A stretch of 64,000 nt of DNA from Azolla caroliniana. Its lineage: Eukaryota; Plantae; Polypodiophyta. Location: NCBI GenBank assembly GCA_043228905.1, contig JBHGNT010000010.1:4526001-4590000 (forward strand). The letters run 5' to 3'. The position numbers and the translations under genes were made by a program. Position 1 is the stretch's first letter, and each line of letters opens with the position of its first letter. Positions 1 to 64,000 of this stretch are shown here, one piece after another. The notes beneath the pieces were generated by a model. That model did no database searches. It worked only from the letters and a program-made list of their open reading frames with translations, and was not told the DNA's origin.

Positions 1-46
1 TGCTTTTTCCACACTCGGAAAACTTTGCCGATTAAATAAAAGCCCG

Positions 47-119
47 AATCATCATCGACATGTGCAATGAATCAATCATCGACATGTGCAATGAATCAAT
101 CATCAACATGTGCAATGAA
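47..119. repeat. 24-bp tandem repeat, ~3 copies (GAATCAATCATCGACATGTGCAAT)
   Basis: Unit read directly three times with single substitutions or indels. Confidence 0.85.
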
Positions 120-137
120 GCACCAAGCACAAGAATG

Positions 138-380
138 CTAGGGTGAAATCTTCCTCATGGAGAAGGTAGGGATGCTGCTGAAAGGTGGAGGAGCTCCAAA
201 ACTTGCGGGTGGAGGCGCAAAGCCAGTTCTGGCGGCATCACATTTTCCCGCGAGCGAATGCCCGGCTATACACGTGTGGACAGCATGGTGGATCCATCCT
301 TTCCCCAAGACTATCACCAATATCACCACTAGCAACACAAGGCAACACCCAAATTTGCACAAACTGCTGGGTAAACACAT
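138..380 (-). CDS. Possible small (80 aa) single-pass membrane protein with Pro-rich C-terminus
   Basis: ATG-initiated ORF MCLPSS... with a hydrophobic stretch (CCLVLLVVILVIVLG) and a GFAPPP/FGAPPP tail. Upstream minus-strand splice-like signals (AAG|GTATGG near 929, TTGCTTCAG near 545) and a CT-rich leader at ~1105-1135 suggest a 5'UTR intron. Homology not verified. Confidence 0.4.
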   Translation of the reverse strand: MCLPSSLCKFGCCLVLLVVILVIVLGKGWIHHAVHTCIAGHSLAGKCDAARTGFAPPPASFGAPPPFSSIPTFSMRKISP

Positions 381-628
381 CTTCCTTCCTTCCTTCCTTT
401 TTTGATCCCCTCTTTCTCTTTATATGTTGTTAGTTGGATTTTCCTGATGGAATAGTGAACCAAATTCATCAGCACACCATTTCCTTCTTCTTAAAGGTGA
501 AGAAACATGTGTGGTATGCAGGGACAGACAAGAGTGTCCACATGCTGAAGCAAGCAACATACACATTCATGGTACAGCATTACACATATGCAATCACATA
601 CCATAAGAAGAAACACATAAACACATAA

Positions 629-822
<194 letters not shown>

Positions 823-3671
823 ATTACATGATATGCATATACACGTATACATATGCAAACACACGCATACACAAGTGCATGGTTAAATATACTGAACAAG
901 GACTTGAGAAGAACGTTGGGTTTCCATACCTTGCTGGAGGAGGGGTTTTGCAAGAACTATTGTCTGAATCCAAAGCAGATGACGACTATTCTCCCACAGT
1001 ACCTATCCATGCATCATCCAAAAGCTTAGAAGACAAAGACAGAAGAGCAAGAAAAAAGCGTGACAAGACGGTTTTTGTTATTCGTTTGTTTCTTTAGACC
1101 AGTGAGCAGAGAGAGAGAGAGAGAGAGAGAAAGAAACAGAGGAAGGATTTGATTTATAGGCAAATACCCAAGTGCAGGGAAAACGCAAAACGCAAAACGC
1201 AAAAACCAAAAGAAGAAGAAGATGTACATATTTTCTTCTTCTTTTTTTCAACGGATTTTTTTGGGGGCTGTTGTTACTGAGAAACAAAACGGTATTTAAA
1301 TACATAATGATACAATTTCCTATTTGCTTAATAATAATATTTTTATTGATTGATTGATTGATTATTATTATTATTATTCCAAAAATTTATTATTATTATT
1401 AAGAAGAAGAAGGAGGAGGAGGATAGTAGTATGTAGTAGTAGTAATAATAATAATAATACATCGGAAAGGAAGGCAGGCGGCGGAATGGGCTTCGGAAGT
1501 AGTGTCTGGACTCTGAAGGTCTCCAAATGAACTCTTCTTCAGTTGCCCCCCCCCCCCCCTCTCAAAATCCTGAGAATTCCTCCACTACATTATTTGGATT
1601 TATGTTCACGTGTAGTTAAAACACTAACATACATTATTATTAGTTGTGATGTGTTGTTATCGAGTCATCGAAAACTTGTGCTTATTGGGCTCGGACAAGA
1701 AGGGTGGGTTGGGAATCATGGTGCTTACAGTACACCATTTCAAACTTGTAGTTTGGGCATGCATAACACTATGCTTTGGGCTCGCACCATGTACATGTAC
1801 GTGGATTGGGTGGAAAAGGAATGCTTGTTTATAATTGCCTAACCCTAAATCATTGCTTGATATTTGTTTCCCCCCCATTATGGAAAGGAAATGCTCGTTT
1901 ATGGTAGTTACTTTAGCAATTAAAAGGGTAGAAATTTTAACATTTCCTGTTAAAAAACGGAACAATTGGTCAAATTTACTTTTGACTTAAGACTTTTTTA
2001 GGTGATTGATAATAATAATAATGGTCTAGGTAAAAGTTTAGCATCTCGTTATTAGATTTTTCAATACAAACATATATGTATAATTAACGTTCTGGTCAAA
2101 ATTCTCCAACACCAACACATGATTCATTTACTGGGGTATAGGGGGTTAGAATTTTGTATTTTCCATTCTTAGCTACTATCACAAAATATAAATGACGCAG
2201 ATTCCAACTCGAAAGCGGAGAATACAACTTGTGTGGGTAAGACCATGAAAGTAATGTTGTTTCCTTATAGCCCCCCTACCTATCTTGGCTCATGATCAGG
2301 ATCATTTGAAGGGGTTCCAATTTTACGTGCGCAACTTTTTATGCATCAACGATGAATAGAAAAGGGTAAGTGATAGAAAGAACACCTCATTTTCACGATG
2401 AATGGGTAATATAGCCCTCGTATTTTCAATTCCCATAATACCCTTTACTTTTTCCAAAATATCTCTCTTTGTCTCTCTCTCTTTGGAAAATGTATTGTAC
2501 ACTACTAGATGCCAACATCACACTCTTTGGCCCTAGATAGAACTTGTTGCTTATTGTAGAACCACTTCCCAAGAGAAAACGAATGAATGTCGTGATTTAT
2601 GGAGAAACCTAAAGACGAAGCTTGTAGAGAGTTACGATAACATGGCTCTCACGAGCTTACACATTGGATCGTAGAAACTTTTCTCGTAGATCGAATGCGG
2701 GGAAGATGATGCGGTACCTATGCTTCTCTTTCACATGTGCCTCCCTTCTTCTTTAGTGTTGAGGATGCATGCATACTCGGGCATGCCCAGCTGAGTTAAC
2801 TTGATTCTATTAAGATGGCCTAGCTGAGGAGTTGTGCCTCGTCCGAAGGGCTCAAATCCTACAATGCCTCAACCCAACACTAGTTGTCGGACAGTTACCT
2901 CGAGAATTAGGGATCGAGTCTGGCATAGACCTTGCTTGCCTCAACCCAACACTAGTTGCTTGCATACATTATGGAGAATTAGCTGGGGCCCTTGGGCATC
3001 TCCATTAGTTGTGACCCTTAATTCTAGGCGCGAGACCCCGTGGGTCGTGCTCTCCATGTCGATCCTATTACTACTATCATCATTTCCTTGCACTATCAAT
3101 AATATTCCCCCTTTGAGTAGAATTTTTTGATATGGATTGTCCTCGTGCAGCCGGAGGAGTTCTATTTTGTCCCAAATTGGGCACCTTCTTCCCCACATGG
3201 CTTCATTCGATGGCCATTTATCTCTAGGCGGGTTGGATGTCTCATTCGTAATGTGGTTGTTTGTAGGGTCCTGGTACAATTTGTTCTGGGATTATGCACT
3301 ATATTCCATTGCATTTCTAGTAATTTGATGGAGTCCTTCCCGCTCCAAGAATTGAAGCCTAATGCACTATATTGTCAGAACTTGCTGGGCATTTTATGTT
3401 GTGCTTAATGATATACTCTGTTCCTGATGTGATTCACATTGAACTATGGACTAATTAAAGGTATTAGGTGCATTCATTGGGTATATTATTATTATATATT
3501 GAATGGGAGGAGAAGGTCTTTGTTCCAATGGTATCGTCGAGACTTAAATTTATATTTCGATGATCTTTGGATCAGATCAACACATGTGATTTCACTTATC
3601 ATTATTCCTCTTTTTTCTAACATGGTCTAGTAAGAAGTAGAAGGAATTCGATTCATCAAAATGTAGAAATT

Positions 3672-4055
3672 CGGTGGCCAATATTGGTAAAGGTTCATCG
3701 AAATGTAGAAATTAAGCTCACAATATCAAAACTAATGATCCATGGCATTCTTTGTATAATGAATGCGCTAGTCTATTTGCACGCGAAGTTACAAATGATC
3801 GTCTAGCTAGTATATTCTTGCAGGGGCCCTTACACACGAATAGCGACTGAATGCAACCTAAGAATTTTGGTAGCGAATATTGGTAAAGGTTCATCGAAAT
3901 GTAGAAATTCAGCTCACAATATCAAAACTAATGACCCATGGCATTCTTTGTATAATGAATGCGCTAGTCTATTTGCAAGCGAAGTTACAAATGATCATCT
4001 AACTAGTATATTCTTGGAGGGGCCCTTACACACGAATAGCGACTTAATGCATGCT
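3672..4055. repeat. Diverged tandem duplication, two ~195-bp copies
   Basis: AATATTGGTAAAGGTTCATCGAAATGTAGAAATT...GGGCCCTTACACACGAATAGCGACT occurs at ~3680-3848 and ~3876-4044. Confidence 0.9.
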
Positions 4056-4131
4056 AAGTGAGATGGCGGGGGCAAAACTCTTTTCGAACCAAATGGGCCA
4101 CGTTTTAAAAGGAAGGTTGTAGAAGCGATGT

Positions 4132-4638
4132 GATGAAGTGAATGAAGGAAGCCAAGGGATGATGACCATGAGGCAATATGTCGGCAAGTGGGGTAGAATT
4201 ACTACGAGAGGTGAAGATTGTGACACAATGGTGGGACTAGCTAGGCTAGACAAGTTGTACACACAACACACACAATATTATTATTGCATGTGGGGAATTA
4301 GATGAAGTGAATGAAGGAAGCCAAGGGATGATGACCATGAGGTAATATGTTGGCAAGTGGGGTAGAATTACTACGAGAGGTGAAGATTGTGACACAATGG
4401 TGGGACTAGCTAGGCTAGACAAGTTGTACACACAACACACACAATATTATTATTGCATGTGGGGAATTAGATGAAGTGAATGAAGGAAGCCAAGGGATGA
4501 TGACCATGAGGTAATATGTCGGCAAGTGGGGTAGAATTACTACGAGAGGTGAAGATTGTGACACAATGGTGGGACTAGCTAGGCTAGACAAATTGTACAC
4601 ACAACACACACAATATTATTATTGCATGTGGGGAATTA
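4132..4638. repeat. 169-bp tandem repeat, 3 near-identical copies
   Basis: GATGAAGTGAATGAAGGAAGCC starts at 4132, 4301 and 4470; the ORF track shows the same peptide three times. Confidence 0.95.
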
Positions 4639-5041
4639 TGTAGAGTAGCTGATGTGTGTGTGTGTATTTTTCATTGGTGAAACATTGACACACATTTATT
4701 GAACATATGTAGATGTAAAAGAAGAAAGAAGAAAGAAGAGATGACATTCATGACACATGGTCCATGCAAGCCCAAGGCGCATGATGCACGGGCTCCAAGA
4801 AGCAAAAGGGAAGGGGGGGGGGGGGCTTTGTTGGTCCCCTTTTTGGCCTTTCCTTTTGTCCGTTTATAGTAATAGGCCCAAAAACAAGCCATTCCAAACA
4901 AACCTCAATAAATATGTATGTATCCACTATATATATGTACATATCCATGGCTAAGAGATGATGTCTACGGTGCTTGTTTTTGCCTGGTAGAAGAAGTGCT
5001 ACTTCTATCTCATTACCCCAAAAATATCAATTCCATCCAAT

Positions 5042-6981
5042 ATGGTCTCCACCAAGTGCACACCCACCACCATATCTAACCTTGCCTCTACTTGGTTCCT
5101 AAGCAACCCCTTGGCCGCGGTTTGCACGTTCCTCATCGCCATATTCACATTCCTCCTCGGCCGGCTCCGGCTCCGGCTCCGGCTCGGCTCTCTCCCTCGA
5201 CAATGGCGGCACTCCTCAGCCCTCCCCGCGCCTTTGCCTCGCCCCCCCGGCCCCCCCGGATGGCCCCTCCTCGGTAGCTTGCCACTCCTCGCCGGCACTA
5301 ACCCCCACCAGAAGCTCGCGGAGATGGCCCAATCCTACGCCACTCCCGTGCTCGGCCTCTCCCTCGGCTCCAAGGATGCCGTCATCGTGTGCACGGCCGG
5401 CATGGCACGCGAGTTCCTCCAGAAGCACGACTCGGCCTTCTCCGACCGCCCCCGCCTCGGCATGGTCGATCACCTCCTCTATGGGCCCGAAAACATTGTC
5501 GGCTTCCAGAGCACGGGCCCCCGATGGCGACACCTCCGGCAGCTGTGGACCACACGCCTCCTCAGCCAATCCCAGCTGGCCAAGAACCGGCACGTGCGCC
5601 AGGAGGAGGTGGCCCACATGTTGGCCGCCATCTCCGCGACCACCTTGTCCGCGAAAGACATGTGTGGAACCAATGCCAATTTCGATGCCAATGCCGAGAG
5701 ACATGTGTCCGGGGCCCTCAATGTCCTCACGTGCGCGGGCCATGTGACCGGGAACATCATGGGCCGGCTCCTCCTCTCTCAACGGCTCTTCGACTCCGTC
5801 AGCCGGCCCCACCCAATCTTGTCCCTCATCGAGGACACACTGAAATTCATGTTCACCCCGCTCTTGGGCGACTTCTTGCCCTCCCTCTCGTGGCTCGACT
5901 GGTCCACCAAGCGCCGCATGTCCGCCCACCGCGACCGTGTCACTGCCTTCTTCGGCCAGATCGTGGCCGATCGTTTGAAGAAGAAGGAGAAGAAGACATC
6001 CCCTTGCTCCGTGGGCGCGCCCGAACAACCTACTACTTGTGGTGATCATGGTGACATTCTCGACATCCTACTCCAAGAATTGAGTGGCTCCCATGACTCC
6101 TTTGGATTCATCAATGGGACCTTATTGGTAATACAATCTTTAAGCTCCTTCTAAGACACTCCATTGATGATATTGAATGTCTTATATATTGCTCTCACAT
6201 GTTTGCTATACTACTTACTTAACTAACTGATTTTGGTTATATAGTTTCCACATATCACACACAATGTTTTGTTAAAAAGTCTTAAATATATGTGGCTTTA
6301 ATGTTTTTTTTGTAGGAAATGTTCATCGCAGGTGTGGACACTTCCGCAAACACGGTAACTTGGGCAATGGCCGAGTTGTTACACAATCCCGATACCATGA
6401 AGAAAGTGCAAAAGGAGTTGGAGGAGGTTGTAGGGTTAGATCGAATAGTATTGGAGTCGGATCTTCCGAAGCTTCAATATTTGAAAGCAGTGATAAAGGA
6501 GACCTTTAGGCTTCATCCTATAGCAGTGATGATGATACCCCATGTCTCAAAAGAAGATTGCAGTGTGGCAAATAAGTATTTTATTCGAGCGGATACGAGG
6601 GTTTTTGTGAACTTGTGGGCTATCGGGCGAGATCCACTTGTGTGGGGTCCTAATGCCCGTCAATTTTCACCTGAACGTTTCGAGGGTAGCCTCGTCGATG
6701 TGAAAGGACAACACTTTCAACTTCTCCCCTTTGGATCAGGTCGTCGCATGTGTCCTGGCATGGGTCAAGGACTTTTAGTAGTGGAGCTAACACTCGCCAA
6801 CCTTCTACACTCTTTTAATTGGTCCCCAATGGACACAAGCCAACCCATAGACTTGTCCGAGTCCAAGAGTTCGGCAGGATCTCTTACCCTTGCAACTCCT
6901 CTCATGGCAATTCCCTCTCTTAGATTACGAATGCCTAGCTTCCCATTCATCAAATTGGAAAAAGATGTGCATGAGTACTAG
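5042..6981 (+). CDS. Cytochrome P450, CYP71 clan (A-type); exons 5042-6127 and 6316-6981, ~583 aa
   Basis: N-terminal TM, PPGPPGWPLLGSL hinge, WRHLR C-helix, I-helix AGVDT, K-helix KETFR, PERF and heme motif PFGSGRRMCPG. One phase-0 GT..AG intron (6128-6315) just before the I-helix, the conserved A-type P450 intron position. Confidence 0.95.
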
Positions 6982-8534
6982 CGAACCATTGTGAATATCC
7001 CATGCTTTTCTTTCTCGTAGGGTTTATAGCCATGCTTTACTCAAGTAGCCCCTACACTTCGATTACTAACCTCTATTTTATGGTTGTATGTTTATATCCT
7101 TTTCGGATTCACTACATGCATTCCCACTTATATACCACCAATGTTCAATGCCTATTCAAAAACTCTTTTTTTTTTTTAATAAAGATTCACCTTGGTATTA
7201 ATGGAAAGATGCCCAAAGGTTACAAAGAACTCATACACTCATACCCACATCAACCAACATGTCGAGTAGCAAAAGCCCTCATGCATGGTCCTTCCAAGAT
7301 GGGGGCCCAGAAAAACTCTTTTTATTTGTTGAACTTATTTCTTAGAATAGTGATGAAATGACTAACTCATCAAAATAAAAGGTTCACTAAACAAACTTGC
7401 CCATACAAGGAGAGGAGTTATTAAATTAATCTAGGTTTACAAATTGGGGGACACTTAGAGGCATAATTAAGTTAATTTTTCGCGCTCGATGGTTATTTTA
7501 CAAGAATTTTGAAAACATTTGGCCATTTTTATGATTGGTTTCATAAGGATGAATTGAGTAAGTAGAATCAATATTGGCCACAAATAAACCAAATAGTGAG
7601 GGAGTTTAATGAAAAAATTCACTCTAGTTTATATCCTTTTGAGAGTTTATCCTCTAAATTTCCCAAGCCATAAAGTTTGATAAGTTGAAGAGGCTTGTTA
7701 TTTGCCTCCTTTGAAACTTATAAGTTATGGACCAAGTTCACAAGAGTTTTAGAGGGAGGATGATGGATCAAACTTTGGCAATCCCCTTCAAGCCCTTTTG
7801 ATCCTAAATTAGACATTTTTTTAATTTCTAACAAGGATTGTTAAATATTCTGTGAATATATGAAACTCTTTCTATGGGAAACCATTATTCTTGTCATCAA
7901 TAAGTATATGCGCATATAGTATACATAACTATCTCATTATCTAAAATATCTATGTTTCTCATACATTCACACATCCAATCACAAATATTTATTAGGTCAT
8001 AGACAAAAATAAGGATGCTTACTTGGAATAGACATTGGCACAAGGTGAACAAAATGATGATAAAATATAATTTACCATATATGCTAGCAAGCTCAAAAAT
8101 CTTCCAAATGCAAAGGATAGATTGCAAGCTCGATGCAATCTCATAATATTTTGTCATATGTCTAGGTACAAAATTTGTACCCTATATTATATTTACATGA
8201 TCGATAGTTGTTGGTTGGCTAGTACTGTAAGCCACATAACCCTTTTCTTGAAACCATGGTAGTAATGAAACATATAACAATATTGCCAAGAAAAAATATT
8301 TGGCATTATCAGATTTACAAGAATTTCCTATTTATATGCTCAACCACAACTCCACATCAACGTATCACACATGTGACTAATTTGTATCAGTTTTGCAAGT
8401 AGGTCATGAAAGGAGGAGATGATCTTCACAATTACATAGTGAGGAGACTATTAGCTTCTACTCCTCTCGTTGGTTCAATATTTCATTCATGACTACACTT
8501 TAAGTTCATGGTGATGTGTTTATATGAACAAATA

Positions 8535-9866
8535 TGTTACGAGCATGACCATATAATATCCCGTGGTGAGAATTTACTATAGTATTCTATACAAAATAAG
8601 TGTGAGGGTTAAACGAGAATGTAAAGAAGGGGAGGATTACTTTTAATCCTCGGGATTGAGACAACCCATTAGGCCAAGTGTGAACTTGCATGGGGGCCTT
8701 GGGTCTCACTATAAATATGAGGCCTAACTACCCTCATTTCATCATCTCTAGACTACGTCGAGTTGTACCTGGTGCTGGCGCACTCGCTACAAGAGTTGAC
8801 CCACCACGAAACACTCACGAGCCCCGATTGATGTTAATATACATCATGATGAGTTGCGAAGTATGCAAAACTTTCTTTGGGATATGCAAGATATGTTGGA
8901 TATTGCACGAGATAATATAAAAACAGCTCAAGATAGAGCGCGTTTTTACGCCGATCATAATAGGCAACCTCGTGTATTCAACCCTGGACAAAAGGTATTT
9001 TTACGTGTACCTCACAATTCTAAGTCATTGTCTACAGGTAAGTGTGTTAAGTTAGCCCCACGGTTTTGTGAACCTTTTCAAGTCCTCAAACGCATTGGTT
9101 CATCAGCCTATTGTCTTGCTCTTCCCGATGGCGTTGAAATTCATCCAGTTTTTCATGTAAGTCGTCTAAAAGAACTTCTAGGTTCTGGCGACAATACAGT
9201 TACAACTGAAACTCTGGTTACTTCTGAAGAATTATCTTCTAAACCACATGTACCAGAAAGAATTCTCGATATTAAAACAAAAAGTCTGCGTACTAAAATA
9301 ATCCGAGAATTGAAAATTAAATGGATGGATAAATCTATCAAAGATGCCACATGGGAACGCGAAAATACTCTTAGAACTAACTTCCCTAACTTTGCATTGC
9401 AAGAGTGAAATGTTTTAAAGAAGGGGAAGTATATTAGGGGCATGACCATATAATATCCCGTGGTGAGAATTTACCGTAGTATTCTATACACGTGGATAAG
9501 TGTGAGGGTCAAACGAGAGTGTAAAGAAGGGGAGGATTACTTCTAATCATCGGGATTGAGACAACCCATTAGGCCAAGTGTGAACTTGCCTGGGGGCCTT
9601 GGGTCTCGCTATAAATAGGAGGCCTAACTATCCTCAATTGACACATTATTGACTACGTCGAGACTCTAAAATTGTGGTGCGTCAACTCTTGTAGCGAGCG
9701 CGCCAGCACCAGGTACGACTTGACGCAACAATGGTGGTATGGGACGTCGATCGAGGCTCGAGTCCGTCTTGATCCTTGCGGTCGGGGGTGGTCGGGTGGA
9801 TCGACACCCTTCTTTCTCTCTCACCTTTCTTACAATCTATCTCTATTATCCTTATCATATGCTTAC
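8535..9866 (+). mobile_element. Internally deleted Ty3/Gypsy chromovirus remnant: LTR (8535-~8810), integrase C-terminus/chromodomain ORF (8854-9408), PPT, LTR (9432-~9866)
   Basis: Two similar LTR copies (CATGACCATATAATATCCCGTGGTGAGAATTTAC...). The ORF has KLAPRFCEPF (GPY/F), IHPVFHVSRLK and chromodomain PERILD...IKW...DATWE. PPT AAGAAGGGGAAG lies before the second LTR. Right end approximate; no TSD found. Confidence 0.8.
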
Positions 9867-12800
9867 ATTAGATCATAGCTCTAACAAGATGTGTGGAAGA
9901 ATATGTATGAGGACCTTCAAGAGATGTACAACAAACAACACAAATGTAAAACAAGAAGAGACTCGACAGAGGCTGACACAGTTCTGAGCTTCAATGGAAG
10001 TTCTTATTCTATTTGTTTGCAACTCTTACTCTCCTAGTATATCTTTACAATGTTATGGTTGGGCTTATATACTCAAGCCCTAACTCAAAGACGTGTTCAC
10101 ACTTAAGATACAAAGTGGAAGGAGTTGCCCTTTTATGCCAACGAACTCCCTTGTAAAAGGGCTACTCTTTCCTATGTATACAAGTACTTGGGGTTATCTC
10201 CCCATGAACCTAGATTACCGAACTAATCTATTGTTACAAGTATACATGTAAGGCTGTTGGCATTTAACTGAATCTGCAAAAGGTAAAGTCGGGTTCTAGC
10301 CTTATTTGGCTAGTTATCCGGATCAGCTTGTTTGAGTTGGTTGGATCGACTAGTTTGAGTCAGGTTGTGTCTGAATCGACTTGCTCTCTTGCCTCCCACT
10401 TGCGCTTGCTCTTGTGATCCTCACTGGCTCCTCAATCTGTTTGTAGGTACATTCGTTCCCCCATCGTTTCCTCTCTAGTCGGTATCGCTTAGTGATGCTT
10501 CTTTAGCCTCATGGCATTCCGATTCTTTTGTCTAATTAGGCCAGTCTTTGACTTACCTTCTTCTCCTCGTTCGGCTTTCTTTTGCTTGATTGATTGTAGT
10601 AGTCCCATCATTGTCCTTAGTGCTCCGAAGCGTTGTTCTGGGAGTGGCTTCGTCAGGAAATCAACGATGTTCACCTCGGTGTTGATCTTCTAGATTTCAA
10701 GCTTCTTGTCTGTTACAAGATCCTGGATATGATGAAACCGTACCTCAATGTGTTTCTTCTTGAGGTGCATTGTGCTCTAAGAGTTGCAATAGATGTTCGG
10801 CGGTGGATGATCTATTCGTCTTGCCGCCGAAAAGTCGGCTGACAGTCGGTGTAGCTAGATGGCTTCCTTCGCTGCCTCTGATAATGCTATGTACTCAACG
10901 TTTGTGGTGGAAAGGGTCGTGCAATCTTGAATCTTTGATCTCCATGATAGGCACCACTACCATAGGTGAAAAGGTAGCCTGATGTCAACTTCCGATTATA
11001 CGTGTTTCCGGCATAGTCGGAGTCAGTATAGCCTTTGTCTTCAGTCAGCTTGTGTGCTCTAAAAGTCAATTGTGCATCCCCCGTTTCTTTCAGATACCTA
11101 AAGATGTGCTTGATAGCCTCCCAATGCTTTTCTCCTAGGTTTGACATGTACCCATTGACAACCCCTACGACATATGGAAGGTCGGGTTGGGTCGCCACCA
11201 TAGCGTAAATGATACTTCTTATGGCCGATGCATAGGGTATCTTCCTATTGAGCTCTCTCTCCTCATTCGTCGAAGGAGAGTCTCTGTTCGACAGTAGGAT
11301 TTGCGTTCTCCATGTTGAAGTGTTTCAACACCTTTCGAATGCAGTCAGACTGGGAGAGCCAGAGAGTCTTTGTCTTCCGATTTTACTCGATCCTCATGCC
11401 CACTATGTGTCAAGCTTGTCCTAGTCCCTTCATTGCGAACTTGTTGTGAAGGCTCTGCTTTATCTTTTCGATCTCTTCTCGATTGCTCCCTGCAATGAGC
11501 ATGTCATCGACGTATAGGATCAGATCGATCCGGGACTTACGGCTAGTTGCCGAATATACATGCATGGGTCAGAGTCGGACTGGTGGTAGCCAAGCTGCCG
11601 GATGTAGGAGTTGAACTTCTGGTACCACATTCTTGGCCTTTGTTTTAAGCCATAACGGCTTTTCTTCAAATAACATACGAGGTGACCTTCCTCCCCCATC
11701 GTCGTGAAGCTTTTCGGTTGCGACATGTAGATGTCTTCTTCCAAATCTCCGTGTAGGAATGTCGTCTTGACGTCCAACTGCTCGAGCTCTAGGTCTTCAG
11801 TTGCCACGATTCCAAGTAGGAGCCGAAGGACCGTGGTCATCTTGACTGCTCGTGAGAATATCTCGTCGTAGTCGACCCCATGTTCTTGTTTGAAACCCTT
11901 TGCTACGATCTGAGCTTTGTATTTGGGTTTCTTTGAGACAGATACATATTTGTATTTGAAGACTCATTTGCAGGGCAACGACTTCCTTCTAACTAGTAGT
12001 TTAACCAACTCCCATCATTGTCTGATTTTGATGAATAGAGTCCATCTCCGATTTCATGGCTTGTCGCCATGTGTCGGAGTCTAGCGCGGGTATAACTTCT
12101 TCGTAAGAGCTTGATTCGCCTGCGTCCGTGTAGTTGACAAAGTCGAGGCCTACTTGATAGAACTCTGTCGGCCTTCGGACTTGTCTAGATCTCTTGGGTG
12201 TTGATTTTGTTGGTTCAATTTCTTCAATCAGCCCGGTCGACCGATCGGTATTAATTGAGGAGTCTTGAGAAGTCTTGTTGGATGACTTGCCCCTACAATA
12301 GGATTTCGGCGATGTCGAGTCGTTCTCCCCTGCTTCGGGATTGATTGACAAATTGGTTGGTGCCTTGGTCAGTTTTGTGCGACCTTTTGGTGCCTTGGCC
12401 TAGTTGGGTGATTTGGTCATTTTGACTCTATCTCTTTCACCTCTTGTCAATCCCTAAGTCGAATCTATTTCGATTAGTGGACCTTTTGTCGATGCGGATT
12501 TGGCAGAGTAATCGTTGGCTTGGTTTCTTTCGACTGTTTGTCGAATCGCCAGTTCGGCCCAATGGGTTGGTCCTTCTACGACATCTCTGTCAATTTCGAA
12601 GGAAACCTTTTTGTTGACAAATTTTTGCTGCTTCCACAAAGAGACAATCAAGTCTTCATTGAAGACTACGTTACTACTCAAGATCAGTTTCTGGTTTCTA
12701 GGTCCCACACTTGTAGCCGAATTCCCCATTGGTTCCATAACCGAGAAATATGCATTTTGTTGCATGGGGTGCCAACTTGGTCCTTTTCTCCCTGGGGGAT

Positions 12801-13366
12801 GAATGCATAGGCTTCACATCTCAACATACGAAGGCTATCATAGGTCGGTTGTTTGCTTGACCATACTGCTTGTGGCACTTTGAGCCGCATTACTGTAAAG
12901 TTTTGACGCTATCAAATCTTTCGCCTCTCGGCCACAACCGAGACAACACGGATCAATGCAGCAGAAAAATAAAAACAAAGACACAGAGAGATGAATACAC
13001 AGGGTATAACGTGGAAAACCCTAAACGGGAAAAACCATGGGAGTGCACGACTCCAACTACCACTATACACTGGAATATACAATGGCGAGCTGCAAGGCGA
13101 CGACCTTGAGCTCGCTGTCCTCGCCACAGGCGGCGGTATTACACAGAGGCGTCGACCTCTTCGTTTCTCTCTCTCTCTCTCTCGGCTGCTCTCACTTCGC
13201 TCCCTCTAAGTGGAAAAACAGACAATGAGCAACAACATAAAACTGTTTGCCCTAAGTCATATTTATACACATATGACTTTCGGGCTATTTACAAATATAG
13301 CCTCAAGGGCTCTTGGCAAACATATTCACAAATATGTCTCCGCATCCGGATCTCTCTCCGGGTACA

Positions 13367-13473
13367 TTCATCATCCGGTTCCGTAACCGGGGTCTTCATC
13401 ATCCGGCTCCGTAACCGGGGTCTTCATCATCCGGTTCCGTAACCGGGGTCTTCATCATCCGGTTCCGTAACCG
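13367..13473. repeat. 28-bp tandem repeat x4 in the Copia LTR U3 (second copy at ~18126-18232)
   Basis: Unit TTCATCATCCGGTTCCGTAACCGGGGTC with internal inverted repeat CCGGTT..AACCGG; it lies upstream of the minus-strand TATA (TGTATAAAT, ~13261-13269). Confidence 0.92.
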
Positions 13474-13544
13474 CAACCGGGCTTGCCGTCATTCATCTCC
13501 GGACATCCCATCCGGAGGGACCGTAATCCCAACAAACTCCCCCT

Positions 13545-16500
13545 TCACTTCGGCATGGGATGTCTCTCCAATCCGATCCTCTTCCGGCATGCTTCCAGCT
13601 TGTCGGGTGTGAGCACCTTGGTCAGCATATCCGACCCGTTCTCGTCCGTGTGGACCTTCGTCAGCACGAACTCCTTGTCTTCTATCCTTTCCCGGATCCA
13701 GTGATATCTTCGCTGGATGTGCTTCGTCCGGGAGTGATAGGCCGCGTTCTTCGCAAGGTGGATTGCACTCTGACTGTCGCAGTAGAGTCGGTACTCCTCC
13801 TGCCGGATACCGAGCTCTCTAATGAAGTCCTTCATCCATATTACTTCCTTGCCGGCTTCAACAGCTGCCATGTACTCCGCCTCCGTGGTTGACAACGCAA
13901 CCGTCTTCTGCAGCCTCGATTGCCACGAAACGGCTCCCCCTGCATACGTCATCACATACCCTGATGTGGACCGGCTGGTATCTGCATCAGCCGACATATC
14001 CGAATCGGTGAAGCCGTCGAGTTCGGGCTTACCGGAGCCGAATCGGAGGCACACATTCGCTGTGCCCTTCAGGTATCGGAGTATCCACTTGACCGCGTTC
14101 CAGTGCTCTTTGCCGGGATTGCTCATGTACCGGCTCACCACTCCGACTGCGTATCCTATATCCGGTCTCGTACACACCATGGCGTACATCAAGCTCCCGA
14201 CGGCTGAGGCATACGGCACTTTCATCATATCCTCCTTTTCAGCTTTTGTCTTGGGACATTGCTTGCTGGACAGCTTGCAGTTTGCCGGGAGGGTCGATCC
14301 GACCGGTCTTGCTTCCGACATGTTGAACCGGTGAAGCACCTTCGTCACGTACTTCTCCTGTGACAGCCACAACTGCTTCTTCTTCTGGTCCCGGATGATG
14401 TGCATCCCTAGTATTTGCCTCGCCGGACCCAGGTCCTTCATTGAGAAGGTTCGGTGAAGAGCCTTCTTCAGCATCCGTATCTTGACCTGGTCCCGTCCGA
14501 CGATCAACATGTCGTCCACGTACAGGAGGAGTATTAGAAAGTCTCCTCCTTCGAACTTCTTCACAAACACGCAGTGGTCGGACTGCGTTTTGAGGTACCC
14601 TTCGTCGGTCATGAAGGAGTCGAACTTCCGGTACCATTGCCGGGGAGCCTGCTTCAGTCCGTAAAGGCTCTTCTTCAACCGGCATACCAGGTGCTCCTTC
14701 CCTTTCTTCTCGAATCCTTCCGGTTGCTGCATGTAGATCTCTTCTTCGAGGTCACCATGAAGGAATGCCGTCTTCACGTCCATCTGTTCTACCTCGAGGT
14801 CCATGCTTGCCGCTATGCTCAGCACCGTCCGGATGGAGGTCATCTTCACTACCGGGGCAAATATCTCGTCGAAGTCGACGCCCTTCTTCTGCTGGAACCC
14901 CTTCACCACGATCCTGGCTTTGTATCTCTGGGGGTTTCCGGTATCTCCCGGTTTCAGCTTGAACACCCACTTGTTTCGAAGTGCCCGCTTTCCTTTCGGC
15001 AACTCCACAAGTTCATATGTGTGGTTCTCATGCAGGGAATCCATCTCCTCCTGCATGGCACTTAACCACCTGCGGCTCTGGGTGTCGTGCTTTGCTTCTT
15101 CAAAGCTCTCCGGCTCCCCCTCGTCGGTTAGCAGCACGTGCTCTGGTTCCGGAAATCTCCGGGGGGCCCTTCTCTCTCTTAGAGGATATCTCCGTTCGGG
15201 AGCTTCGGTAACCGGTTCTTCCGATTCTTCTTCTTCATCCGAATCCATTTCGGGATCGGGGCCGGTTCCGGTATCATTTTCATCTTCTTCAGCCGGTTCT
15301 GTTTCTTCACCGTCTTCGGCCGGGTCTTCGAGTGTTAACCGGTCCCTTGCCGGTCGGGACTGCTCCTCGTAGAGTTTATCCTCACCGGTCGACTTGGAGC
15401 TCTTCATCTTCTTCTCCGACTCCCAGTCGGCGAGCGTCTTGTCCTCCATGAAAATGATATCTCGACTCCTGAATATCTTCTTGTCGACCGGGTCCCATAC
15501 TCGGTAGCCGAACTCGTCGTCGCCGTAACCGAGGAATATGCATGGCCGGGTCTTTGGATCTAACTTTCCTCTCCGGTCCTTTGCCACATGCACGTATGTG
15601 AGACACCCGAACACCTTCAGATGCCGGTAGGACACTTCCTTACCGGTCCACACTTTCTGCGGCGTGTCTCCGTCCAAAGGTACTGAGGGTGATCTATTTA
15701 TCACATACGTCGCCGTCGACATTGCCTCAGCCCAAAATCCCTTGGGTAGTTTCGCATGCGCTAGCATACTCCGGACCCTCTCCATTATGGTCCGATTCAT
15801 CCTCTCGGCCAGCCCGTTCAGTTCCGGCGTCTTCGGCACAGTAAACTCGAGCCGGATTCCCTTCGAGCGGCAGTACTCCTGGAACTGCCCCCGGTATTCC
15901 CCTCCGTTATCCGCTCGTATCGCTTTCAGCTTCTTGCCGGATTCTCTTTCCACTCTCGCGTGGAGTTCTCTGAAGACGGACAACACTTGGTCCTTTGTCT
16001 TCAACGGTGCCGTCCACAGCTTCCGGCTGTGATCATCAATGAATGTCACGAAGTACTGGGCTCCGCCATGTGACTTCGTTTCTACCTGACACACATCAGT
16101 GTGCACCAGCTCCAAGGGTGCGCTACGTCTCGTCGGTGGCCTTGAGTGGAAGGAGGTCCGGTTTTGCTTACCGGCCAGGCAGTCGGTGCACTTCTCCAGG
16201 TGCACATGCTTCACTGGAATAAGGTTGTCTTCTGCAAGCCTCTTCATCCCCTTCTCACTCATGTGGCACAGTCTTTTGTGCCACAGCTCACCGGCAGTGT
16301 CGGCTGCTACATTCAGCTCTTCCGGACATAACCGGGCATTCATCAGGTACAGAGTGTTGACCTTCCGGGCCCGAGCCACTATCAGGCTCCCCTTGCTGAA
16401 CTTCATTACGCCGTTCCGGATGCTACCCGTGTAGCCTTCATCATCTAGCCTCCCGGCCGAGATCAGGTTCAATCGGACCTCCGGAACGTGTCGCACATCC

Positions 16501-17621
16501 TTCAACAGCATCTTGCATCCGGTTGATGTCATCAGCCACACGTCTCCTATACCGGCAATTCGGCATGTACCTTCATTTCCCATCCGGACAAAACCGTGCT
16601 CACCGGCTGTGTAGGATGAGAAGCATTTCTTCTCCGGGGTCAGGTGGAACGACGCTCCGGAATCGACCACCCAGGTCATCTCTACGCCGGCAAGGTTCAG
16701 CTCCCTCTCTTCGGTAATGAGCATTATCTCTTCTTCACTTGCCGCGAGTGCCGTCGTTCCTTTCCGGTCCTGCCCTCGCCGATCCGGACCTCTCCGGTCC
16801 GTGGCTCCCCGGTATGCACCGTTTCTCTCCGGTGACTTCTTCGAATCGGTGTCGTCGGCTCCGTTGTCCTTTCGGTAATGCCGACAATTTTTCCGGAAGT
16901 GCCCCGGCTTCCCACAGTGGAAGCAAATGGGTCTTCCTCTTGACTGCGACCGGGTCCCCGACTTCTCCCGTCTTTGCGGACTCCGGTTCCAGTGTCTTCC
17001 CCGTTCCGATTCGGTAAGCAGCGCCTTCGAGTCGGAGGCCGGTTCTTTATCTCTCCGACGCGCTTCTTCATTTAGAATACTTGTCTTTACCGTTTGTAGG
17101 GACAAGTTGTCTTCCGTGCAGGAGGTGCTGAGAGTCACCACCAAGTTCTCCCAGCTGTCCGGCAATGTACACATCAGGATGATGGCTTGCATTGCATCCT
17201 CCAACGGGAACTTGATCGCCGCAAGCTGGTTCACGAATCCCATGAACGTGCTTACGTGTTCCACCATACTCTCGCCGTCCCGGTACTTGAGGTTCACTAT
17301 CTTTCTCATCAGGGAGGTCCGGTTCAACGCATTCTTCCTCTCATAGAGGCCCGACAGCTTCTTCCACATCTCATAGGCGTTCGTATCGTTCGCCACATGT
17401 TGCAGGACACTTACATCGACATATTGCCGGATCGTCGCTACTGCTTTCCGGTTCAGGAGCTTCCACTCCGACTCAAGTACTCCCTTCGGTATTTCCGACC
17501 TGTCAATCGGTTCGTACAGGTCCCGAACAATCAGAAGATCCTCCATCTTGATCTTCCAGTCGGCGTAATTCTGCGCATTCAGCACCATCATTCCCGGCTG
17601 CCCGCTACCGCCGCCTTCCAT
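13545..17621 (-). CDS. Copia Gag-Pol polyprotein (~1358 aa from the first ATG, MEGGGSG)
   Basis: Zinc knuckle CFHCGKPGHFRKNC, protease WVVDSGAS, LWHKRLCH, integrase VHTDV/IRADNGGEY/NGLAERMNR, RT QMDVKTAFLHG and YVDD, RNase H FTDSD/TEAEY/DMLTK. Confidence 0.97.
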   Translation of the reverse strand: MEGGGSGQPGMMVLNAQNYADWKIKMEDLLIVRDLYEPIDRSEIPKGVLESEWKLLNRKAVATIRQYVDVSVLQHVANDTNAYEMWKKLSGLYERKNALNRTSLMRKIVNLKYRDGESMVEHVSTFMGFVNQLAAIKFPLEDAMQAIILMCTLPDSWENLVVTLSTSCTEDNLSLQTVKTSILNEEARRRDKEPASDSKALLTESERGRHWNRSPQRREKSGTRSQSRGRPICFHCGKPGHFRKNCRHYRKDNGADDTDSKKSPERNGAYRGATDRRGPDRRGQDRKGTTALAASEEEIMLITEERELNLAGVEMTWVVDSGASFHLTPEKKCFSSYTAGEHGFVRMGNEGTCRIAGIGDVWLMTSTGCKMLLKDVRHVPEVRLNLISAGRLDDEGYTGSIRNGVMKFSKGSLIVARARKVNTLYLMNARLCPEELNVAADTAGELWHKRLCHMSEKGMKRLAEDNLIPVKHVHLEKCTDCLAGKQNRTSFHSRPPTRRSAPLELVHTDVCQVETKSHGGAQYFVTFIDDHSRKLWTAPLKTKDQVLSVFRELHARVERESGKKLKAIRADNGGEYRGQFQEYCRSKGIRLEFTVPKTPELNGLAERMNRTIMERVRSMLAHAKLPKGFWAEAMSTATYVINRSPSVPLDGDTPQKVWTGKEVSYRHLKVFGCLTYVHVAKDRRGKLDPKTRPCIFLGYGDDEFGYRVWDPVDKKIFRSRDIIFMEDKTLADWESEKKMKSSKSTGEDKLYEEQSRPARDRLTLEDPAEDGEETEPAEEDENDTGTGPDPEMDSDEEEESEEPVTEAPERRYPLRERRAPRRFPEPEHVLLTDEGEPESFEEAKHDTQSRRWLSAMQEEMDSLHENHTYELVELPKGKRALRNKWVFKLKPGDTGNPQRYKARIVVKGFQQKKGVDFDEIFAPVVKMTSIRTVLSIAASMDLEVEQMDVKTAFLHGDLEEEIYMQQPEGFEKKGKEHLVCRLKKSLYGLKQAPRQWYRKFDSFMTDEGYLKTQSDHCVFVKKFEGGDFLILLLYVDDMLIVGRDQVKIRMLKKALHRTFSMKDLGPARQILGMHIIRDQKKKQLWLSQEKYVTKVLHRFNMSEARPVGSTLPANCKLSSKQCPKTKAEKEDMMKVPYASAVGSLMYAMVCTRPDIGYAVGVVSRYMSNPGKEHWNAVKWILRYLKGTANVCLRFGSGKPELDGFTDSDMSADADTSRSTSGYVMTYAGGAVSWQSRLQKTVALSTTEAEYMAAVEAGKEVIWMKDFIRELGIRQEEYRLYCDSQSAIHLAKNAAYHSRTKHIQRRYHWIRERIEDKEFVLTKVHTDENGSDMLTKVLTPDKLEACRKRIGLERHPMPK

Positions 17622-17637
17622 CTTCTGTGTTATCGTC

Positions 17638-17649
17638 GCTCTGATACCA
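17638..17649 (-). promoter_or_regulatory. Primer binding site, tRNA-iMet (TGGTATCAGAGC)
   Basis: Canonical sequence 3 nt from the 5' LTR. The matching PPT (AAGTGAAGGGGGAG) abuts the other LTR at ~13537-13550. Confidence 0.95.
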
Positions 17650-19356
17650 CTTTGTAAAGTTTTGACGCTATCAAATCTTTCGCCTCTCGGCCACAACCGA
17701 GACAACACGGATCAATGCAGCAGAAAAATAAAAACAAAGACACAGAGAGATGAATACACAGGGTATAACGTGGAAAACCCTAAACGGGAAAAACCATGGG
17801 AGTGCACGACTCCAACTACCACTATACACTGGAATATACAATGGCGAGCTGCAAGGCGACGACCTTGAGCTCGCTGTCCTCGCCACAGGCGGCGGTATTA
17901 CACAGAGGCGTCGACCTCTTCGTTTCTCTCTCTCTCTCTCTCGGCTGCTCTCACTTCGCTCCCTCTAAGTGGAAAAACAGACAATGAGCAACAACATAAA
18001 ACTGTTTGCCCTAAGTCATATTTATACACATATGACTTTCGGGCTATTTACAAATATAGCCTCAAGGGCTCTTGGCAAACATATTCACAAATATGTCTCC
18101 GCATCCGGATCTCTCTCCGGGTACATTCATCATCCGGTTCCGTAACCGGGGTCTTCATCATCCGGCTCCGTAACCGGGGTCTTCATCATCCGGTTCCGTA
18201 ACCGGGGTCTTCATCATCCGGTTCCGTAACCGCAACCGGGCTTGCCGTCATTCATCTCCGGACATCCCATCCGGAGGGACCGTAATCCCAACAATTACCT
18301 CGACGGTGATAGATTGATAAGATAGATTGCCATTTGTAGTGCCTCGGTCTAGAATTCTAGCTTTAGTCTGGGGTGTTGGAGCATTGCCGTCACCCTTTCC
18401 TGAATCGTCCAGTTGATCCGTTCCGCCAATCCATGTTGCATGGGTGTGTAGGGGACGATCTTTTGGTGTCGGATCCCTTTGTCAGACAGGTACTGTTTGA
18501 AGGCTCGGGAGGTGTATTCATCTCCATTGTCGGATCAGAGTGTCTTCACTCTGTATCCTGACCGGTTCTCCACTTTAGTTATTCACTGAGTGAAGACCTC
18601 GAGCGCTTCGTCTTTCGACCTAATCGAGTAGGCCCAAACCTTCCGTGTATAGTCATCTACGAATGTGATGAAGTACCGAGAGCCTCCTAGTGATCGCTCG
18701 GGCATTAGTCCACATATATCTGTGTGGAGCAGTGTTAGAGTCGATGTATCGTCTCATAGTGGAGAGACTGGCAACTTCGGGTTTGTTTCTCGTAACAACA
18801 ATGTTAACAGAAGTCCATCTTTGTGTGGAGTTTTGGGATGTGACCGATTTCCATCAGTCAGTCTAGTCTAGCTTGAGACATATGGTCGAGTTGGCCATGC
18901 CATAAATTGGAGTCCCGCGATTTGGCTATGTTCATTGCCCCTTCTGGATTGATTGCCATCAATGGGTACAAGTTATTGTACTTCTATCCGTTCTCGATTT
19001 TTAGATTTCCTCAGCTGATCATCCATGTCAACTCACTGAGAGTCGTTCTGTACCCAGCTTCGGCTAGTATACCAATGGAGACCAGACTCCTTTTCAGTGT
19101 GGGTACATGCTGGACTTGGTGCAGGGTGATAATATTGCCATTTGGCAATTGGATGGAACCTCTCCGATCCCTATGATTACGCACTCCTACCCGTTGCCGA
19201 GTCAGACTGTGTCGCTAGCTTCGGTCACGTGAAATGTGGCACTGGAGTTCAATAGCCACATTTGTGTGTCCTGCGCACTGTATAAGACTTCTTTGATCAA
19301 CGAGTCCTCTAGAAAGAGAATTTCTCCTGTTCGGGAGTCGACAACATTGATTTGGT

Positions 19357-19963
19357 TGCAGTCTCAGAAGTAAGCACTGGGCTTCTTGTTAAAGAAAGAG
19401 GAGAAACGAAATTAGCTTGTATTGATAGCTGAAGATGATCACAAAATATTTCTTATAGAATAATATAACTTGTGCCTCCTATTACAATAATATTCCTCGT
19501 CTCATGTTATCTCCCTTCACTCTTTTCCCTTTCCCTCTTTAAATAGGTGCCCCATGCATATGATGCATGTGAGGGTACAAGACATGCATGTAGTGCATGA
19601 AATGCATGTGATGCATGATAGACATCCCACTCATTTGAGCTTTCATGTATGAAAATATACATGGCATAAGTACAAACATTAAAATAGAGCTTTAAAAGAA
19701 CAAATGACCTAGCCTAATGGTATGTGCCTTGTATTTGGTATGTGAGGTTGTGGGTTCAAGTCTCTCAAATGTTATTCAATATAATATTTTAGTTTATTTT
19801 TCTATCGTGAAGCAAATCCTTCACGGCACCTAAACCCCCCACATGCTCCTACTCATCGAGGCCTCACACTCTAGAGTCTATATAACCTTTTACAAAGATT
19901 TGAATAAGCTCATATTAATTGGAAGAGGTTATTTTCTCATCGTGGCATGGAAACGTCATGACA
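19357..19963 (-). mobile_element. Solo LTR inserted in the old Copia between gag and protease
   Basis: AT-rich block starting TGTCATGACG on the minus strand. Both ends match the split element at 47650-51060. TSD is imperfect (ACCGT/ACCAA). Confidence 0.7.
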
Positions 19964-22552
19964 ACGGTTTGAGTCGGATCGGCTTGAGTTCCGCTTGAAT
20001 CGCTAACCACTCTCCTTCCTCTTGATCGACCAATAGTTGGAAATGTTATAACCAGTTTTTTTGCAATGAGATTAGAAGTTACTCAATGATCGACTATTCC
20101 TCGACTTCAACCGCTATCAGTCCCCTCTTTCTTGGTCGACTATTGTTCCGACCGGTTCTTCTGACTTGTTCTCTCAATCAGTAGGATCGCTCAATCGACT
20201 CTGGTCGAGTGGTGGGCTTCGACCGACTCATCGATGGTGAGTCCCAACGGTTTTCGCCTAATATCCTGAATGAGGACTTGTCTGATCGTCTCATCTAGAT
20301 TTAGATTCAGACAACTATTGGCAAAGGTCGTGCAGAATACCTCCCAACTCGCCAGCAAGCTCGAAGAGAGGGCAAGGGCTTTGACTTCTTCATCGAAGTT
20401 AATCCCTTGAGAGGACAATTCAGATAACACTCGACTGAAGGTGTTAATGTGGGAGGTTGTTGAATTCGTCTCTCTCATCTTCATGTTGAATAACTGTCAA
20501 ATCAGTATCCCTCGACAAAGCATAGTGTAACAAGAAAGCTATATTGATTTTTAAATCTCCTTACTGATGATAAGACCCATACTCCTTTTGCGTTGAAAGA
20601 AGGAAACATTGAGACACACATAGAACATGCATAACCTTGCCTTGATCCTGTCATAGTGCAATATGTAAGGAGGCTTTAGTAATCAAATGTGTAGCAAGAT
20701 AAATCTTCGCAATTGTCTTAATATGCAAAACCTTTCTCACACTTATTTATGCACATTAAGGTCAAAGGTCCTACACCAAATGAATCCCTATAGACTACTA
20801 ACCACATTTATGGACAAACAATGGTTGGTGGTGTTGGTTAAGTTTTATTGCAATGAACTCATCGCAAACATGAATGGCAACAATGCATGGGTTGATAATG
20901 ATACAACACCAAGAATGAATATATTAACTGAAACATTTCAAATTTGTACGCAAATGTGTTCCATATACATCACGTTGATATGGGTCGACATGAACACTCT
21001 CATATATATCATGTATGATCTATTTTCTCCTCTATACAACGTTCTCAACACAATATCATGCTTAATCTTGATATACAAATCATGGTTATACGTTGTCGCG
21101 AAGATGCTCGCGTGCGTGTGCTACTTGAGCGGGACCACCGAGGCCATGGACTAGGGAGGACGTTCACGAATTTGTCGAAAAGACGACGATGTGGATGTTA
21201 CAAACGAGGAAACCAATGTCACATTTGAAAAAAAAACAACGATTTTTAGACTCAAGAAGAAGACAGATTTCAAGAAGAATATTAAGAACAAGATTATATT
21301 GATGGTGAGGATAATGATATCACATATTGAGCCCCTCCTTTACACAACCCGTACTAGGGGTTTTATAGGTTTGTCCATGCACAAAACCATGTGCTTGGAG
21401 CCATGGTTTCTATGCACATAGTTTTGCTTCGTGACATGCAGAAAACCATGGGCATGGTTTTGTGTACACAGGTTTGTACGTTTGTTTCCTACGGAATACT
21501 GAATATGAGAAAGAAATATAGAAAATCTAAATCACTTAGTAGTAGCTTCAGTGGTAAGGTAATTGTCTCTTATCTTAGAGGTGCAAGGTCTCAAATCCTA
21601 CTTGCAACCCTCTACATGCACTCAATGCCATTGTGACCTAGGTTTATTTATTTATAATTTATTTTCATTTTTACAAGTATTCGTGAAATGTGTGTGGATC
21701 CTCAATTTTTTACTTTTTCTCGCACTAGACATGCCACATCACGACAACGTTGAAGGTCACATTTGCCCTTCGTGAGATTATTTTTTTGTGACGGTTTCCA
21801 ACTTCAAATGCCCTTTATTTTATATTTAAGTATAAACATTTGCCATGCAGTTTGACATTCCTATATTGAAGGCATCCTTCATTGGAAAAAGGTAAACTTA
21901 CGTATAAAAATTTGCCATATGAAGAAAATGTGTTCTGTGGGATCAACTAATGAGAAGATCAATTTTTGGTTTAGTTCTCACAAATGATCTAAATGAATTA
22001 AAGTATTTAAAAACAAATAAATTATATATTGTATTATTTACCCTAGTGGTTGTCTAACTATATTCAACGGTCAAGAACCTACCATTTTGAGGCAGAAAAC
22101 ACAAAAATGTTAGTCAATTTACAACCCTACATGTAATTATAGAAAGGAAGTAAATATCAATTTTGCATTGAATTATAGTTATGCAGTCACTCTTTTATTT
22201 TTAGTAAACAAGGTGCAATATATACTTGCAACCTCATTTTTATGGTTAATCATGGCAATGAGGGGCCATGTTCTCACTATTGTTATAGTGGATAATCATA
22301 TTCAAACTTCATATAAGGAAGACATTCAGAGACATACTTTAACCAAATTTGAGCTTCAAGACCTTATAAAATGAGTGTTGTAAAGACTCAAGAGCGTGAA
22401 CTAAGAAAAATGAAGGTCAAAGGTATGTTAAGTATTTGTGGAGGACATCACACCTCCTATGTTGTGGAGATGTAGGACAATAGAGAGAAAGAGTTCAATA
22501 TTGTAATAGGGTACAAAAACAATGCCTATGCACCTTATGAATTTCCAAAGTG

Positions 22553-22951
22553 CAAAAAGGACATCATTGTTTTTTTTACATAAAAATAGATACTACATTA
22601 GTATTAAGAAAATGCCCTAAGGCGATACATACAAGATGTACATTTCAATAATGAGTCCCTTTTTTCTAAAATCTAACTGTCCACTTAAATAAATACTTTG
22701 GTGTAGAGTGGAACCACTCCACCTTATTAAAAACCCGTCTATAAAATATGCCTCTATCCCAAGTGGCATGAAACTCTGATTGCTTGAGCTCCGCCTGTTG
22801 TGTATTACCTTTTATATTATCCAAAGCACCACTGAGATTATGTAAAATCTTTGTCCAAAACTCAAAAATGATTTGGCAGGTCTTTCAGTCACATTCTGAA
22901 ATATCTTCAAACACCGAGCCTTCCAAATATGCCAAAAAGGACATCATTGTT
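22553..22951 (-). mobile_element. 5'-truncated L1-type LINE fragment with 19-bp TSD
   Basis: Direct repeat CAAAAAGGACATCATTGTT at 22553-22571 and 22933-22951. A poly-T tail abuts the left copy, and the minus strand encodes HIWKARCLKIFQN (L1 ORF2 C-terminal IWxxRxxxIF motif). Confidence 0.75.
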
Positions 22952-25189
22952 ATAATGTTAAATAAGGAATGACTATATAGGTGAAACTATTAACCTTTGA
23001 TAAGGGTTATTGTGACAATATTTGCATTTGGTTACGTCTATAATTTTTGAATGAACATTAGTATGATGGCTTAGGTTGTATCCATTCATATAGAACTTTA
23101 ATTTAAGTTAGAGTATATTATAAGAAATCTAGTTTTTCTTCGCTAGTAGAATCCAATGCACAAAATCTCAAATGCTTGGGAGTATCCTTTCATTATCTAA
23201 TTCAATAAAGCCAATCTACAATTCATTATATGTTGCTAAAAGAAATTCTATTGAGTTTCAAGCTAAAGTCTTGAACTACTTCAAACCATTTAAAGTAAGT
23301 GTAAAAAGCTTTATGATTTAGGCTAGATTGTGTGTTATCTTTGTCATATTCTTATGCTTATTAAAGAGTTCGTTAATAGACGTTTTGCTACTATAATAGT
23401 GACAGTATTTGTGATAGAATATTATTGATAAGAATTCATTAGTGGAGAAGTTTTCATAGATGCATGAGATGGGTATGGAAATGAGTGGAATGCTTACAGC
23501 ATGCTTCAAGAGGTGATTTCGTAACCCAACAATGAGTTTTTTATTTTATTTATCGATCTTGAAACCTCTACTAAGCTCATTTTAGTGTATTCCGATGTAA
23601 TAGCATGCTTAACTCACCATGAATTTGATTTTTTATAAGTGGAATTTTCCTATCTTTGAGAACATGCTCTTTCTATGAAGGCGATTTTTTGAGCAAAGAC
23701 GGCATATATGTTGGTGTACTAGGCGAAGCCCTAGCATGCTAGTTAACTCTTGAGTTGTTAACTAGAGACTTAAGAGGTGAACTTGAAGCTTGTTTTATGT
23801 ATGTGTTTGCCTTTTTTCACGTGTTGACTTTGTATTTTCTTTTTGGATATTTTTTCTCTTTTACTTCTCTTTTCTATTTATGTATGTGTTTCTCTTTAAT
23901 CATTGATGAACGAGTCAAGTTTAACACTAATCTCTAGCATATTCTTTTAACCTTGTTGTTCTTGTTAATATAATTAAATTCTCCTCTTCTTTTCTATCAT
24001 TGGATCTTTTTCTTGGTTATGGCCTTGACAATTACTATTGGACAAGCTTCATCAAAGGACTCATACATTAATGAACCTACTCATTGATTTGTTGTCTAAC
24101 ATTTTGTCTTAGGTTCACATTTGGTTGTCAAAGCTTTTGGTACATTAGATGTAGTCTCATACCATTTCTTTATCTCTTGCATGAGTGAGAATAATTGATC
24201 AATCGGATTCCACTTACTACCTTGACTAGTGAAGTTATTTAAGAACTCCTATTGATATACAAAAAATCATTTAATGTCTCTTGGGCGAAGGTGCATAATC
24301 AAAATTTTGGGCTTGGTCATCAAGGGTGAACACGAAGGCAATCATCATTGTCATATTTGTAATGGGTTCGTAAGCCCATATGATTTGTTCCACTACAAAT
24401 ATTGTTATTTCAACGTTCCACTACAAATATTGTTATTTCACCAATCATGGTGGTCAAACCCCATCCCTTGAAATATTGGCTAAACAAAACTTCTATCTCT
24501 TTCTCGACAATCTCGAGTTCTTCAAGGATGTCTAATGATCTTTGCTTCACGGTGTGGGCATCGTGTGTCGAATTATTATGTAATGGTATGTGTGTGAACA
24601 TGGTGTTTGAGTGTTGGATTTTGTTTAGGTCCATTTATGATTCAACTACAATTGTTAACTAACCTCCATAAGCCTTATTTTTCTCATTTTTCGTTTCACC
24701 AAATTGATTATAGTGTAGGTTTAAATTTGAGCATGCTAGTCCATGGTGCTTTCCCCAGTGACATCATGGTAGATTATCCAAAGGTAGAAATTACAAGGAA
24801 AGGTCAACTTGAAAGGATTTTGCAAAATGCCCTCACAAAATGTGTTTCACTTATGGAAAAAGGTGCCCCGATTTACAATGGTAGCTCAAGAGCCTCAATG
24901 GCAATATCGACTTCCATGGACTCTTTGAATATCAACAAATGTAAACATCCTCGTATTTTATATCATTGTATAAAGAAAGTTGTAACCTTCTTGGTAGCTA
25001 GGTTCAAGTTGTAGCCTTCAGGCGTTTTCTTCTTAATACTATTGAAGAAAATCTTTAATAAATAAAAAAAATGTGTTCCACAAATATATTTCCATAAATG
25101 GTTTGCAAAACGTTTTCTTGTAAAGCCCCCCATGCAATTCTTTTGGAACAAAACATTTGTGTAAACCATTCACGCATTTTGTTTACATA

Positions 25190-27592
25190 TGTTTCCTCGG
25201 GATCGAAGTGATCCGTACCCCCGAAGGCATATTGATCAGCCAACGCCATTATGTGTTGAGTATGCTCTTCAAATTCGGGATGGCCGACTGTAAGTCCGTC
25301 TCGACTCCTCTGGATAGAACTGTCAAGCTTCGCACCAATTCCGGAAAGGTATGTGACCCGACGATGTTCCGAAAAATTGTCAAAAGCCTTATCTACTTGA
25401 CAATCACCCGACCCGATCTCAGTTACCTAGTCGGGGTGATCAGTCAGTTCATGGCGCGACCTACCGAGGAGCACCTTCAGTGTGCGCAACGTGTACTGCG
25501 ATACGTTGTCGTGAAGAAAACCGTCCCTTAGCGCAATCGGTGCATAGCGCGCGTGAACCGGCTCTTCACGCGTGCGCGCCCTTAATGTATATAATAGGGG
25601 ATTAGGTACATAGGTATATCCTGGGTAGCTAGATTCGGTAGGTAGGAAGTAAATGAGGGAGACGGCTCCCTTCTGGATGCTATAAAGAAAAGGGAGACGC
25701 AGAGGAGAAGGGGATCGCGCGTTAAGGAGGACGAAGTGTTGTCGGACTGTAACCGAACGCTTCTCCTCTGTTTGTTCTCTATCACTCTTCTCTGCAGGTT
25801 TTCGGGAGGCTCGCGCTGCTTCGAGGAACGCTCGTGTGCTTCCGGCAGCACCTCCATCCTATCCCTTTTCGTGCACAGACGAACAGGCATCAACATCTGT
25901 TCGCCGGCCTAGTCGGTTGTAACCGCTCGCGCGCTCTGTTGTGTATTTGTTATTCGTTAATATACAAACTTTCGTGTCTCTCTGTCTCTGTGTCCATTCG
26001 CGTTCTCTGCGTTGACGGGCCGTGTCCCTGTGTTTCTTTGCTCATACGTAACCGGTCGTCTCTCTCTCTTTCTCTTTCCCCTCCTATCACCTGCTCTTCG
26101 GTTTAAGACCCCGGTGGTCCCGCCTCGTTTTCTCCATGCACGCGCGTAGCAACGCGACAACGTAAGCGGCACTAAGGATCGGGGACTGCTATATCAGACC
26201 GGTACAGCCTCGCAGTTGGTCGGCTACACCGATGTTGATTGGGCCGGCAACGCCGCCGATCGCCGATCCACGTCCGGATACACGTTCTCTCTTGGGAGTG
26301 CCGCGGTAGCGTGGTGCAATAAGAAGCAGCCAACAGTTGCACTGTCGAGCACCGAAGCCGAGTACCGAGGAGCGGCTGTCGCGACTTAAGGATCTGCAGG
26401 TAGAGGTGTTCGATCCAACAACGATCTATTGCGACAACCTCAACAACATCTAGCTCGCGAAGAACCCCGTTTTCCACGCACGGACCAAGCACATTAAGGT
26501 GCACTACCATTTCGTCCGTGAGCATGTCCTTTCTAGTGAAGTCGAACTTCAGCATGTTCCGACGGATCGGCAGACCGCCGACATCTTCACCAAACCTCTT
26601 GGACGGAACAAGTTGTGGCAATTCTCGGGTGCGCTTGGGTTGCGTCACCTTGACGTGCCGAACTTGAGGGTGAGAGATGTCCCGAATGACCACGAAAGGG
26701 GGAGAGAAGACCGTGACGCCGAGTCCGATGTCGAATTCGATTTCGGATCGGCTAAAGAAGCCGAGGGCGGACCCGCGGAAGAGCCGAAGCCAACCAAGTG
26801 TGGGCGAGACGAAGCCATTAAGGGAGAGAAGACCGAAGACGAGTTGGAGACAGCCAACTCGGACGAGAGCGAAAACCGATCGGAGGGAGCCGAGTCGGTT
26901 CGGATGTTTGATTCGGATACGTTGAATCAACCAAGGGCCAAGCGGAAAAGAAGGTAACAGGAGAAACGCCAACACCGCGACAACAAGGGAGCTGTGAAGG
27001 GTCGTGGGAGCAGACAAGTCGACCAGAAGGGTCAAAGCGCGCGGAGTCGAACAGGCCGAGGAGCGTAAGCGAGGCATGGAGCCAGGAGAAGCCGGAACGT
27101 AGATTCGGTGGAGCAAGCGGAACCTCAAGTTGAGCTTGAGGGGGAGTGTTGAGAGACAAGCTCAACATTTGTGCGTAATATGATGCGTAACCAGTGCGTA
27201 GATTGGGTGCGTAAAATCGGTACGCATAACATGGTCGTAGCGGTGCGTAAACCGCGAGGCCATTTGAAAGTTATTCCTCGTAAGGAATAGTTTTGGGAGT
27301 AAGTGTCGAGGCTCATTTATGAGCAGTCAAGCACTGCCAGCACTTGTGTCAGCCCATTGTTAGGGCTTGTATAAAAGGTGCTCACTAAGCACGATGTATG
27401 TACAGAGTTAGCATTTTTTAATTGAGTTCTCTGTGTTCTCTCTCTATCTCTCCCGCGTACTGTGTATACTCAAGCTCTCCATTAAACCTGCGTATTTTCT
27501 CTATGTTCGTTTTTCTATTGCCTTTGCACATAATCTTTCACAATCCTATCGCAACCAGGCGAGGATGGGCAGTCCCATCCAGTCGCGTATCA
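25190..27592 (+). mobile_element. 5'-truncated Ty1/Copia (RT end, RNase H, acidic 3' extension, PPT, 3' LTR 27147-27592)
   Basis: FLGIEV...LIYLTITRPDLSY...RVLRYVSGT, GYTDVDWAG, STEAEY, ADIFTKPL. PPT GAGGGGGAG is followed by TGTTGAG...GTATCA. Confidence 0.85.
25507..26159 (+). mobile_element. Solo LTR (653 bp) of the A/B/C Gypsy group, 4-bp TSD ACGT
   Basis: TGTCGTGAAGAAAACCGTCC...CAACGCGACA, with ACGT at 25503-25506 and 26160-26163. Removing it restores the Copia reading R-Y-V-S-G-T. Confidence 0.93.
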
Positions 27593-30500
27593 CTCGAGAA
27601 AATTTAATGTTGCGGAGATAAACTATGAGGTGCATGACAAGGAGTTACTAGACGTGGTTGACTCTTTCGAGCAATGGTGACATTTCTTAGAAAGATCGCC
27701 TCATCAGATCATCATTTATAGCGATCACAAAAATCTTACATATTTTTGAACAGCTCAAGTGTTAGATAGGCGACAAGCTCGGTGGGCCCAATTTCTAACT
27801 AATTTCGATTTCAAGATCATTTTTCGCCCTGGAAAACAATAAGGGAAAGCAAATGCTTTGTCTCGTCGTTCATATTTGGCACTTCGACCTAGAGATCCGG
27901 CCTTAGACTATCAAAAGTAGATTCTCCTCGGACCATCAAAGCTACAGACAACAACAGTTTATGCCACGCCACTTGATTCAAGCCTTCTTGATACTATTTG
28001 GCAACAATTTCACTCTGACGATTTAACTGAGGATGTCTTAGCCCACATTGGTTCAAGCCATGCATCTTGCTCCACATTGCAAGGGTCATCTAAACACTAT
28101 CAGGATTGCACGTGCCAAGATGACCTACTCTTCTACAAGAATCTCCTTTATGTCCTTGACGGATCACCTCGAGTTCAAGTGTTAGAACATTGTCATGATG
28201 CCCTATGGCTGGACATTTTGGTATTGCCAAGACCGTTGAGTTAGTCAAGTGTTCGTTTTCGTGGCCTCACTTACAAAAATTTGTCGAAGATTACGTTCAC
28301 ACATGTGACATTGTTGTCGCGCCAAAATACCCAGGCATCATCCTTATGGCTTGCTACAACCATTACCGCCTCCTAACAAGCCATGGCAATCTATTTCTAT
28401 GGATTTCATTACGGATTTGCCACCTTCCAGAGGCTTTGATACTATTTTAACAATAGTGGATCGATTTACCAAGATGGCGCATTTTTTGCCATATGTAAAG
28501 AGCACCAATAGTCAAGAAACCGCAAATTTCATTATGTGTGAAGTGTTTGCCATTATGGTCTTCCAAACGATATAATTAGCAATCGTGGTTCTCAATTTAT
28601 CTCTCACTTTTGGAAGCACATATGGGCAGGCCTCAAAATCTCTGCAAACTCTCTTCGGGTTATCATCCACAAATTGACAGACAAACAGAGTGCACAAATA
28701 CGCTCGAACAGTATCTTCGATGCTTCATCAGTTATTAACAAGATGATTAAAGTTTTCATACAACAACACGGTGTCGAGGTTTTCCTCGCGGATGAGTGGA
28801 ATGAGGCGGGACCTCGGGGGTCTTGTACCAAAGAGCAAGAGAGAAAGGAGAAGATGCCCACTACGTGCGAGAGTAGATCCACAGGGACACGACCCTTCGA
28901 CGCAAAGACGCAAGTGGGACAGCGACACAGAAAGACACGAATGTATGTATGTATTAACGAAGACAAACAACAAGAACACGAAGACAACAAAACACGAAGT
29001 CGGTTACAACCGAATAGGCCGGCGAACAGATGCCGATACCTGCTCGTAAACGCACAGAGAGGAAGGAGTAGGTTGGAGGTGCTGCCGGAAGCACTCGGGC
29101 ATTCCTCAGAGCAGCGCGAGCCTCCCGAAACCTGCACAGAAGGAAGCTATGGCGTTCGCGAACCAGTGAGAGAGAGAGAGAGAAGCCTTCGCCCGCAAAC
29201 CGACAACACTTCGTCCTCGACTCTCCGCGATCCTTCGCCCCTCCTCGTCGCCCTCCTTTTATAGGTAAGGAAGGAGCCGTTTCCCTACCTACCGAATCTA
29301 CCTGCCTAGGATCTTCTATGTACAACAAGAGGCGCATGTGCACGAAGAGCCGGTTCCTATGCTCCGGTGCACCGATTCCGCTTGTGGACGGTTTTCTTCA
29401 CGACATCCGCCCCCACCTAACCGCGGATCCACCGGCATGCGCCAAATTGTGTTGGGACGGAGAAAACCGGTTGCCCACGAGGAGATCGTACGTTCCATCG
29501 GCATGATCGGCATGTGCCCAAACATGAGCTTTGCCGGCATGAATTCGGTTACCGAACTGTGCGTAGTTCGGTCAGCCCACAACACGTAAGGCAGCAGTCG
29601 CGGCCAGTTTCCGACTTGACCTCCGCATGCCCGAACTAACGCCTTGACGATCGGTCCGTGTCCGCGCTCCACCTTTCCATTCGCCTCCGGATTGTACGCA
29701 GTGGTAAGCGAGAGCTTGACTCCTACCCGGTCGAACAGCTCCTCGGCCTCTTCGGCGTCCAACTCCCCGCGATCAGCCACGATCTTCCCGACGCACCCGT
29801 ACCGGCATATCACGTCCTCAATCAGGAACCGACATACGGCCGCAGTCGTTTTGTTCTGAAGGGCTCAGCCTTCCACCTAGTTCCTCAGATCTTCCCGAGC
29901 CAGGACCAGATACCGCATCTGTCCTACTCCCATCGGCATCGTCACCAGATCTACCATCCATTTGAAGTGGATGGTCGGAGGGTACGTAGGGTGAAGCTCG
30001 TCCCGATGTCGGACTACGGAGTGCATCTGGCAGCTCTCGCAAGTTGTCACGAACCGATGCACGTCCCGGTACAGTCCCGGCCACCAGTACTTCCCCTTTA
30101 TCTTCTCGAACGTGGCCCACGTTCCACGGTGTCCAGCCCAAGGGCTGTCGTAGTAGGCCGTCAACAGCTCCTCCTGTTCTCCCTTCATCGCCACCACCCG
30201 GAGCGGGACGCCGTTCCTCTTCTTCGGGTGCTTCCATAAGTATCCGTCCCGGAGAAAGCATCGGTAAGCTTTCTTCCGGATCCGGTTGGCCTCGTCCTTC
30301 GTCCATGACGCATCCGGCGTCATTGTCCTCAGAAACCCACCGATCTGCAGCCACTCGCCGTCTTACTTGCTCTCGTCGAAGCCGTTAAGTGCCGGAGTGC
30401 TTGCCCCATCGGTCGTCACGTACGCCGCCTCGAAGAAGTCCACGCCGACTTCTTCGTCCTCCGAAACCATGCCGCCCTCGTCATCAAACCTCGCCCTCGA

Positions 30501-33500
30501 AAGCATGTCGGCCATGGCGTTGTCTTTTCCGGAAATGTGTCGTATTTCCAGGTCCAGGGACTTGATGTACGCTATCCACCTGAGCATAGCCAGGTCCGGT
30601 GTCGCGCATCCGGAAACCATGCCGAGAATCGGCAGGCAATCCGTCTTGATAACCACTTCTGTCCCGATCAGGTAGTCTTTGTCGGCCTTTACTGCCGAAA
30701 CGATACCCCAGAGTTCGCGTTTAACCTGGGCGTACCCTCGCTGTCGTTCACTGAGGACCTTAGCGCCGAATCGGATCGGGAACCGGGTGCCGTCCCCGTC
30801 TTCTTGGTTGACGACCCATCCGATCCCGGTCGGACTCGTATCCACCATTATGTATACCGGGGTACCCTTCTCGTAGACAGCCTTCCGGAGCGCCGAGGCT
30901 GCCGCAAGAGCTTCCTTCAGCTTCCGGACCGACTCCGTGTGCTCGTCTCGCCACTCGAATTTTCGCCCTTTCTTCAGCAACCCGTATAGCGGCTCCGCAA
31001 CGTGGGCGTAATGAGGGATCCATATGTGGTAGAACGCACATGCCCCCAGGAACCTCCGAACTTACGTAACCGAGCTACAATCGGTCTTCATCGCGGAGAT
31101 GGCTTCTACCTTTGCCGGAGACGGCTTCCGGCCATAAGGTCCACATAGGTGTCCGACCACCAGGATTTCTGATTGCCCGAAGGCCGATTTCTCCCCGGAG
31201 AAGGTGAGCCTCGCATCCTCTAGCCTTTGTAGCACCTTCTCGCAGTCGTCGATGTGTGTCGCCACGAATCGCCGGCATCCGTCCGGCCCGACTGTCTCGT
31301 CCTTCTCCTCCATCGGGCACCCCTTGATCGGGATGTCGTCTACAAACGGCATGGTGATGTCTGGGATGCAATCCCTTAGTACCTTGTTCATTGCATTCAC
31401 CATGTGGGCCACCGTGTTGGTCCCTCCTTGTGGCAGGGTACACATTCGCACTAGGCTGAGGGGAGTTCGCATCGTCGTAATATCTCTGCTCTCCACGGCT
31501 AGCTGGAACTGGTCGTACCCCGAGTACAGATCACCGACCGAGTAAATTGACCTTCCGGCGAAGGCCTCCGCGAACTCGTCTATGGTCGGTCCGATTCCTG
31601 TGTTCCGAATGGTCACTCTGTTGACCGGCTGCAGGTCTTGAATGAAGCGCATCGTTCCGTTTTTCTTTGGTACGGTAAACCATCGGTTCGAGTATGGGGC
31701 ACTCGACGGTTCGAGAATGCCCATATCTACTTTCTGCCTCAATAGCTCCATCAACTTCGGGATGTGAGCTCTTGGTACCGGAATCGGCTTGAGATTCCAC
31801 GGTTCATGCGGTACCGTGAATATCACCATCGGCTCCACGATCGTCGGGTCTACGCACCTGATCTCTTCCGGTGAGAATGCGAAGGCTTTCCCGTGCCTTC
31901 CGAGCATTCTCTGAAACCGGTCTTCCTCCGCCGGCAGTAGGAACCCGCCCCCACCGATCTTGAGCTCCCGGAGCGTCCTATCGGTGAAGGTGTGTCCTAT
32001 GCAGGCCGGATCTCGTAAACTGGGGTCCGACGCCACCCCTCTGATTCGGGACTCGCTGCCCTCCGGTAAGGGTGCCGCGACCGGCCTTACCTTCCGGTCC
32101 ACAGTCTTGTACTTCGTGCTAACTCGGGCCATCCGATCCGACTCGAGCCCTTGACTGAAGTCCGCGATGACTTCGTACATCTCTTCGGAACATACCGGTA
32201 TCGTCCGGTCTTCGTTAAGGTCTTCTCCGACTACCTTCCTCAGCATTCCCAAGGTGTCGTCGAAGGAGACCGCCTCCACGGCTCCGCTGATTTCCTCGTC
32301 CGGGCCGAGAACTCCGCACGCTCGAAGTCCCTCCTCCGCCCTTGCCCTTTCTCGGCCAACGATGCCGACTATCATACATCCTCCGTCGTCCGAGAAGCAA
32401 AATTTCCTGCCTATTGTACAAGGTTTCTTCGGTTTCGGTTCTATTGTACAACATGGGGTCTTTCCCGAGTGTCCAGACTGTCTCGGCCCCACGCCTTGGC
32501 AGCCCTCTCTAAAAATCCTCTCGGTTCTCGCCACCGAGGGATTTGCGGTTCCGCTCGTGGTTCGGCCGCACCGTCAGAAATTGGACCGAATGGCACCCGT
32601 CTTGGCTTTTGACCCTCGCGTAGGCCGACCCGTTGTCCAACACTTTGGTCTCCATCCGCGCCGCCGTGATGTATGGTTCACCTAATATGACCGGGTGCGA
32701 GGACGTCTCCTGTACGAAGAAGTGTTGGTCAATCTCGACGTCGCCGATCTTGACTCGCACGTTCGGGCAGGCCCCATGCAGTTCCTCGGTGGCACGCGTC
32801 GCCGCCCGTATCTTCCACCCGTGCTTGGTGTTGATCGGCCACTTCCCCTTCTTATAGAAGTCCATGGACATCAGCTTTATTTTCGAATCGTGGTCCACCA
32901 GTGCCACCACCGGTTCCTGAACCTCTCCGATCTTTACCGGGGTCTCCGTGGTCGCTCGGGCCCAGTGTGGCCTCCAATAGTGGCTCTCCGCCCACTCATC
33001 TGCCAGCGCCGAGTCGTCGATGTGTGTCGTCCGCACCTCTACCGGTCTTTCCGGATCTGTCTCCGTCGACAGCCTCTTCCGTTTCACCAAGTCTACAATG
33101 GAGTCGTGGAACTCCTTCTTGGCGATCCCTAACACCTCTCGCAATGATAGCTCCACTTTGCTGTCGAGGATCCGTTTTTCTAGGACCTTTCGTAGGTCCG
33201 TAGTCCTTTCTATCTCCGTCCCCAGTCGGTATCCGCCCTGCCTGGGGTTATCTTGCGAGCTGGACCCGTCGGCATCGTTCCGTCGTTGCCCGAATCGGGT
33301 CTCGTATCGTTGTGAGGGCCCGGCCGCTCCGGCTTTCCCCACTCGCTTGTCTTCTACCAGAGCCTCGTAGTTCCGGCAGGCGGCTTCTACGAAGCCCGTC
33401 TTCTCCTCGACCGGATCGCTCCACCCGGTTATTTCCCGGACCCGTCTCTCAGCGCGGTGTCGCGTTGTTACGCGCGTGCGTGGAGAAGGGCGGAACCACG

Positions 33501-34123
33501 GGGGTCTCGGACTAAGGAGAAGGGGAGAAGGAATAGGACTTCGGAATGGAGCTTAGCACAAGAAGAGGAAGAATGAACAAGAGGAAGATAGAGGCCAAAC
33601 GCTCAACAAGATATATTAGAAACGAAAACCGATTACAAAATGGCGGCCGCGTAGGTCGCACCGAACGACTATGATAAACCCGAAACCCTAATCCGACGAA
33701 GAAGAAAAGAAACCCTAAACGAAACCCTAACCCTAAAACGAAATGGTATACCTCACTCACACTCAAAAATAAGGCAACCCCCACAATGGTGCTCTTCCTC
33801 TCCCTTTATAGCACAAGGAGAGAAGACCGTTTACAAAAAGGGTGCTACCAAATATCCCCTTTCAATCAATGGGGATATTTCCCTTGATTTTAGGGGAGGT
33901 GGGAAGGATGGGTCTTAACTCCCACCTCTACACGAACTACTATGTACCTATCTCTCTCTCTCTCTCACGTGGATGTGCGCGCAAAAGCACATCACCTTTA
34001 CACTTTACAAATCCTAAGGTGCATTTCTAGCACCATACTTATCACTATCGATAAATAGAAATACAACATGGTGATGTGCAACGTTGCACATCGCGGGTTT
34101 GCTTGCTTCGCTCGGGTTTCCGC

Positions 34124-37100
34124 CTATGGACGAAAATCTTCACGACATCCGCCCCCACCTAACCGCACATCCACCGGTATGTGCCAAAAGGGGACAAAAC
34201 GCGAGATTTTCGGCCAAGGCGGCCAACCGAGCCCTTGACAACCTCGTGGGCTTGCCCGGCTTTGTCTTCCACTTCGAGCAAGTCCACCCCGTCCACACGA
34301 ACCACCGTCGCCTTCCGGCCCACCATCTCCACCGAATGGTCTCGAACCGTCGGCTCCATCCGATCCGCCACACTTGACAACGTTCGCCGAGTCGTTGCCT
34401 CCACCCGATCCGCCACGTCCATCGTGATTCTTTGAACCACCGTCTGCATCCGGACCGCCGTTTCCGATGCCCGCGCCTTCTTCCCCGATCGGTCCTCCCG
34501 AACGCCGTTGCCGACCCGGTTGCTCTTCTTTTGTCCGCCTCGTATAGCCTCCGGATGCTCTCCCGATCTCTCCGGTTGCACGCCGGATTCCGCCTTTCCC
34601 GTGCTTGCCGTGCTCTCTCGCCGTAGAGCATACCATCGTTCCCGTGCTCGTTGCTTGGCCCTCATGCGGCCGCATTGCACGTTTCGCATTCCGCTCCTCT
34701 TCGCGTACCCTTTCGGAAAGGTACCTTTCTTCCCCGACCTCCGTTTCGCTCGGAGGAACACCCTCTTGGCCCTCTTGGTCCGCTCGACCGCACACATCCT
34801 TCGTGATGTCGTGTTCGTTCTTTTGGGCGCATACATCTTCGTTCTCCGCGACCTCCCGTATGCCTCTCTCGGTGCCTTCATCCGTTGTGGCCTTCGTCCC
34901 CTCGCCGCCACCGTCCGCCACTCTTGGTCTCACGTCGGCACTCGCGCCGACCGCCGGAGTCTCTATAGCCGGTGTGGAGGATCCCTCTCGGGCCTTATCT
35001 TCGTGGCCGCCGGTCTTAGCCTCTCCGTAGGCCACCTCTTCCCACCAATCTTCCCTAGCATCGTGCCAGGTCTTGTCGTCGTCGCCTTCCTCCTCGTATT
35101 CGCCTCTCGAAGGCGTGATCCGACCGTCATCTTCGGTCGCTCGATGTGGCTCCTTCGTAGGCATGCTTGTGTCTTGGCCCTCCATCGGCCATATTGCATG
35201 CATCTCGTCTCGCTCTTCCGCCGTAGATCCGACCTCCGTGTCGGTCTTCTCCTCCTTTGTCGCCGTAGCCCGTTCCGACACGGGCTCGCCGTCTTGGACC
35301 CACCCGTCCACCATCTCGTACCGGATATCCGTTCCGGTAACCTCGTACGCTCCGGCCTCCGACTCCTCGCCGCTACCCGCCGTCTCTCCGGTCTTATGTT
35401 GATCCGCAACCGCCGTAGTCTCTAGAGTGGATATGGAGGGTCTCGTTTGTTTCCGTTTTCCCCCCGAACCATGGTCGTCGTGCCCGGTTAGCCTCCATCT
35501 CGCGCTTACCGGCTCCCATCGCAACCGTAACCGTAACCGTAACCGGCCAATCGGTCTTGCCGGCTTCCTTCGGTTTGGGCCCGGTTCGCCGGCCCTTACT
35601 CTCTTCTTCTTCCGTGCCGTATTCCGGTCGGGTCGGTTCCCGACTCTCTCCTCGTTTCCGCTCCGGTCCTCTCCGTCGGACCCACCGTATACGCCCATTC
35701 CGGGCCCCGCATACTCGTCTTCGTATGCGCTCTCTCCGGGCCTCACCTCCTCACGGTCACCGCCCATCTCTCCGGTCTCACGTTGGCATTCGAGCACAAC
35801 CGCCGAAGTCTCCGGCCCCGGTGTCAAGGGGTCTTGCCTCCGTCTGCTCCAATCTTCCTTCTCGTTTCCGTTGCCTGCCTTGCCGCCGTCACCTCCCGTC
35901 GCACTAAGCCTCATGCCGGCACTCGGGCCGGCCATTGGAGCCTCTAGGATTGGTGTGGGTAAGGTCCCGGCACCACCGCTTGTTGTCTCCGTAGCCGCTT
36001 TCGTTCGGACGTCGTCGTCCGCAGCTCCCCCATCTCCGATTCCGTAAGCCTCTAGTATGCTTGCCACCACCTCTTCTTCGCCGTTCTCCGCGTCATTTTG
36101 TTTGCCCGCCTTGCCGCCGCCACCGCCCGTCGTTCTAGGTCTCGTGCCGGCACTCGGGCCGACCGCCGAAGCCTCTAGGGCCGGTGTGTGGAAGGTCGCG
36201 GCACCACCGCTCGCCTCCTCTCCGCTCGATGTTTTGGGCCGCCGTGCCCCGAATCTTCCGCCCACTTTCGAAGTGGCGCTCTCCGCTTTGTAGTCACCGG
36301 CCTCATCCTTGGCCGTCCATTCGCCGCAAGACGAGAGGGTTGCTCGCTCCGCACCCTCTCCCATGTCGTCGTCGTTTCGGTTGCCCGCCTTGCCGCCGCC
36401 ACCGTCCGTCACTCTAGGCCTCTCGCCGGCTCTCGGGCCGGGTGCCGGAGTCTCTAGGACCGGTGTGTGGAAGGTCACGACACCACCACTCCTCTCGTCC
36501 GTAGCCACCTCCATTCGGACATCGTCGTCCGTGGCTACCCCGTCTTCGGTTTCGCAAGCATCGAGTATGCTTGCCGCCGCCTCTTCTTCGCCGGTCTCGT
36601 CCTCATCTCGGTTGTCCACCTTGCCGCCGCCACCGTCCGTAGCTCTAGGTCTCGTGCCGGCACTCGGGCCGACCGCCGAAGCCTCTAGGGCCGGTGTGTG
36701 GAAGGTCGCGACACCATCGCTCGTTTCATCTTCCTCCTCCATTTCGCAAGCCTCGAGTATGCTCGCGAAATCCTCGTAGAACGTTTCGGGCAATCGCGTC
36801 CCGAAACTTCCGCCCACTCTCGAAGTGGCGTCCATCGCTCCGTAGATATCGGCCTCGTCCATGGCCGTTCTTTTTCCCCGAGATGAGACGGTCGCTTCCT
36901 CCGCACCTTCTCTCGTGTCGACGCCGTGGTCGCCCGCCTTGCCACCGCCACCGCCTTTCACCATAGGTCTTACGCGGGCACTCGGGCCGGCCGCCGTGAT
37001 CTCTAGCAATGACGCGTGTAAGGTCGCGGGACCGCCGCTCGTCGATGTAATGTCCGTAGCCACCTCCGCTCGGACGTCGCTGTCCGTGGCTACCCCGCCT

Positions 37101-38320
37101 CCGTATATGCAAGCATCGGTTATGCTTGCCGCCGCCTCTTCCGCGGTCTCCTTACCGTTGTCTCGGTTGGCCGCCTTGCCGCCGCCACCGTTCTTCTCCC
37201 TCGGTCTCTCGCGGGCGCTCGGGCCGGCCGCCGTGGTCTCTCGAACCGGTGCGTGGAAGGTTGCGGTACCGCCGCTTGTCTCCTCCGTACTCGATGATTC
37301 GGGCCACCGTGTCCCGAATCCGCCATGTCCGCTCGAATCGGCGATCGCCGCCTCACCATCCCCGACCTCGTCCTCGGTCGTTCTTTTCCCCCATGTCGAG
37401 AGGGCGGTTCGCTCCGCACCCTCTCCCGTGGTACCGATGTACCATTCTCTTTCGGCCTCCGCATAGGCCCCGTCCTCCATGTGTGAGGAAGCTCCTTCCT
37501 CCGCGTCCTCCGATCCGCTCGGGCCCGACCCCGCAATAAGCCATTCTTCGGCTTCGATTTTCGTCATTACGAGCCCGCACGCCTCCCGTATTAGCGCTTG
37601 TAGGTCGAGCCCCTCCAAACCGGTTCGCGATGAGCTCTCGTCCGGCGGCATGGCGTAGTTGGTCGTCGCTCTCTCTTCTCCCCCGCTCGCGGGCCGTGTT
37701 GTGGCCGACCGCCTCGCCTCATGTTGCCGACAGACCCATTCCACTTCGGGCCACTCCTCGGTGAGACCATGCGCCCCATAATCGTCTTGAAGCTCGAACG
37801 TGATGTCCATCCTCTCCTCATGATGGACCGTCTCCAAAAATAGGAGGACTTTGTCCGCCCCCACCGATCTTCGTTCCCACTCCGAGAGTTGAGAGAAACG
37901 ACGCTCGAACTCTCGGAATGCCTCTATTGCGCTCCGATGGCGCCTCGCCGACGCCATCCACCGATCGAACTCTCGCCGACCTCTTACCTCCGATTCCGCG
38001 CACCCGTATGCCTCCATTAGAGCCCCTTCAAAGGACTCCCACGATTCGTGAGCTTCTTGGAGCTCCTTGACCTCCTCGTACTTTGATGCGGCCGCCGCTC
38101 GACGAAAGAACTCTAGCCTCGTCGCTTCGTCCACGCCCATCCCCGTCATTTCCGCATCGTAGGCTCTCAAAAATTTTGGGACCTCCTTCCCATCGAACCG
38201 GCCGACTAGACGGACCACCCTTTCGACCGCTTGTTGAGCCGCCTCTCGCCTCGCCCTCTTCCGTCCGGCGTCCATCAAGATCTTTGTCATCATCTCCTCG
38301 AAGCCGAAGCCTTCTTCCAT
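34124..38320 (-). CDS. 1398-aa protein: divergent Gag capsid-like N-terminus (~200 aa) plus long acidic Gly/Ala/Glu/Thr-rich repetitive tail
   Basis: Uninterrupted ATG ORF starting 20 nt after the PBS. The N-terminus aligns by eye to element A Gag (GRFDGK/GRFSGK, WESFEG/WEEFEG, REFERRF/REFEERF, KVLLFL/RVLLFV, GLTEEW/GLTTNW). The stop lies inside the 3' LTR. Confidence 0.85.
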   Translation of the reverse strand: MEEGFGFEEMMTKILMDAGRKRARREAAQQAVERVVRLVGRFDGKEVPKFLRAYDAEMTGMGVDEATRLEFFRRAAAASKYEEVKELQEAHESWESFEGALMEAYGCAESEVRGRREFDRWMASARRHRSAIEAFREFERRFSQLSEWERRSVGADKVLLFLETVHHEERMDITFELQDDYGAHGLTEEWPEVEWVCRQHEARRSATTRPASGGEERATTNYAMPPDESSSRTGLEGLDLQALIREACGLVMTKIEAEEWLIAGSGPSGSEDAEEGASSHMEDGAYAEAEREWYIGTTGEGAERTALSTWGKRTTEDEVGDGEAAIADSSGHGGFGTRWPESSSTEETSGGTATFHAPVRETTAAGPSARERPREKNGGGGKAANRDNGKETAEEAAASITDACIYGGGVATDSDVRAEVATDITSTSGGPATLHASLLEITAAGPSARVRPMVKGGGGGKAGDHGVDTREGAEEATVSSRGKRTAMDEADIYGAMDATSRVGGSFGTRLPETFYEDFASILEACEMEEEDETSDGVATFHTPALEASAVGPSAGTRPRATDGGGGKVDNRDEDETGEEEAAASILDACETEDGVATDDDVRMEVATDERSGGVVTFHTPVLETPAPGPRAGERPRVTDGGGGKAGNRNDDDMGEGAERATLSSCGEWTAKDEAGDYKAESATSKVGGRFGARRPKTSSGEEASGGAATFHTPALEASAVGPSAGTRPRTTGGGGGKAGKQNDAENGEEEVVASILEAYGIGDGGAADDDVRTKAATETTSGGAGTLPTPILEAPMAGPSAGMRLSATGGDGGKAGNGNEKEDWSRRRQDPLTPGPETSAVVLECQRETGEMGGDREEVRPGESAYEDEYAGPGMGVYGGSDGEDRSGNEERVGNRPDRNTARKKKRVRAGEPGPNRRKPARPIGRLRLRLRLRWEPVSARWRLTGHDDHGSGGKRKQTRPSISTLETTAVADQHKTGETAGSGEESEAGAYEVTGTDIRYEMVDGWVQDGEPVSERATATKEEKTDTEVGSTAEERDEMHAIWPMEGQDTSMPTKEPHRATEDDGRITPSRGEYEEEGDDDKTWHDAREDWWEEVAYGEAKTGGHEDKAREGSSTPAIETPAVGASADVRPRVADGGGEGTKATTDEGTERGIREVAENEDVCAQKNEHDITKDVCGRADQEGQEGVPPSETEVGEERYLSERVREEERNAKRAMRPHEGQATSTGTMVCSTAREHGKHGKGGIRRATGEIGRASGGYTRRTKEEQPGRQRRSGGPIGEEGAGIGNGGPDADGGSKNHDGRGGSGGGNDSANVVKCGGSDGADGSRPFGGDGGPEGDGGSCGRGGLARSGRQSRASPRGCQGLGWPPWPKISRFVPFWHIPVDVRLGGGGCREDFRP

Positions 38321-38340
38321 CTCTTTCTCCCTTGCCGCCC

Positions 38341-38358
38341 TTCACGTCGGGTTCACCA
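38341..38358 (-). promoter_or_regulatory. Primer binding site complementary to the plant tRNA-Trp 3' end (also 40183-40200; partial at 46256-46269)
   Basis: Plus strand TTCACGTCGGGTTCACCA matches the 3' 18 nt of plant cytosolic tRNA-Trp(CCA) as recalled; it sits 3-4 nt from each 5' LTR. Confidence 0.85.
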
Positions 38359-40841
38359 AGGATGTCGCGTTGTTACGCGCGTGCGTGGAGAAGGGCGGAA
38401 CCACGGGGGTCTCGGACTAAGGAGAAGGGGAGAAGGAATAGGACTTCGGAATGGAGCTTAGCACAAGAAGAGGAAGAATGAACAAGAGGAAGATAGAGGC
38501 CAAACGCTCAACAAGATATATTAGAAACGAAAACCGATTACAAAATGGCGGCCGCGTAGGTCGCACCGAACGACTATGATAAACCCGAAACCCTAATCCG
38601 ACGAAGAAGAAAAGAAACCCTAAACGAAACCCTAACCCTAAAACGAAATGGTATACCTCACTCACACTCAAAAATAAGGCAACCCCCACAATGGTGCTCT
38701 TCCTCTCCCTTTATAGCACAAGGAGAGAAGACCGTTTACAAAAAGGGTGCTACCAAATATCCCCTTTCAATCAATGGGGATATTTCCCTTGATTTTAGGG
38801 GAGGTGGGAAGGATGGGTCTTAACTCCCACCTCTACACGAACTACTATGTACCTATCTCTCTCTCTCTCTCACGTGGATGTGCGCGCAAAAGCACATCAC
38901 CTTTACACTTTACAAATCCTAAGGTGCATTTCTAGCACCATACTTATCACTATCGATAAATAGAAATACAACATGGTGATGTGCAACGTTGCACATCGCG
39001 GGTTTGCTTGCTTCGCTCGGGTTTCCGCCTATGGACGAAAATCTTCACGACAGCGGTCCGTTTCATCTTTCCTTAGCCGTGTGCCGCCAAGACCTTCCAG
39101 CATTGCCGCCCAGAATCCGTCTTTGCCCTCCTTTCGGGCCTCGCTGCACCCGACCCGAATGCCGGCCAACGCCGAGTAGTGGATGGCTTCCACGTGTCGG
39201 GCCGCTGCCTCTTCCATCAGTCTCTTCATACCTCCTCGTCCGTCGTTTCGGTTCAGGGCCCTCCTGGTGTCGCCGGCGTGCACCCGGCCTTCCCACAGGT
39301 ACACCACATGTTCCCTGCTGCCGGCCGTCGGTCACGAACCGGTTCGTTGCCTTCCCTTCGAGTCTGGGCGATCTGGAGATCCTTTATCACCCGCGTCAAT
39401 TCCTCCAGCGCTGCTCCTCCGGACGAGCCACTGACCATGCCGGTCGAAGCCGGACCGGTCCCGAGCCATTCCCGGGTCTCTTCCCTTCGCACTTGCGGTG
39501 CCGGTTCAAGCCTCCTTGCTGTGACAGAGCCCGCACCTCCCGCCCCGTTGTCAGCCCATTCTCGCCGTTTATCGAAACAGCCACAGACTCTCTTAACTGC
39601 GGCCCAGTTGGTTGTCAGCCCGTCCTCGGTTTCCAACAAGGAGCCGACTTGGTCCCGGTCCCGCTCGTCCACCGACTTGACGAACAGTAGGACCCGGCTC
39701 GTATCCAGAACGGTTCGGTCAAGCGCCGAAAGGCGCGCAAAGCGTTCTTCGAACTCCCGGAGGAGTGTCGTCGCGTTTCTTCCCTTGCCGGGGAACTCCA
39801 CCCATTCCATGAAGTCCCTTTTCGAAAGCCGGAGCGTGTCGTCCAGCCCGTATTTTTCTAGGAGTCGGCCTTCGAACTCCTCCCAGGTACGGCTCTCCGC
39901 CCGCACCTCGAGCACCTCCACATGGATGCTCGGCATCGCCACTCGAGGAAACCTGGCAAGACGCCTCTCTTCCGGAATGTCCCGCATCAGCATTTCTGCC
40001 CGTAGGACGCCAAATACTTCGTGGCATCCTTTCCGCTGAACCGGCCGATCGTACCGACGACCGCCTCAATGGCTCTGTCGAGGGCGCCGGTGCCCTCGCG
40101 TGCACTCAATATCCAATCTACGGCCGAAGCCATGGCTTCTGCAAGATCCGACCCTTTCATCTTCTGCTCTTCTGCCGCCTCCTTCACGTCGGGTTCACCA
40201 AGATGTCGAGGTTTTCCTCGCGGATGCGTGGAATGAGGCGGGACCTCGGGGGTCCTGTACCAAAGAGCAAGAGAGAAAGGAGAAGATGCCCACTACGTGC
40301 GAGCGTAGATCCACAGGGACACGGCCCTTCGACGCAAAGACGCAAGTGGGAAAGCGACACAGAAAGACACGAATGTATGTATGTATTAACGAAGACAAAC
40401 AACAAGAACACGAAGACAACAAAACACGAAGTCGGTTACAACCGAACAGGCCGACTAACAGATGCCGATACCTGCTCGTAAACGCACAGAGAGGAAGGAG
40501 TAGGTTGGAGGTGCTGCCGGAAGCACTCGGGCATTCCTCAGAGCAGCGCGAGCCTCCCGAAACCTGCACAGAAGGAAGCTATGGCGTTCGCGAACCAGAG
40601 AGAGAGAGAGAGAGAAGCCTTCGCCCGCAAACCGACAACACTTCGTCCTCGACTCTCCGCGATCCTTCGCCCCTCCTCGTCGCCCTCCTTTTATAAGTAA
40701 GGAAGGAGCCGTTTCCCTACCTACCGAATCTACCTACCTAGGATCTTCTATGTACAACAAGAGGCGCATGTGCACGAAGAGCCGGTTCCTACGCTCCGGT
40801 GCACCGATTCCGCTTGTGGACGGTTTTCTTCACGACAATGG

Positions 40842-43800
40842 TGTCGTGGTATTCCTCGCGGATGCGTGGAATGAGGCAGGACCTCGGGGGTCTTGTACCG
40901 AAGGGCAAGAGAGAAAGGAGAAGGGAGGGGACCCACTACGTGCGAGCGTAGATTCACAGGGACACGGCCCTTCGACATAAAGACGTGAGTGCGACCCCGA
41001 CACAGAGAGACACGAATGTACGTAAATATATATATTAACAAGACAAACGACAAGAAGCACGAAGTCGGTTACAACCGAACAGGCCGGTGAACAGATGCCG
41101 ATGCCTGTTCGTAAACGCACAGAAAGAAAAGAGTAGGTTGGAGGTGCTGCCGGAAGCACTCGGGCATTCCTCAGAGCAGCGCGAGCCTCCCGAAACCTGC
41201 ACAAAAAGAAGCCACGGAGCTTGGGGGGAGAGAGAGAGAAGCCTTCGCCCACAAACCGACAACACTTCGTCCTCTTCTATTCGCGATTCCCTTTTCCCCT
41301 CCTCGTCTCCCTCCTCTTATAGGCAAGGAAGGAGCTGTTTCCCATTAACTTCCTACCTACCGAATCTACCTACCTAGGATCTTCTATGTACCTAATTCTC
41401 TCTTATGTACAATATAAGGCGTACGTGCATGAAGAGCCGGTTCCTACACTCCGGTGTACCGATTCTGCTTGTGGACGGTTTTCTTCACGACATCCGCCCC
41501 CACCTAACCGCGCATCCTCCGGCATGCGCCAAATTGAGTCGGGACGGAGAAAACCGGTCCAGCCTTCATTCCTCGCCCGTCGGTTCTTCCTCGGTTTCGG
41601 ATCGTTCGTCGTCGTGGTCCAGGTTAACCGGATCCGGCTCGTCGTCGTGACGCTTTTTGAACGCTTTGATCCGCTTCCCAGCTACCGGTATCGCCATTCT
41701 CGTGCCGTCGAGTTCCGCCAGATGGTATGTCCCGTTGTCGTTGGCGCTTTGTACCACGTAAGGTCCGAACCACATTCTCGCGAACTTTCGTGTCGCTCGG
41801 TGCTGGTTGTCGAGACTGTTGTCGTAGACTAGCACCCAGTCGCCTTCCTCGATCTTCTTCGGTCGGAGACGGTGCGTTCGGTCGAACCGGGCTTTGTTCC
41901 TCGTCCTTGCCACCCGAAGCTCTCTCGCGGCCTGCTCCACGTCCTCCGGTCTTCGCTCGAGCTGTCGTATGCGCGCCGCCAACAGTTCCTCCCAGCTCAT
42001 CTCGTCACTCCAGTCCACGGTTGCCCATGACGAGATCGTACGTTCCATCGGCATGATCGGCTTCTGCCCAAACATGAGCTCTGCCCGGCATGAATCCGGT
42101 TACCGAACTGTGCGTAGTTCGGTCTGCCCACAACGCGTAAGGCAGCAGCCGCGGCCAGTTCTCGACTTGACCCCCGCATGCCCGAACTAACGCCTTGACG
42201 ATCAGTCCGTGTCCGCGCTCCACCTTCCCATTCGCCTCTGGATTGTACGCAGTGGTAAGCGAGAGCTTGACTCCTAGCCGGTCGAACAGCTCCTCGGCCT
42301 CTTCGGCGTCCAACTCCCCGCGATCAGCCACGATCTTCCCGACGCACCCGTACCGGCATATCACGTCCTCGATCAGGAACCGACATACGGCCGCGGTCGT
42401 TTTGTTCTGAAGGGCTCAGCCTTCCACCTAGTTCCTCAGATCTTCCCGAGCCAGGACCAGATACCGCATCTGTCCTACTCCCATCGGCATCGTCACCAGA
42501 TCTACCATCCATTTGAAGTGCATGGTCGGAGGGTACGTAGGGTGAAGCTCGTCCCGATGTCGGACTACGGAGTGCATCTGGCAGCTCTCGCAAGTTGTCA
42601 CGAACCGATGCACGTCCCGGTACAGTCCCGGCCACCAGTACTTCCCCTTTATCTTCTCGAATGTGGCCCACGTTCCACCTTGTCCAGCCCAAGGGCTGTC
42701 GTGGTAGGCCGTCAGCAGCTCCTCCTGTTCTTCCTTCATCGCCACTACCCGGAGCGGGGCGCCGTTCCTCTTCTTCAGGTGCTTCCATAAGTATCCGTCC
42801 CGGAGAAAGAATCGGTAAGCTTTCTTCCGGATCCGGTTTGCCTCGTCCCTCGTCCATGACGCATCCGGCGTCATTGTCTTCAAGAAACCACCGATCTGTA
42901 GCCACTCGCTGTCGTACTTGCTCTCGTCGAAGCCGTTAAGTGCCGGAGTGCCCGTCCCATCGGTCGTCACGTACGCCGCCTCGAAGAAGTCCACGCCGAC
43001 TTCTTCGTCCTCCGAAACCATGCCGCCCTCGTCATCAAACCTCGCCCTCGAAAGCATGTCGGCCATGGCGTTGTCCTTTCCGGAAATGTGTCGTATTTCC
43101 GGGTCTAGGGACTTGATGTACGCTATCCACTTGAGCATCGCCAGGTCCGGTGTCGCGCACCCGGAAACCATGCCGAGAATCGGCAGGCAATCCGTCTCGA
43201 TAATCACTTCCGTCCCGATCAGGTAGTCTTTGTCGGCCTTTACTGCCGAAACGATACCCCAGAGTTCGCGTTTAACCTGGGCGTACCCTCGTTGTCGCTC
43301 ACTGAGGACCTTCGCGTCGAATCGGATCGGGAACCGAACGCCGTCCTCGTGTTCTTGGTTGACGACCCATCCGATCCCGGTCGGACTCGTATCCACCGTT
43401 ATGTATACCGGGGTACCCTTCTCGTAGACAGCCTTCCGGAGCGCCGGTGCTGCCGAAAGAGCTCCCTGCAGCTTCCGGACCGACTCCGTGTGCTCGTCTC
43501 GCCACTCGAATTTTAGCCCCTTCTTCAGCAACCCGTATAGCGGCTCCGCAACGTGGGCGTAATGCGGGATCCATATGTGGTAGAATGCGCATGCCCCCAG
43601 GAACCTTCGAACTTCCGTAACCGAGCTACAGTCAGTCTTCATCGCGGAGATGGCTTTTACTTTTGCCGGAGACGGCTTCCGGCCATACGGTCCACATAGG
43701 TGTCCGACCACTAGGATTTCTGATTGCCCGAAGGCCGATTTCTCCCCGGAGAAGGTGAGCCTCGCATCCTCTAGCCTTTGTAGCACCTTCTCGCAGTCGT

Positions 43801-46800
43801 CGATGTGTGTTGATACGAATCGCCGTCATCCGTCCTGCCCGAGTGTCTCATCCTTCTCTTGCACCAGGCACCCCTTGATCGGGATGTCGTCTAGAAACGG
43901 CATGGTGATGTCCGGGATGCAATCCCTCAGTACCTTGTTCATTGCATTCACCATTTGGGCCACCGAGTTGGTCCCTCCTTATGACAGGGTACACATTCAC
44001 ACTAGGCCGAGGGGAGTTCGCATCGTCGTAATGTCTCTGCTCTCCACGGCTAGCTGGAACTGGTCGTACCCCGAGTACAGATCACCGACCGAGTAAATCG
44101 ACCTTCCGGCGAAGGCCTCCGTGAACTCGTCTATGGTCGGTCCGATTCCTGCGTTCCGGAAGGTCAATGTTCCGTTTTTCTTCGGTACGGTAAACCATGG
44201 GTTCGAGTATGGGGCACTTGACGGTTCGAGAATGGCCATATCGACTTTCTGCCTCAATAGTTCCATCAACTTCGGGATGTGAGCTCTCGGTACTGGAATC
44301 GGCTTGAGATTCCACGATACATGCAGTACCGTGAATATCACCATCGGCTCCACGATTGTCGGCTCGAGCTCTTGACTGAAGTTCGCGATGACTTCGTACA
44401 CCTCTTGGGAACATACCGGTATCGTCCGGTCTTCGATAAGGTCTTCCCCGGCTACCTTCCTCAGCATTCCCAAGGTGTCATCGAAGGAGACCGCCTCTAC
44501 GGCTCCGCTGATTTCCTCGTCCGGGCCGAGAACTCCGCACGCTCGAAGTCGCTCCTCCGCCCTTGCCCTTTCTCGGCCAGCGATGCCGACTATCATACAC
44601 CCTCCGTCGTTGGAGAAGCAAAATTTTCTACCTATCGTACAAGGATTCTTCGGTTTCGGTTCTATCGTACAGCTGTGGGGTCTTTCCCGAGTGTCCGGAC
44701 TGTCTCGGCCCCACGCCTCGGCAGCCCTTTCTAAAAATCCTCCCGGTTCTCGCCATCGAGGTATTCGTAGTTTCGCTCGTAGTTCGTCCGCACCGTCAGA
44801 AATTGGACCGAATGGCGCCCGTCCTGGCTTTTGACCCTCGCGTAGGCCGAACCATTGTCCAGCACTTTGGTCTCCATTCTCGCCGCCGTGATGTATGGTT
44901 CCCCTAAAATGACCAGATGCGAGGACGTCTCCTGTACGAAGAAGTGCTGGTCAATCTCGACGTCGCCGATCTTGACTCGCACATTCGGGCAGGCCCCGTG
45001 CAGTTCCTCTGTGGCGCGTGTCGCCGCCCGTATCTTCCACCCGTGCTTGGTGTTGATCGGCCATTTTCCCTTCTTATAGAAGTCCATGGACATCAGGTTT
45101 ATTTCCGAACCGTGGTCCACCAGTGCTACCACCGGTTCTTGAACATCTCCGATCTTTACCGGGGTCTCTGTGGTCGCTCGGGCCCAGTGTGGCCTCGAAT
45201 AGTGGCTCTCCGCCCACCCATCTTCCACCGCTAAGTTGTCGATGTGCGTCGTCCGCACCTCCACCAGTCTTTCCGGTTCCGTCTCCGTCGACAGCCTCTT
45301 CCGTTTCACCAAGTCTACAATGGAGTCGTGGAACTCCTTGGCGATCCCTAGCACCTCCCGCAATGATAGCTCCACTTTGCTGTCGAGGATCCGTTCTTCT
45401 AGGACCTTTCATAGGTCCGTGGTCCTTTCTATTTCCGTCCCCAGTCGGTATTCACCCTTCCTGGGGTTATCTTGCGAGTTGGACCCACCGACATCGTTCC
45501 GTCGTTGCCCGAATCGGGTCTCGTACTGTTGTGAGGGCCCGGGCGCTCCGGCTTTCCCCACTCATTTGTCTTCTACCAGAGCCTCGTAGTTCCGGCAGGC
45601 GGCTCCTACGAAGCCCGTCTTCTCCTCGACCGGGTCACTCTACCCGGTTACTTCCCGGACCCGTCTCTCAACGCGGTCCGCTTCATCTTTCCTCAACCGT
45701 GCGCCGGCGAGGCCTTCTAGCATTGCCGACCAGAATCCGTCTTTGCTCTCCTCTCGGGCCTCGCTGCCTCCGACCCGAATGCCGGCCGACGCCGAGTAGT
45801 GGATGGCCTCCACGTGTCGGGCCGCTGCCTCTTCTATCAGTTTCTTCATCCCTCCTCGCCCGTCGTTTCGGTTTAGGGCCCTTCTGGTGTCGCCGGCGTG
45901 CACCCGGCCTTCCCACAGGTACACCACCCGGTTCCTCAACGCCTCTGCGAAGTCGCCGCAGTCCTTCCGAATGTGGCCGACCTCGTCGCACCACATGCAC
46001 CTGTTCCCTGCTGCCGGCCGTTGGTCACGAGCCGGTTCGCCGCCTTCCCTTCGATTCTGGGCGATCTGGAGATCCTTTATCGCCCACGTCAACTCCTCCA
46101 GCGCTGCTCCTCCGGACGAGCCATTGACCATGCCGGTCGAAGCCGGACCGGTTTCGAGCCATTCCCGGGTTTCTTCCCTTCGCCCTTGCGGTGCCGGTTC
46201 AAGCCTCCTTGCTGTGACAGAGCCCGCACCGGCCACCCCGTTGTCAGCCCATTCTCGTCGGGTTCACCAAGATGTCGTGGTATTCCTCGCGGATGCGTGG
46301 AATGAGGCGGGACCTCGGGGGTCTTGTACCGAAGGGCAAGAGAGAAAGGAGAAGGGAGGGGACCCACTACGTGCGAGCGTAGATTCACAGGGACACGGCC
46401 CTTCGACACAAAGACGCGAGTGCGACCCCGACACAGAGAGACACGAATGTATGTAAATATATATATTAACAAGACAAACGACAAGAAGCACGAAGTCGGT
46501 TACAACCGAACAGGCCGGCGAACAGATGCCGATGCCTGTTCGTAAACGCACAGAAAGAAAAGAGTAGGTTGGAGGTGCTGCCGGAAGCACTCGGGCATTC
46601 CTCAGAGCAGCGCGAGCCTCCTGAAACCTGCACAGAAAGAAGCCACGGAGCTTCGGGGGAGAGAGAGAGAAGCCTTCGCCCACAAACCGACAGCACTTCG
46701 TCCTCTTCTATTCGCGATTCCCTTTTCCCCTCCTCGTCTCCCTCCTCTTATAGGCAAGGAAGGAGTCGTTTCCCATTAACTTCCTACCTACCGAATCTAC

Positions 46801-46923
46801 CTACCTAGGATCTTCTATGTACCTAATTCTCTCTTATGTACAATATAAGGCGTACGTGCATGAAGAGCCGGTTCCTACGCTCCGGTGTACCGATTCTGCT
46901 TGTGGACGGTTTTCTTCACGACA
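40842..46923 (-). mobile_element. Gypsy element C (sister of A), defective
   Basis: 651-bp LTRs at 40842-41492 and 46273-46923 (about a dozen differences). Gag zinc knuckle CMWCDEVGHIRKDC, PR ALVDHGSEINLM, RT FLDD, RH, INT with WFGPY. Gag N-terminus deleted. Confidence 0.95.
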
Positions 46924-47978
46924 ACGGTACACTCTTCTACCAAAGTTACACCTTTCTTTGCCTACACTGACAACCACCTTCGATGGTGTATCCTGGATCT
47001 TCCCGGGATGTCACAAAACCCTAGTATGACGCATCACCTCCACCAACTACAACAAATCCAGTTCGAGTTATCGTCACATCTTTAGAGGGCTCAAGCACAC
47101 CATAAGACCAATGCAAATCAACATCGCCTTAAGTCTCCTTTTAAGGTTGGTGACCGAGTATGGTTGCTTCGTCGTCACATCAATAGTACCCGATCATGTG
47201 CTAAGCTCAATTTTCAACGTTTAGGTCCTTTTGCCATCACAACGCAGATTAATGATGCAACATTTCGTCTTAACCTTCCTGCACACATGCGACTTCACCC
47301 AATCTTTCATAGCTCTCTTTTGGAGCCATGCCGCACCTTTTTAATTCCTAATCGTGTTGTGCCCCCTCCGCCTTCTGTCCAACTTGTTGATGGCCCCGAA
47401 TACGATGTAGCTACTATTTTTTATTCTAAGATTGTGCGCAATAAGCTCTATTATCTAGTTGATTGGCTTGGTTATCCTCTGAATGATCGCACTCGGGAAC
47501 CTGTCGATAACATTTGTAATGCTCAAGCTCTTGTCGACGACTTCCATTGCCACTATCCAGACAAACCTGGCCCAACAATGTTAACGCTAACTTCCACTCG
47601 TCGTTCTCAAAGGAGGGATAGTGTCACGAACACATGACCATTATGGCATTGTCATGATGTTTTCATACCACGATGAGAAAATAACCTCAACCAAATTATA
47701 TGAACTGATTCAAAACTTTGTAAATGGTTGTTTAGCTAAGAGATAACTAATAACTTGATAAGAACATTCGCCATAGGATGATAATAGCTAGTTGAATCTG
47801 CGATAAAACATAATATCGAGTAGAATAGTTTAAAGCGAAATACCTATTATTAACACACTTGTTATTATCACTATTAGGTATTTTAACTATAAATCTATTA
47901 AAGCTATTACCCACTTTTAAAGCTAAATACCTATTATCAACACACTTGTTATTATCACTATCAACTATTTTAGCTATT

Positions 47979-48491
47979 AGAGCTATTTTAGCTTCTTCTT
48001 CTTTTTCCCATAAAAATTATGCTCCATTGGTATTAAAATTAAAAAGGCCAGAGGCACTATACAAATAGAATATAATCTTGTCCATCTCTACAAGTATATA
48101 TCATCAAAGAAAGGACCAAATATAAGCAATGGCATTTGGCAAGATAAGGATAATTATAATCTATGAAAACAAATCTCAACCTTTGCCAATAACACCTTTG
48201 CTAACCACATATAAATGGGATATACTCGAGGACCCTACCATCAATCTCCCCATAACCATACTAAGCATATAACCACATTCCCGCAATCCAAGAGAATACA
48301 TTTCTTGTTGGTAGTCATGGTCAACATACCCTGGTTGTCCACCTTGTTTGTTGGTAGTCCTACTCAACATATATACCCTAGTTGTCCAAAAGATATTGCT
48401 TTTGGCAAATTTTTGTACATCAAGGCCTTCTTCAGCTCTTGAAGTTGAAGACACCAAAACAAGCCATGATTGGCCGAGAGCTATTTTAGCT
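47979..48491 (-). mobile_element. Possible 5'-truncated non-LTR retroposon with 15-bp TSD
   Basis: AGAGCTATTTTAGCT at 47979-47993 and 48477-48491, with an A-rich tail (AAAAAGAAGAAGAAG) on the minus strand. The flank is itself repetitive, so the TSD is uncertain. Confidence 0.45.
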
Positions 48492-48570
48492 ATTAAATCT
48501 ATTACCCACTTATTAATCTAAATACTTATTCAAAATACATTTTTATCAAGTATTTTAGCTATTAAAGCTA

Positions 48571-48757
48571 GGAAATTGGTAAATTCATAGTTTTTTTTGT
48601 ATTTTTTCATAGTTTTTTTGTTTAGTTGAGAAATATGATTATTTGTGTGCTCACTCACAGTTTATATTTGCACTACATATTTTGTTATAAACAGAGGCGC
48701 GAAATTACTCGCTCGCTCGCTCACAGTAACGGCTCCCTCCCTCCCTGCATATTATGC

Positions 48758-48807
<50 letters not shown>

Positions 48808-50727
48808 TCCTTTTTTTGGGGGATGGAATCTAGGTATTCTTCCAAAGAAGCTATGATCGAAGCTCTCAAAGCAGAATATGTTCAAAAAGGTGTTGTTTTA
48901 ACAACGAAAAGATTTGCTTATAACAGAGTCGAGTTGAAGTGTAATTTGGGTGGAGAACCAAAGGTCAAGGAGACGAACGATGGCGATCAGAAAAGGAAAA
49001 AGGGATCCAGGCTAACAGGTTGCACATTTGAAATCATTTGTGGGTGCAAAAAAGGCGTTTGGTATGTTCGAAAGATTTTGGGTGATCACAACCATGAAAT
49101 ACCTGATAGTTTGATTGGCCATTCGAAATATAGGAAATTAGATGGTGAAAGTAGGATAAAAGTTCAATCGATGTACGAATCTAATGTTGAACTGAAGGAG
49201 ATAATTAGTTCTTTGAAAAAAGAGTCCCAAAGTAATGCTTCAATCCAAGAAGTATACAACACCGTAAAGGGTGTTAAAAGAGATTTTGTAGAGGGCAAAT
49301 CTCCATTGGAAACATTGTCAGATATTATCGCGTCCCCAGAATACACTAGTAAGCTGTGCTTGGATGACGGCGGTGGAGTTAATGGATTATTTTTGGCGTT
49401 CAATGAAGTTGTAAAGCTTGCTAAAAGATTTGGTGGGGTTTTCTTGTTGGACTGCACATACAAGACTAATAAATTCGGCATGCCCTTACTAAATTTCGTG
49501 GGAATTGCGTGTACGAATCAGACTTTCAATGCCACTGTTGCATTTCTTCCTGATGAGCAGGAAGAATCATACAAATGGGCGTTAAGGGAATTTAGCTCAA
49601 TTGTCAGTCCAAGAGTAATAGCAACAGACCGAGAACTGGCACTGATGAATGCTATTGTGGTGACATTCCCTATGTGTAAAAACGTCCTTTGCATATGGCA
49701 CATTAACAAAAACGTTGGTTCCAAATGTAAAGGATTTTTCAAGAAAGAAGACGAATGGAAAATATTTCTTCAAAGATGGAAGGAATTATTCTATTCATCA
49801 ATTGTGAACTAATTCAATCAAAATATGAATGATTTTTCGATATACAAGATCACAAATCCAGATGCATATGAGTATATACTTCAAACGTGGTTACCTTGGA
49901 AAGAAATGTTTGTAACTTGTTACGTAAAGGATATACGTCATTTTAATTCTGTCACTACATCTCGTGTTGAAGGTAGTCATCGGGTCTTAAAAAGTTACAT
50001 CAAAAATGGGAAATGAAATTTACCAGAAGTGGTAAAGAATCTCAATTTGCTTTAGAAAAATCAGACTGCCGAGATTTCAAAAGAAATTGAACATCAAAAA
50101 TTGATTGTCTGTGATAGACACAAAATTGGGTTGTTAAAACCATTGCAAAAGAAGTTGTCTTTGTTTGCATTGGACGAAATACTTAAACAGTACAAGAAAT
50201 CATTGAATGAAGAGGAAATGAAAGAGGTTTGCACCCAAAGCGTCATTGGAACATTGGGATTACCTTGCAAACACACAATAAGGGAGTTGGTCGAAGAAGG
50301 TCAAGTACTAATTGATGCATATATTGACTCTCAATGGCTTTTAGAATTGAATGCATCTTCTAGAGCCATTACCAATGTTAGTTTGAGTCAAAATATTTCA
50401 CCAAGAAAAAATTTTATTGAGAGATTACATAATGAGTTGTACAACAATCCTCAGACTCATTCGTCATCATTTATTAATCGTATTCAAAGTGTTTTGGATG
50501 ATCCAACCAAAGAAATTCAGGATATTCAACCTCTTCAGCGCAAAAAAGGAAGACCAGTGGGTGCCAAAAATAAGGGAGCTTCAATTAGAAGGGACAAATC
50601 TCATTTTGAATACGTAGAGGGGCGAAAGTGCTCAAAGTGTGGAGAGCCTGGACACAATGCTAGAACATGCTCCAAATCTTAATAAACTGTGAAAATACAA
50701 AAAAAAACTGTGAATTTACCAATTTCC
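48571..50727 (+). mobile_element. Mutator-like (MULE) DNA transposon, ~45-bp TIRs, 8-bp TSD TAAAGCTA
   Basis: GGAAATTGGTAAATTCATAGTTTTTTTTGTATTTT at 48571 is inverted as ...AAAATACAAAAAAAAACTGTGAATTTACCAATTTCC ending at 50727. TAAAGCTA at 48563-48570 and 50728-50735. Confidence 0.92.
48823..50682 (+). pseudogene. MULE/FAR1-type transposase with three in-frame stops
   Basis: FAR1/WRKY-like C..HNH, LDCTYKTN, ATDRE, LCIWH, TTSRVEGSH, SWIM-like GLPCKH and knuckle CSKCGEPGHNARTC. One frame throughout, with stops ending at 49812, 50016 and 50055. Confidence 0.9.
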
Positions 50728-51083
50728 TAAAGCTATTACCCACTAATGTATGTGCCTCTTATGCATGGGTGACACTTGGCACTCATGCATCCACCTTCCT
50801 AATACAAGGTAACACTTGTCATTCATGCACCCACTTTTTCATGCATGGGTGACACTTGCCACTCATGCACCCACCTTCCTCATGTATAAAAAGGGGGTGA
50901 ATAAACTTATCAACGGGGGAATAAGAGTAGACAAGAAAAGACTATTGTAGTCAGATTGGCAAGAAATACTATTGTAATCATCTTGATATATCAATACAAG
51001 CTATTTTCGTTTCACCTCTTTTTTTAACAAGAAGCCCGGTGCTTACTTCCCAGATTCGCATTTTCTTTTTCCGTTGCACGCTT

Positions 51084-51333
51084 ACACCGTGATCAACACC
51101 ACAACGTCACCCTGACTTGAACCTAGGACCTTGTAATCCATAATTGAAAACCCCAACCGTTAAAATAGTTTATTGTCATATGAGAGGATAAAAGTTACTT
51201 TTTGTAATACACCATGATCAACACCACAACGTCACCCTGACTTGAACCTAGGACCTTGTAATCCATCATTGAAAACCCCAACCGTTAACATAGTTTATTG
51301 TCATATGAGAGGATAAAAGCTACTTTTTGTAAT
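51084..51333. repeat. ~124-bp tandem duplication; an LTR-like 3' part follows, ending TTCTAACA at ~51661
   Basis: ACACC.TGATCAACACCACAACGTCACCCTGACTTGAACCTAGG...TACTTTTTGTAATA occurs twice. Confidence 0.85.
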
Positions 51334-51661
51334 ATATTGATTATTGTAAAAGCTCTGGATCCTTCTAGAATGTTCTTAGAGAATTTCCTCCTAAAACATC
51401 TTAATAGAATATTCTAGGTCTAGAACATTATAGAAGTCTCTAAGCTATTCTATAGGAACCTATAAATAGAGACATACATGTATTCTCAAATCTATTCGAA
51501 TCAACACCAGTCTTTAGCTCTCATTGCCTATGATCTTGTATCCATTCTCTTTCTCTTTCTATCTTAATACATCTATTCTTCTCTTATCATTTCGTTCATT
51601 TCTTCTCATGTTCTCTTATATCCTTCTTCCATCACTCTATCTTTTATTCTTGGTTCTAACA

Positions 51662-54600
51662 GACGTCTCATGAAGATTGGTTTCAAGAACCGTGAAAGCC
51701 CGAATGATCCGGCTATGCGAAAACAGGGGATGACACAATTCACCCCATTCAACATGTCGGAAATGTCCCATTCGAGGAAGTAGGCAACCAAACCTACATC
51801 AAAAACGTCTTGCATGTCCCAACAATAACGAAGAACCTGGTCTCCGTCGGCTAGATTGTCAAACAATGCATGCAAGTTCGCTTCAACGACGGAGGGTGCT
51901 TCATCAAAAAAGAGGTTGAAGGTCGAATTATTGCTCGTGATCAAAGATAAGGTCGAATGTTCATCATCGATTCTCATGAGATGAAATCGGCAATGTTTAC
52001 CAAGGGCCATAGAGCCAACACCGGCATAGAGTTGTGGCACAAAAGGATCGGCCACATCAATCTCTAGAAGTTCAAAGGAATGCAGCCGAAAGGAGTTGTT
52101 ATCGGACTCCCGACCTTTAATAAGAAGGAGATTGCGGGCGTGTGTGAAGCCTGCCAATTCGGCAAACAACACCGGCAACCGTTCCCAAAGGAGGGGAACG
52201 TGAGTAAAGGGACCCTGGATGTGATACATTCATATGTGTGGGGACCAGCCTAGACAGAAACATTCGGTGGTTGCCGGTATTATGTGATGGTCATCGACGA
52301 CTTCTCCAGGCACACTTGGATATTCCTTATGTACCAAAAGAGTGAATGTTTTCACACTTCCAAAAATTCCAAAATGAAGTCGAAAAGACAACCGGTTGGC
52401 ACGTCCAATGCCTTAGATCAGACATCAACAAAGGGTACTTCTTCGACGCCTTCACAACATACCTTTGACAAGAAGGAATCCGAAGGGAGTTTACTTGTCG
52501 ACACACACCTCAACAAAATGGAGTAGCCAAACGAAAGAACCGGCAAATACTTGAGGTGGCAAGGTCGATGATGAATGAGAAACATAAGCCAAAATCGTAT
52601 TGGGCTCAAGTGGCGAACACAACCGTCTATCTAATGAATCAGTGCACAACATCCAGAGTGCATGACATCACCCCCCACAAGAAGTTCTATGGAAAGAAGC
52701 CGGATCTATCCCACGTCAGGATATTCGACTCTATCGCATTCGTACATATTCCCGACGAAAAGCAGCAAAAGCTTGATCCCAAGTCAGAGAAATGTATCCT
52801 CGTAGGGTACTCACTCAGACAAAAGGAGTATAAGTGTTTCAACGCCTCCACTAGGAAAGCACAAGTGAGTAGGGATGTGGTATTCAACTAATGGGCATCC
52901 TGGTACACGGTTGACTCAACTCCATCTAATCCAATCGAAACCAATCTCGATATAATAGACTCGGAGGAGGAGGATCGACTAAGGCTCACGCTAGAGGAGA
53001 GTCCAATCTCAACCAAATTGAGCGGACCATAGGAGGTTCCAAGCGACCGCAACATGTCGCGGCCAAGTCCGAAATTGGACAAAGGAAAGGCCAAAATACC
53101 TAAGTACGAAGACTCAGATGGAAACGAATCAACTAACTCACTCAATAGTGAGTACGATGGATTGGATGTTCCTATCATGAGGACACCAGGAGCCAAGAAA
53201 GTGTTCACGAATACAAGTGAACCACCGCGTTGCTCCACCCGAGAAAAGAATGCAATTAGTTGATTCGGCTACAATGACTACATGGCATATCACGATGCCT
53301 TTATGATGAAGATGGTGACAATTCAGGAAGCGGAAAACTTTTCTGAAGCTGCTAAGGACCTGCGGTGGGTCGAAGTGATGAATGAGGAGATACAAGCACT
53401 CTCCAAGAACGAGGCCTAGGATCGCGTCCCCTCTTCACACCACCAAAAGGCAATTGGATGCCGGTGGATATTCAAAGTGAATCACAACGCCAACAACACT
53501 GTCAATTAGTATAAGGCCCAGCTAGTGGCAAAGGGCTATGCTCAAACACACAGTGTCGATTCTCGACTACGAAGAGACCTTTGCCCCGGTGGCAAAGATG
53601 ACTACCATTCGAACCATGATAGTGCTCGTAGCAGCCAAAGGGTGGCACCTCCACCAAATGGACGTTAAGAACACCTTTCTCCAAGGCAAACTAGAGGAAG
53701 AGGTATACCTGGTACAACCACCTGGTTTCAAGTCGAGCACACACCCACAAGCGGTATGCCGACACAAAAACCCTCTCTACGGCCTCAAACAGGCACCTAC
53801 AGAATGGCATTCAAAGATAACCCAATATCTTCACCAAATCGGCTTCAAAATTTCCAAGTCCGACAACTCTCTGTTCATCCAAAACGACACCAGAGGACAA
53901 GTATTTATCTTAATATGTGTGGATGATTTGGTCATTAGAGGAGAGCACTTATCAGATATCAGTCATATCAAAAAGCTACTCTCTGGCCGATTCAAAATGA
54001 AAGACATGAAGGGAGCTCCATTACTTTCTAGGGATAGAAGTAATTCAAACTCCATATGGCATCATGATCTCCCAACGATATTATACCCTCAATCTACTCT
54101 TCAAGTTTGGGATGATAGAGTGTAAGCCCGTCTCGACCCCGCTCAATCGAAACCTAACGCTAGATGCCAAAGTCTGGCACAGAAGAGTGTGACCCAACTC
54201 ACTATCAACAGTTAGTCAGAAGCCTAATCTATCTAACCATCACCCACCCTGACCTTAGTTATCTAGTCGGCCTCCTTAGCCTGTTCATGCAGACTCCGTG
54301 TGACATTCACCTCAACTGTGTCAAACGAGTACTAAGGTATGTGAGTGGAACCATGGATTACGACATCCTCTACGATTCTGCCACACCAATTCGACTCGAA
54401 AGGTACATCGATGTCGACTGGGTCGGCTACAAAGCTGACAGAGGATCAACATCCGGGTTCCTCTTCTCCCTCGGCAGTGGAGCCATATTGTGGAGTAGTA
54501 AGAAGTAGCCGGTAGTCACACTGTCGAGCACGGAAGCAGAATACAGCATGCGAAGCCATTTGGCTTAAACGAATCTTGAAGGATCTGGGCATTCCCATCA

Positions 54601-55256
54601 AGGATTCGATTATCCTCTACTGCAACAGCATGAACAATATCCACATGGCCCGCAACCTAATCTTTCACACTCGGACCAAGCACATTGAGGTACACTATCA
54701 CTTCATCTGAGAGCTTGTCCTGGCCGAAGATGTTGACCTGCAACACATTAGCATGCACCTACAGACGGCCAACATCTTCACGAAGGCCTTGGGAGTCAAC
54801 AAGCTATGACATTCATAACGAACCTAGGTCTTTCTATTGCCGACTAGCCGAGCTTCAAGGGGAGTATGGATAAAGAGTCGTCTAACACAAACTCAAACGG
54901 AGCAGAGTAGACACAGGAGTGAGCCAACATCCACAGTCGAAGACTAGCCCGAACCAACTATCCGTCGGCCGGAAGTTGTGTTTGAAGGGGCGTGTTGAGA
55001 ATCAAACTCAACTTCCCTTGTGTGGGAAAACACTCTAGGATGCTCAAGTGTGTGAACATCACACCTCCTTGTATAGTAACTAGTGTGTCATAGAAGTTAA
55101 TGCCTTATAACACATATTCAGTAAGTCGTTAAGACTCCACCTCTTTCCCAAGAGGCGGTTCTAGAAAGAAGGTGACTACATAAACACCTTCTCCTTCACT
55201 TGTAACTGTTGGTTCATTCTTGCTCCTTGTTAATAATTGTTTTTTGTATACATTGT

Positions 55257-55330
<74 letters not shown>

Positions 55331-55434
55331 GTATGGGCTCCAGGTCTACCATCTTTCATGTGGACGCAATTAGAGAGACCTTTGGTGACGATGTTATCAA
55401 GTCAACTCCGAAGCAAATCAACAGTACCACATGA
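51662..55434 (+). mobile_element. Degenerate 5'-truncated Ty1/Copia (PR end, INT, RT, RH, 3' LTR from 54993), related to the 25190-27592 element
   Basis: LWHKRIGH, VIDDFSR, KLDPKSEKCILVGY, QMDVKNTFL, CVDD, RVLRYVSGT. GAAGGGGCG is followed by TGTTGAGA at 54993. LTR end approximate. Confidence 0.85.
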
Positions 55435-55439
55435 CATTA

Positions 55440-56590
55440 TTAGAGCAGAGTTTAGTTTGCCCCCGATGTTAGTACAAGCACTTTTCCAAGTGGTAGTTTT
55501 TATTCATCGGATACATAGCCAACCACAAGATAGGATCTCCCGTCGAGCCTTTGAGGCATCCTGATCTCTATATGCGTCTGGAGACACTAGCTCTTGGTAT
55601 AGCATTGTAGTGAGTTGGTTACTTGCAAATGGCATAGACATTAATAACCTACCTTCCCTTAAGTACAACCATGGGACTAGTCAAACTTTAATGTCTCATG
55701 AAGACCATAATAAACTAATACGCCAAGAAATATGGCAAATTTACACCTGATATACATGGATCACCCCACGAGAGCCACTCTCATCTAAAATGTTGTACTA
55801 TAAGGAACAATTATTGCACTTCTCTAAGTTAGGTTTTATTACACGACCAAGATATCTAGATACATTCTTATCAAATGCACTAAGGGTGGCCATTGGATAA
55901 CTTAGGATATCATCTCACCAACTTGAGATTGAGAATGGTCGGGCTAATAGAGTCCCTAGAGAGGAAAGGCTATGTAGATTATGTCACATAGAGATAGATG
56001 ATGAGTATCCCTTTACATGCAAGTGTCCAACCTATGCCGAGATAAGGGCGGAATACCAAGAGATATTAGGACCCTCTCCCACCCTCTCCAAACTATTAGA
56101 TACCCCAAATATAAAGAGACTAGGTAGGTATATCTTAGAGCTAAAACAACATAGGGAGAATAAGCTACAAAGTATTAACCATAACCCTTTTAATATTCAT
56201 CAACATGTAAGTAGTGTAATTTTTCAGGAACAAGGGGAAATGATGAATGTGGATACACTTACGCCACTCAACCTCTCTCTTGAGGAAGCAGAAATGCAAA
56301 GAACAAACAAACGCCCTCGGATGTTGGGCTTCAAAACAACTCGACGTGGAGTAGAAACAATTAAGAAGATAAGGGAACGTGAGCTACGCCAACTAGAAGC
56401 TATGGTTGGGGTACCTTCTACATTGGGACCACGGGGGGTCACACGAAACCCTTGACCTCTCGCTTCTTTTCGAGAGACTTGGATGGAAATGAAACTAGGC
56501 CTAGTATAAAGTCATTTCATTGTAGACCATGTTTGTTATTTTACTAGAACTATTTAGCTTAAGCTCTATTTTTATTTTATTTTATTTTTA
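55440..56590 (+). mobile_element. Non-LTR retrotransposon 3' fragment (RTE-X/L2-like C-terminal zinc-finger region)
   Basis: Translation at ~55890-56050: IG*LRISSHQLEIENGRANRVPREERLCRLCHIEIDDEYPFTCKCPTYAEIR, followed by a (TTTTA)n run at ~56568-56590. Confidence 0.65.
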
Positions 56591-56700
56591 CTTTCGATGA
56601 ATGGGTAAATATCCCATTTTGTTGTAAACCAATTGTCTCATGGGCCAATTTTGGCCTTAGAAGAGGTTAATATATCTTTCTTTCTTTCTTTCTTTCTTCT

Positions 56701-56740
<40 letters not shown>

Positions 56741-59700
56741 TCTCTTCCATTGCATAGAATCACTCTCGAATCTTTACAGAGACTACCTCCACAACCCCAT
56801 TTATGTTCTCATCACCATAGTTCTCTAACCTTAAGGTCACTAGGTGTGTGTTAGTTCATAAGGAATGAAAGGGGTAGGCATTTGAGTTATTCAGAATCCT
56901 ATAATAGAAGATAACCTCGAGTATTTCGTTACTTGACAACTTCTAATAAAGTAGTCAAGTGTGAAACAAACAAGGATCCTAGAGTTTGAGCCTATAAAGG
57001 AAGGTTGGTTACATTCATGAACTCCTAGGAGGTCATTACATAGAGATTCTAACAACGTGGCAAAGCTCTAGCTACAAACACGTTTTCCTCTTCCTTCAAA
57101 CCCAAGGTATCATGTATGTCCAAACTCAGTGGTATGGGACGTTGACACGGGGACTCGAATCCGTATCTCACATTCACTAGGGGGTGGTTAACAGGTGGTC
57201 TAGCACCCTCTCTTCCTTGTTTCCTACTTTAATTTGCTTAACATTAATTAATATTCCTGCACATCCATGACCATGCACATTGTACTGGCATCCCCATCTA
57301 AGTCACATTACTTAACATCCAGTTCATAATGAACATCGGAACCCTAACCCTCTACATGTACCCCCTCAACTTCCACTACATGATGTTTCATAAATGAGTC
57401 TCCACAATCACAAACCCTCATTAGGAAAGTTCTCTCAATGACTCACGCCTTCACCCACCTTATTCTCCACTAATGTCTCAAACTATCATTGAGCACCAAC
57501 GACTATGTGGCTACCTACTTCATTAAATATTTTTGCATATGTTTTCTTGAGCATATCAAGTTGAATGACATGCTTCACATGGATATGGACAGGATGGAAA
57601 TATGAAAGGGGCCTACTCATCAACTCTCGATAGTACAATAGGTCCAAACTCCAACTTCTTTCCTACTTGCCTCCACCCACAATAACATCCAAGCCTTAAG
57701 CCCTAAGATTAGTTGTTTTCCCAATCTCAAGCCTTAACATAATATTTTTACCTAACTAAGCTTGTAATTATTATTGGAATGTGACAGTAATTATTTAAGC
57801 ACACGAGTGGAAGCTAAGTCATATTGGTGAATTCTATTGACTTCATTATGTAAGGAGCCCCTTCAATATGGTAAAGTATCTTGTGTGTTTAGTTTAAATC
57901 ATTAATCATGTGAATGTGATTAAGTCATAGAGTAGGATTAAAGTTTCCATCACTAGTTACCTAACGCATTAGTAGCTCGAGAACGGTTTACACCTACTCT
58001 CACCCGTCTCATGAACGAAAGGGAACATAGTTATACATGCTCATACACCACCCTTGAGGTGGGTTTCAAGAAGAAAACATGATCATTTTTTGGTGAAAGT
58101 ATCGAACAATAATACAATGAATGATGGCGCATAATGCGGCCTTTTACAACTTGACATAAGGTAGAGGCATAAGGGCATGATCCTTGTATAAACCATTGCA
58201 ACTTTATATATGATAGAGCGTGTTGTTTGTGTGGCTTGTTTCATGTTCATCAGTGGTTGAGAGAGTGATAAGTCTCTGCATGGGAGATATCCCTCCCGAA
58301 AATTTCATGTATGCATGGGAGGAGAAGAGTTGTACTTCATGATGGTGTGAGTCATAACATATGAAGGGAGACCAAACGTTTGGGGCGTGATGAGACCCAT
58401 GGGACAAGTTATTGTCTTGAGGTGGGGGATAGGGTTGAGATTCCATATGTTAAGATCACGACAAGGGAAGAGGAAGGACTATAACGCACTGAATCGTGTA
58501 CACATTTCACAATCACTATTACGACCCATCAACAGGAATATCCCCCCCATTTAGAATGCATTCCAGATCTCTTTCGGAAACCCTCTGATCTTTAGCTTGA
58601 GCTACGACAGGGAGGGAGAGTCGATGCCACGTTGGGCGCAAAATGGTGTGCAATACTGAGGTAAAAATAGCTATCTATCGGGTGGTTGTGTCATCAAGTA
58701 GCGGAACGTATCAAAACCGTGGGTGCCTTGCCTACACCGCCACCAGCTCGCGTGAATGCTGGGGTGGAGGAGAACACACGTGCTCTCTTCCTTTCCTCTC
58801 CTCTCCTCTCCTCTCCTCTCCTCTCCTCTCCTCTCCTCCACCGATTCGCGGGCGTAGCCAAAATGATTCCGAAAATCGAGAGAACTCGGACATGTTTTGT
58901 CCGGGGAGGAGCCGAATGAATGAATGAATGAAGGACTTGGCGAAGGTAAAAAAAAAAAACAAACCAACAATGAAGTATACAAATGATGAAGTCAATGAAG
59001 GAATGAATGGAGAAGGTGTGGTGTGTGTGTGTGTGGATGGGGATGATGGCCATATGACTGTCACACACAGATATTTTTCCATGGAGAAGTCTTCTGTCTC
59101 TCCCCCAGCCTTTTGGGTGGTGGGGGCTAATAATAGCTATGGCATTTTTACTCTACATTCCTTCCTTTTCATTCATACATTCATTCATTCATTCATTCAT
59201 TCATTTCCTGAGGCCCCCATTTTAAAGATTCACAGAGACAGGCAAAGCAGCCACAGAAGAAAATAAAGACTCAACTCTCTGCTTTTTTCTTCCAAAAGTG
59301 TGTAAGAGATCGATCGTCCCCCTACCCCCACCCCACAACCTTCCCTTGTTTCTCTTCCATTCCTTGTTCTTCTCCTCCCTGTGTGTGTTTTGCTTCTCCT
59401 TCTTCTTCTTTGGATCTGTAAGTATGTATTCAGCTTCTTCATAGATCATGGGTTTTTTCTTCTTCTTCTTCTCATTGATTAGGGTTTTCTTCGTTCTTTG
59501 TCAACTGTTCGGTTGGTTCTACATAGATCTCATTTGCTTTGTGTGTATTTCTTTGTTGTCTGATTTTCCTCCTGTATTTTTAGTTTTTTTTGTTTAGAAT
59601 AACATCTGTATTCATTCAATAAATCCTTTCCTATTTTGATCTAGAAAAAACCCTCTTTGAACACATCTGTGCGTTTTCTTCCGTTGAGATTTGACTGCCT

Positions 59701-60177
59701 ATTATTGGAAATACATGGGTTTGGAGCCATTCTTTGTGTGAAATGAGTGGGGTTTATAAAGTCAAAAGAGTCATTTAAGTTTCTACTTATGATTGAAGGG
59801 CCTCCGTATGTTTTTCTTAACATTATTGCATTTTGTCAAGATTTCACTCTAAGCTTATCAATGAATCATGCTAGTTTTGAGAAAACAAGAACCATTGTCT
59901 ACGGTTTCTGTTTGAAACATTAAGAAACCTGATCTAACATTTGACGCTAGATATCTTTTAATATTTGATCTGAAATGTGAAAGTAGAAATCTTTTAAGTT
60001 TTTTTGTATCTTATTGATCTTAAATGCGAAACGAGAAATCTGTAAGTTTTTGTCTCTTATTGGTGTAAAATTGAAGCCAGAAATAGTAGATTTCAACTTG
60101 ACTACAACATTTTTGAGACGCATACACGCATTAAGATGCTTCTATTTTTCGTTGTAGGTATTTCAGGGTTAGGTATC

Positions 60178-62179
60178 ATGTCAGAATCACCTACAGTGTT
60201 GTCTTCCTTAACTGACAAGTTCCATGACTTAATTGATTCGAGTCATTCCGAGGTTAAACAAGAGCCCCCAAAACAAGAAGGTTCAAGTAATTCCGAGGTC
60301 AAAGATGAGCCCTCAAAACCTGTGAAAAAACGTCTTTTCAACCGAGAGAGGTCTCTACATGCCATTTTTGGTGGTGGAAAAGGTATTTGTTTCTGTATGC
60401 ATAAGTGTTTTTAACTATGAACTTTTCAATTGGACGGTGTGCAACGATAAATGATTGTAATTTAGTGTATGCATTTGGATGGTGTAAATGATACCTGAAT
60501 CAAAATTTAATGTTTTCATTTGGATTGTATATATATGATCCGTGAACCATGATTGAAATTGAATTTGATGGTGCCTAATTTGACTGAATGCATTTGGATG
60601 CTGTATAAATTGTATATGAAACAAAATGTGTCCATTTGGATGATTTACGAGTGATACATGAATGGCAATTGAGTGTATTCATTTGGATTATGTACTAGTG
60701 ATAAAAATGACACTTGAATGTATTCATTTGGATTATGTACCAATGATGAAAATGACAATTGAATGTATCCTTCTGGATTGTGCACTAATGATATATGAAT
60801 CACGATTGAATGTGTGCATTTGGATAGCATATTAGTAATATGCAAATCACAGTTAAATGCAATCATTGAGATGATGCGAAAATGGTACATAAATTACCAT
60901 TGAATGTATTCATTCTGATGGTGTAGAAATTATCTACGAATTATAATTGGACATATTCATTTGGATGTTCTATAAATGATTATTTCAGTTAAATTGGTAA
61001 TGCGGAATTTCCCAACCTGATTATTTTACTATTCTCAGCTGCTGATGCCTTCCTATGGAGGCATAAGATAACATCAGGAGCAATATTAGGCATAGCCACG
61101 ATTGCATATTATCTTCTTGAGCATTCAGGCTACAGTCTTTTGACGATTATCTCAAATATACTTCTTTTGGCCTTTGGTGTCCTATTTTTGTGGTCAAATG
61201 CTGCTGTTTTCTTAAACAGGTATAGTTAAAACTCAAGCTATACAATATAACAATGAATTTGATATATGTCTTAACAGATGCTTCAGAGTGTGATATAACT
61301 TGATACAAATATATCTGTTTTATGTTTTTTTCTTCCAAAAATGATAGGTCTCCTCCACCTTTGCCTAATCTCGAGATTTCTGAGAAGGTAGCAAATAGCT
61401 TGGCTTTGGCTTTGAGGGAGGAAATCAACAAAGCTTTGGTCATTGCTCATGACATTGCACTCGGAAAGGATTTGAAGAAGTTTCTTAAGGTGGTTTACTT
61501 CTAATTTTTCTGACAAAACATAAATAATGTTCTGGTTCGGATGTTCTTGATTTTGATTTTAATTTTAACTTTTAAGAGGTATATTTGTAGGTTGTGGCAG
61601 TTTTATGGGGTCTTTCTATTGTAGGAGGCTGGTTCCATTTTCTAACACTTGTCTATCTCGGTAATGTGTTGTCTATTTCGAACTCATTTCTCTATACATA
61701 ATGATTTAGGTAATAGACATGTACATATATGTTTAATCAACATTTGAGCATTCTGATAATGTAGATATCTTAATTCCCTTGTTTCCCTAGATTTCTTAAA
61801 TGGTGATGCTTTCATGCTGATTTGATGTAATAATCATGATGATCATGTATTATAATGATGGATGCATTTGTTAATCGTGGAAGAGTTATGTTAATCACTG
61901 TGTCCAATGATATGCAATTATTGTTGTTGCCTGCACTATCTTTGTTGTCTATGAGACATATGAAGATCTGCCTGAGGCATACTAATCATGAATGTGTTAT
62001 GATATGCAGTTATTGTTGTTGCCCACACTATACCTGTTGTCTATGAGACATATGAAGAACAGATAGAGACATACGCCAAATATGGATTTGAGGCAGCGCA
62101 AACACATTATAAAAAAGTTGATGAGACATTCTTCAGCAAGGTGTTCAAGAATTTCCCAAAGCTGAAGAAGACAGAGTAA
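60178..62179 (+). CDS. Reticulon-like protein (RTNLB family); coding exons 60178-60382, 61039-61219, 61348-61489, 61591-61660, 62010-62179
   Basis: RLFNRERSLHAIFGGGK|AADAFLWR, hydrophobic reticulon hairpins, IALGKDLKKFLK, HFLTLVY, HTIPVVYE and C-terminal KKTE (KKxx ER retrieval). All introns are GT..AG with consistent phases. Probable 5'UTR intron at ~59418-60157. Confidence 0.93.
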
Positions 62180-62722
62180 GAGCTATGTAAATGCCCATCA
62201 ATAAGAGATGTACATATACTGGGACCCAAGGTTTATGTGACGAGAATGAAAATCTATGGTGTTTGTCTAGTTCAATGCAAAGATAAAATGAAATGGATAT
62301 GCATGAAGGAATGTCTTTATATGGCATTTTTTTTATCTTTTAAGCATTTGGGACATGGATGTTTAAAGTTTCTCTTAAGAGTTCTGTTGTTATGATGTGG
62401 AGGATGTATTAGTCTCAGAAGCTTAACTCCTTTTTCCATTTTTAATGGAGACATTTTTTGGGGGCGCTTTCTTATTGAATGTATTCATTCCTCCCGTGTT
62501 AGTGTAATGTCTCATGTACAATATTATGAACTCTTTTCAGTAACTAATGTTTATTCACCATGTCTATGCCTAATATTAGCTAAAATCATGGGAAACTTCC
62601 AAAATACCCCTAGCTTTTCTTGGGTATTTACCAGAATACACTGATGTTCCCCAAATAAATGGTAAATTCCCACGAAATTGTGATGGATTATGGGTATTTA
62701 GGCGTTTTGCTTCAGTTTATGT

Positions 62723-62846
62723 TTGGATCTATGCTACTGCTATGGTCATTTAGCTAGCATTATCTTTGGATCTATGCTACTGCTATGGTCATTTAGCTTA
62801 GCATTATCTTTGGATCTATGCTACTGCTATGGTCATTTAGCTAGCT
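62723..62846. repeat. ~43-bp tandem repeat x3 (TTTGGATCTATGCTACTGCTATGGTCATTTAGCTAGCATTATC)
   Basis: Read directly downstream of the reticulon gene. Confidence 0.9.
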
Positions 62847-64000
62847 CAGGTTTGCGGTACTTACGATTTTAGTATTACCAAAGATCCTAGTGTGCTATGA
62901 AAACAAGTTTATGGTCCTTTTGTTGTTGAGCTAGAATCAGACTCTGAAAAACATTGTGTTGAATTTCATTGCAATCTACTAATCTGCTATCATTTTCTGA
63001 GTCAATTCTTTTGCTATTTGGTCAAGTGTAATTTAATATTTAGTCTAAGGGAAATTAAATGGGAGGATTTTTTTGAATTTGGGTTTGGAATTTAGGGTAT
63101 GAAACTGGAAGAACATTTTGAATTTGCACTGCATGTGTAATCTTTTTGTAGACTATATACCCAAGACATTGAGGGTGAACATTGGATTTGGGATAAAGAA
63201 TTGTATTATAAGATGATAAAAACTGTGTTAAGGAGATCAGATGTAAGGAATCTTGCAATATCAACAAATAGGTGAATGCATGGTTCATATGCTTTATCTT
63301 TCTTGAAGATGCTTTGTTGAGGTCATCTTTCACCCCCCTCATAAGATATCATATCCAAGACTTTGATCATACCACCAATAAGATACATTAAATCATAGAT
63401 CTATCACGATGACAACAAAAGAAAAGGAACGAAGAATTGAATGGTTTTGGATTATGACAAAACAAAGTCTTAAAGTATATTACGAGTAATCAGCATCTTC
63501 CCATCAAACCACATGATTAAGTATTTCATGTAATTTTTGTTGATATCCTATATGCTATAGAAAGGGCAAGTAACCCTTCAAGCATTGCATTGCATTGCAT
63601 GATGTGAATAATTTGAAAGCCAAACAAACATTAAAGGAGACTTGATAATATTATGGTTGTTTGCGTAATATCATCAAGTTTCATCACTACGTGCCCACAA
63701 AGAGAAGTGCCTTAGTATAAGGGAAAATAAGACGTAGCTTCTAAAATTTCCCTTGTAATGTGAGCTTGGGATTCACTATTTACACTCAAAGGTCACTTTA
63801 TAAGGATTTAGGTTCGTACAATTGTCAAGTTTACACCCCTATAAACCTTGACCCCCAACACTACGAATAAAATTTTCCATACAAATTGATCTATTATTTG
63901 TATGAGGACATGTAGGATTTCACACTTACAAAAGCGACATTAACATGTGCAAAGACTCCTCTTGATCTAAAGACAAGATTGTGACAATTTCTATTGCAAC

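What the first reader, a model, noticed from the sequence alone, without database searches (positions are those of the whole stretch)
25503..46927. Gypsy group whose every insertion has a 4-bp TSD centred on CpG
Seen: solo LTR TSD ACGT, element B TSD GCGG, elements A and C TSD ACGG (consensus RCGK on the plus strand), all inside other retrotransposons. Established: plant LTR elements usually make 5-bp TSDs with little sequence preference, while 4-bp CGCG specificity is known for Drosophila errantiviruses (ZAM, Tirant). Inference: this integrase has no chromodomain and reads CpG (perhaps methyl-CpG) directly, steering insertions into CpG-rich TE DNA as a safe haven. Only three independent sites are visible here.
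Basis: partly seen in the sequence, partly recalled or inferred. Interest (0 to 1): 0.8.

Follow-up and report, generated by a model that had tools for sequence, protein, structure and literature searches.

The report
Phygy-type retrotransposons inserting at CpG
These plant jumping genes really do insert almost only at four-letter sites with CG in the middle, but that habit is already published for the Phygy group of mosses, to which they likely belong, and we found no sign that they sense DNA methylation.

Summary
The window has four insertions at three sites, each with a 4-bp duplication centred on CG. A and C sit head-to-tail at one site (ACGG-A-ATGG-C-ACGG). In metagenome contigs, 72 of 78 further insertion sites of the same LTR family have a central CG against 3.5% background; the motif is VCGB, mostly ACGT.

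It is not new. Neumann et al. 2019 report that Phygy, a chromodomain-less Ty3/gypsy clade of Physcomitrium, makes 4-bp NCGN duplications in 100% of 186 elements. The window's elements are homologous to Physcomitrium, Riccia and Adiantum proteins and share Phygy's listed traits, though they are somewhat shorter and the tRNA-Trp primer assignment is recalled.

The methyl-CpG safe-haven idea is unsupported. No methyl-reader domain was found. CpG density around the sites is no higher than around randomly picked VCGB sites. At least 32 of 78 flanks are repeats, which is unremarkable in a TE-rich genome.

The likely mechanism is sequence readout at a kinked central step, as in the foamy-virus intasome (VYRB). 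Searches of this scan's notes returned no earlier report of it.

The parts
25503..25506 (.). left TSD copy ACGT of the solo LTR, inside a copia RT/RNase H frame
25507..26159 (+). solo LTR of the Phygy-like family (TGTCG...CGACA, 653 bp; 70-83% identical to the other LTRs)
26160..26163 (.). right TSD copy ACGT
28768..28771 (.). left TSD copy ACGG of the A+C pair, inside a chromovirus integrase frame
28772..40837 (-). element A (6467 bp without B): 5' LTR 40204-40837, 3' LTR 28772-29405 (98.1% identical); gag/DUF4100-protease, RT, RNase H, integrase; stops in pol; integrase C-terminal part missing relative to C
33454..33457 (.). left TSD copy GCGG of element B
33458..39052 (-). element B (5595 bp), non-autonomous: identical 690-bp LTRs, same PBS and PPT, one 1405-codon stop-free gag-like frame (34124-38341) with internal repeats, no pol; nested in the gag of A
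39053..39056 (.). right TSD copy GCGG of element B
40183..40200 (-). primer-binding site of A, 3 nt after the 5' LTR (also in B and, shorter, in C); matches the 3' end of plant tRNA-Trp by recall only
   Evidence: a tool check found no tRNA gene to confirm it
40838..40841 (.). junction TSD copy ATGG between A and C (ACGG with one C>T)
40842..46923 (-). element C (6082 bp): LTRs 46273-46923 and 40842-41492 (98.2% identical); deletions in gag and RT; integrase with DDE core, GPY motif, SH3-like barrel and acidic tail, no chromodomain
41493..41509 (-). G-rich polypurine-tract-like sequence before the 3' LTR, the same 17 bases in A, B and C
46924..46927 (.). right TSD copy ACGG of the A+C pair

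Best explanation
These are non-chromovirus Ty3/gypsy retrotransposons, likely of the Phygy clade, that insert at 4-bp VCGB sites (mostly ACGT), likely because the integrase itself kinks the target at the central step and reads C-G there whether or not it is methylated. Shown: the 4-bp duplication, the VCGB motif, the lack of a chromodomain, and homology to Physcomitrium, Riccia and Adiantum proteins. Taken from the literature on other integrases: a 4-bp stagger needs a sharp bend at a flexible pyrimidine-purine step, and the foamy-virus consensus is VYRB, with T disfavoured first and A last. Inferred: this integrase narrows YR to CG by base contacts. Nesting in other TEs would then follow from TE abundance, from the family's own CpG-rich DNA (9.5% CG against 3.3% in the rest of the window), and from selection against insertions in genes. 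A duplicated site stays a target, so a second element can enter it, which likely gave the A-C pair. B, and probably the already broken A and C, were likely moved in trans.
For: 72 of 78 unique sites have central CG; 4 of the other 6 have CA or TG, the products of CpG decay; TA was used 0 times although CA, TG and TA steps are each about twice as common as CG in the flanks. ACGT was used 33 times against 4.3 expected from flank availability, TCGA 0 against 9.4; T first 0 of 72 (p 3e-15), A last 3 of 72 (p 1e-10). In four runs that hold the window's P450 gene (3 samples), the majority letters after the LTR end read A-CGT (15, 12, 19 and 7 contigs). Phygy: 186 elements, 4-bp TSD 100% NCGN, tRNA-Trp PBS 81%, no extra domain. 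29 of the 120 listed hits to the gag-protease frame are Physcomitrium patens proteins. The RT-end/RNase H tree puts window, Adiantum and Riccia rows in one clade (SH-aLRT 99) apart from other gypsy rows. PFV consensus VYRB and the central YR kink come from PMC4422553 passages; PFV integrase is the best PDB match of the core (E 5.9e-10). Drosophila ZAM-group elements choose CGCG in a species described as having lost DNA methylation. No rise in local CpG density beyond site choice.
Against: No labelled Phygy reference was available for a clade test: the REXdb fasta and element table were too large to read. The Physcomitrium proteins cover mainly gag-protease, and the protease tree leaves window, Physcomitrium, Adiantum and Riccia groups unresolved. 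A and C (6.5 and 6.1 kb, about 7.1 kb if their deletions are allowed for) are shorter than the 7.7-10.0 kb of Physcomitrium Phygy. Of 6 solo-like loci with both flanks, only 2 have identical 4-mers; the other 4 differ, though all 12 four-mers are NCGN. That is probably chimeric assembly or recombination, which was not shown. The metagenome contigs are 65-96% alike to the window's LTRs, may come from related species, and favour low-copy flanks, so the CpG-density test is biased against TE-nested sites. No methylation data were seen, and no residue was shown to contact CG.
Confidence: 0.75

Rival explanations
1. The integrase prefers methylated CpG, which sends insertions into silenced TE DNA as a safe haven.
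For: All 3 window sites and at least 32 of 78 extra sites lie in TE or repeat DNA. CpG-decay changes at TSDs (ATGG in the window; 4 of 78 CA/TG) suggest that sites were methylated at some time. Phygy is reported nested in Tcn1 in Physcomitrium (PMC6911290) and enriched at centromeres in a liverwort (PMC12885004). There is a precedent for methyl-CpG-guided retrotransposons, through a captured MBD (PMC6673714 abstract).
Against: No MBD, SRA or chromodomain among the precomputed Pfam domains of 120 pol homologues. The C-terminal model has no PDB match at E<=0.001, and its weak matches are SH3/Tudor barrels and Ty3 integrase. Decay of a TSD can follow insertion, because a new TE and its edges become methylated (general knowledge). 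Local CpG density is not raised beyond site choice, unlike CopiaMBD. One site lies about 75 bp from a UDP-glycosyltransferase frame (L063). Physcomitrium is 57% TE by recall, so 41% or more nesting needs no targeting.
Confidence: 0.13
2. CG is read by the integrase, but a separate chromatin tether (the SH3/Tudor-like C-terminal barrel, the acidic tail, or a host partner) biases insertions to heterochromatin.
For: The C-terminal barrel's weak structural neighbours include Tudor and Agenet histone readers (E 1.5e-3 to 4e-2). The acidic tail is conserved in character across homologues. Centromeric enrichment of Phygy in Apopellia.
Against: Retroviral and Ty3 integrase C-terminal domains are SH3-like barrels in general, and they appear in the same list. 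No regional bias was detected in these data, though the data are biased toward low-copy flanks.
Confidence: 0.1
3. The pattern is chance in CpG-rich nested DNA, or mis-set LTR ends.
For: Only three sites in the window, two of them in CG-rich DNA.
Against: 72 of 78 independent sites, and CG at no other offset more than 6 times. The ends are fixed by paired LTRs, PBS and PPT.
Confidence: 0.01

Closest known systems
Phygy clade, non-chromovirus Ty3/gypsy (Neumann et al. 2019, PMC6317226; passages and Additional file 5 read)
   Same: 4-bp TSD with NCGN preference, no chromodomain or extra RNase H, short internal region filled by coding sequence, PBS that matches tRNA-Trp (assignment recalled), homology to Physcomitrium gag-protease (DUF4100), nesting inside a chromovirus integrase upstream of its chromodomain as in Jedlicka et al. 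2019 (PMC6911290, section 7 read).
   Different: Somewhat shorter elements. The motif is refined here to VCGB with ACGT dominant. A non-autonomous gag-only partner (B) and same-site double insertions were not seen in the passages read.
Prototype foamy virus intasome (Serrao et al. 2015, PMC4422553; passages read)
   Same: 4-bp duplication, central pyrimidine-purine step, T disfavoured first and A last (VYRB); best PDB sequence match of the integrase core.
   Different: PFV's preference is weak and accepts any YR step; here 92% of sites are CG. The residue three after the second catalytic Asp is Glu in all 66 of the 120 homologues where the motif could be read (RGE 64, NGE 2); PFV has Ala188 there by recalled numbering.
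Drosophila ZAM-subgroup errantiviruses (Nefedova and Kim 2017, PMC5408687; passages read)
   Same: 4-bp palindromic CG-containing target (CGCG).
   Different: Separate lineage, AGT...AnT ends, env gene; target CGCG. GCGC was used in 1 of 72 sites here; CGCG is not of the NCGN form.
Double insertion at one target site (McGurk and Barbash 2018, PMC5932611; passages read)
   Same: Head-to-tail elements separated by one TSD copy.
   Different: Shown there mainly for P-element, jockey and R1; here for two LTR subfamilies with LTRs about 91% identical. It also differs from plant tandems that share an LTR (PMC11899658, passages read).
CopiaMBD of arthropods (de Mendoza et al. 2019, PMC6673714; abstract read)
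   Different: It uses a captured MBD and accumulates in CpG-dense regions; neither was found here.
Selgy and TatI (same table)
   Same: 4-bp TSD; TatI also uses tRNA-Trp.
   Different: Selgy uses tRNA-Ala and is about 5 kb; TatI carries an extra archaeal-type RNase H; no NCGN preference is listed for either.

Membership tests
Phygy | 4-bp TSD | tested here: met
   3 of 3 window sites; CG at -3/-2 on left ends and at +2/+3 on 13 of 14 right ends
Phygy | NCGN target preference | tested here: met
   72 of 78 unique flanks
Phygy | No chromodomain and no extra (aRH) domain in the polyprotein | tested here: met
   C's integrase ends with GPY motif, barrel and acidic tail; no Chromo or extra RNase H family among the precomputed domains of 120 homologues; tails of 37-97 residues after the GPY motif in all but one homologue where it was found
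Phygy | PBS complementary to tRNA-Trp | tested here: inconclusive
   A conserved PBS is present in A, B, C and 10 loci; its match to plant tRNA-Trp is recalled; a search for a tRNA gene with that end found 31 matches, none in a tRNA
Phygy | Placement in the Phygy clade on RT/RH/INT trees with REXdb references | tested here: inconclusive
   References could not be read. Physcomitrium gag-protease proteins are close homologues (protease region 55-68% identical), assumed but not shown to be Phygy; one supported clade with Riccia and Adiantum rows
Phygy | Size 7.7-10.0 kb (descriptive, from Physcomitrium) | tested here: inconclusive
   A 6467 bp and C 6082 bp, both with deletions; about 7.1 kb if these are allowed for
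Chromovirus (Tcn1, Galadriel, Tekay) | Chromodomain at the integrase C-terminus | tested here: not met
TatI | Extra archaeal-type RNase H | tested here: not met
   Only RT_RNaseH families between RT and integrase
Methyl-CpG-guided retrotransposon (CopiaMBD-like) | Encoded methyl-CpG reader domain | tested here: not met
Methyl-CpG-guided retrotransposon (CopiaMBD-like) | Preference for methylated over unmethylated target | not testable with these tools
   no methylome or assay available

The most novel reading that the evidence does not exclude
The Phygy-type integrase is the most sequence-specific plant LTR integrase, with its CG rule kept from mosses to ferns, and it favours 5-methyl-CG at the kinked central step without any reader domain, so that the host's own silencing mark chooses where it lands and old target duplications beside silenced LTRs are reused.
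Probability: 0.12. Interest if true: 0.75.

Novelty: new member of a known kind. Interest (0 to 1): 0.22.

Why it matters
The core fact is in print, so the finding is modest. What it adds is a sharper motif (VCGB, ACGT about eightfold over availability), evidence that the rule holds outside Physcomitrium (likely in a fern), and same-site double insertions. An LTR integrase that is 92% specific for one dinucleotide is a clean system for asking how intasomes read target bases. Why Phygy chooses CG was not addressed in the papers found. If methyl-CG were the true signal, it would be a reader-free link between DNA methylation and integration.

Tried and rejected
No whole genome is held for this window, so the genome-wide logo was replaced by metagenome contigs and sequencing-run contigs.

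A Pfam scan of whole frames read through stops did not run; stop-to-stop frames were scanned instead.

Naming the host clade from the P450 gene failed: the named hits were angiosperm proteins at up to 57% identity, and the Atlas gave no answer.

Confirming the tRNA behind the PBS failed. ARAGORN and Rfam found nothing in the window.

No contig was seen to span the A-C junction in the four runs laid; short contigs prove nothing either way.

A 5-bp TSD was rejected. YR flexibility alone was rejected because TA, CA and TG steps are commoner than CG but hardly used.

A hot spot beside LTR ends is not established: 1 of 78 flanks (L080) is too few.

Glu three residues after the second catalytic Asp is a weak candidate for CG reading. 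In PFV that position contacts base -3 outside the duplication, where no preference is seen here.

GingerRoot and Helenus/Ajax were read in passages and are not relevant. Vendrell-Mir 2020 (passages) gives no TSD data. The profile-library search served only to supply distant rows for the tree.

Full report
Anatomy. Self-comparison and end mapping show seven related LTRs, all TGTCG...CGACA: a solo LTR (25507-26159, +) and three elements on the minus strand. A spans 28772-40837, with LTRs differing at 12 of 634 positions. B spans 33458-39052 inside A's gag and has identical LTRs. C spans 40842-46923, with LTRs differing at 12 of 651 positions. A, B and C share a PBS just after the 5' LTR and a 17-base G-rich tract before the 3' LTR. 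A and C encode DUF4100/gag, protease, RT, RNase H and integrase in gypsy order; both are broken and share two in-frame stops in the integrase. B has one long gag-like frame and no pol.

The target duplications. The solo LTR is flanked by ACGT, B by GCGG, and the A-C pair reads ACGG-A-ATGG-C-ACGG. With the insertions removed, the host reading frames run on across all three sites: copia RT/RNase H, a chromovirus integrase, and A's own gag. B's empty site is also seen directly in C. So four insertions used three sites, and A and C most likely entered the same site one after the other, as described for double insertions in Drosophila (PMC5932611, passages). The middle copy has one C>T change at the CpG.

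Independent test. I dropped 9 that do not continue as family LTR (1 of the 9 has CG at the test position). 30 are preceded by the PPT or a remnant of it and are 3' LTRs. The 81 others collapse to 78 unique flanks. Of these, 72 have CG at -3/-2, 4 have CA or TG, and 2 have something else; background is 3.5% and no other offset has more than 6 CGs. On right ends, 13 of 14 have CG at +2/+3 (a looser pattern gave 15 of 20, with 2 at +3/+4). This fixes the length at 4. The motif is VCGB: ACGT 33 against 4.3 expected, TCGA 0 against 9.4, with a mild C just outside (33 of 78 against 21%, p 3e-5). Of 6 solo-like loci with both flanks, only 2 have matching 4-mers; the other 4 have two different NCGN words, probably from chimeric assembly or recombination. 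These contigs are 65-96% alike to the window's LTRs and need not be the same species. In four runs that hold the window's P450 gene, the majority letters beyond the LTR end are A-CGT in 15, 12, 19 and 7 contigs.

What it is. Neumann et al. 2019 state that Phygy elements are the exception among plant LTR retrotransposons in having an insertion preference for NCGN (passages). Their Additional file 5 lists 186 elements with 4-bp TSD in 100%, tRNA-Trp PBS in 81%, no extra domain, and 7.7-10.0 kb. Their element table and sequences were too large to read, so their TSD base counts and reference sequences were not seen. Jedlicka et al. 2019 report GC-rich centres in 4-bp TSDs and Phygy nested in Tcn1, six times between integrase and chromodomain, the same arrangement as the A-C pair. 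The named homologues of the window's pol are from Riccia and Adiantum; 29 of 120 listed hits to the gag-protease frame are from Physcomitrium. A protease tree (86 rows; 34 metagenome rows thinned out) leaves these groups unresolved. An RT-end/RNase H tree (79 rows; every third of 126 distant rows kept; quick method, long branches present) gives one clade with SH-aLRT 99, in which the window's group is nearest Adiantum at 89. Membership of Phygy is therefore likely but not formally shown, and a fern host is likely but weakly supported.

How it likely works. Retroviral integrases with a 4-bp stagger bend the target sharply at a central pyrimidine-purine step and disfavour T first and A last; the foamy-virus consensus is VYRB (PMC4422553, passages). 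VCGB is a narrowed form of that, and PFV integrase is the closest solved structure to the core. Flexibility alone is not enough, because CA, TG and TA steps are each about twice as common as CG in the flanks yet were used 3, 1 and 0 times. Some base-specific contact is therefore inferred; which residue makes it is unknown. The C-terminal region is a long helix, an SH3-like barrel with the GPY motif, and an acidic tail (model from a 66-row alignment, mean pLDDT 74, pTM 0.50). It has no PDB match at E<=0.001; the weak matches are Tudor/SH3 barrels and Ty3 integrase, with no MBD or SRA fold among the rows shown.

The safe-haven and methylation claims. CpG density in the 250 bp beside 75 sites (8.8) is higher than at random positions in distal flank DNA (6.2, p 6e-6) but no higher than at random VCGB sites there (9.5, not significant). 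It is lower than at random VCGB sites in the window's non-family DNA (12.7). Choosing a CG site thus explains the local enrichment. By tblastn, blastn and Pfam (105 frames from 50 of the 78 loci), at least 32 of 78 flanks are TE or repeat DNA after removing two that matched only their own duplicates; this is a lower bound. One site is about 75 bp from a glycosyltransferase frame. Metagenome assembly favours low-copy flanks, so these tests cannot exclude a heterochromatin bias. The family's own DNA is CpG-rich (9.5% against 3.3%), which by itself favours self-nesting such as B in A. Drosophila ZAM-group elements select CGCG in a species without DNA methylation, so CG reading does not need methylation. 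Methyl preference remains untested; I put it at about 0.13.

Verdict. The feature is real and well supported, and it is a likely new member of a lineage whose CG-centred targeting was published in 2019. Searches for NCGN with retrotransposon, for Phygy and for methylation-dependent integration found no mechanistic study in the held library; subscription papers are mostly missing from it. Three look-ups in this scan's notes by words and sequence returned nothing; the look-up by place showed 8 of 35 notes, all on other elements.

Noticed in passing
L080 (LTR end, ACGT, LTR start) and run X1 joint (8 letters CCGCGCGG between LTR end and LTR start): Two more head-to-tail junctions. One has a single TSD copy; the other has two adjacent NCGN words, as if a second element landed four bases from the first.
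   Followed up: partly
window 34124-38341 (-): Element B, the youngest insertion (identical LTRs), keeps a 1405-codon stop-free frame: a gag-like N-terminus followed by about 1100 residues of repetitive, low-complexity sequence, with no Pfam match and no pol.
   Followed up: partly
window 29879/29867 (A) and 42430/42418 (C): A and C share the same two in-frame stops in the integrase, which suggests copying from an already defective lineage moved in trans, or parallel methylation-driven decay.
   Followed up: no
window 29406-29450, 34148-34192, 41493-41537 (-) and PPT-preceded loci: A conserved short inverted repeat lies just upstream of the PPT, with one paired change between subfamilies (GCACAT/ATGTGC against GCGCAT/ATGCGC); predicted folds vary and energies are modest.
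   Followed up: partly
window 12894-13535 and 17653-18294: A 642-bp repeat, 100% identical, flanks a copia with an uninterrupted 1388-codon gag-pol frame (13545-17711, -): a very young, apparently intact element nested in another copia.
   Followed up: no
window 4991-6981 (+): A cytochrome P450 gene (CYP71-clan-like by its hits) with a GC-rich first part, the only host gene recognised in the frames scanned.
   Followed up: partly
window 48730-50682 (+): A MULE/FAR1-type transposase region.
   Followed up: no
L063:1222-1728: A family LTR starts about 75 bp from a UDP-glycosyltransferase frame.
   Followed up: no
same genome, other pieces: Several earlier notes describe a different gypsy group with a tRNA-Arg-like site in place of the PPT; the elements studied here have an ordinary G-rich tract.
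   Followed up: no

Follow-up and report, generated by a model that had tools for sequence, protein, structure and literature searches.

Element B, which lies in a 64,000-nucleotide stretch of Azolla caroliniana DNA (hereafter the window), belongs to a real multi-copy family and is not a one-off. The evidence supports its identification as a recently mobile, Gag-only satellite retrotransposon, and comparison across the family supports the conclusion that its single long ORF is held open by selection. Contig depth ratios of 21-96 suggest roughly 20-100 near-identical copies per genome, and a second insertion site was seen in the relative L002; a single-copy rearrangement, named in the original prediction as grounds for dismissing the element, is not what contig depth indicates. 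The relatives compared here come from contigs assembled from short reads, a process that may merge copies of a repeat; the long-ORF searches that retrieved them favour open frames, and distant relatives are known from their proteins alone.

Features of element B and its neighbours (window coordinates)
Feature	Position	Strand	Remarks
Host element A	28772..40837	-	putative Phygy-type Ty3/gypsy; LTRs differ at 12/634
Neighbour C	40842..46923	-	same family as A; LTRs differ at 12/651
TSD of B, left copy	33454..33457	+	4 bp, NCGN type; empty site visible in element C
TSD of B, right copy	39053..39056	+	4 bp
5' LTR of B	38363..39052	-	690 bp
3' LTR of B	33458..34147	-	690 bp; 0/690 differences from 5' LTR
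PBS of B	38341..38358	-	identical in A, B and C
PPT of B	34148..34160	-	common to A and C
Presumed leader of B	38321..38687	-	367 nt, ATG-free
Single ORF of B	34124..38320	-	1398 aa in window copy
Capsid N-lobe	38000..38194	-	aa ~43-107; in-frame deletion in sister subfamily
Capsid C-lobe	37700..37990	-	aa ~111-207; also present in N-lobe-less subfamily
Post-capsid helix	37535..37609	-	aa ~238-262
Acidic Gly/Ala/Thr/Glu repeat spacer	35861..37430	-	diverged in-phase duplications, 70-84% identical
Further spacer repeat unit	34903-34976	-	same repeat spacer
142-nt deletion junction	34600..34610 (~34605)	-	relative to L001 and L002; short direct repeat at ends
Segment encoding Arg/Trp-rich C-terminus in relatives	34195..34604	-	Gly-rich peptide in another frame in window copy
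1-nt deletion	34190..34198 (~34194)	-	relative to most copies; affects last residues only

B occupies 5595 bp on the minus strand (33458-39052). Its two LTRs do not differ, its PBS and PPT match those of the neighbouring elements A and C, and LTR similarity to A and C is confined to the LTR ends; identical LTRs, common cis signals and a largely unrelated LTR body had all been predicted. In the 5' LTR we recognized what we take to be a TATA-like box at LTR position 338 (38710-38715) and, presumably, telo-box-like motifs at LTR positions 419, 431 and 458. The leader, whose 5' limit is a transcription start inferred from the TATA box, contains no ATG, compared with a mean of 4.8 in shuffled sequences (P(0)=0.007). 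The PBS of all three elements is presumably of the tRNA-Trp type, judged from the 3' end of plant tRNA-Trp. For this assignment the Phygy row in supplementary file 3 of PMC6317226 was also used. Four-bp TSDs of the NCGN type were present in five of five junction sets (B, A, C, a solo LTR and one L002 flank).

As predicted, B has no pol: no pol family was found in its ORF with Pfam, and tblastn gave no pol-like match within the window except a weak low-complexity one at 23%. The ORF has no internal stop, while the other five frames contain 36, 27, 27, 18 and 27. When the tail was shuffled with dinucleotide composition preserved, the fewest stops obtained were 16 (2000 global shuffles) and 14 (2000 local shuffles), so that GC richness, the trivial cause considered in the original prediction, does not explain the open frame. 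The repeats of the window ORF form 15 pairs, all of them in phase, and 7/7 gaps are multiples of three; in the two longest repeat alignments, which together hold 324 differences, about 8.7 stops were expected and none was observed. In the relative L001 the ORF comprises 1419 aa. The frame is thus open in the family, but some members are broken or shortened: P0017 has 484 aa, P0034 has 659 aa and P0002 has 880 aa, and the missing end of P0002 turned up as P0015, whose contig is equally long. Two further candidate coding regions were rejected, namely (i) antisense ORFs, with 18-27 stops per frame and without a consistent dN/dS signal; and (ii) a hidden gene in the third frame ('VEMVGRK...'), which is unmatched elsewhere in the window and carries a stop in L001 and L002.

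The amino acid sequence of the tail behaves differently from its frame. Values of dN/dS for the window copy were 0.86 against L001 (1239 codons) and 0.93-1.35 against L002, with 1.08 and 0.95 for the repeats; the comparison proposed with the original prediction therefore gave no sign of purifying selection on the tail. Substitutions in the tail followed a neutral spectrum; those in the C-lobe were mildly conservative (z 2.0-2.8 in 5/12 comparisons), and those in the N-lobe bore no clear conservative signature (z -0.4 to 1.7). Hence the frame of the spacer is conserved and its sequence is unconstrained, which makes B a clear example of an ORF that stays open over kilobases without amino acid constraint. 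The tail had been described as about 1200 residues of acidic sequence. An acidic repeat spacer is indeed present, but the tail is not acidic throughout: in the family protein the net charge amounts to +10 for aa 901-1000 and, over aa 1201-1400, to +10 and +28. It is likely that the large tail is unstructured. The roles suggested for it earlier (condensates, particle size, anti-silencing) found no support.

A dN/dS near 1 and the existence of broken copies are what would be expected if the ORF had no function and a recent burst had spread from a master copy whose frame was open by chance, its RNA being moved by cis ends alone; according to PMC4974528, Ty1 and Ty3 require only terminal sequences in cis. 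This explanation leaves the in-phase duplications, the in-frame indels, the missing stops and the ATG-free leader unaccounted for, as well as the fact that several diverged subfamilies of unequal length have open frames. We consider it highly improbable and already largely refuted. An unlikely but more substantial alternative is that selection acts on read-through to the PPT and not on the protein, in that the passage of ribosomes stabilises the RNA (through a short 3' UTR and avoidance of NMD) or couples it to packaging, the tail peptide being incidental. It would account for a frame that is kept at dN/dS ~1, for the ORFs of L001 and L002 that end at the PPT, 12 nt before the 3' LTR, and for the frameshifted window copy that is still open into the LTR. 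Reporter studies in which long 3' UTRs trigger decay are reported in PMC6173133, which also mentions transcriptome-wide studies, including one on moss SMG1, with little or no such trend. What this alternative leaves unexplained is that a 3-4 kb internal region was kept and expanded, that the C-lobe was retained and that a Trp motif stays in frame in lineages that are 46-56% identical.

The N-terminus of the ORF product is 34-35% identical to the Gag of A and lacks a knuckle, in agreement with the diverged, CCHC-free Gag capsid proposed earlier. Homology to Gag extends to about aa 260 and includes a helix at the position of the one that lies ~35-40 residues ahead of the zinc knuckle in autonomous relatives; behind the helix of B the knuckle is absent, and neither a CCHC nor a protease motif occurs in any of 39 extended B-like proteins. 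The predicted model (pLDDT 90.7) is a two-lobed capsid of the Arc/Ty3-type fold. Its best structural match was dArc1 (Z 10.1, rmsd 8.8, 158 aligned), and the best 18 matches were all capsids or capsid-derived. Compared lobe by lobe, the N-lobe resembled the N-lobe of Arc (Z 8.9, rmsd 1.9, 69 aligned) and the Ty3 NTD (Z 6.5), and the C-lobe resembled the C-lobe of Arc (Z 8.5, rmsd 3.1, 81 aligned), the PEG10 CTD (Z 8.1) and Drt2 (Z 6.8, rmsd 3.2, 85 aligned). Foldseek returned no match at E<=0.001, with Arc, Copia and Ty3 heading its list, and Atlas matches (0.86-0.89) are leads only. Sequence searches were less informative: Pfam recognized no family in the ORF and gave weak Gag matches only with the alignment, a PDB search gave nothing below E 0.2, and no relatives were found among the viral contigs searched. 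B-like capsids form their own clade (support 100/99), and the Gag is related to liverwort and fern proteins.

In nine proteins identified by pattern, and in P0063, the N-lobe (aa ~27-110) has been removed in frame and the C-lobe retained. Three of these proteins (893, 1188 and 1188 aa) are open through to the Arg/Trp-rich end, and their C-lobe helices are still predicted. Of the original view of B as a hyperparasite with its own capsid, the capsid itself is supported, but a subfamily does without a complete one. This bears on a classical semi-autonomous TR-GAG mode, whereby the B protein would build its own particles around B RNA and recruit helper Gag-Pol, the tail being cleaved or filling the particle. 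Both lobes in the main subfamily, their confidently predicted fold and the well-supported capsid clade are consistent with it; however, the N-lobe-less proteins have long open ORFs and are probably unable to close a capsid, a tail of 1200 residues per subunit is hard to accommodate, and no clear constraint acts on the N-lobe, all of which renders this mode very unlikely.

The same subfamily lends some support to the comparison with Ty1 p22 made earlier. Conceivably the B protein, above all in its N-lobe-less form, is a C-lobe competitor like Ty1 p22/p18 or Drt2 that enters helper assembly, lowers helper replication and frees or redirects Pol. Loss of the whole N-lobe in frame with the C-lobe kept, in about ten proteins, and the match to Drt2 fit this idea, and restriction by a C-lobe alone is established in yeast (PMC10951436, PMC8458377). 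We regard it as distinctly unlikely: a satellite would gain little by blocking enzymes on which it depends, the A family is still far more abundant than B by contig depth, the capsids of B and A share only about 34% identity, and the conserved far C-terminus is left unexplained.

This C-terminus carries a W-x-x-S-K-W motif, in frame in 13 of 20 proteins of at least 480 aa (lengths 618-1419 aa, identity down to 46%), and in these long relatives the Arg/Trp-rich end terminates at the PPT. The motif is missing in the other seven (P0001, P0002, P0004, P0017, P0034, P0232 and P0063), two of which are on short contigs. Trp residues were kept completely in three of six scored comparisons (11/11, 10/10 and 6/6) and largely in the others (9/11, 9/10 and 5/6), and TGG occurs 11 times in frame as against 1 and 0 times in the other frames. 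The dN/dS of the Trp region between L001 and L002 was 1.03, a value based on 23 differences only. The motif could be a nucleotide-level signal, since its codon periodicity is offset from that of the remaining tail and these ~180 codons are open in a second frame as well.

In the window copy this end is damaged. Owing to the 142-nt and 1-nt deletions, residues ~1241-1398 are out of the family frame and the ORF enters the 3' LTR. Hence the 4.2-kb ORF is intact, as claimed, in having no internal stop, but its last ~158 residues are frameshifted with respect to the family. A stop-removing change after the frameshift was considered and rejected, as the stop in question belongs to the third frame. 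Having lost the basic end, the window copy is likely to be a damaged daughter from the last round of copying, or one carried in trans.

Our preferred reading, held tentatively and at slightly less than an even chance, is that the ORF product serves as a tether that brings its own RNA into helper particles. B RNA would be translated into a long Gag-derived protein, the Arg/Trp-rich end of which would replace the lost knuckle and bind B RNA. The capsid C-lobe would dock on the Gag/Gag-Pol lattices of an autonomous relative, and the acidic spacer would act as a passive flexible link, resembling a much enlarged capsid-spacer-nucleocapsid layout of Ty3; finally, helper reverse transcriptase and integrase would copy B RNA into NCGN sites. 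PMC4974528 describes knuckle-less Gags that bind RNA via basic clusters and, for Ty3, a spacer of acidic character that separates the capsid from the basic NC. The open frame, the ATG-free leader, the layout conserved at depth and the in-frame N-lobe loss argue for a tether. Against it stand the window copy, which has identical LTRs yet no in-frame basic end, the absence of the W-x-x-S-K-W motif in 7/20 long proteins, and the unclear constraint on the N-lobe. A predicted complex of the C-lobes of B and A, run without alignments, scored 0.00 and speaks neither way. More broadly, and rather unlikely as a whole, B may represent an old satellite lineage of non-seed plants in which Gag became an RNA-delivery adaptor with a C-lobe hook, 350-1100 residues of freely evolving acidic spacer and an Arg/Trp clamp for RNA gained by read-through into the 3' region. 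One N-lobe-less branch would then be a mobile selfish counterpart of Ty1 p18, and a Gag-plus-tail of similar kind, also without a knuckle, may have evolved a second time (P0216/P0221). If the tether is real, it offers a parasite a route into the capsid of another element and connects selfish satellites with restriction factors made of capsid fragments.

Among known systems, the B family is a variant of Gag-only (TR-GAG-like) elements. TR-GAGs (PMC4350172, PMC8704663, PMC13570524) are likewise non-autonomous, with LTRs, PBS, PPT, TSD and a single Gag ORF but no pol; they too show recent activity, as does B with its multiple copies and identical LTRs, and their autonomous twin need not be identifiable (PMC4350172). 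B differs in length (5.6 kb versus generally <4 kb; PMC4350172), TSD (4 versus 5 bp) and ORF (up to 1419 aa in the family versus 562 aa in an Arabidopsis example), and in its lack of a zinc knuckle, frame-conserved repeat spacer, Arg/Trp end and N-lobe-less subfamily. With the non-chromovirus Phygy lineage of Ty3/gypsy elements, B shares the 4-bp NCGN TSD and, presumably, the tRNA-Trp-type PBS, but Phygy elements, in the account of PMC6317226, were described from Physcomitrella patens, measure 7.7-10 kb and encode a full polyprotein, so that B, smaller and without pol, is a derivative and not a standard member. Ty1 p18 and Drt2 resemble only the sister subfamily in having a capsid C-lobe without N-lobe; Ty1 p22/p18 and Drt2 inhibit transposition and are produced by an internal transcript or by a domesticated locus (PMC8458377, PMC10951436), whereas the sister subfamily joins its C-lobe to a tail of 700-1000 aa in a probably mobile element. 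Drosophila HeT-A (PMC2173066) also encodes Gag and, as B would, uses the reverse transcriptase of another element and interacts with that element's Gag; unlike B it is a telomere-specific non-LTR element with an unrelated Gag. A search by title and abstract opening, mostly of literature outside subscription journals, found no description of a B-like element. Why Gag-only retrotransposons retain Gag is called open in PMC4350172. Deletions that arose naturally in the B family form a series (proteins with both lobes or the C-lobe alone, varied spacers, with or without the basic end), which makes this question testable by copy counts in one genome.

B was said to be inserted in the gag gene of A. 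It does lie in the gag-pol frame of A, precisely past the knuckle region and ahead of the protease motif. In A, gag and pol are broken and the end of integrase is missing; C lacks the capsid part of gag and part of RT but retains a CCHC knuckle. Since CG targets are 3-5x denser in A and C than in the flanks, and both are defective copies, no targeting of a helper is needed to explain the insertion, and helper-specific targeting of A was dropped as unnecessary. In two runs (X3 and X18), only guessed to be RNA, chosen for containing B and given no weight here, contigs covered most of B and adjoining bins of A were low.

Element B, an enzyme-less LTR retrotransposon, is real and represents a variant form of the Gag-only TR-GAG-like elements. 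B works like a TR-GAG (PMC4350172, PMC8704663, PMC13570524) but departs from the description of these elements in its size and in lacking a 5-bp target site duplication (TSD) (PMC4350172), and was therefore not filed as a standard TR-GAG. HeT-A (PMC2173066) is a functional analogue only. Titles and opening abstract lines in the open literature yielded no description of a Phygy-type satellite or of a Gag with such a tail.

As originally predicted, the LTRs of B are identical to each other, B has the same PBS and PPT as the neighbouring Ty3/gypsy elements A and C, and LTR similarity to these is restricted to the ends, the body being largely unrelated. The ORF contains no internal stops, compared with 18–36 in the other five frames, and shuffled tails (n = 4000) always had at least 14; no Pfam family was matched. 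B had been placed inside gag of A; it does interrupt the gag-pol frame, but 3' of the CCHC knuckle region and 5' of the protease motif.

Features of the window
Feature	Position	Strand	Remarks
Cytochrome P450 ORF	5042-6154	+	partial; GC-rich patch
Copia-type element	12894-18293	-	identical LTRs; 5-bp TSD; uninterrupted 1358-aa polyprotein with gag, integrase and RT domains; very recent insertion
Solo LTR	25507-26159	+	4-bp NCGN TSD
Repeat	26160-28770		very high depth; weak similarity to 54404-54784
ORF in repeat	26172-27077	-	301 aa; no Pfam match
Element A	28772-40837
Element B	33458-39052	-	two 690-bp LTRs; 4-bp target duplication
ORF of B	38320-34124	-	1398 aa
Element C	40842-46923	-
4-mers flanking A and C	28768-28771, 40838-40841, 46924-46927
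MULE/FAR1-type transposase ORF	48754-49812	+

Copy number was judged from four DNA runs of three samples (runs X2 and X8 share one). Median depth of long contigs on unique flanking DNA was 10.7, 16.2, 15.8 and 58, and near-identical contigs within B reached 429–571, 985–1555, 331–475 and 1912–2094, respectively. As contig depth does not equal copy number and X2 and X8 differ twofold, the resulting ratios (40–53, 61–96, 21–30 and 33–36) are read only as tens of copies. L002, a family copy on a short-read contig, marks a second insertion site, and B is thus no single-copy rearrangement.

The predicted intact 4.2-kb ORF was not borne out. Relative to L002 (914 aa, 5' end cut off) and a second such copy, L001 (1419 aa, open), the window copy has lost 142 nt near 34605 and 1 nt near 34194, and a Gly-rich frame is read where the family has an Arg/Trp-rich end (the final 110 aa of the related protein P0003 contain 27 Arg and 13 Trp), after which the family protein stops 12 nt short of the LTR. 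The longer form at 34194 accounted for depths of 480/527, 860/948, 383/429 and 2248/2789 across the four runs; none of the contig pieces listed spans the 142-nt deletion junction. At 33768-34111, a contig of one run joins LTR positions ~37 and ~380, alternative sequence stands beside 34115 in other runs, and L001 begins at LTR position 380; to judge by these sequences, U3 may have been exchanged between subfamilies.

The capsid was predicted to lack a CCHC knuckle, and this was confirmed. An AlphaFold2 model of residues 1–220 (alignment of 78 sequences; pLDDT 90.7) shows a two-lobe Arc-type fold: VIA-align placed residues 33–107 on the N-lobe of Arc (rmsd 1.9, Z 8.9) and residues 111–207 on the C-lobes of Arc (Z 8.5) and PEG10 (Z 8.1), the 18 top rows all being capsid-type, and Foldseek gave no match at E<=0.001. 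Among 257 collected proteins 145 were B-like, and CCHC or protease motifs were absent from all 39 that reach at least 100 aa beyond the capsid. B keeps the helix that in autonomous Gags stands ~35–40 residues before the knuckle. In a capsid tree of 45 of the 78 rows (33 with <140 capsid residues were dropped), the B-type, several rows of which are fragments labelled by similarity only, was split from knuckle- or protease-bearing Gags including that of A (support 100/99). On a separate branch, P0216 and P0221 likewise have a Gag that lacks the knuckle and carries a long acidic tail, possibly a second origin of this layout. Judged by eye, P0121, whose N-lobe is like that of P0127/P0206 (helper-side branch) and whose C-lobe is like the B-type, is a possible recombinant.

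In nine proteins found by pattern and in P0063, the first ~26 residues are joined directly to the C-lobe, the whole N-lobe being removed in frame. Among them, the reading frames of P0005 (893 aa) and of P0006/P0014 (1188 aa) are open through to the Arg/Trp-rich end. We infer that this subfamily, which resembles Ty1 p18 and Drt2 (PMC8458377, PMC10951436), is mobile. That the C-lobe acts as a competitor is quite unlikely, and that B builds a capsid of its own very unlikely.

The tail consists of diverged duplications. Within the window ORF 15/15 repeat pairs were in phase and 7/7 gaps were multiples of three; among all 35 alignments of the window copy and L002, 33 starts and 35 ends were in phase. 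The 324 repeat differences should have produced ~8.7 stops and none was observed. Frequent stops or frameshifts in the tails of other copies would have spoken against the original prediction; this objection does not apply outright, and broken or shortened family members do exist. Five larger comparisons with the window copy gave dN/dS of 0.86–1.35; amino-acid changes look neutral in the tail, mildly conservative in the C-lobe and not clearly conservative in the N-lobe. In a model of P0005 (shallow alignment), pLDDT was <50 and secondary structure absent over nearly all of residues 187–886, consistent with disorder. A W-x-x-S-K-W motif in frame with Gag is present in 13 of 20 proteins of at least 480 aa (7 lack it), drawn from short-read contigs by searches biased to long ORFs; the 13 carriers (618 to 1419 aa, identity down to 46%) amount to about six sequence types, and five of these proteins are the same 1419-aa form on different contigs. 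P0004 (1518 aa) has an in-frame internal duplication of ~650 residues, which may be genuine or may stem from misassembly. That the open frame of the family is neutral is highly improbable; selection on read-through for RNA stability is unlikely. Support for the long-3'UTR route is mixed (PMC6173133).

The frame kept through a free spacer to the basic end and the C-lobe outlasting the N-lobe are most simply explained if the B protein is a tether, a tentative reading, given somewhat less than an even chance, in which B RNA is proposed to be translated and the protein to bind RNA and to dock. Spacer sequence and length would be immaterial, only an open frame up to the basic end being needed; this end would take over from the missing knuckle in holding B RNA, while the C-lobe would enter the lattice of a helper, whose RT and integrase would act on the common PBS, PPT and att ends. 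Clusters of basic residues serve Ty1 Gag, which has no knuckle, in RNA binding, and in Ty3 the basic NC is preceded by an acidic spacer (PMC4974528). The window copy counts against a strict cis need for the basic end, unless its deletion arose in the last copying.

Every junction seen (B, A, C, the solo LTR and the single L002 flank) has a 4-bp NCGN site, the TSD type given for all of the Phygy lineage (100%) by Neumann et al., who list a tRNA-Trp PBS for 81% (PMC6317226). Named relatives of B Gag come from one liverwort and two ferns. A non-seed plant, perhaps a moss, would be the likely host. Both A and C are defective, and the helper would therefore be another copy or family. Insertion of B into A is expected by chance, given the CG-rich A and C (CG dinucleotides at 9.5–9.9% of positions vs 2–3% in the flanks), the very high abundance of the A family by contig depth and the same-family patches known from moss (PMC7466625, PMC11899658).

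Only 4 bp separate A from C, which are arranged head to tail. The two outer flanking 4-mers are identical, and the 4-mer between the elements departs from them by a single base, as if one element had inserted at the target duplication of the other. C is the mirror image of B: its PBS runs straight into the end of the capsid region, the capsid being absent and the knuckle and most of pol kept. The U5 end of the solo LTR looks closer to that of B than to those of A and C, and its subfamily may, on this likeness, be nearer to the parent or helper of B.

What the first reader, a model, noticed from the sequence alone, without database searches (positions are those of the whole stretch)
40830..40850. 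Two different elements inserted head-to-tail into the identical 4-bp site
Seen: ACGG(28768-28771)-[A]-ATGG(40838-40841)-[C]-ACGG(46924-46927), where the middle spacer is the TSD with a CpG>TpG change. A and C have different LTRs and do not share one, so this is not an LTR-recombination tandem. The spacer also does not match unprocessed cDNA ends (TCT/GA). Both LTR pairs have similar divergence. Inference: a second integration reused the first element's TSD, indicating strong site specificity or targeting next to an existing LTR end.
Basis: seen in the sequence. Interest (0 to 1): 0.75.

Follow-up and report, generated by a model that had tools for sequence, protein, structure and literature searches.

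The report
Two retrotransposons sharing one CpG site
Two related plant retrotransposons sit end to end with a 4-base site on both outer sides and a one-base variant of it between them, most likely because this family lands almost only on CG-centred sites and a second copy likely reused the first copy's duplicated site, an uncommon but expected by-product of a known target preference.

Summary
A and C are two subfamilies of one high-copy, chromodomain-less Ty3/gypsy family (tRNA-Trp primer, 4-bp TSD) that matches the description of the bryophyte Phygy lineage, for which an NCGN target preference is already published. Genome-wide, 1973 of 2277 outer ends of the A/C type are followed by NCG (background 3.7%). 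End-to-end pairs recur: 14 of 15 inspected junction sites join two LTRs, about 50 are estimated genome-wide, in mixed orientations and between different subfamilies. All 13 outer flanks resolved by LTR pairing equal the spacer (9) or its CpG-decayed form (4). So sequential double insertion into a regenerated target, followed by one C-to-T change, is well supported. Double insertion is known for DNA transposons and non-LTR elements; I found no paper showing it for plant LTR elements. Reads spanning this junction were not found (uninformative contigs). Real, explained, modestly interesting.

The parts
28768..28771 (+). left TSD copy, ACGG
28772..40837 (-). element A, Phygy-like Ty3/gypsy LTR retrotransposon (6.5 kb without B); 3' LTR 28772-29405, PPT 29406-29417, PBS 40188-40200, 5' LTR 40204-40837; pol in pieces (RT, RNase H by Pfam), about 460 bp shorter than C next to the PPT
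33458..39052 (-). element B nested in A: same termini, PBS and PPT, identical 690-bp LTRs, TSD GCGG (33454-33457 and 39053-39056), one 1405-aa ORF without Pfam match
40838..40841 (+). middle TSD copy, ATGG (inferred ACGG after one C-to-T change at a CpG)
   Evidence: the same kind of change at other TSDs
40842..46923 (-). element C, sister subfamily of A (6082 bp); 3' LTR 40842-41492, PPT 41493-41504, PBS 46257-46269, 5' LTR 46273-46923; pol in pieces (RNase H, integrase zinc finger by Pfam), lacks about 620 bp that A has behind the PBS
46924..46927 (+). right TSD copy, ACGG
28542..28771 (+). host element, left part: decayed integrase coding sequence of an older chromodomain-bearing gypsy element, ending ...FSYNNT at the TSD
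   Evidence: flanks translated separately
46924..47634 (+). host element, right part: continues TVHSSTKVTPFFAY...; SH3_Tf2-1 and Chromo domains downstream
25507..26159 (-). solo LTR of the same family with TSD ACGT on both sides (internal comparison); written here on the strand opposite to A and C's coding strand

Best explanation
Elements A and C flank a triplicated 4-bp site, most likely because two separate integrations used the same CG-centred target one after the other, and the middle copy likely mutated from ACGG to ATGG afterwards. Step 1 (shown): the family's target is a 4-bp site centred on CG, mostly VCGB. Step 2 (established for integrases): the staggered cut duplicates the site, so an insertion leaves two intact targets, one at each LTR end. 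Step 3 (inferred): a later cDNA of a sister subfamily integrated at one of these copies in the same register, giving TSD-A-TSD-C-TSD; which came first cannot be told (12/634 vs 12/651 LTR mismatches). Step 4 (inferred): the middle CpG was methylated with the element and deaminated. Step 5 (inferred): the preference is probably intrinsic to the integrase (central pyrimidine-purine step plus base contacts), with regional clustering in repeat-rich DNA adding a factor of 2-3; no tether to LTR ends is needed.
For: Motif: 1973 of 2277 non-internal ends are followed by NCG against 3.7% CpG background; 5 of 7 fetched exceptions read NTGN or NCAN; 6003 family ends carry VCGB, control 13. Recurrence: 16 matches at 15 sites, 15 of 16 spacers NCGN, 14 of 15 sites with an LTR on both sides; 77 CGACA-NCGN-TGTCG sites vs 15 control, 10 of 15 inspected with two LTRs. 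Triple TSD elsewhere: of 38 outer sides of 19 other LTR-LTR junctions, 13 were resolved by LTR pairing: 9 equal the spacer, 4 are its CpG-decayed form, 0 unrelated; 8 more were resolved as solo LTRs. Independence: those 10 junctions are 6 head-to-tail, 2 head-to-head, 2 tail-to-tail by my reading of PBS, PPT and termini; partners differ in subfamily; 2 junctions have 6-nt spacers, as expected from a neighbouring CG used 2 nt away. CpG decay in one TSD copy also occurs in 3 of 16 single elements. The host reading frame runs up to ACGG on the left and on from ACGG on the right. Rate: 10 reuse events among 2277 ends vs 6-7 expected (range 2-16) from nested insertions in the interiors of sampled elements. 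Precedent: McGurk and Barbash, 10.1101/158386 (passages); NCGN preference of Phygy, PMC6317226 (passages and additional file 5).
Against: Reuse is at the high end of expectation: about 50 junctions vs 6-40 under motif alone; a conserved VCGG site 16 nt inside the LTR end took only 1 insertion in at most 3984 copies; 2 of 69 sampled ends had a decayed partner end, more than the exact counts imply. The interior calibration rests on 5-6 events counted partly by hand. One of 16 single elements had unrelated flanks (L086). This junction rests on the assembly alone.
Confidence: 0.87

Rival explanations
1. Sequential insertion, but actively steered to existing LTR ends (integrase or a host factor binds terminal TGTCG/CGACA repeats or the CG-rich terminal tract).
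For: Reuse 10 vs 6-7 expected; 1 hit at an internal control site; the CG tract 16-24 nt inside one U5 end holds 31 hits (29 after merging two duplicated pairs) in 2295 copies vs 7-9 expected, range 2-19; 5 of 69 sampled ends lie within about 25 nt of a relative's LTR terminus.
Against: The TSD excess lies inside the uncertainty range; 60 of 70 sampled flanks matched neither LTR nor internal library, and flanks resemble motif-matched background in GC, CpG and repeat content; flank preference is G at +1 (0.47 vs 0.21) and against G at +2 (0.11 vs 0.23), whereas LTR ends give T then G (109 flanks).
Confidence: 0.12
2. Two cDNAs were joined end to end (repair or concatemer) and integrated once; the spacer is filler that resembles the TSD by chance.
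For: A and C have the same LTR divergence and are head-to-tail; the spacer is not identical to the outer TSD.
Against: Spacers elsewhere are 4 nt, NCGN and match their outer flanks in 13 of 13 pair-resolved sides; orientations are mixed; no 0- or 2-nt joints among 54 matches; the spacer matches neither cDNA end.
Confidence: 0.03
3. Assembly artefact or recombination between two alleles, each with one element at the same site.
For: No listed public contig bridged the junction; the region is highly repetitive.
Against: A chimeric join would not keep both termini intact with exactly 4 nt between them and matching outer TSDs, nor repeat this at many loci; crossing over within 4 bp is improbable and would still need two hits at one site.
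Confidence: 0.03

Closest known systems
Phygy lineage of non-chromovirus Ty3/gypsy elements (Neumann et al. 2019, PMC6317226; passages and additional file 5 seen)
   Same: 4-bp TSD with NCGN, tRNA-Trp PBS, no chromodomain, polyprotein filling nearly the whole internal region; best named protein relatives are from a liverwort at up to 65% identity.
   Different: Intact copies here are 6.6-7.3 kb against 7.7-10.0 kb in that table; the motif here is narrower (VCGB, G at +1); phylogenetic placement not tested; dimers are not mentioned in the passages seen.
Double-insertion tandem dimers (McGurk and Barbash 2018, 10.1101/158386; passages seen): P element, hobo, jockey, R1, bacterial IS dimers
   Same: TSD-length spacer matching the target motif; the target is regenerated by each insertion; junction spacers lean to the best motif (ACGT 22 of 50 listed junction sites vs 34 of 100 single ends).
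   Different: There LTR-element tandems were put down to LTR recombination; here LTR elements form TSD-separated dimers, often between subfamilies and in all orientations.
Tandem LTR-RT structures of plants (PMC11899658; passages seen)
   Same: Adjacent LTR retrotransposons of one family inside one outer TSD.
   Different: Those share an LTR and have no inner TSD; here there are four LTRs and three TSD copies.
Drosophila ZAM subgroup errantiviruses (review PMC5408687; passages seen)
   Same: Gypsy-type integrase with a palindromic, CG-containing 4-bp target (CGCG).
   Different: Different lineage and termini (AGT vs TG); that Drosophila has little CpG methylation is recalled, not from a call, and suggests CG targeting need not depend on methylation.

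Membership tests
Phygy (non-chromovirus Ty3/gypsy) | gypsy domain order PROT-RT-RH-INT | tested here: met
   Young relatives L086 and L107: weak Asp protease in ORF1, then RVT_1, RT_RNaseH, Integrase_H2C2, rve; closest solved structure Ty3 Gag-Pol
Phygy (non-chromovirus Ty3/gypsy) | 4-bp TSD with NCGN | tested here: met
   1973 of 2277 ends; TSD pairs
Phygy (non-chromovirus Ty3/gypsy) | PBS complementary to tRNA-Trp | tested here: met
   PBS sequence matches the 3' end of genes in this genome that ARAGORN calls tRNA-Trp(CCA), 6 of 6 loci
Phygy (non-chromovirus Ty3/gypsy) | no chromodomain, no extra ORF | tested here: met
   No Chromo hit at E 0.1 in two full Pol ORFs; ORFs fill the internal region
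Phygy (non-chromovirus Ty3/gypsy) | length 7.7-10.0 kb as tabulated | tested here: not met
   Copies without large deletions are 6.6-7.3 kb; the paper calls size relatively insignificant for classification
Phygy (non-chromovirus Ty3/gypsy) | RT-RH-INT phylogeny within the Phygy clade | not testable with these tools
   No labelled Phygy reference was available (additional files 1 and 3 too large); named relatives are liverwort proteins. Filed as Phygy-like only.
Double-insertion dimer | spacer of TSD length matching the target motif | tested here: met
Double-insertion dimer | outer flanks equal the spacer | tested here: met
   window; 13 of 13 pair-resolved sides equal or CpG-decayed
Double-insertion dimer | single-element or empty allele at the same locus | not testable with these tools
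   Only short contigs of other runs were available
Shared-LTR recombination tandem | three LTRs with one shared, no inner TSD | tested here: not met
   four LTRs in two pairs with a 4-nt spacer
Chromovirus (Tcn1, Galadriel and others) | chromodomain after integrase; tRNA-Met or self-priming | tested here: not met
   the host element, not A or C, has the chromodomain

The most novel reading that the evidence does not exclude
The integrase of this chromodomain-less family reads methylated CpG (or CpG runs) directly, so it is steered into silenced DNA, stacks new copies on its own TSDs and CG-rich LTR ends, and loses old targets as CpGs decay: a retroelement integrase guided by a DNA mark.
Probability: 0.15. 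Interest if true: 0.75.

Novelty: new member of a known kind. Interest (0 to 1): 0.35.

Why it matters
It gives a clean, countable case of double insertion by LTR retrotransposons in a plant, with a large natural data set (about 6000 intact ends) for one of the few plant LTR lineages with a sequence-specific integrase. It sharpens the published NCGN motif to VCGB with G at +1 and makes one question testable: whether the integrase reads CG by shape or by methylation. For annotation, such pairs break TSD-based LTR finders and could seed satellites. The single locus itself is a by-product.

Tried and rejected
Public DNA runs: 20 listed, none holding half of the junction's words; four laid, all short contigs; no listed piece bridged 40838-40841; uninformative, since these are contigs, likely of other individuals, and the list is cut. 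The 17 matches with a 3-nt spacer looked like a second class, but 0 of the 10 with loci begin with an LTR terminus: they are TSDs ending in T followed by host GTCG. L010 was dropped from the dimer count (one side not LTR-like); L092 was dropped as a duplicate of L091 (98.6% over 10 kb). Wider context preference: GC, CpG density and repeat content of 400-bp flanks do not differ from motif-weighted background, so they say nothing on methylation. The loose count CGACAVCGB (41691 vs control 18855) includes family-internal matches and served only as an upper bound. My first guess, a chromovirus, was rejected. No Rfam or tRNA gene in the region. Paper searches for a description of TSD-separated LTR dimers in plants or for the basis of the NCGN preference found none; the library lacks most subscription papers, and unseen supplements (Neumann additional files 1 and 3; bioRxiv supplements) may bear on this. 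Kitamura et al. 1992 on CpG methylation and integration was seen as a title only.

Full report
Observation. The sequence reads ACGG (28768-28771), element A (28772-40837), ATGG (40838-40841), element C (40842-46923), ACGG (46924-46927). Both elements lie on the minus strand, end in TGTCG...CGACA and have their own LTR pair: A 634 bp with 12 mismatches, C 651 bp with 12 mismatches. A and C LTRs are about 81% alike and the internal regions 92-93%, so they are sister subfamilies; each lacks a different stretch that the other has. A third relative, B (33458-39052, identical LTRs, TSD GCGG), is nested in A. The site lies in the decayed integrase of an older chromodomain-bearing gypsy element, whose frame runs up to ACGG on the left and on from ACGG on the right, which makes ACGG the original site and ATGG the changed copy.

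What the elements are. Two young relatives from the same genome show protease, RT, RNase H and integrase in gypsy order and no chromodomain. The PBS matches tRNA-Trp(CCA) genes of this genome in 6 of 6 loci. Named protein relatives are liverwort retroelement proteins at up to 65% identity; the closest hits (83%) are unnamed. Neumann et al. 2019 (PMC6317226; passages and additional file 5) list the Phygy lineage with a 4-bp NCGN TSD, tRNA-Trp PBS and no chromodomain, and call it the one plant lineage with a sequence preference. Size is smaller here (6.6-7.3 kb vs 7.7-10.0 kb) and phylogeny could not be tested, so I file the family as Phygy-like.

Target motif. The LTR end GGTTTTCTTCACGACA occurs 3984 times; 1707 are internal junctions; of the other 2277, 1973 (87%) are followed by NCG, against 3.7% CpG in 200 kb of evenly spread sample. 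Of 7 fetched exceptions, 5 read NTGN or NCAN. Across subfamilies 6003 such ends carry VCGB, control 13; the first 100 listed are ACGT 34, ACGC/GCGT 24, ACGG/CCGT 23, CCGG 9, CCGC/GCGG 5, GCGC 5 (counted by eye). In 109 flanks G is favoured at +1 (0.47 vs 0.21) and disfavoured at +2 (0.11 vs 0.23). Of 16 single elements with both ends resolved, 12 have identical TSDs, 3 differ by one CpG transition and 1 has unrelated flanks. Both other family members in the window follow the rule (GCGG, ACGT).

Other dimers. The pattern LTR end-NNNN-TGTCG gave 16 matches at 15 sites, 15 with NCGN spacers; the window's is the one decayed spacer; 14 of 15 sites have an LTR on both sides. The family-blind pattern CGACA-NCGN-TGTCG gave 77 sites vs 15 control; 10 of 15 inspected join two LTRs, 4 have one, 1 has none, which extrapolates to about 50. 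By PBS, PPT and termini those 10 are 6 head-to-tail, 2 head-to-head and 2 tail-to-tail. For 20 junctions I fetched 10 kb on each side; 19 join two LTRs. Of their 38 outer sides, 13 were resolved by LTR pairing: 9 equal the spacer, 4 are its CpG-decayed form, none is unrelated; 8 more were resolved as solo LTRs (7 equal, 1 decayed; 5 of these were picked by requiring a match, so they are not independent); 17 stayed unresolved. Six junctions were resolved on both sides. Spacer lengths 0-10 gave 0, 3, 0, 17, 16, 0, 3, 2, 5, 3, 5 matches. Among the 22 non-4-nt matches with loci, none of the ten 3-nt cases starts with an LTR terminus, and two 6-nt cases do, as expected when the neighbouring CG is used.

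Is reuse more than the motif predicts? With no motif, 0.07-0.43 dimers are expected for 6000-15000 insertions; with the motif and uniform spread over an effective 5.6 million sites, 6-40; about 50 are estimated. Family ends cluster 2.4-3.7-fold within 20 kb (first 100 hits on C1), which covers most of the gap. Calibrating on nested insertions in the interiors of sampled elements (5-6 events over about 6100 VCGB sites, partly counted by hand) predicts 6-7 reuse events (range 2-16) among the 2277 ends; 10 are seen. Against this reading: a conserved VCGG site 16 nt inside the same LTR end has 1 insertion; 2 of 69 sampled ends abut a decayed partner end; and a CG tract 16-24 nt inside one U5 end has 29 independent insertions in 2295 copies vs 7-9 expected, range 2-19. 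A mild excess at termini is therefore not excluded, but a dedicated tether is not required. Flanks of insertions do not differ from motif-weighted background in GC, CpG density or repeat content.

Mechanism. Shown: CG-centred target, triple TSD, mixed orientations and subfamilies. Established: integration duplicates the target, so it is not consumed (McGurk and Barbash, 10.1101/158386, passages). Inferred: two sequential integrations, order unknown, then deamination of the methylated middle CpG. The basis of the preference is untested. Serrao et al. (PMC4422553, abstract only) report that retroviral integrases with short TSDs favour central pyrimidine-purine steps, largely independent of chromatin, and Drosophila ZAM-group elements target CGCG (PMC5408687, passages), so intrinsic sequence or shape read-out is the likelier basis; reading of methylated CpG remains open.

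Comparison and novelty. Both ingredients are in print: NCGN preference for Phygy, and double insertion for DNA transposons and non-LTR elements. McGurk and Barbash ascribe LTR-element tandems to recombination, and the plant survey PMC11899658 (passages) deals with shared-LTR tandems. Jedlicka et al. (PMC6911290, passages) note Phygy elements nested in Tcn1 chromoviruses, as here in a chromodomain host. My searches found no description of TSD-separated LTR dimers in a plant, within a library that lacks most subscription papers. The junction at this locus rests on the assembly; public contigs neither bridge nor contradict it.

Verdict. Real and explained: a double insertion by a CpG-targeting Phygy-like family, one of about 50 in this genome. 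New member of a known kind; interest 0.35.

Noticed in passing
window 33458-39052 (-): Element B has the family's termini, PBS and PPT and identical LTRs but one 1405-aa ORF with internal repeats and no Pfam match; Atlas leads are gag-like at 0.87 or less (weak). Likely a young non-autonomous partner family.
   Followed up: partly
loci L143-L172: A CG tract 16-24 nt inside the U5 end AACAACGCGACA takes insertions at 2-nt steps, about 3-4 times above expectation.
   Followed up: partly
L085 (G000:C1:6252909-6262908) and L003: Three family members stacked within about 25 bases: a TSD-reuse junction plus a further insertion 14-19 nt inside the partner's LTR end.
   Followed up: no
L048, L050, L051, L057, L007, L016: A second, AT-rich LTR family with TGTCG ends and the same PBS; ACGT spacer in five of these six loci; forms mixed dimers with the A/C family.
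   Followed up: partly
window 12894-18294 (-): Ty1/copia element with identical 642-bp repeats and an open 1388-aa polyprotein frame (gag, integrase, RT), so a very recent insertion.
   Followed up: no
G000:C8:17796786-17823370 and G000:C16:4989496-5105657: Clusters of the tRNA-Trp 3' motif: about 17 copies at roughly 1.2-kb spacing on C8 and about 20 on C16, possibly tandem tRNA gene arrays.
   Followed up: no
L091 and L092 (G000:C1, 9.55 and 9.64 Mb): An inverted segmental duplication of at least 10 kb at 98.6% identity.
   Followed up: no
window 4991-6151 (+), 48730-49809 (+), 60453-60983: A cytochrome P450 frame, a MULE/FAR1 transposase frame, and a degenerate 45-47-bp tandem repeat.
   Followed up: no
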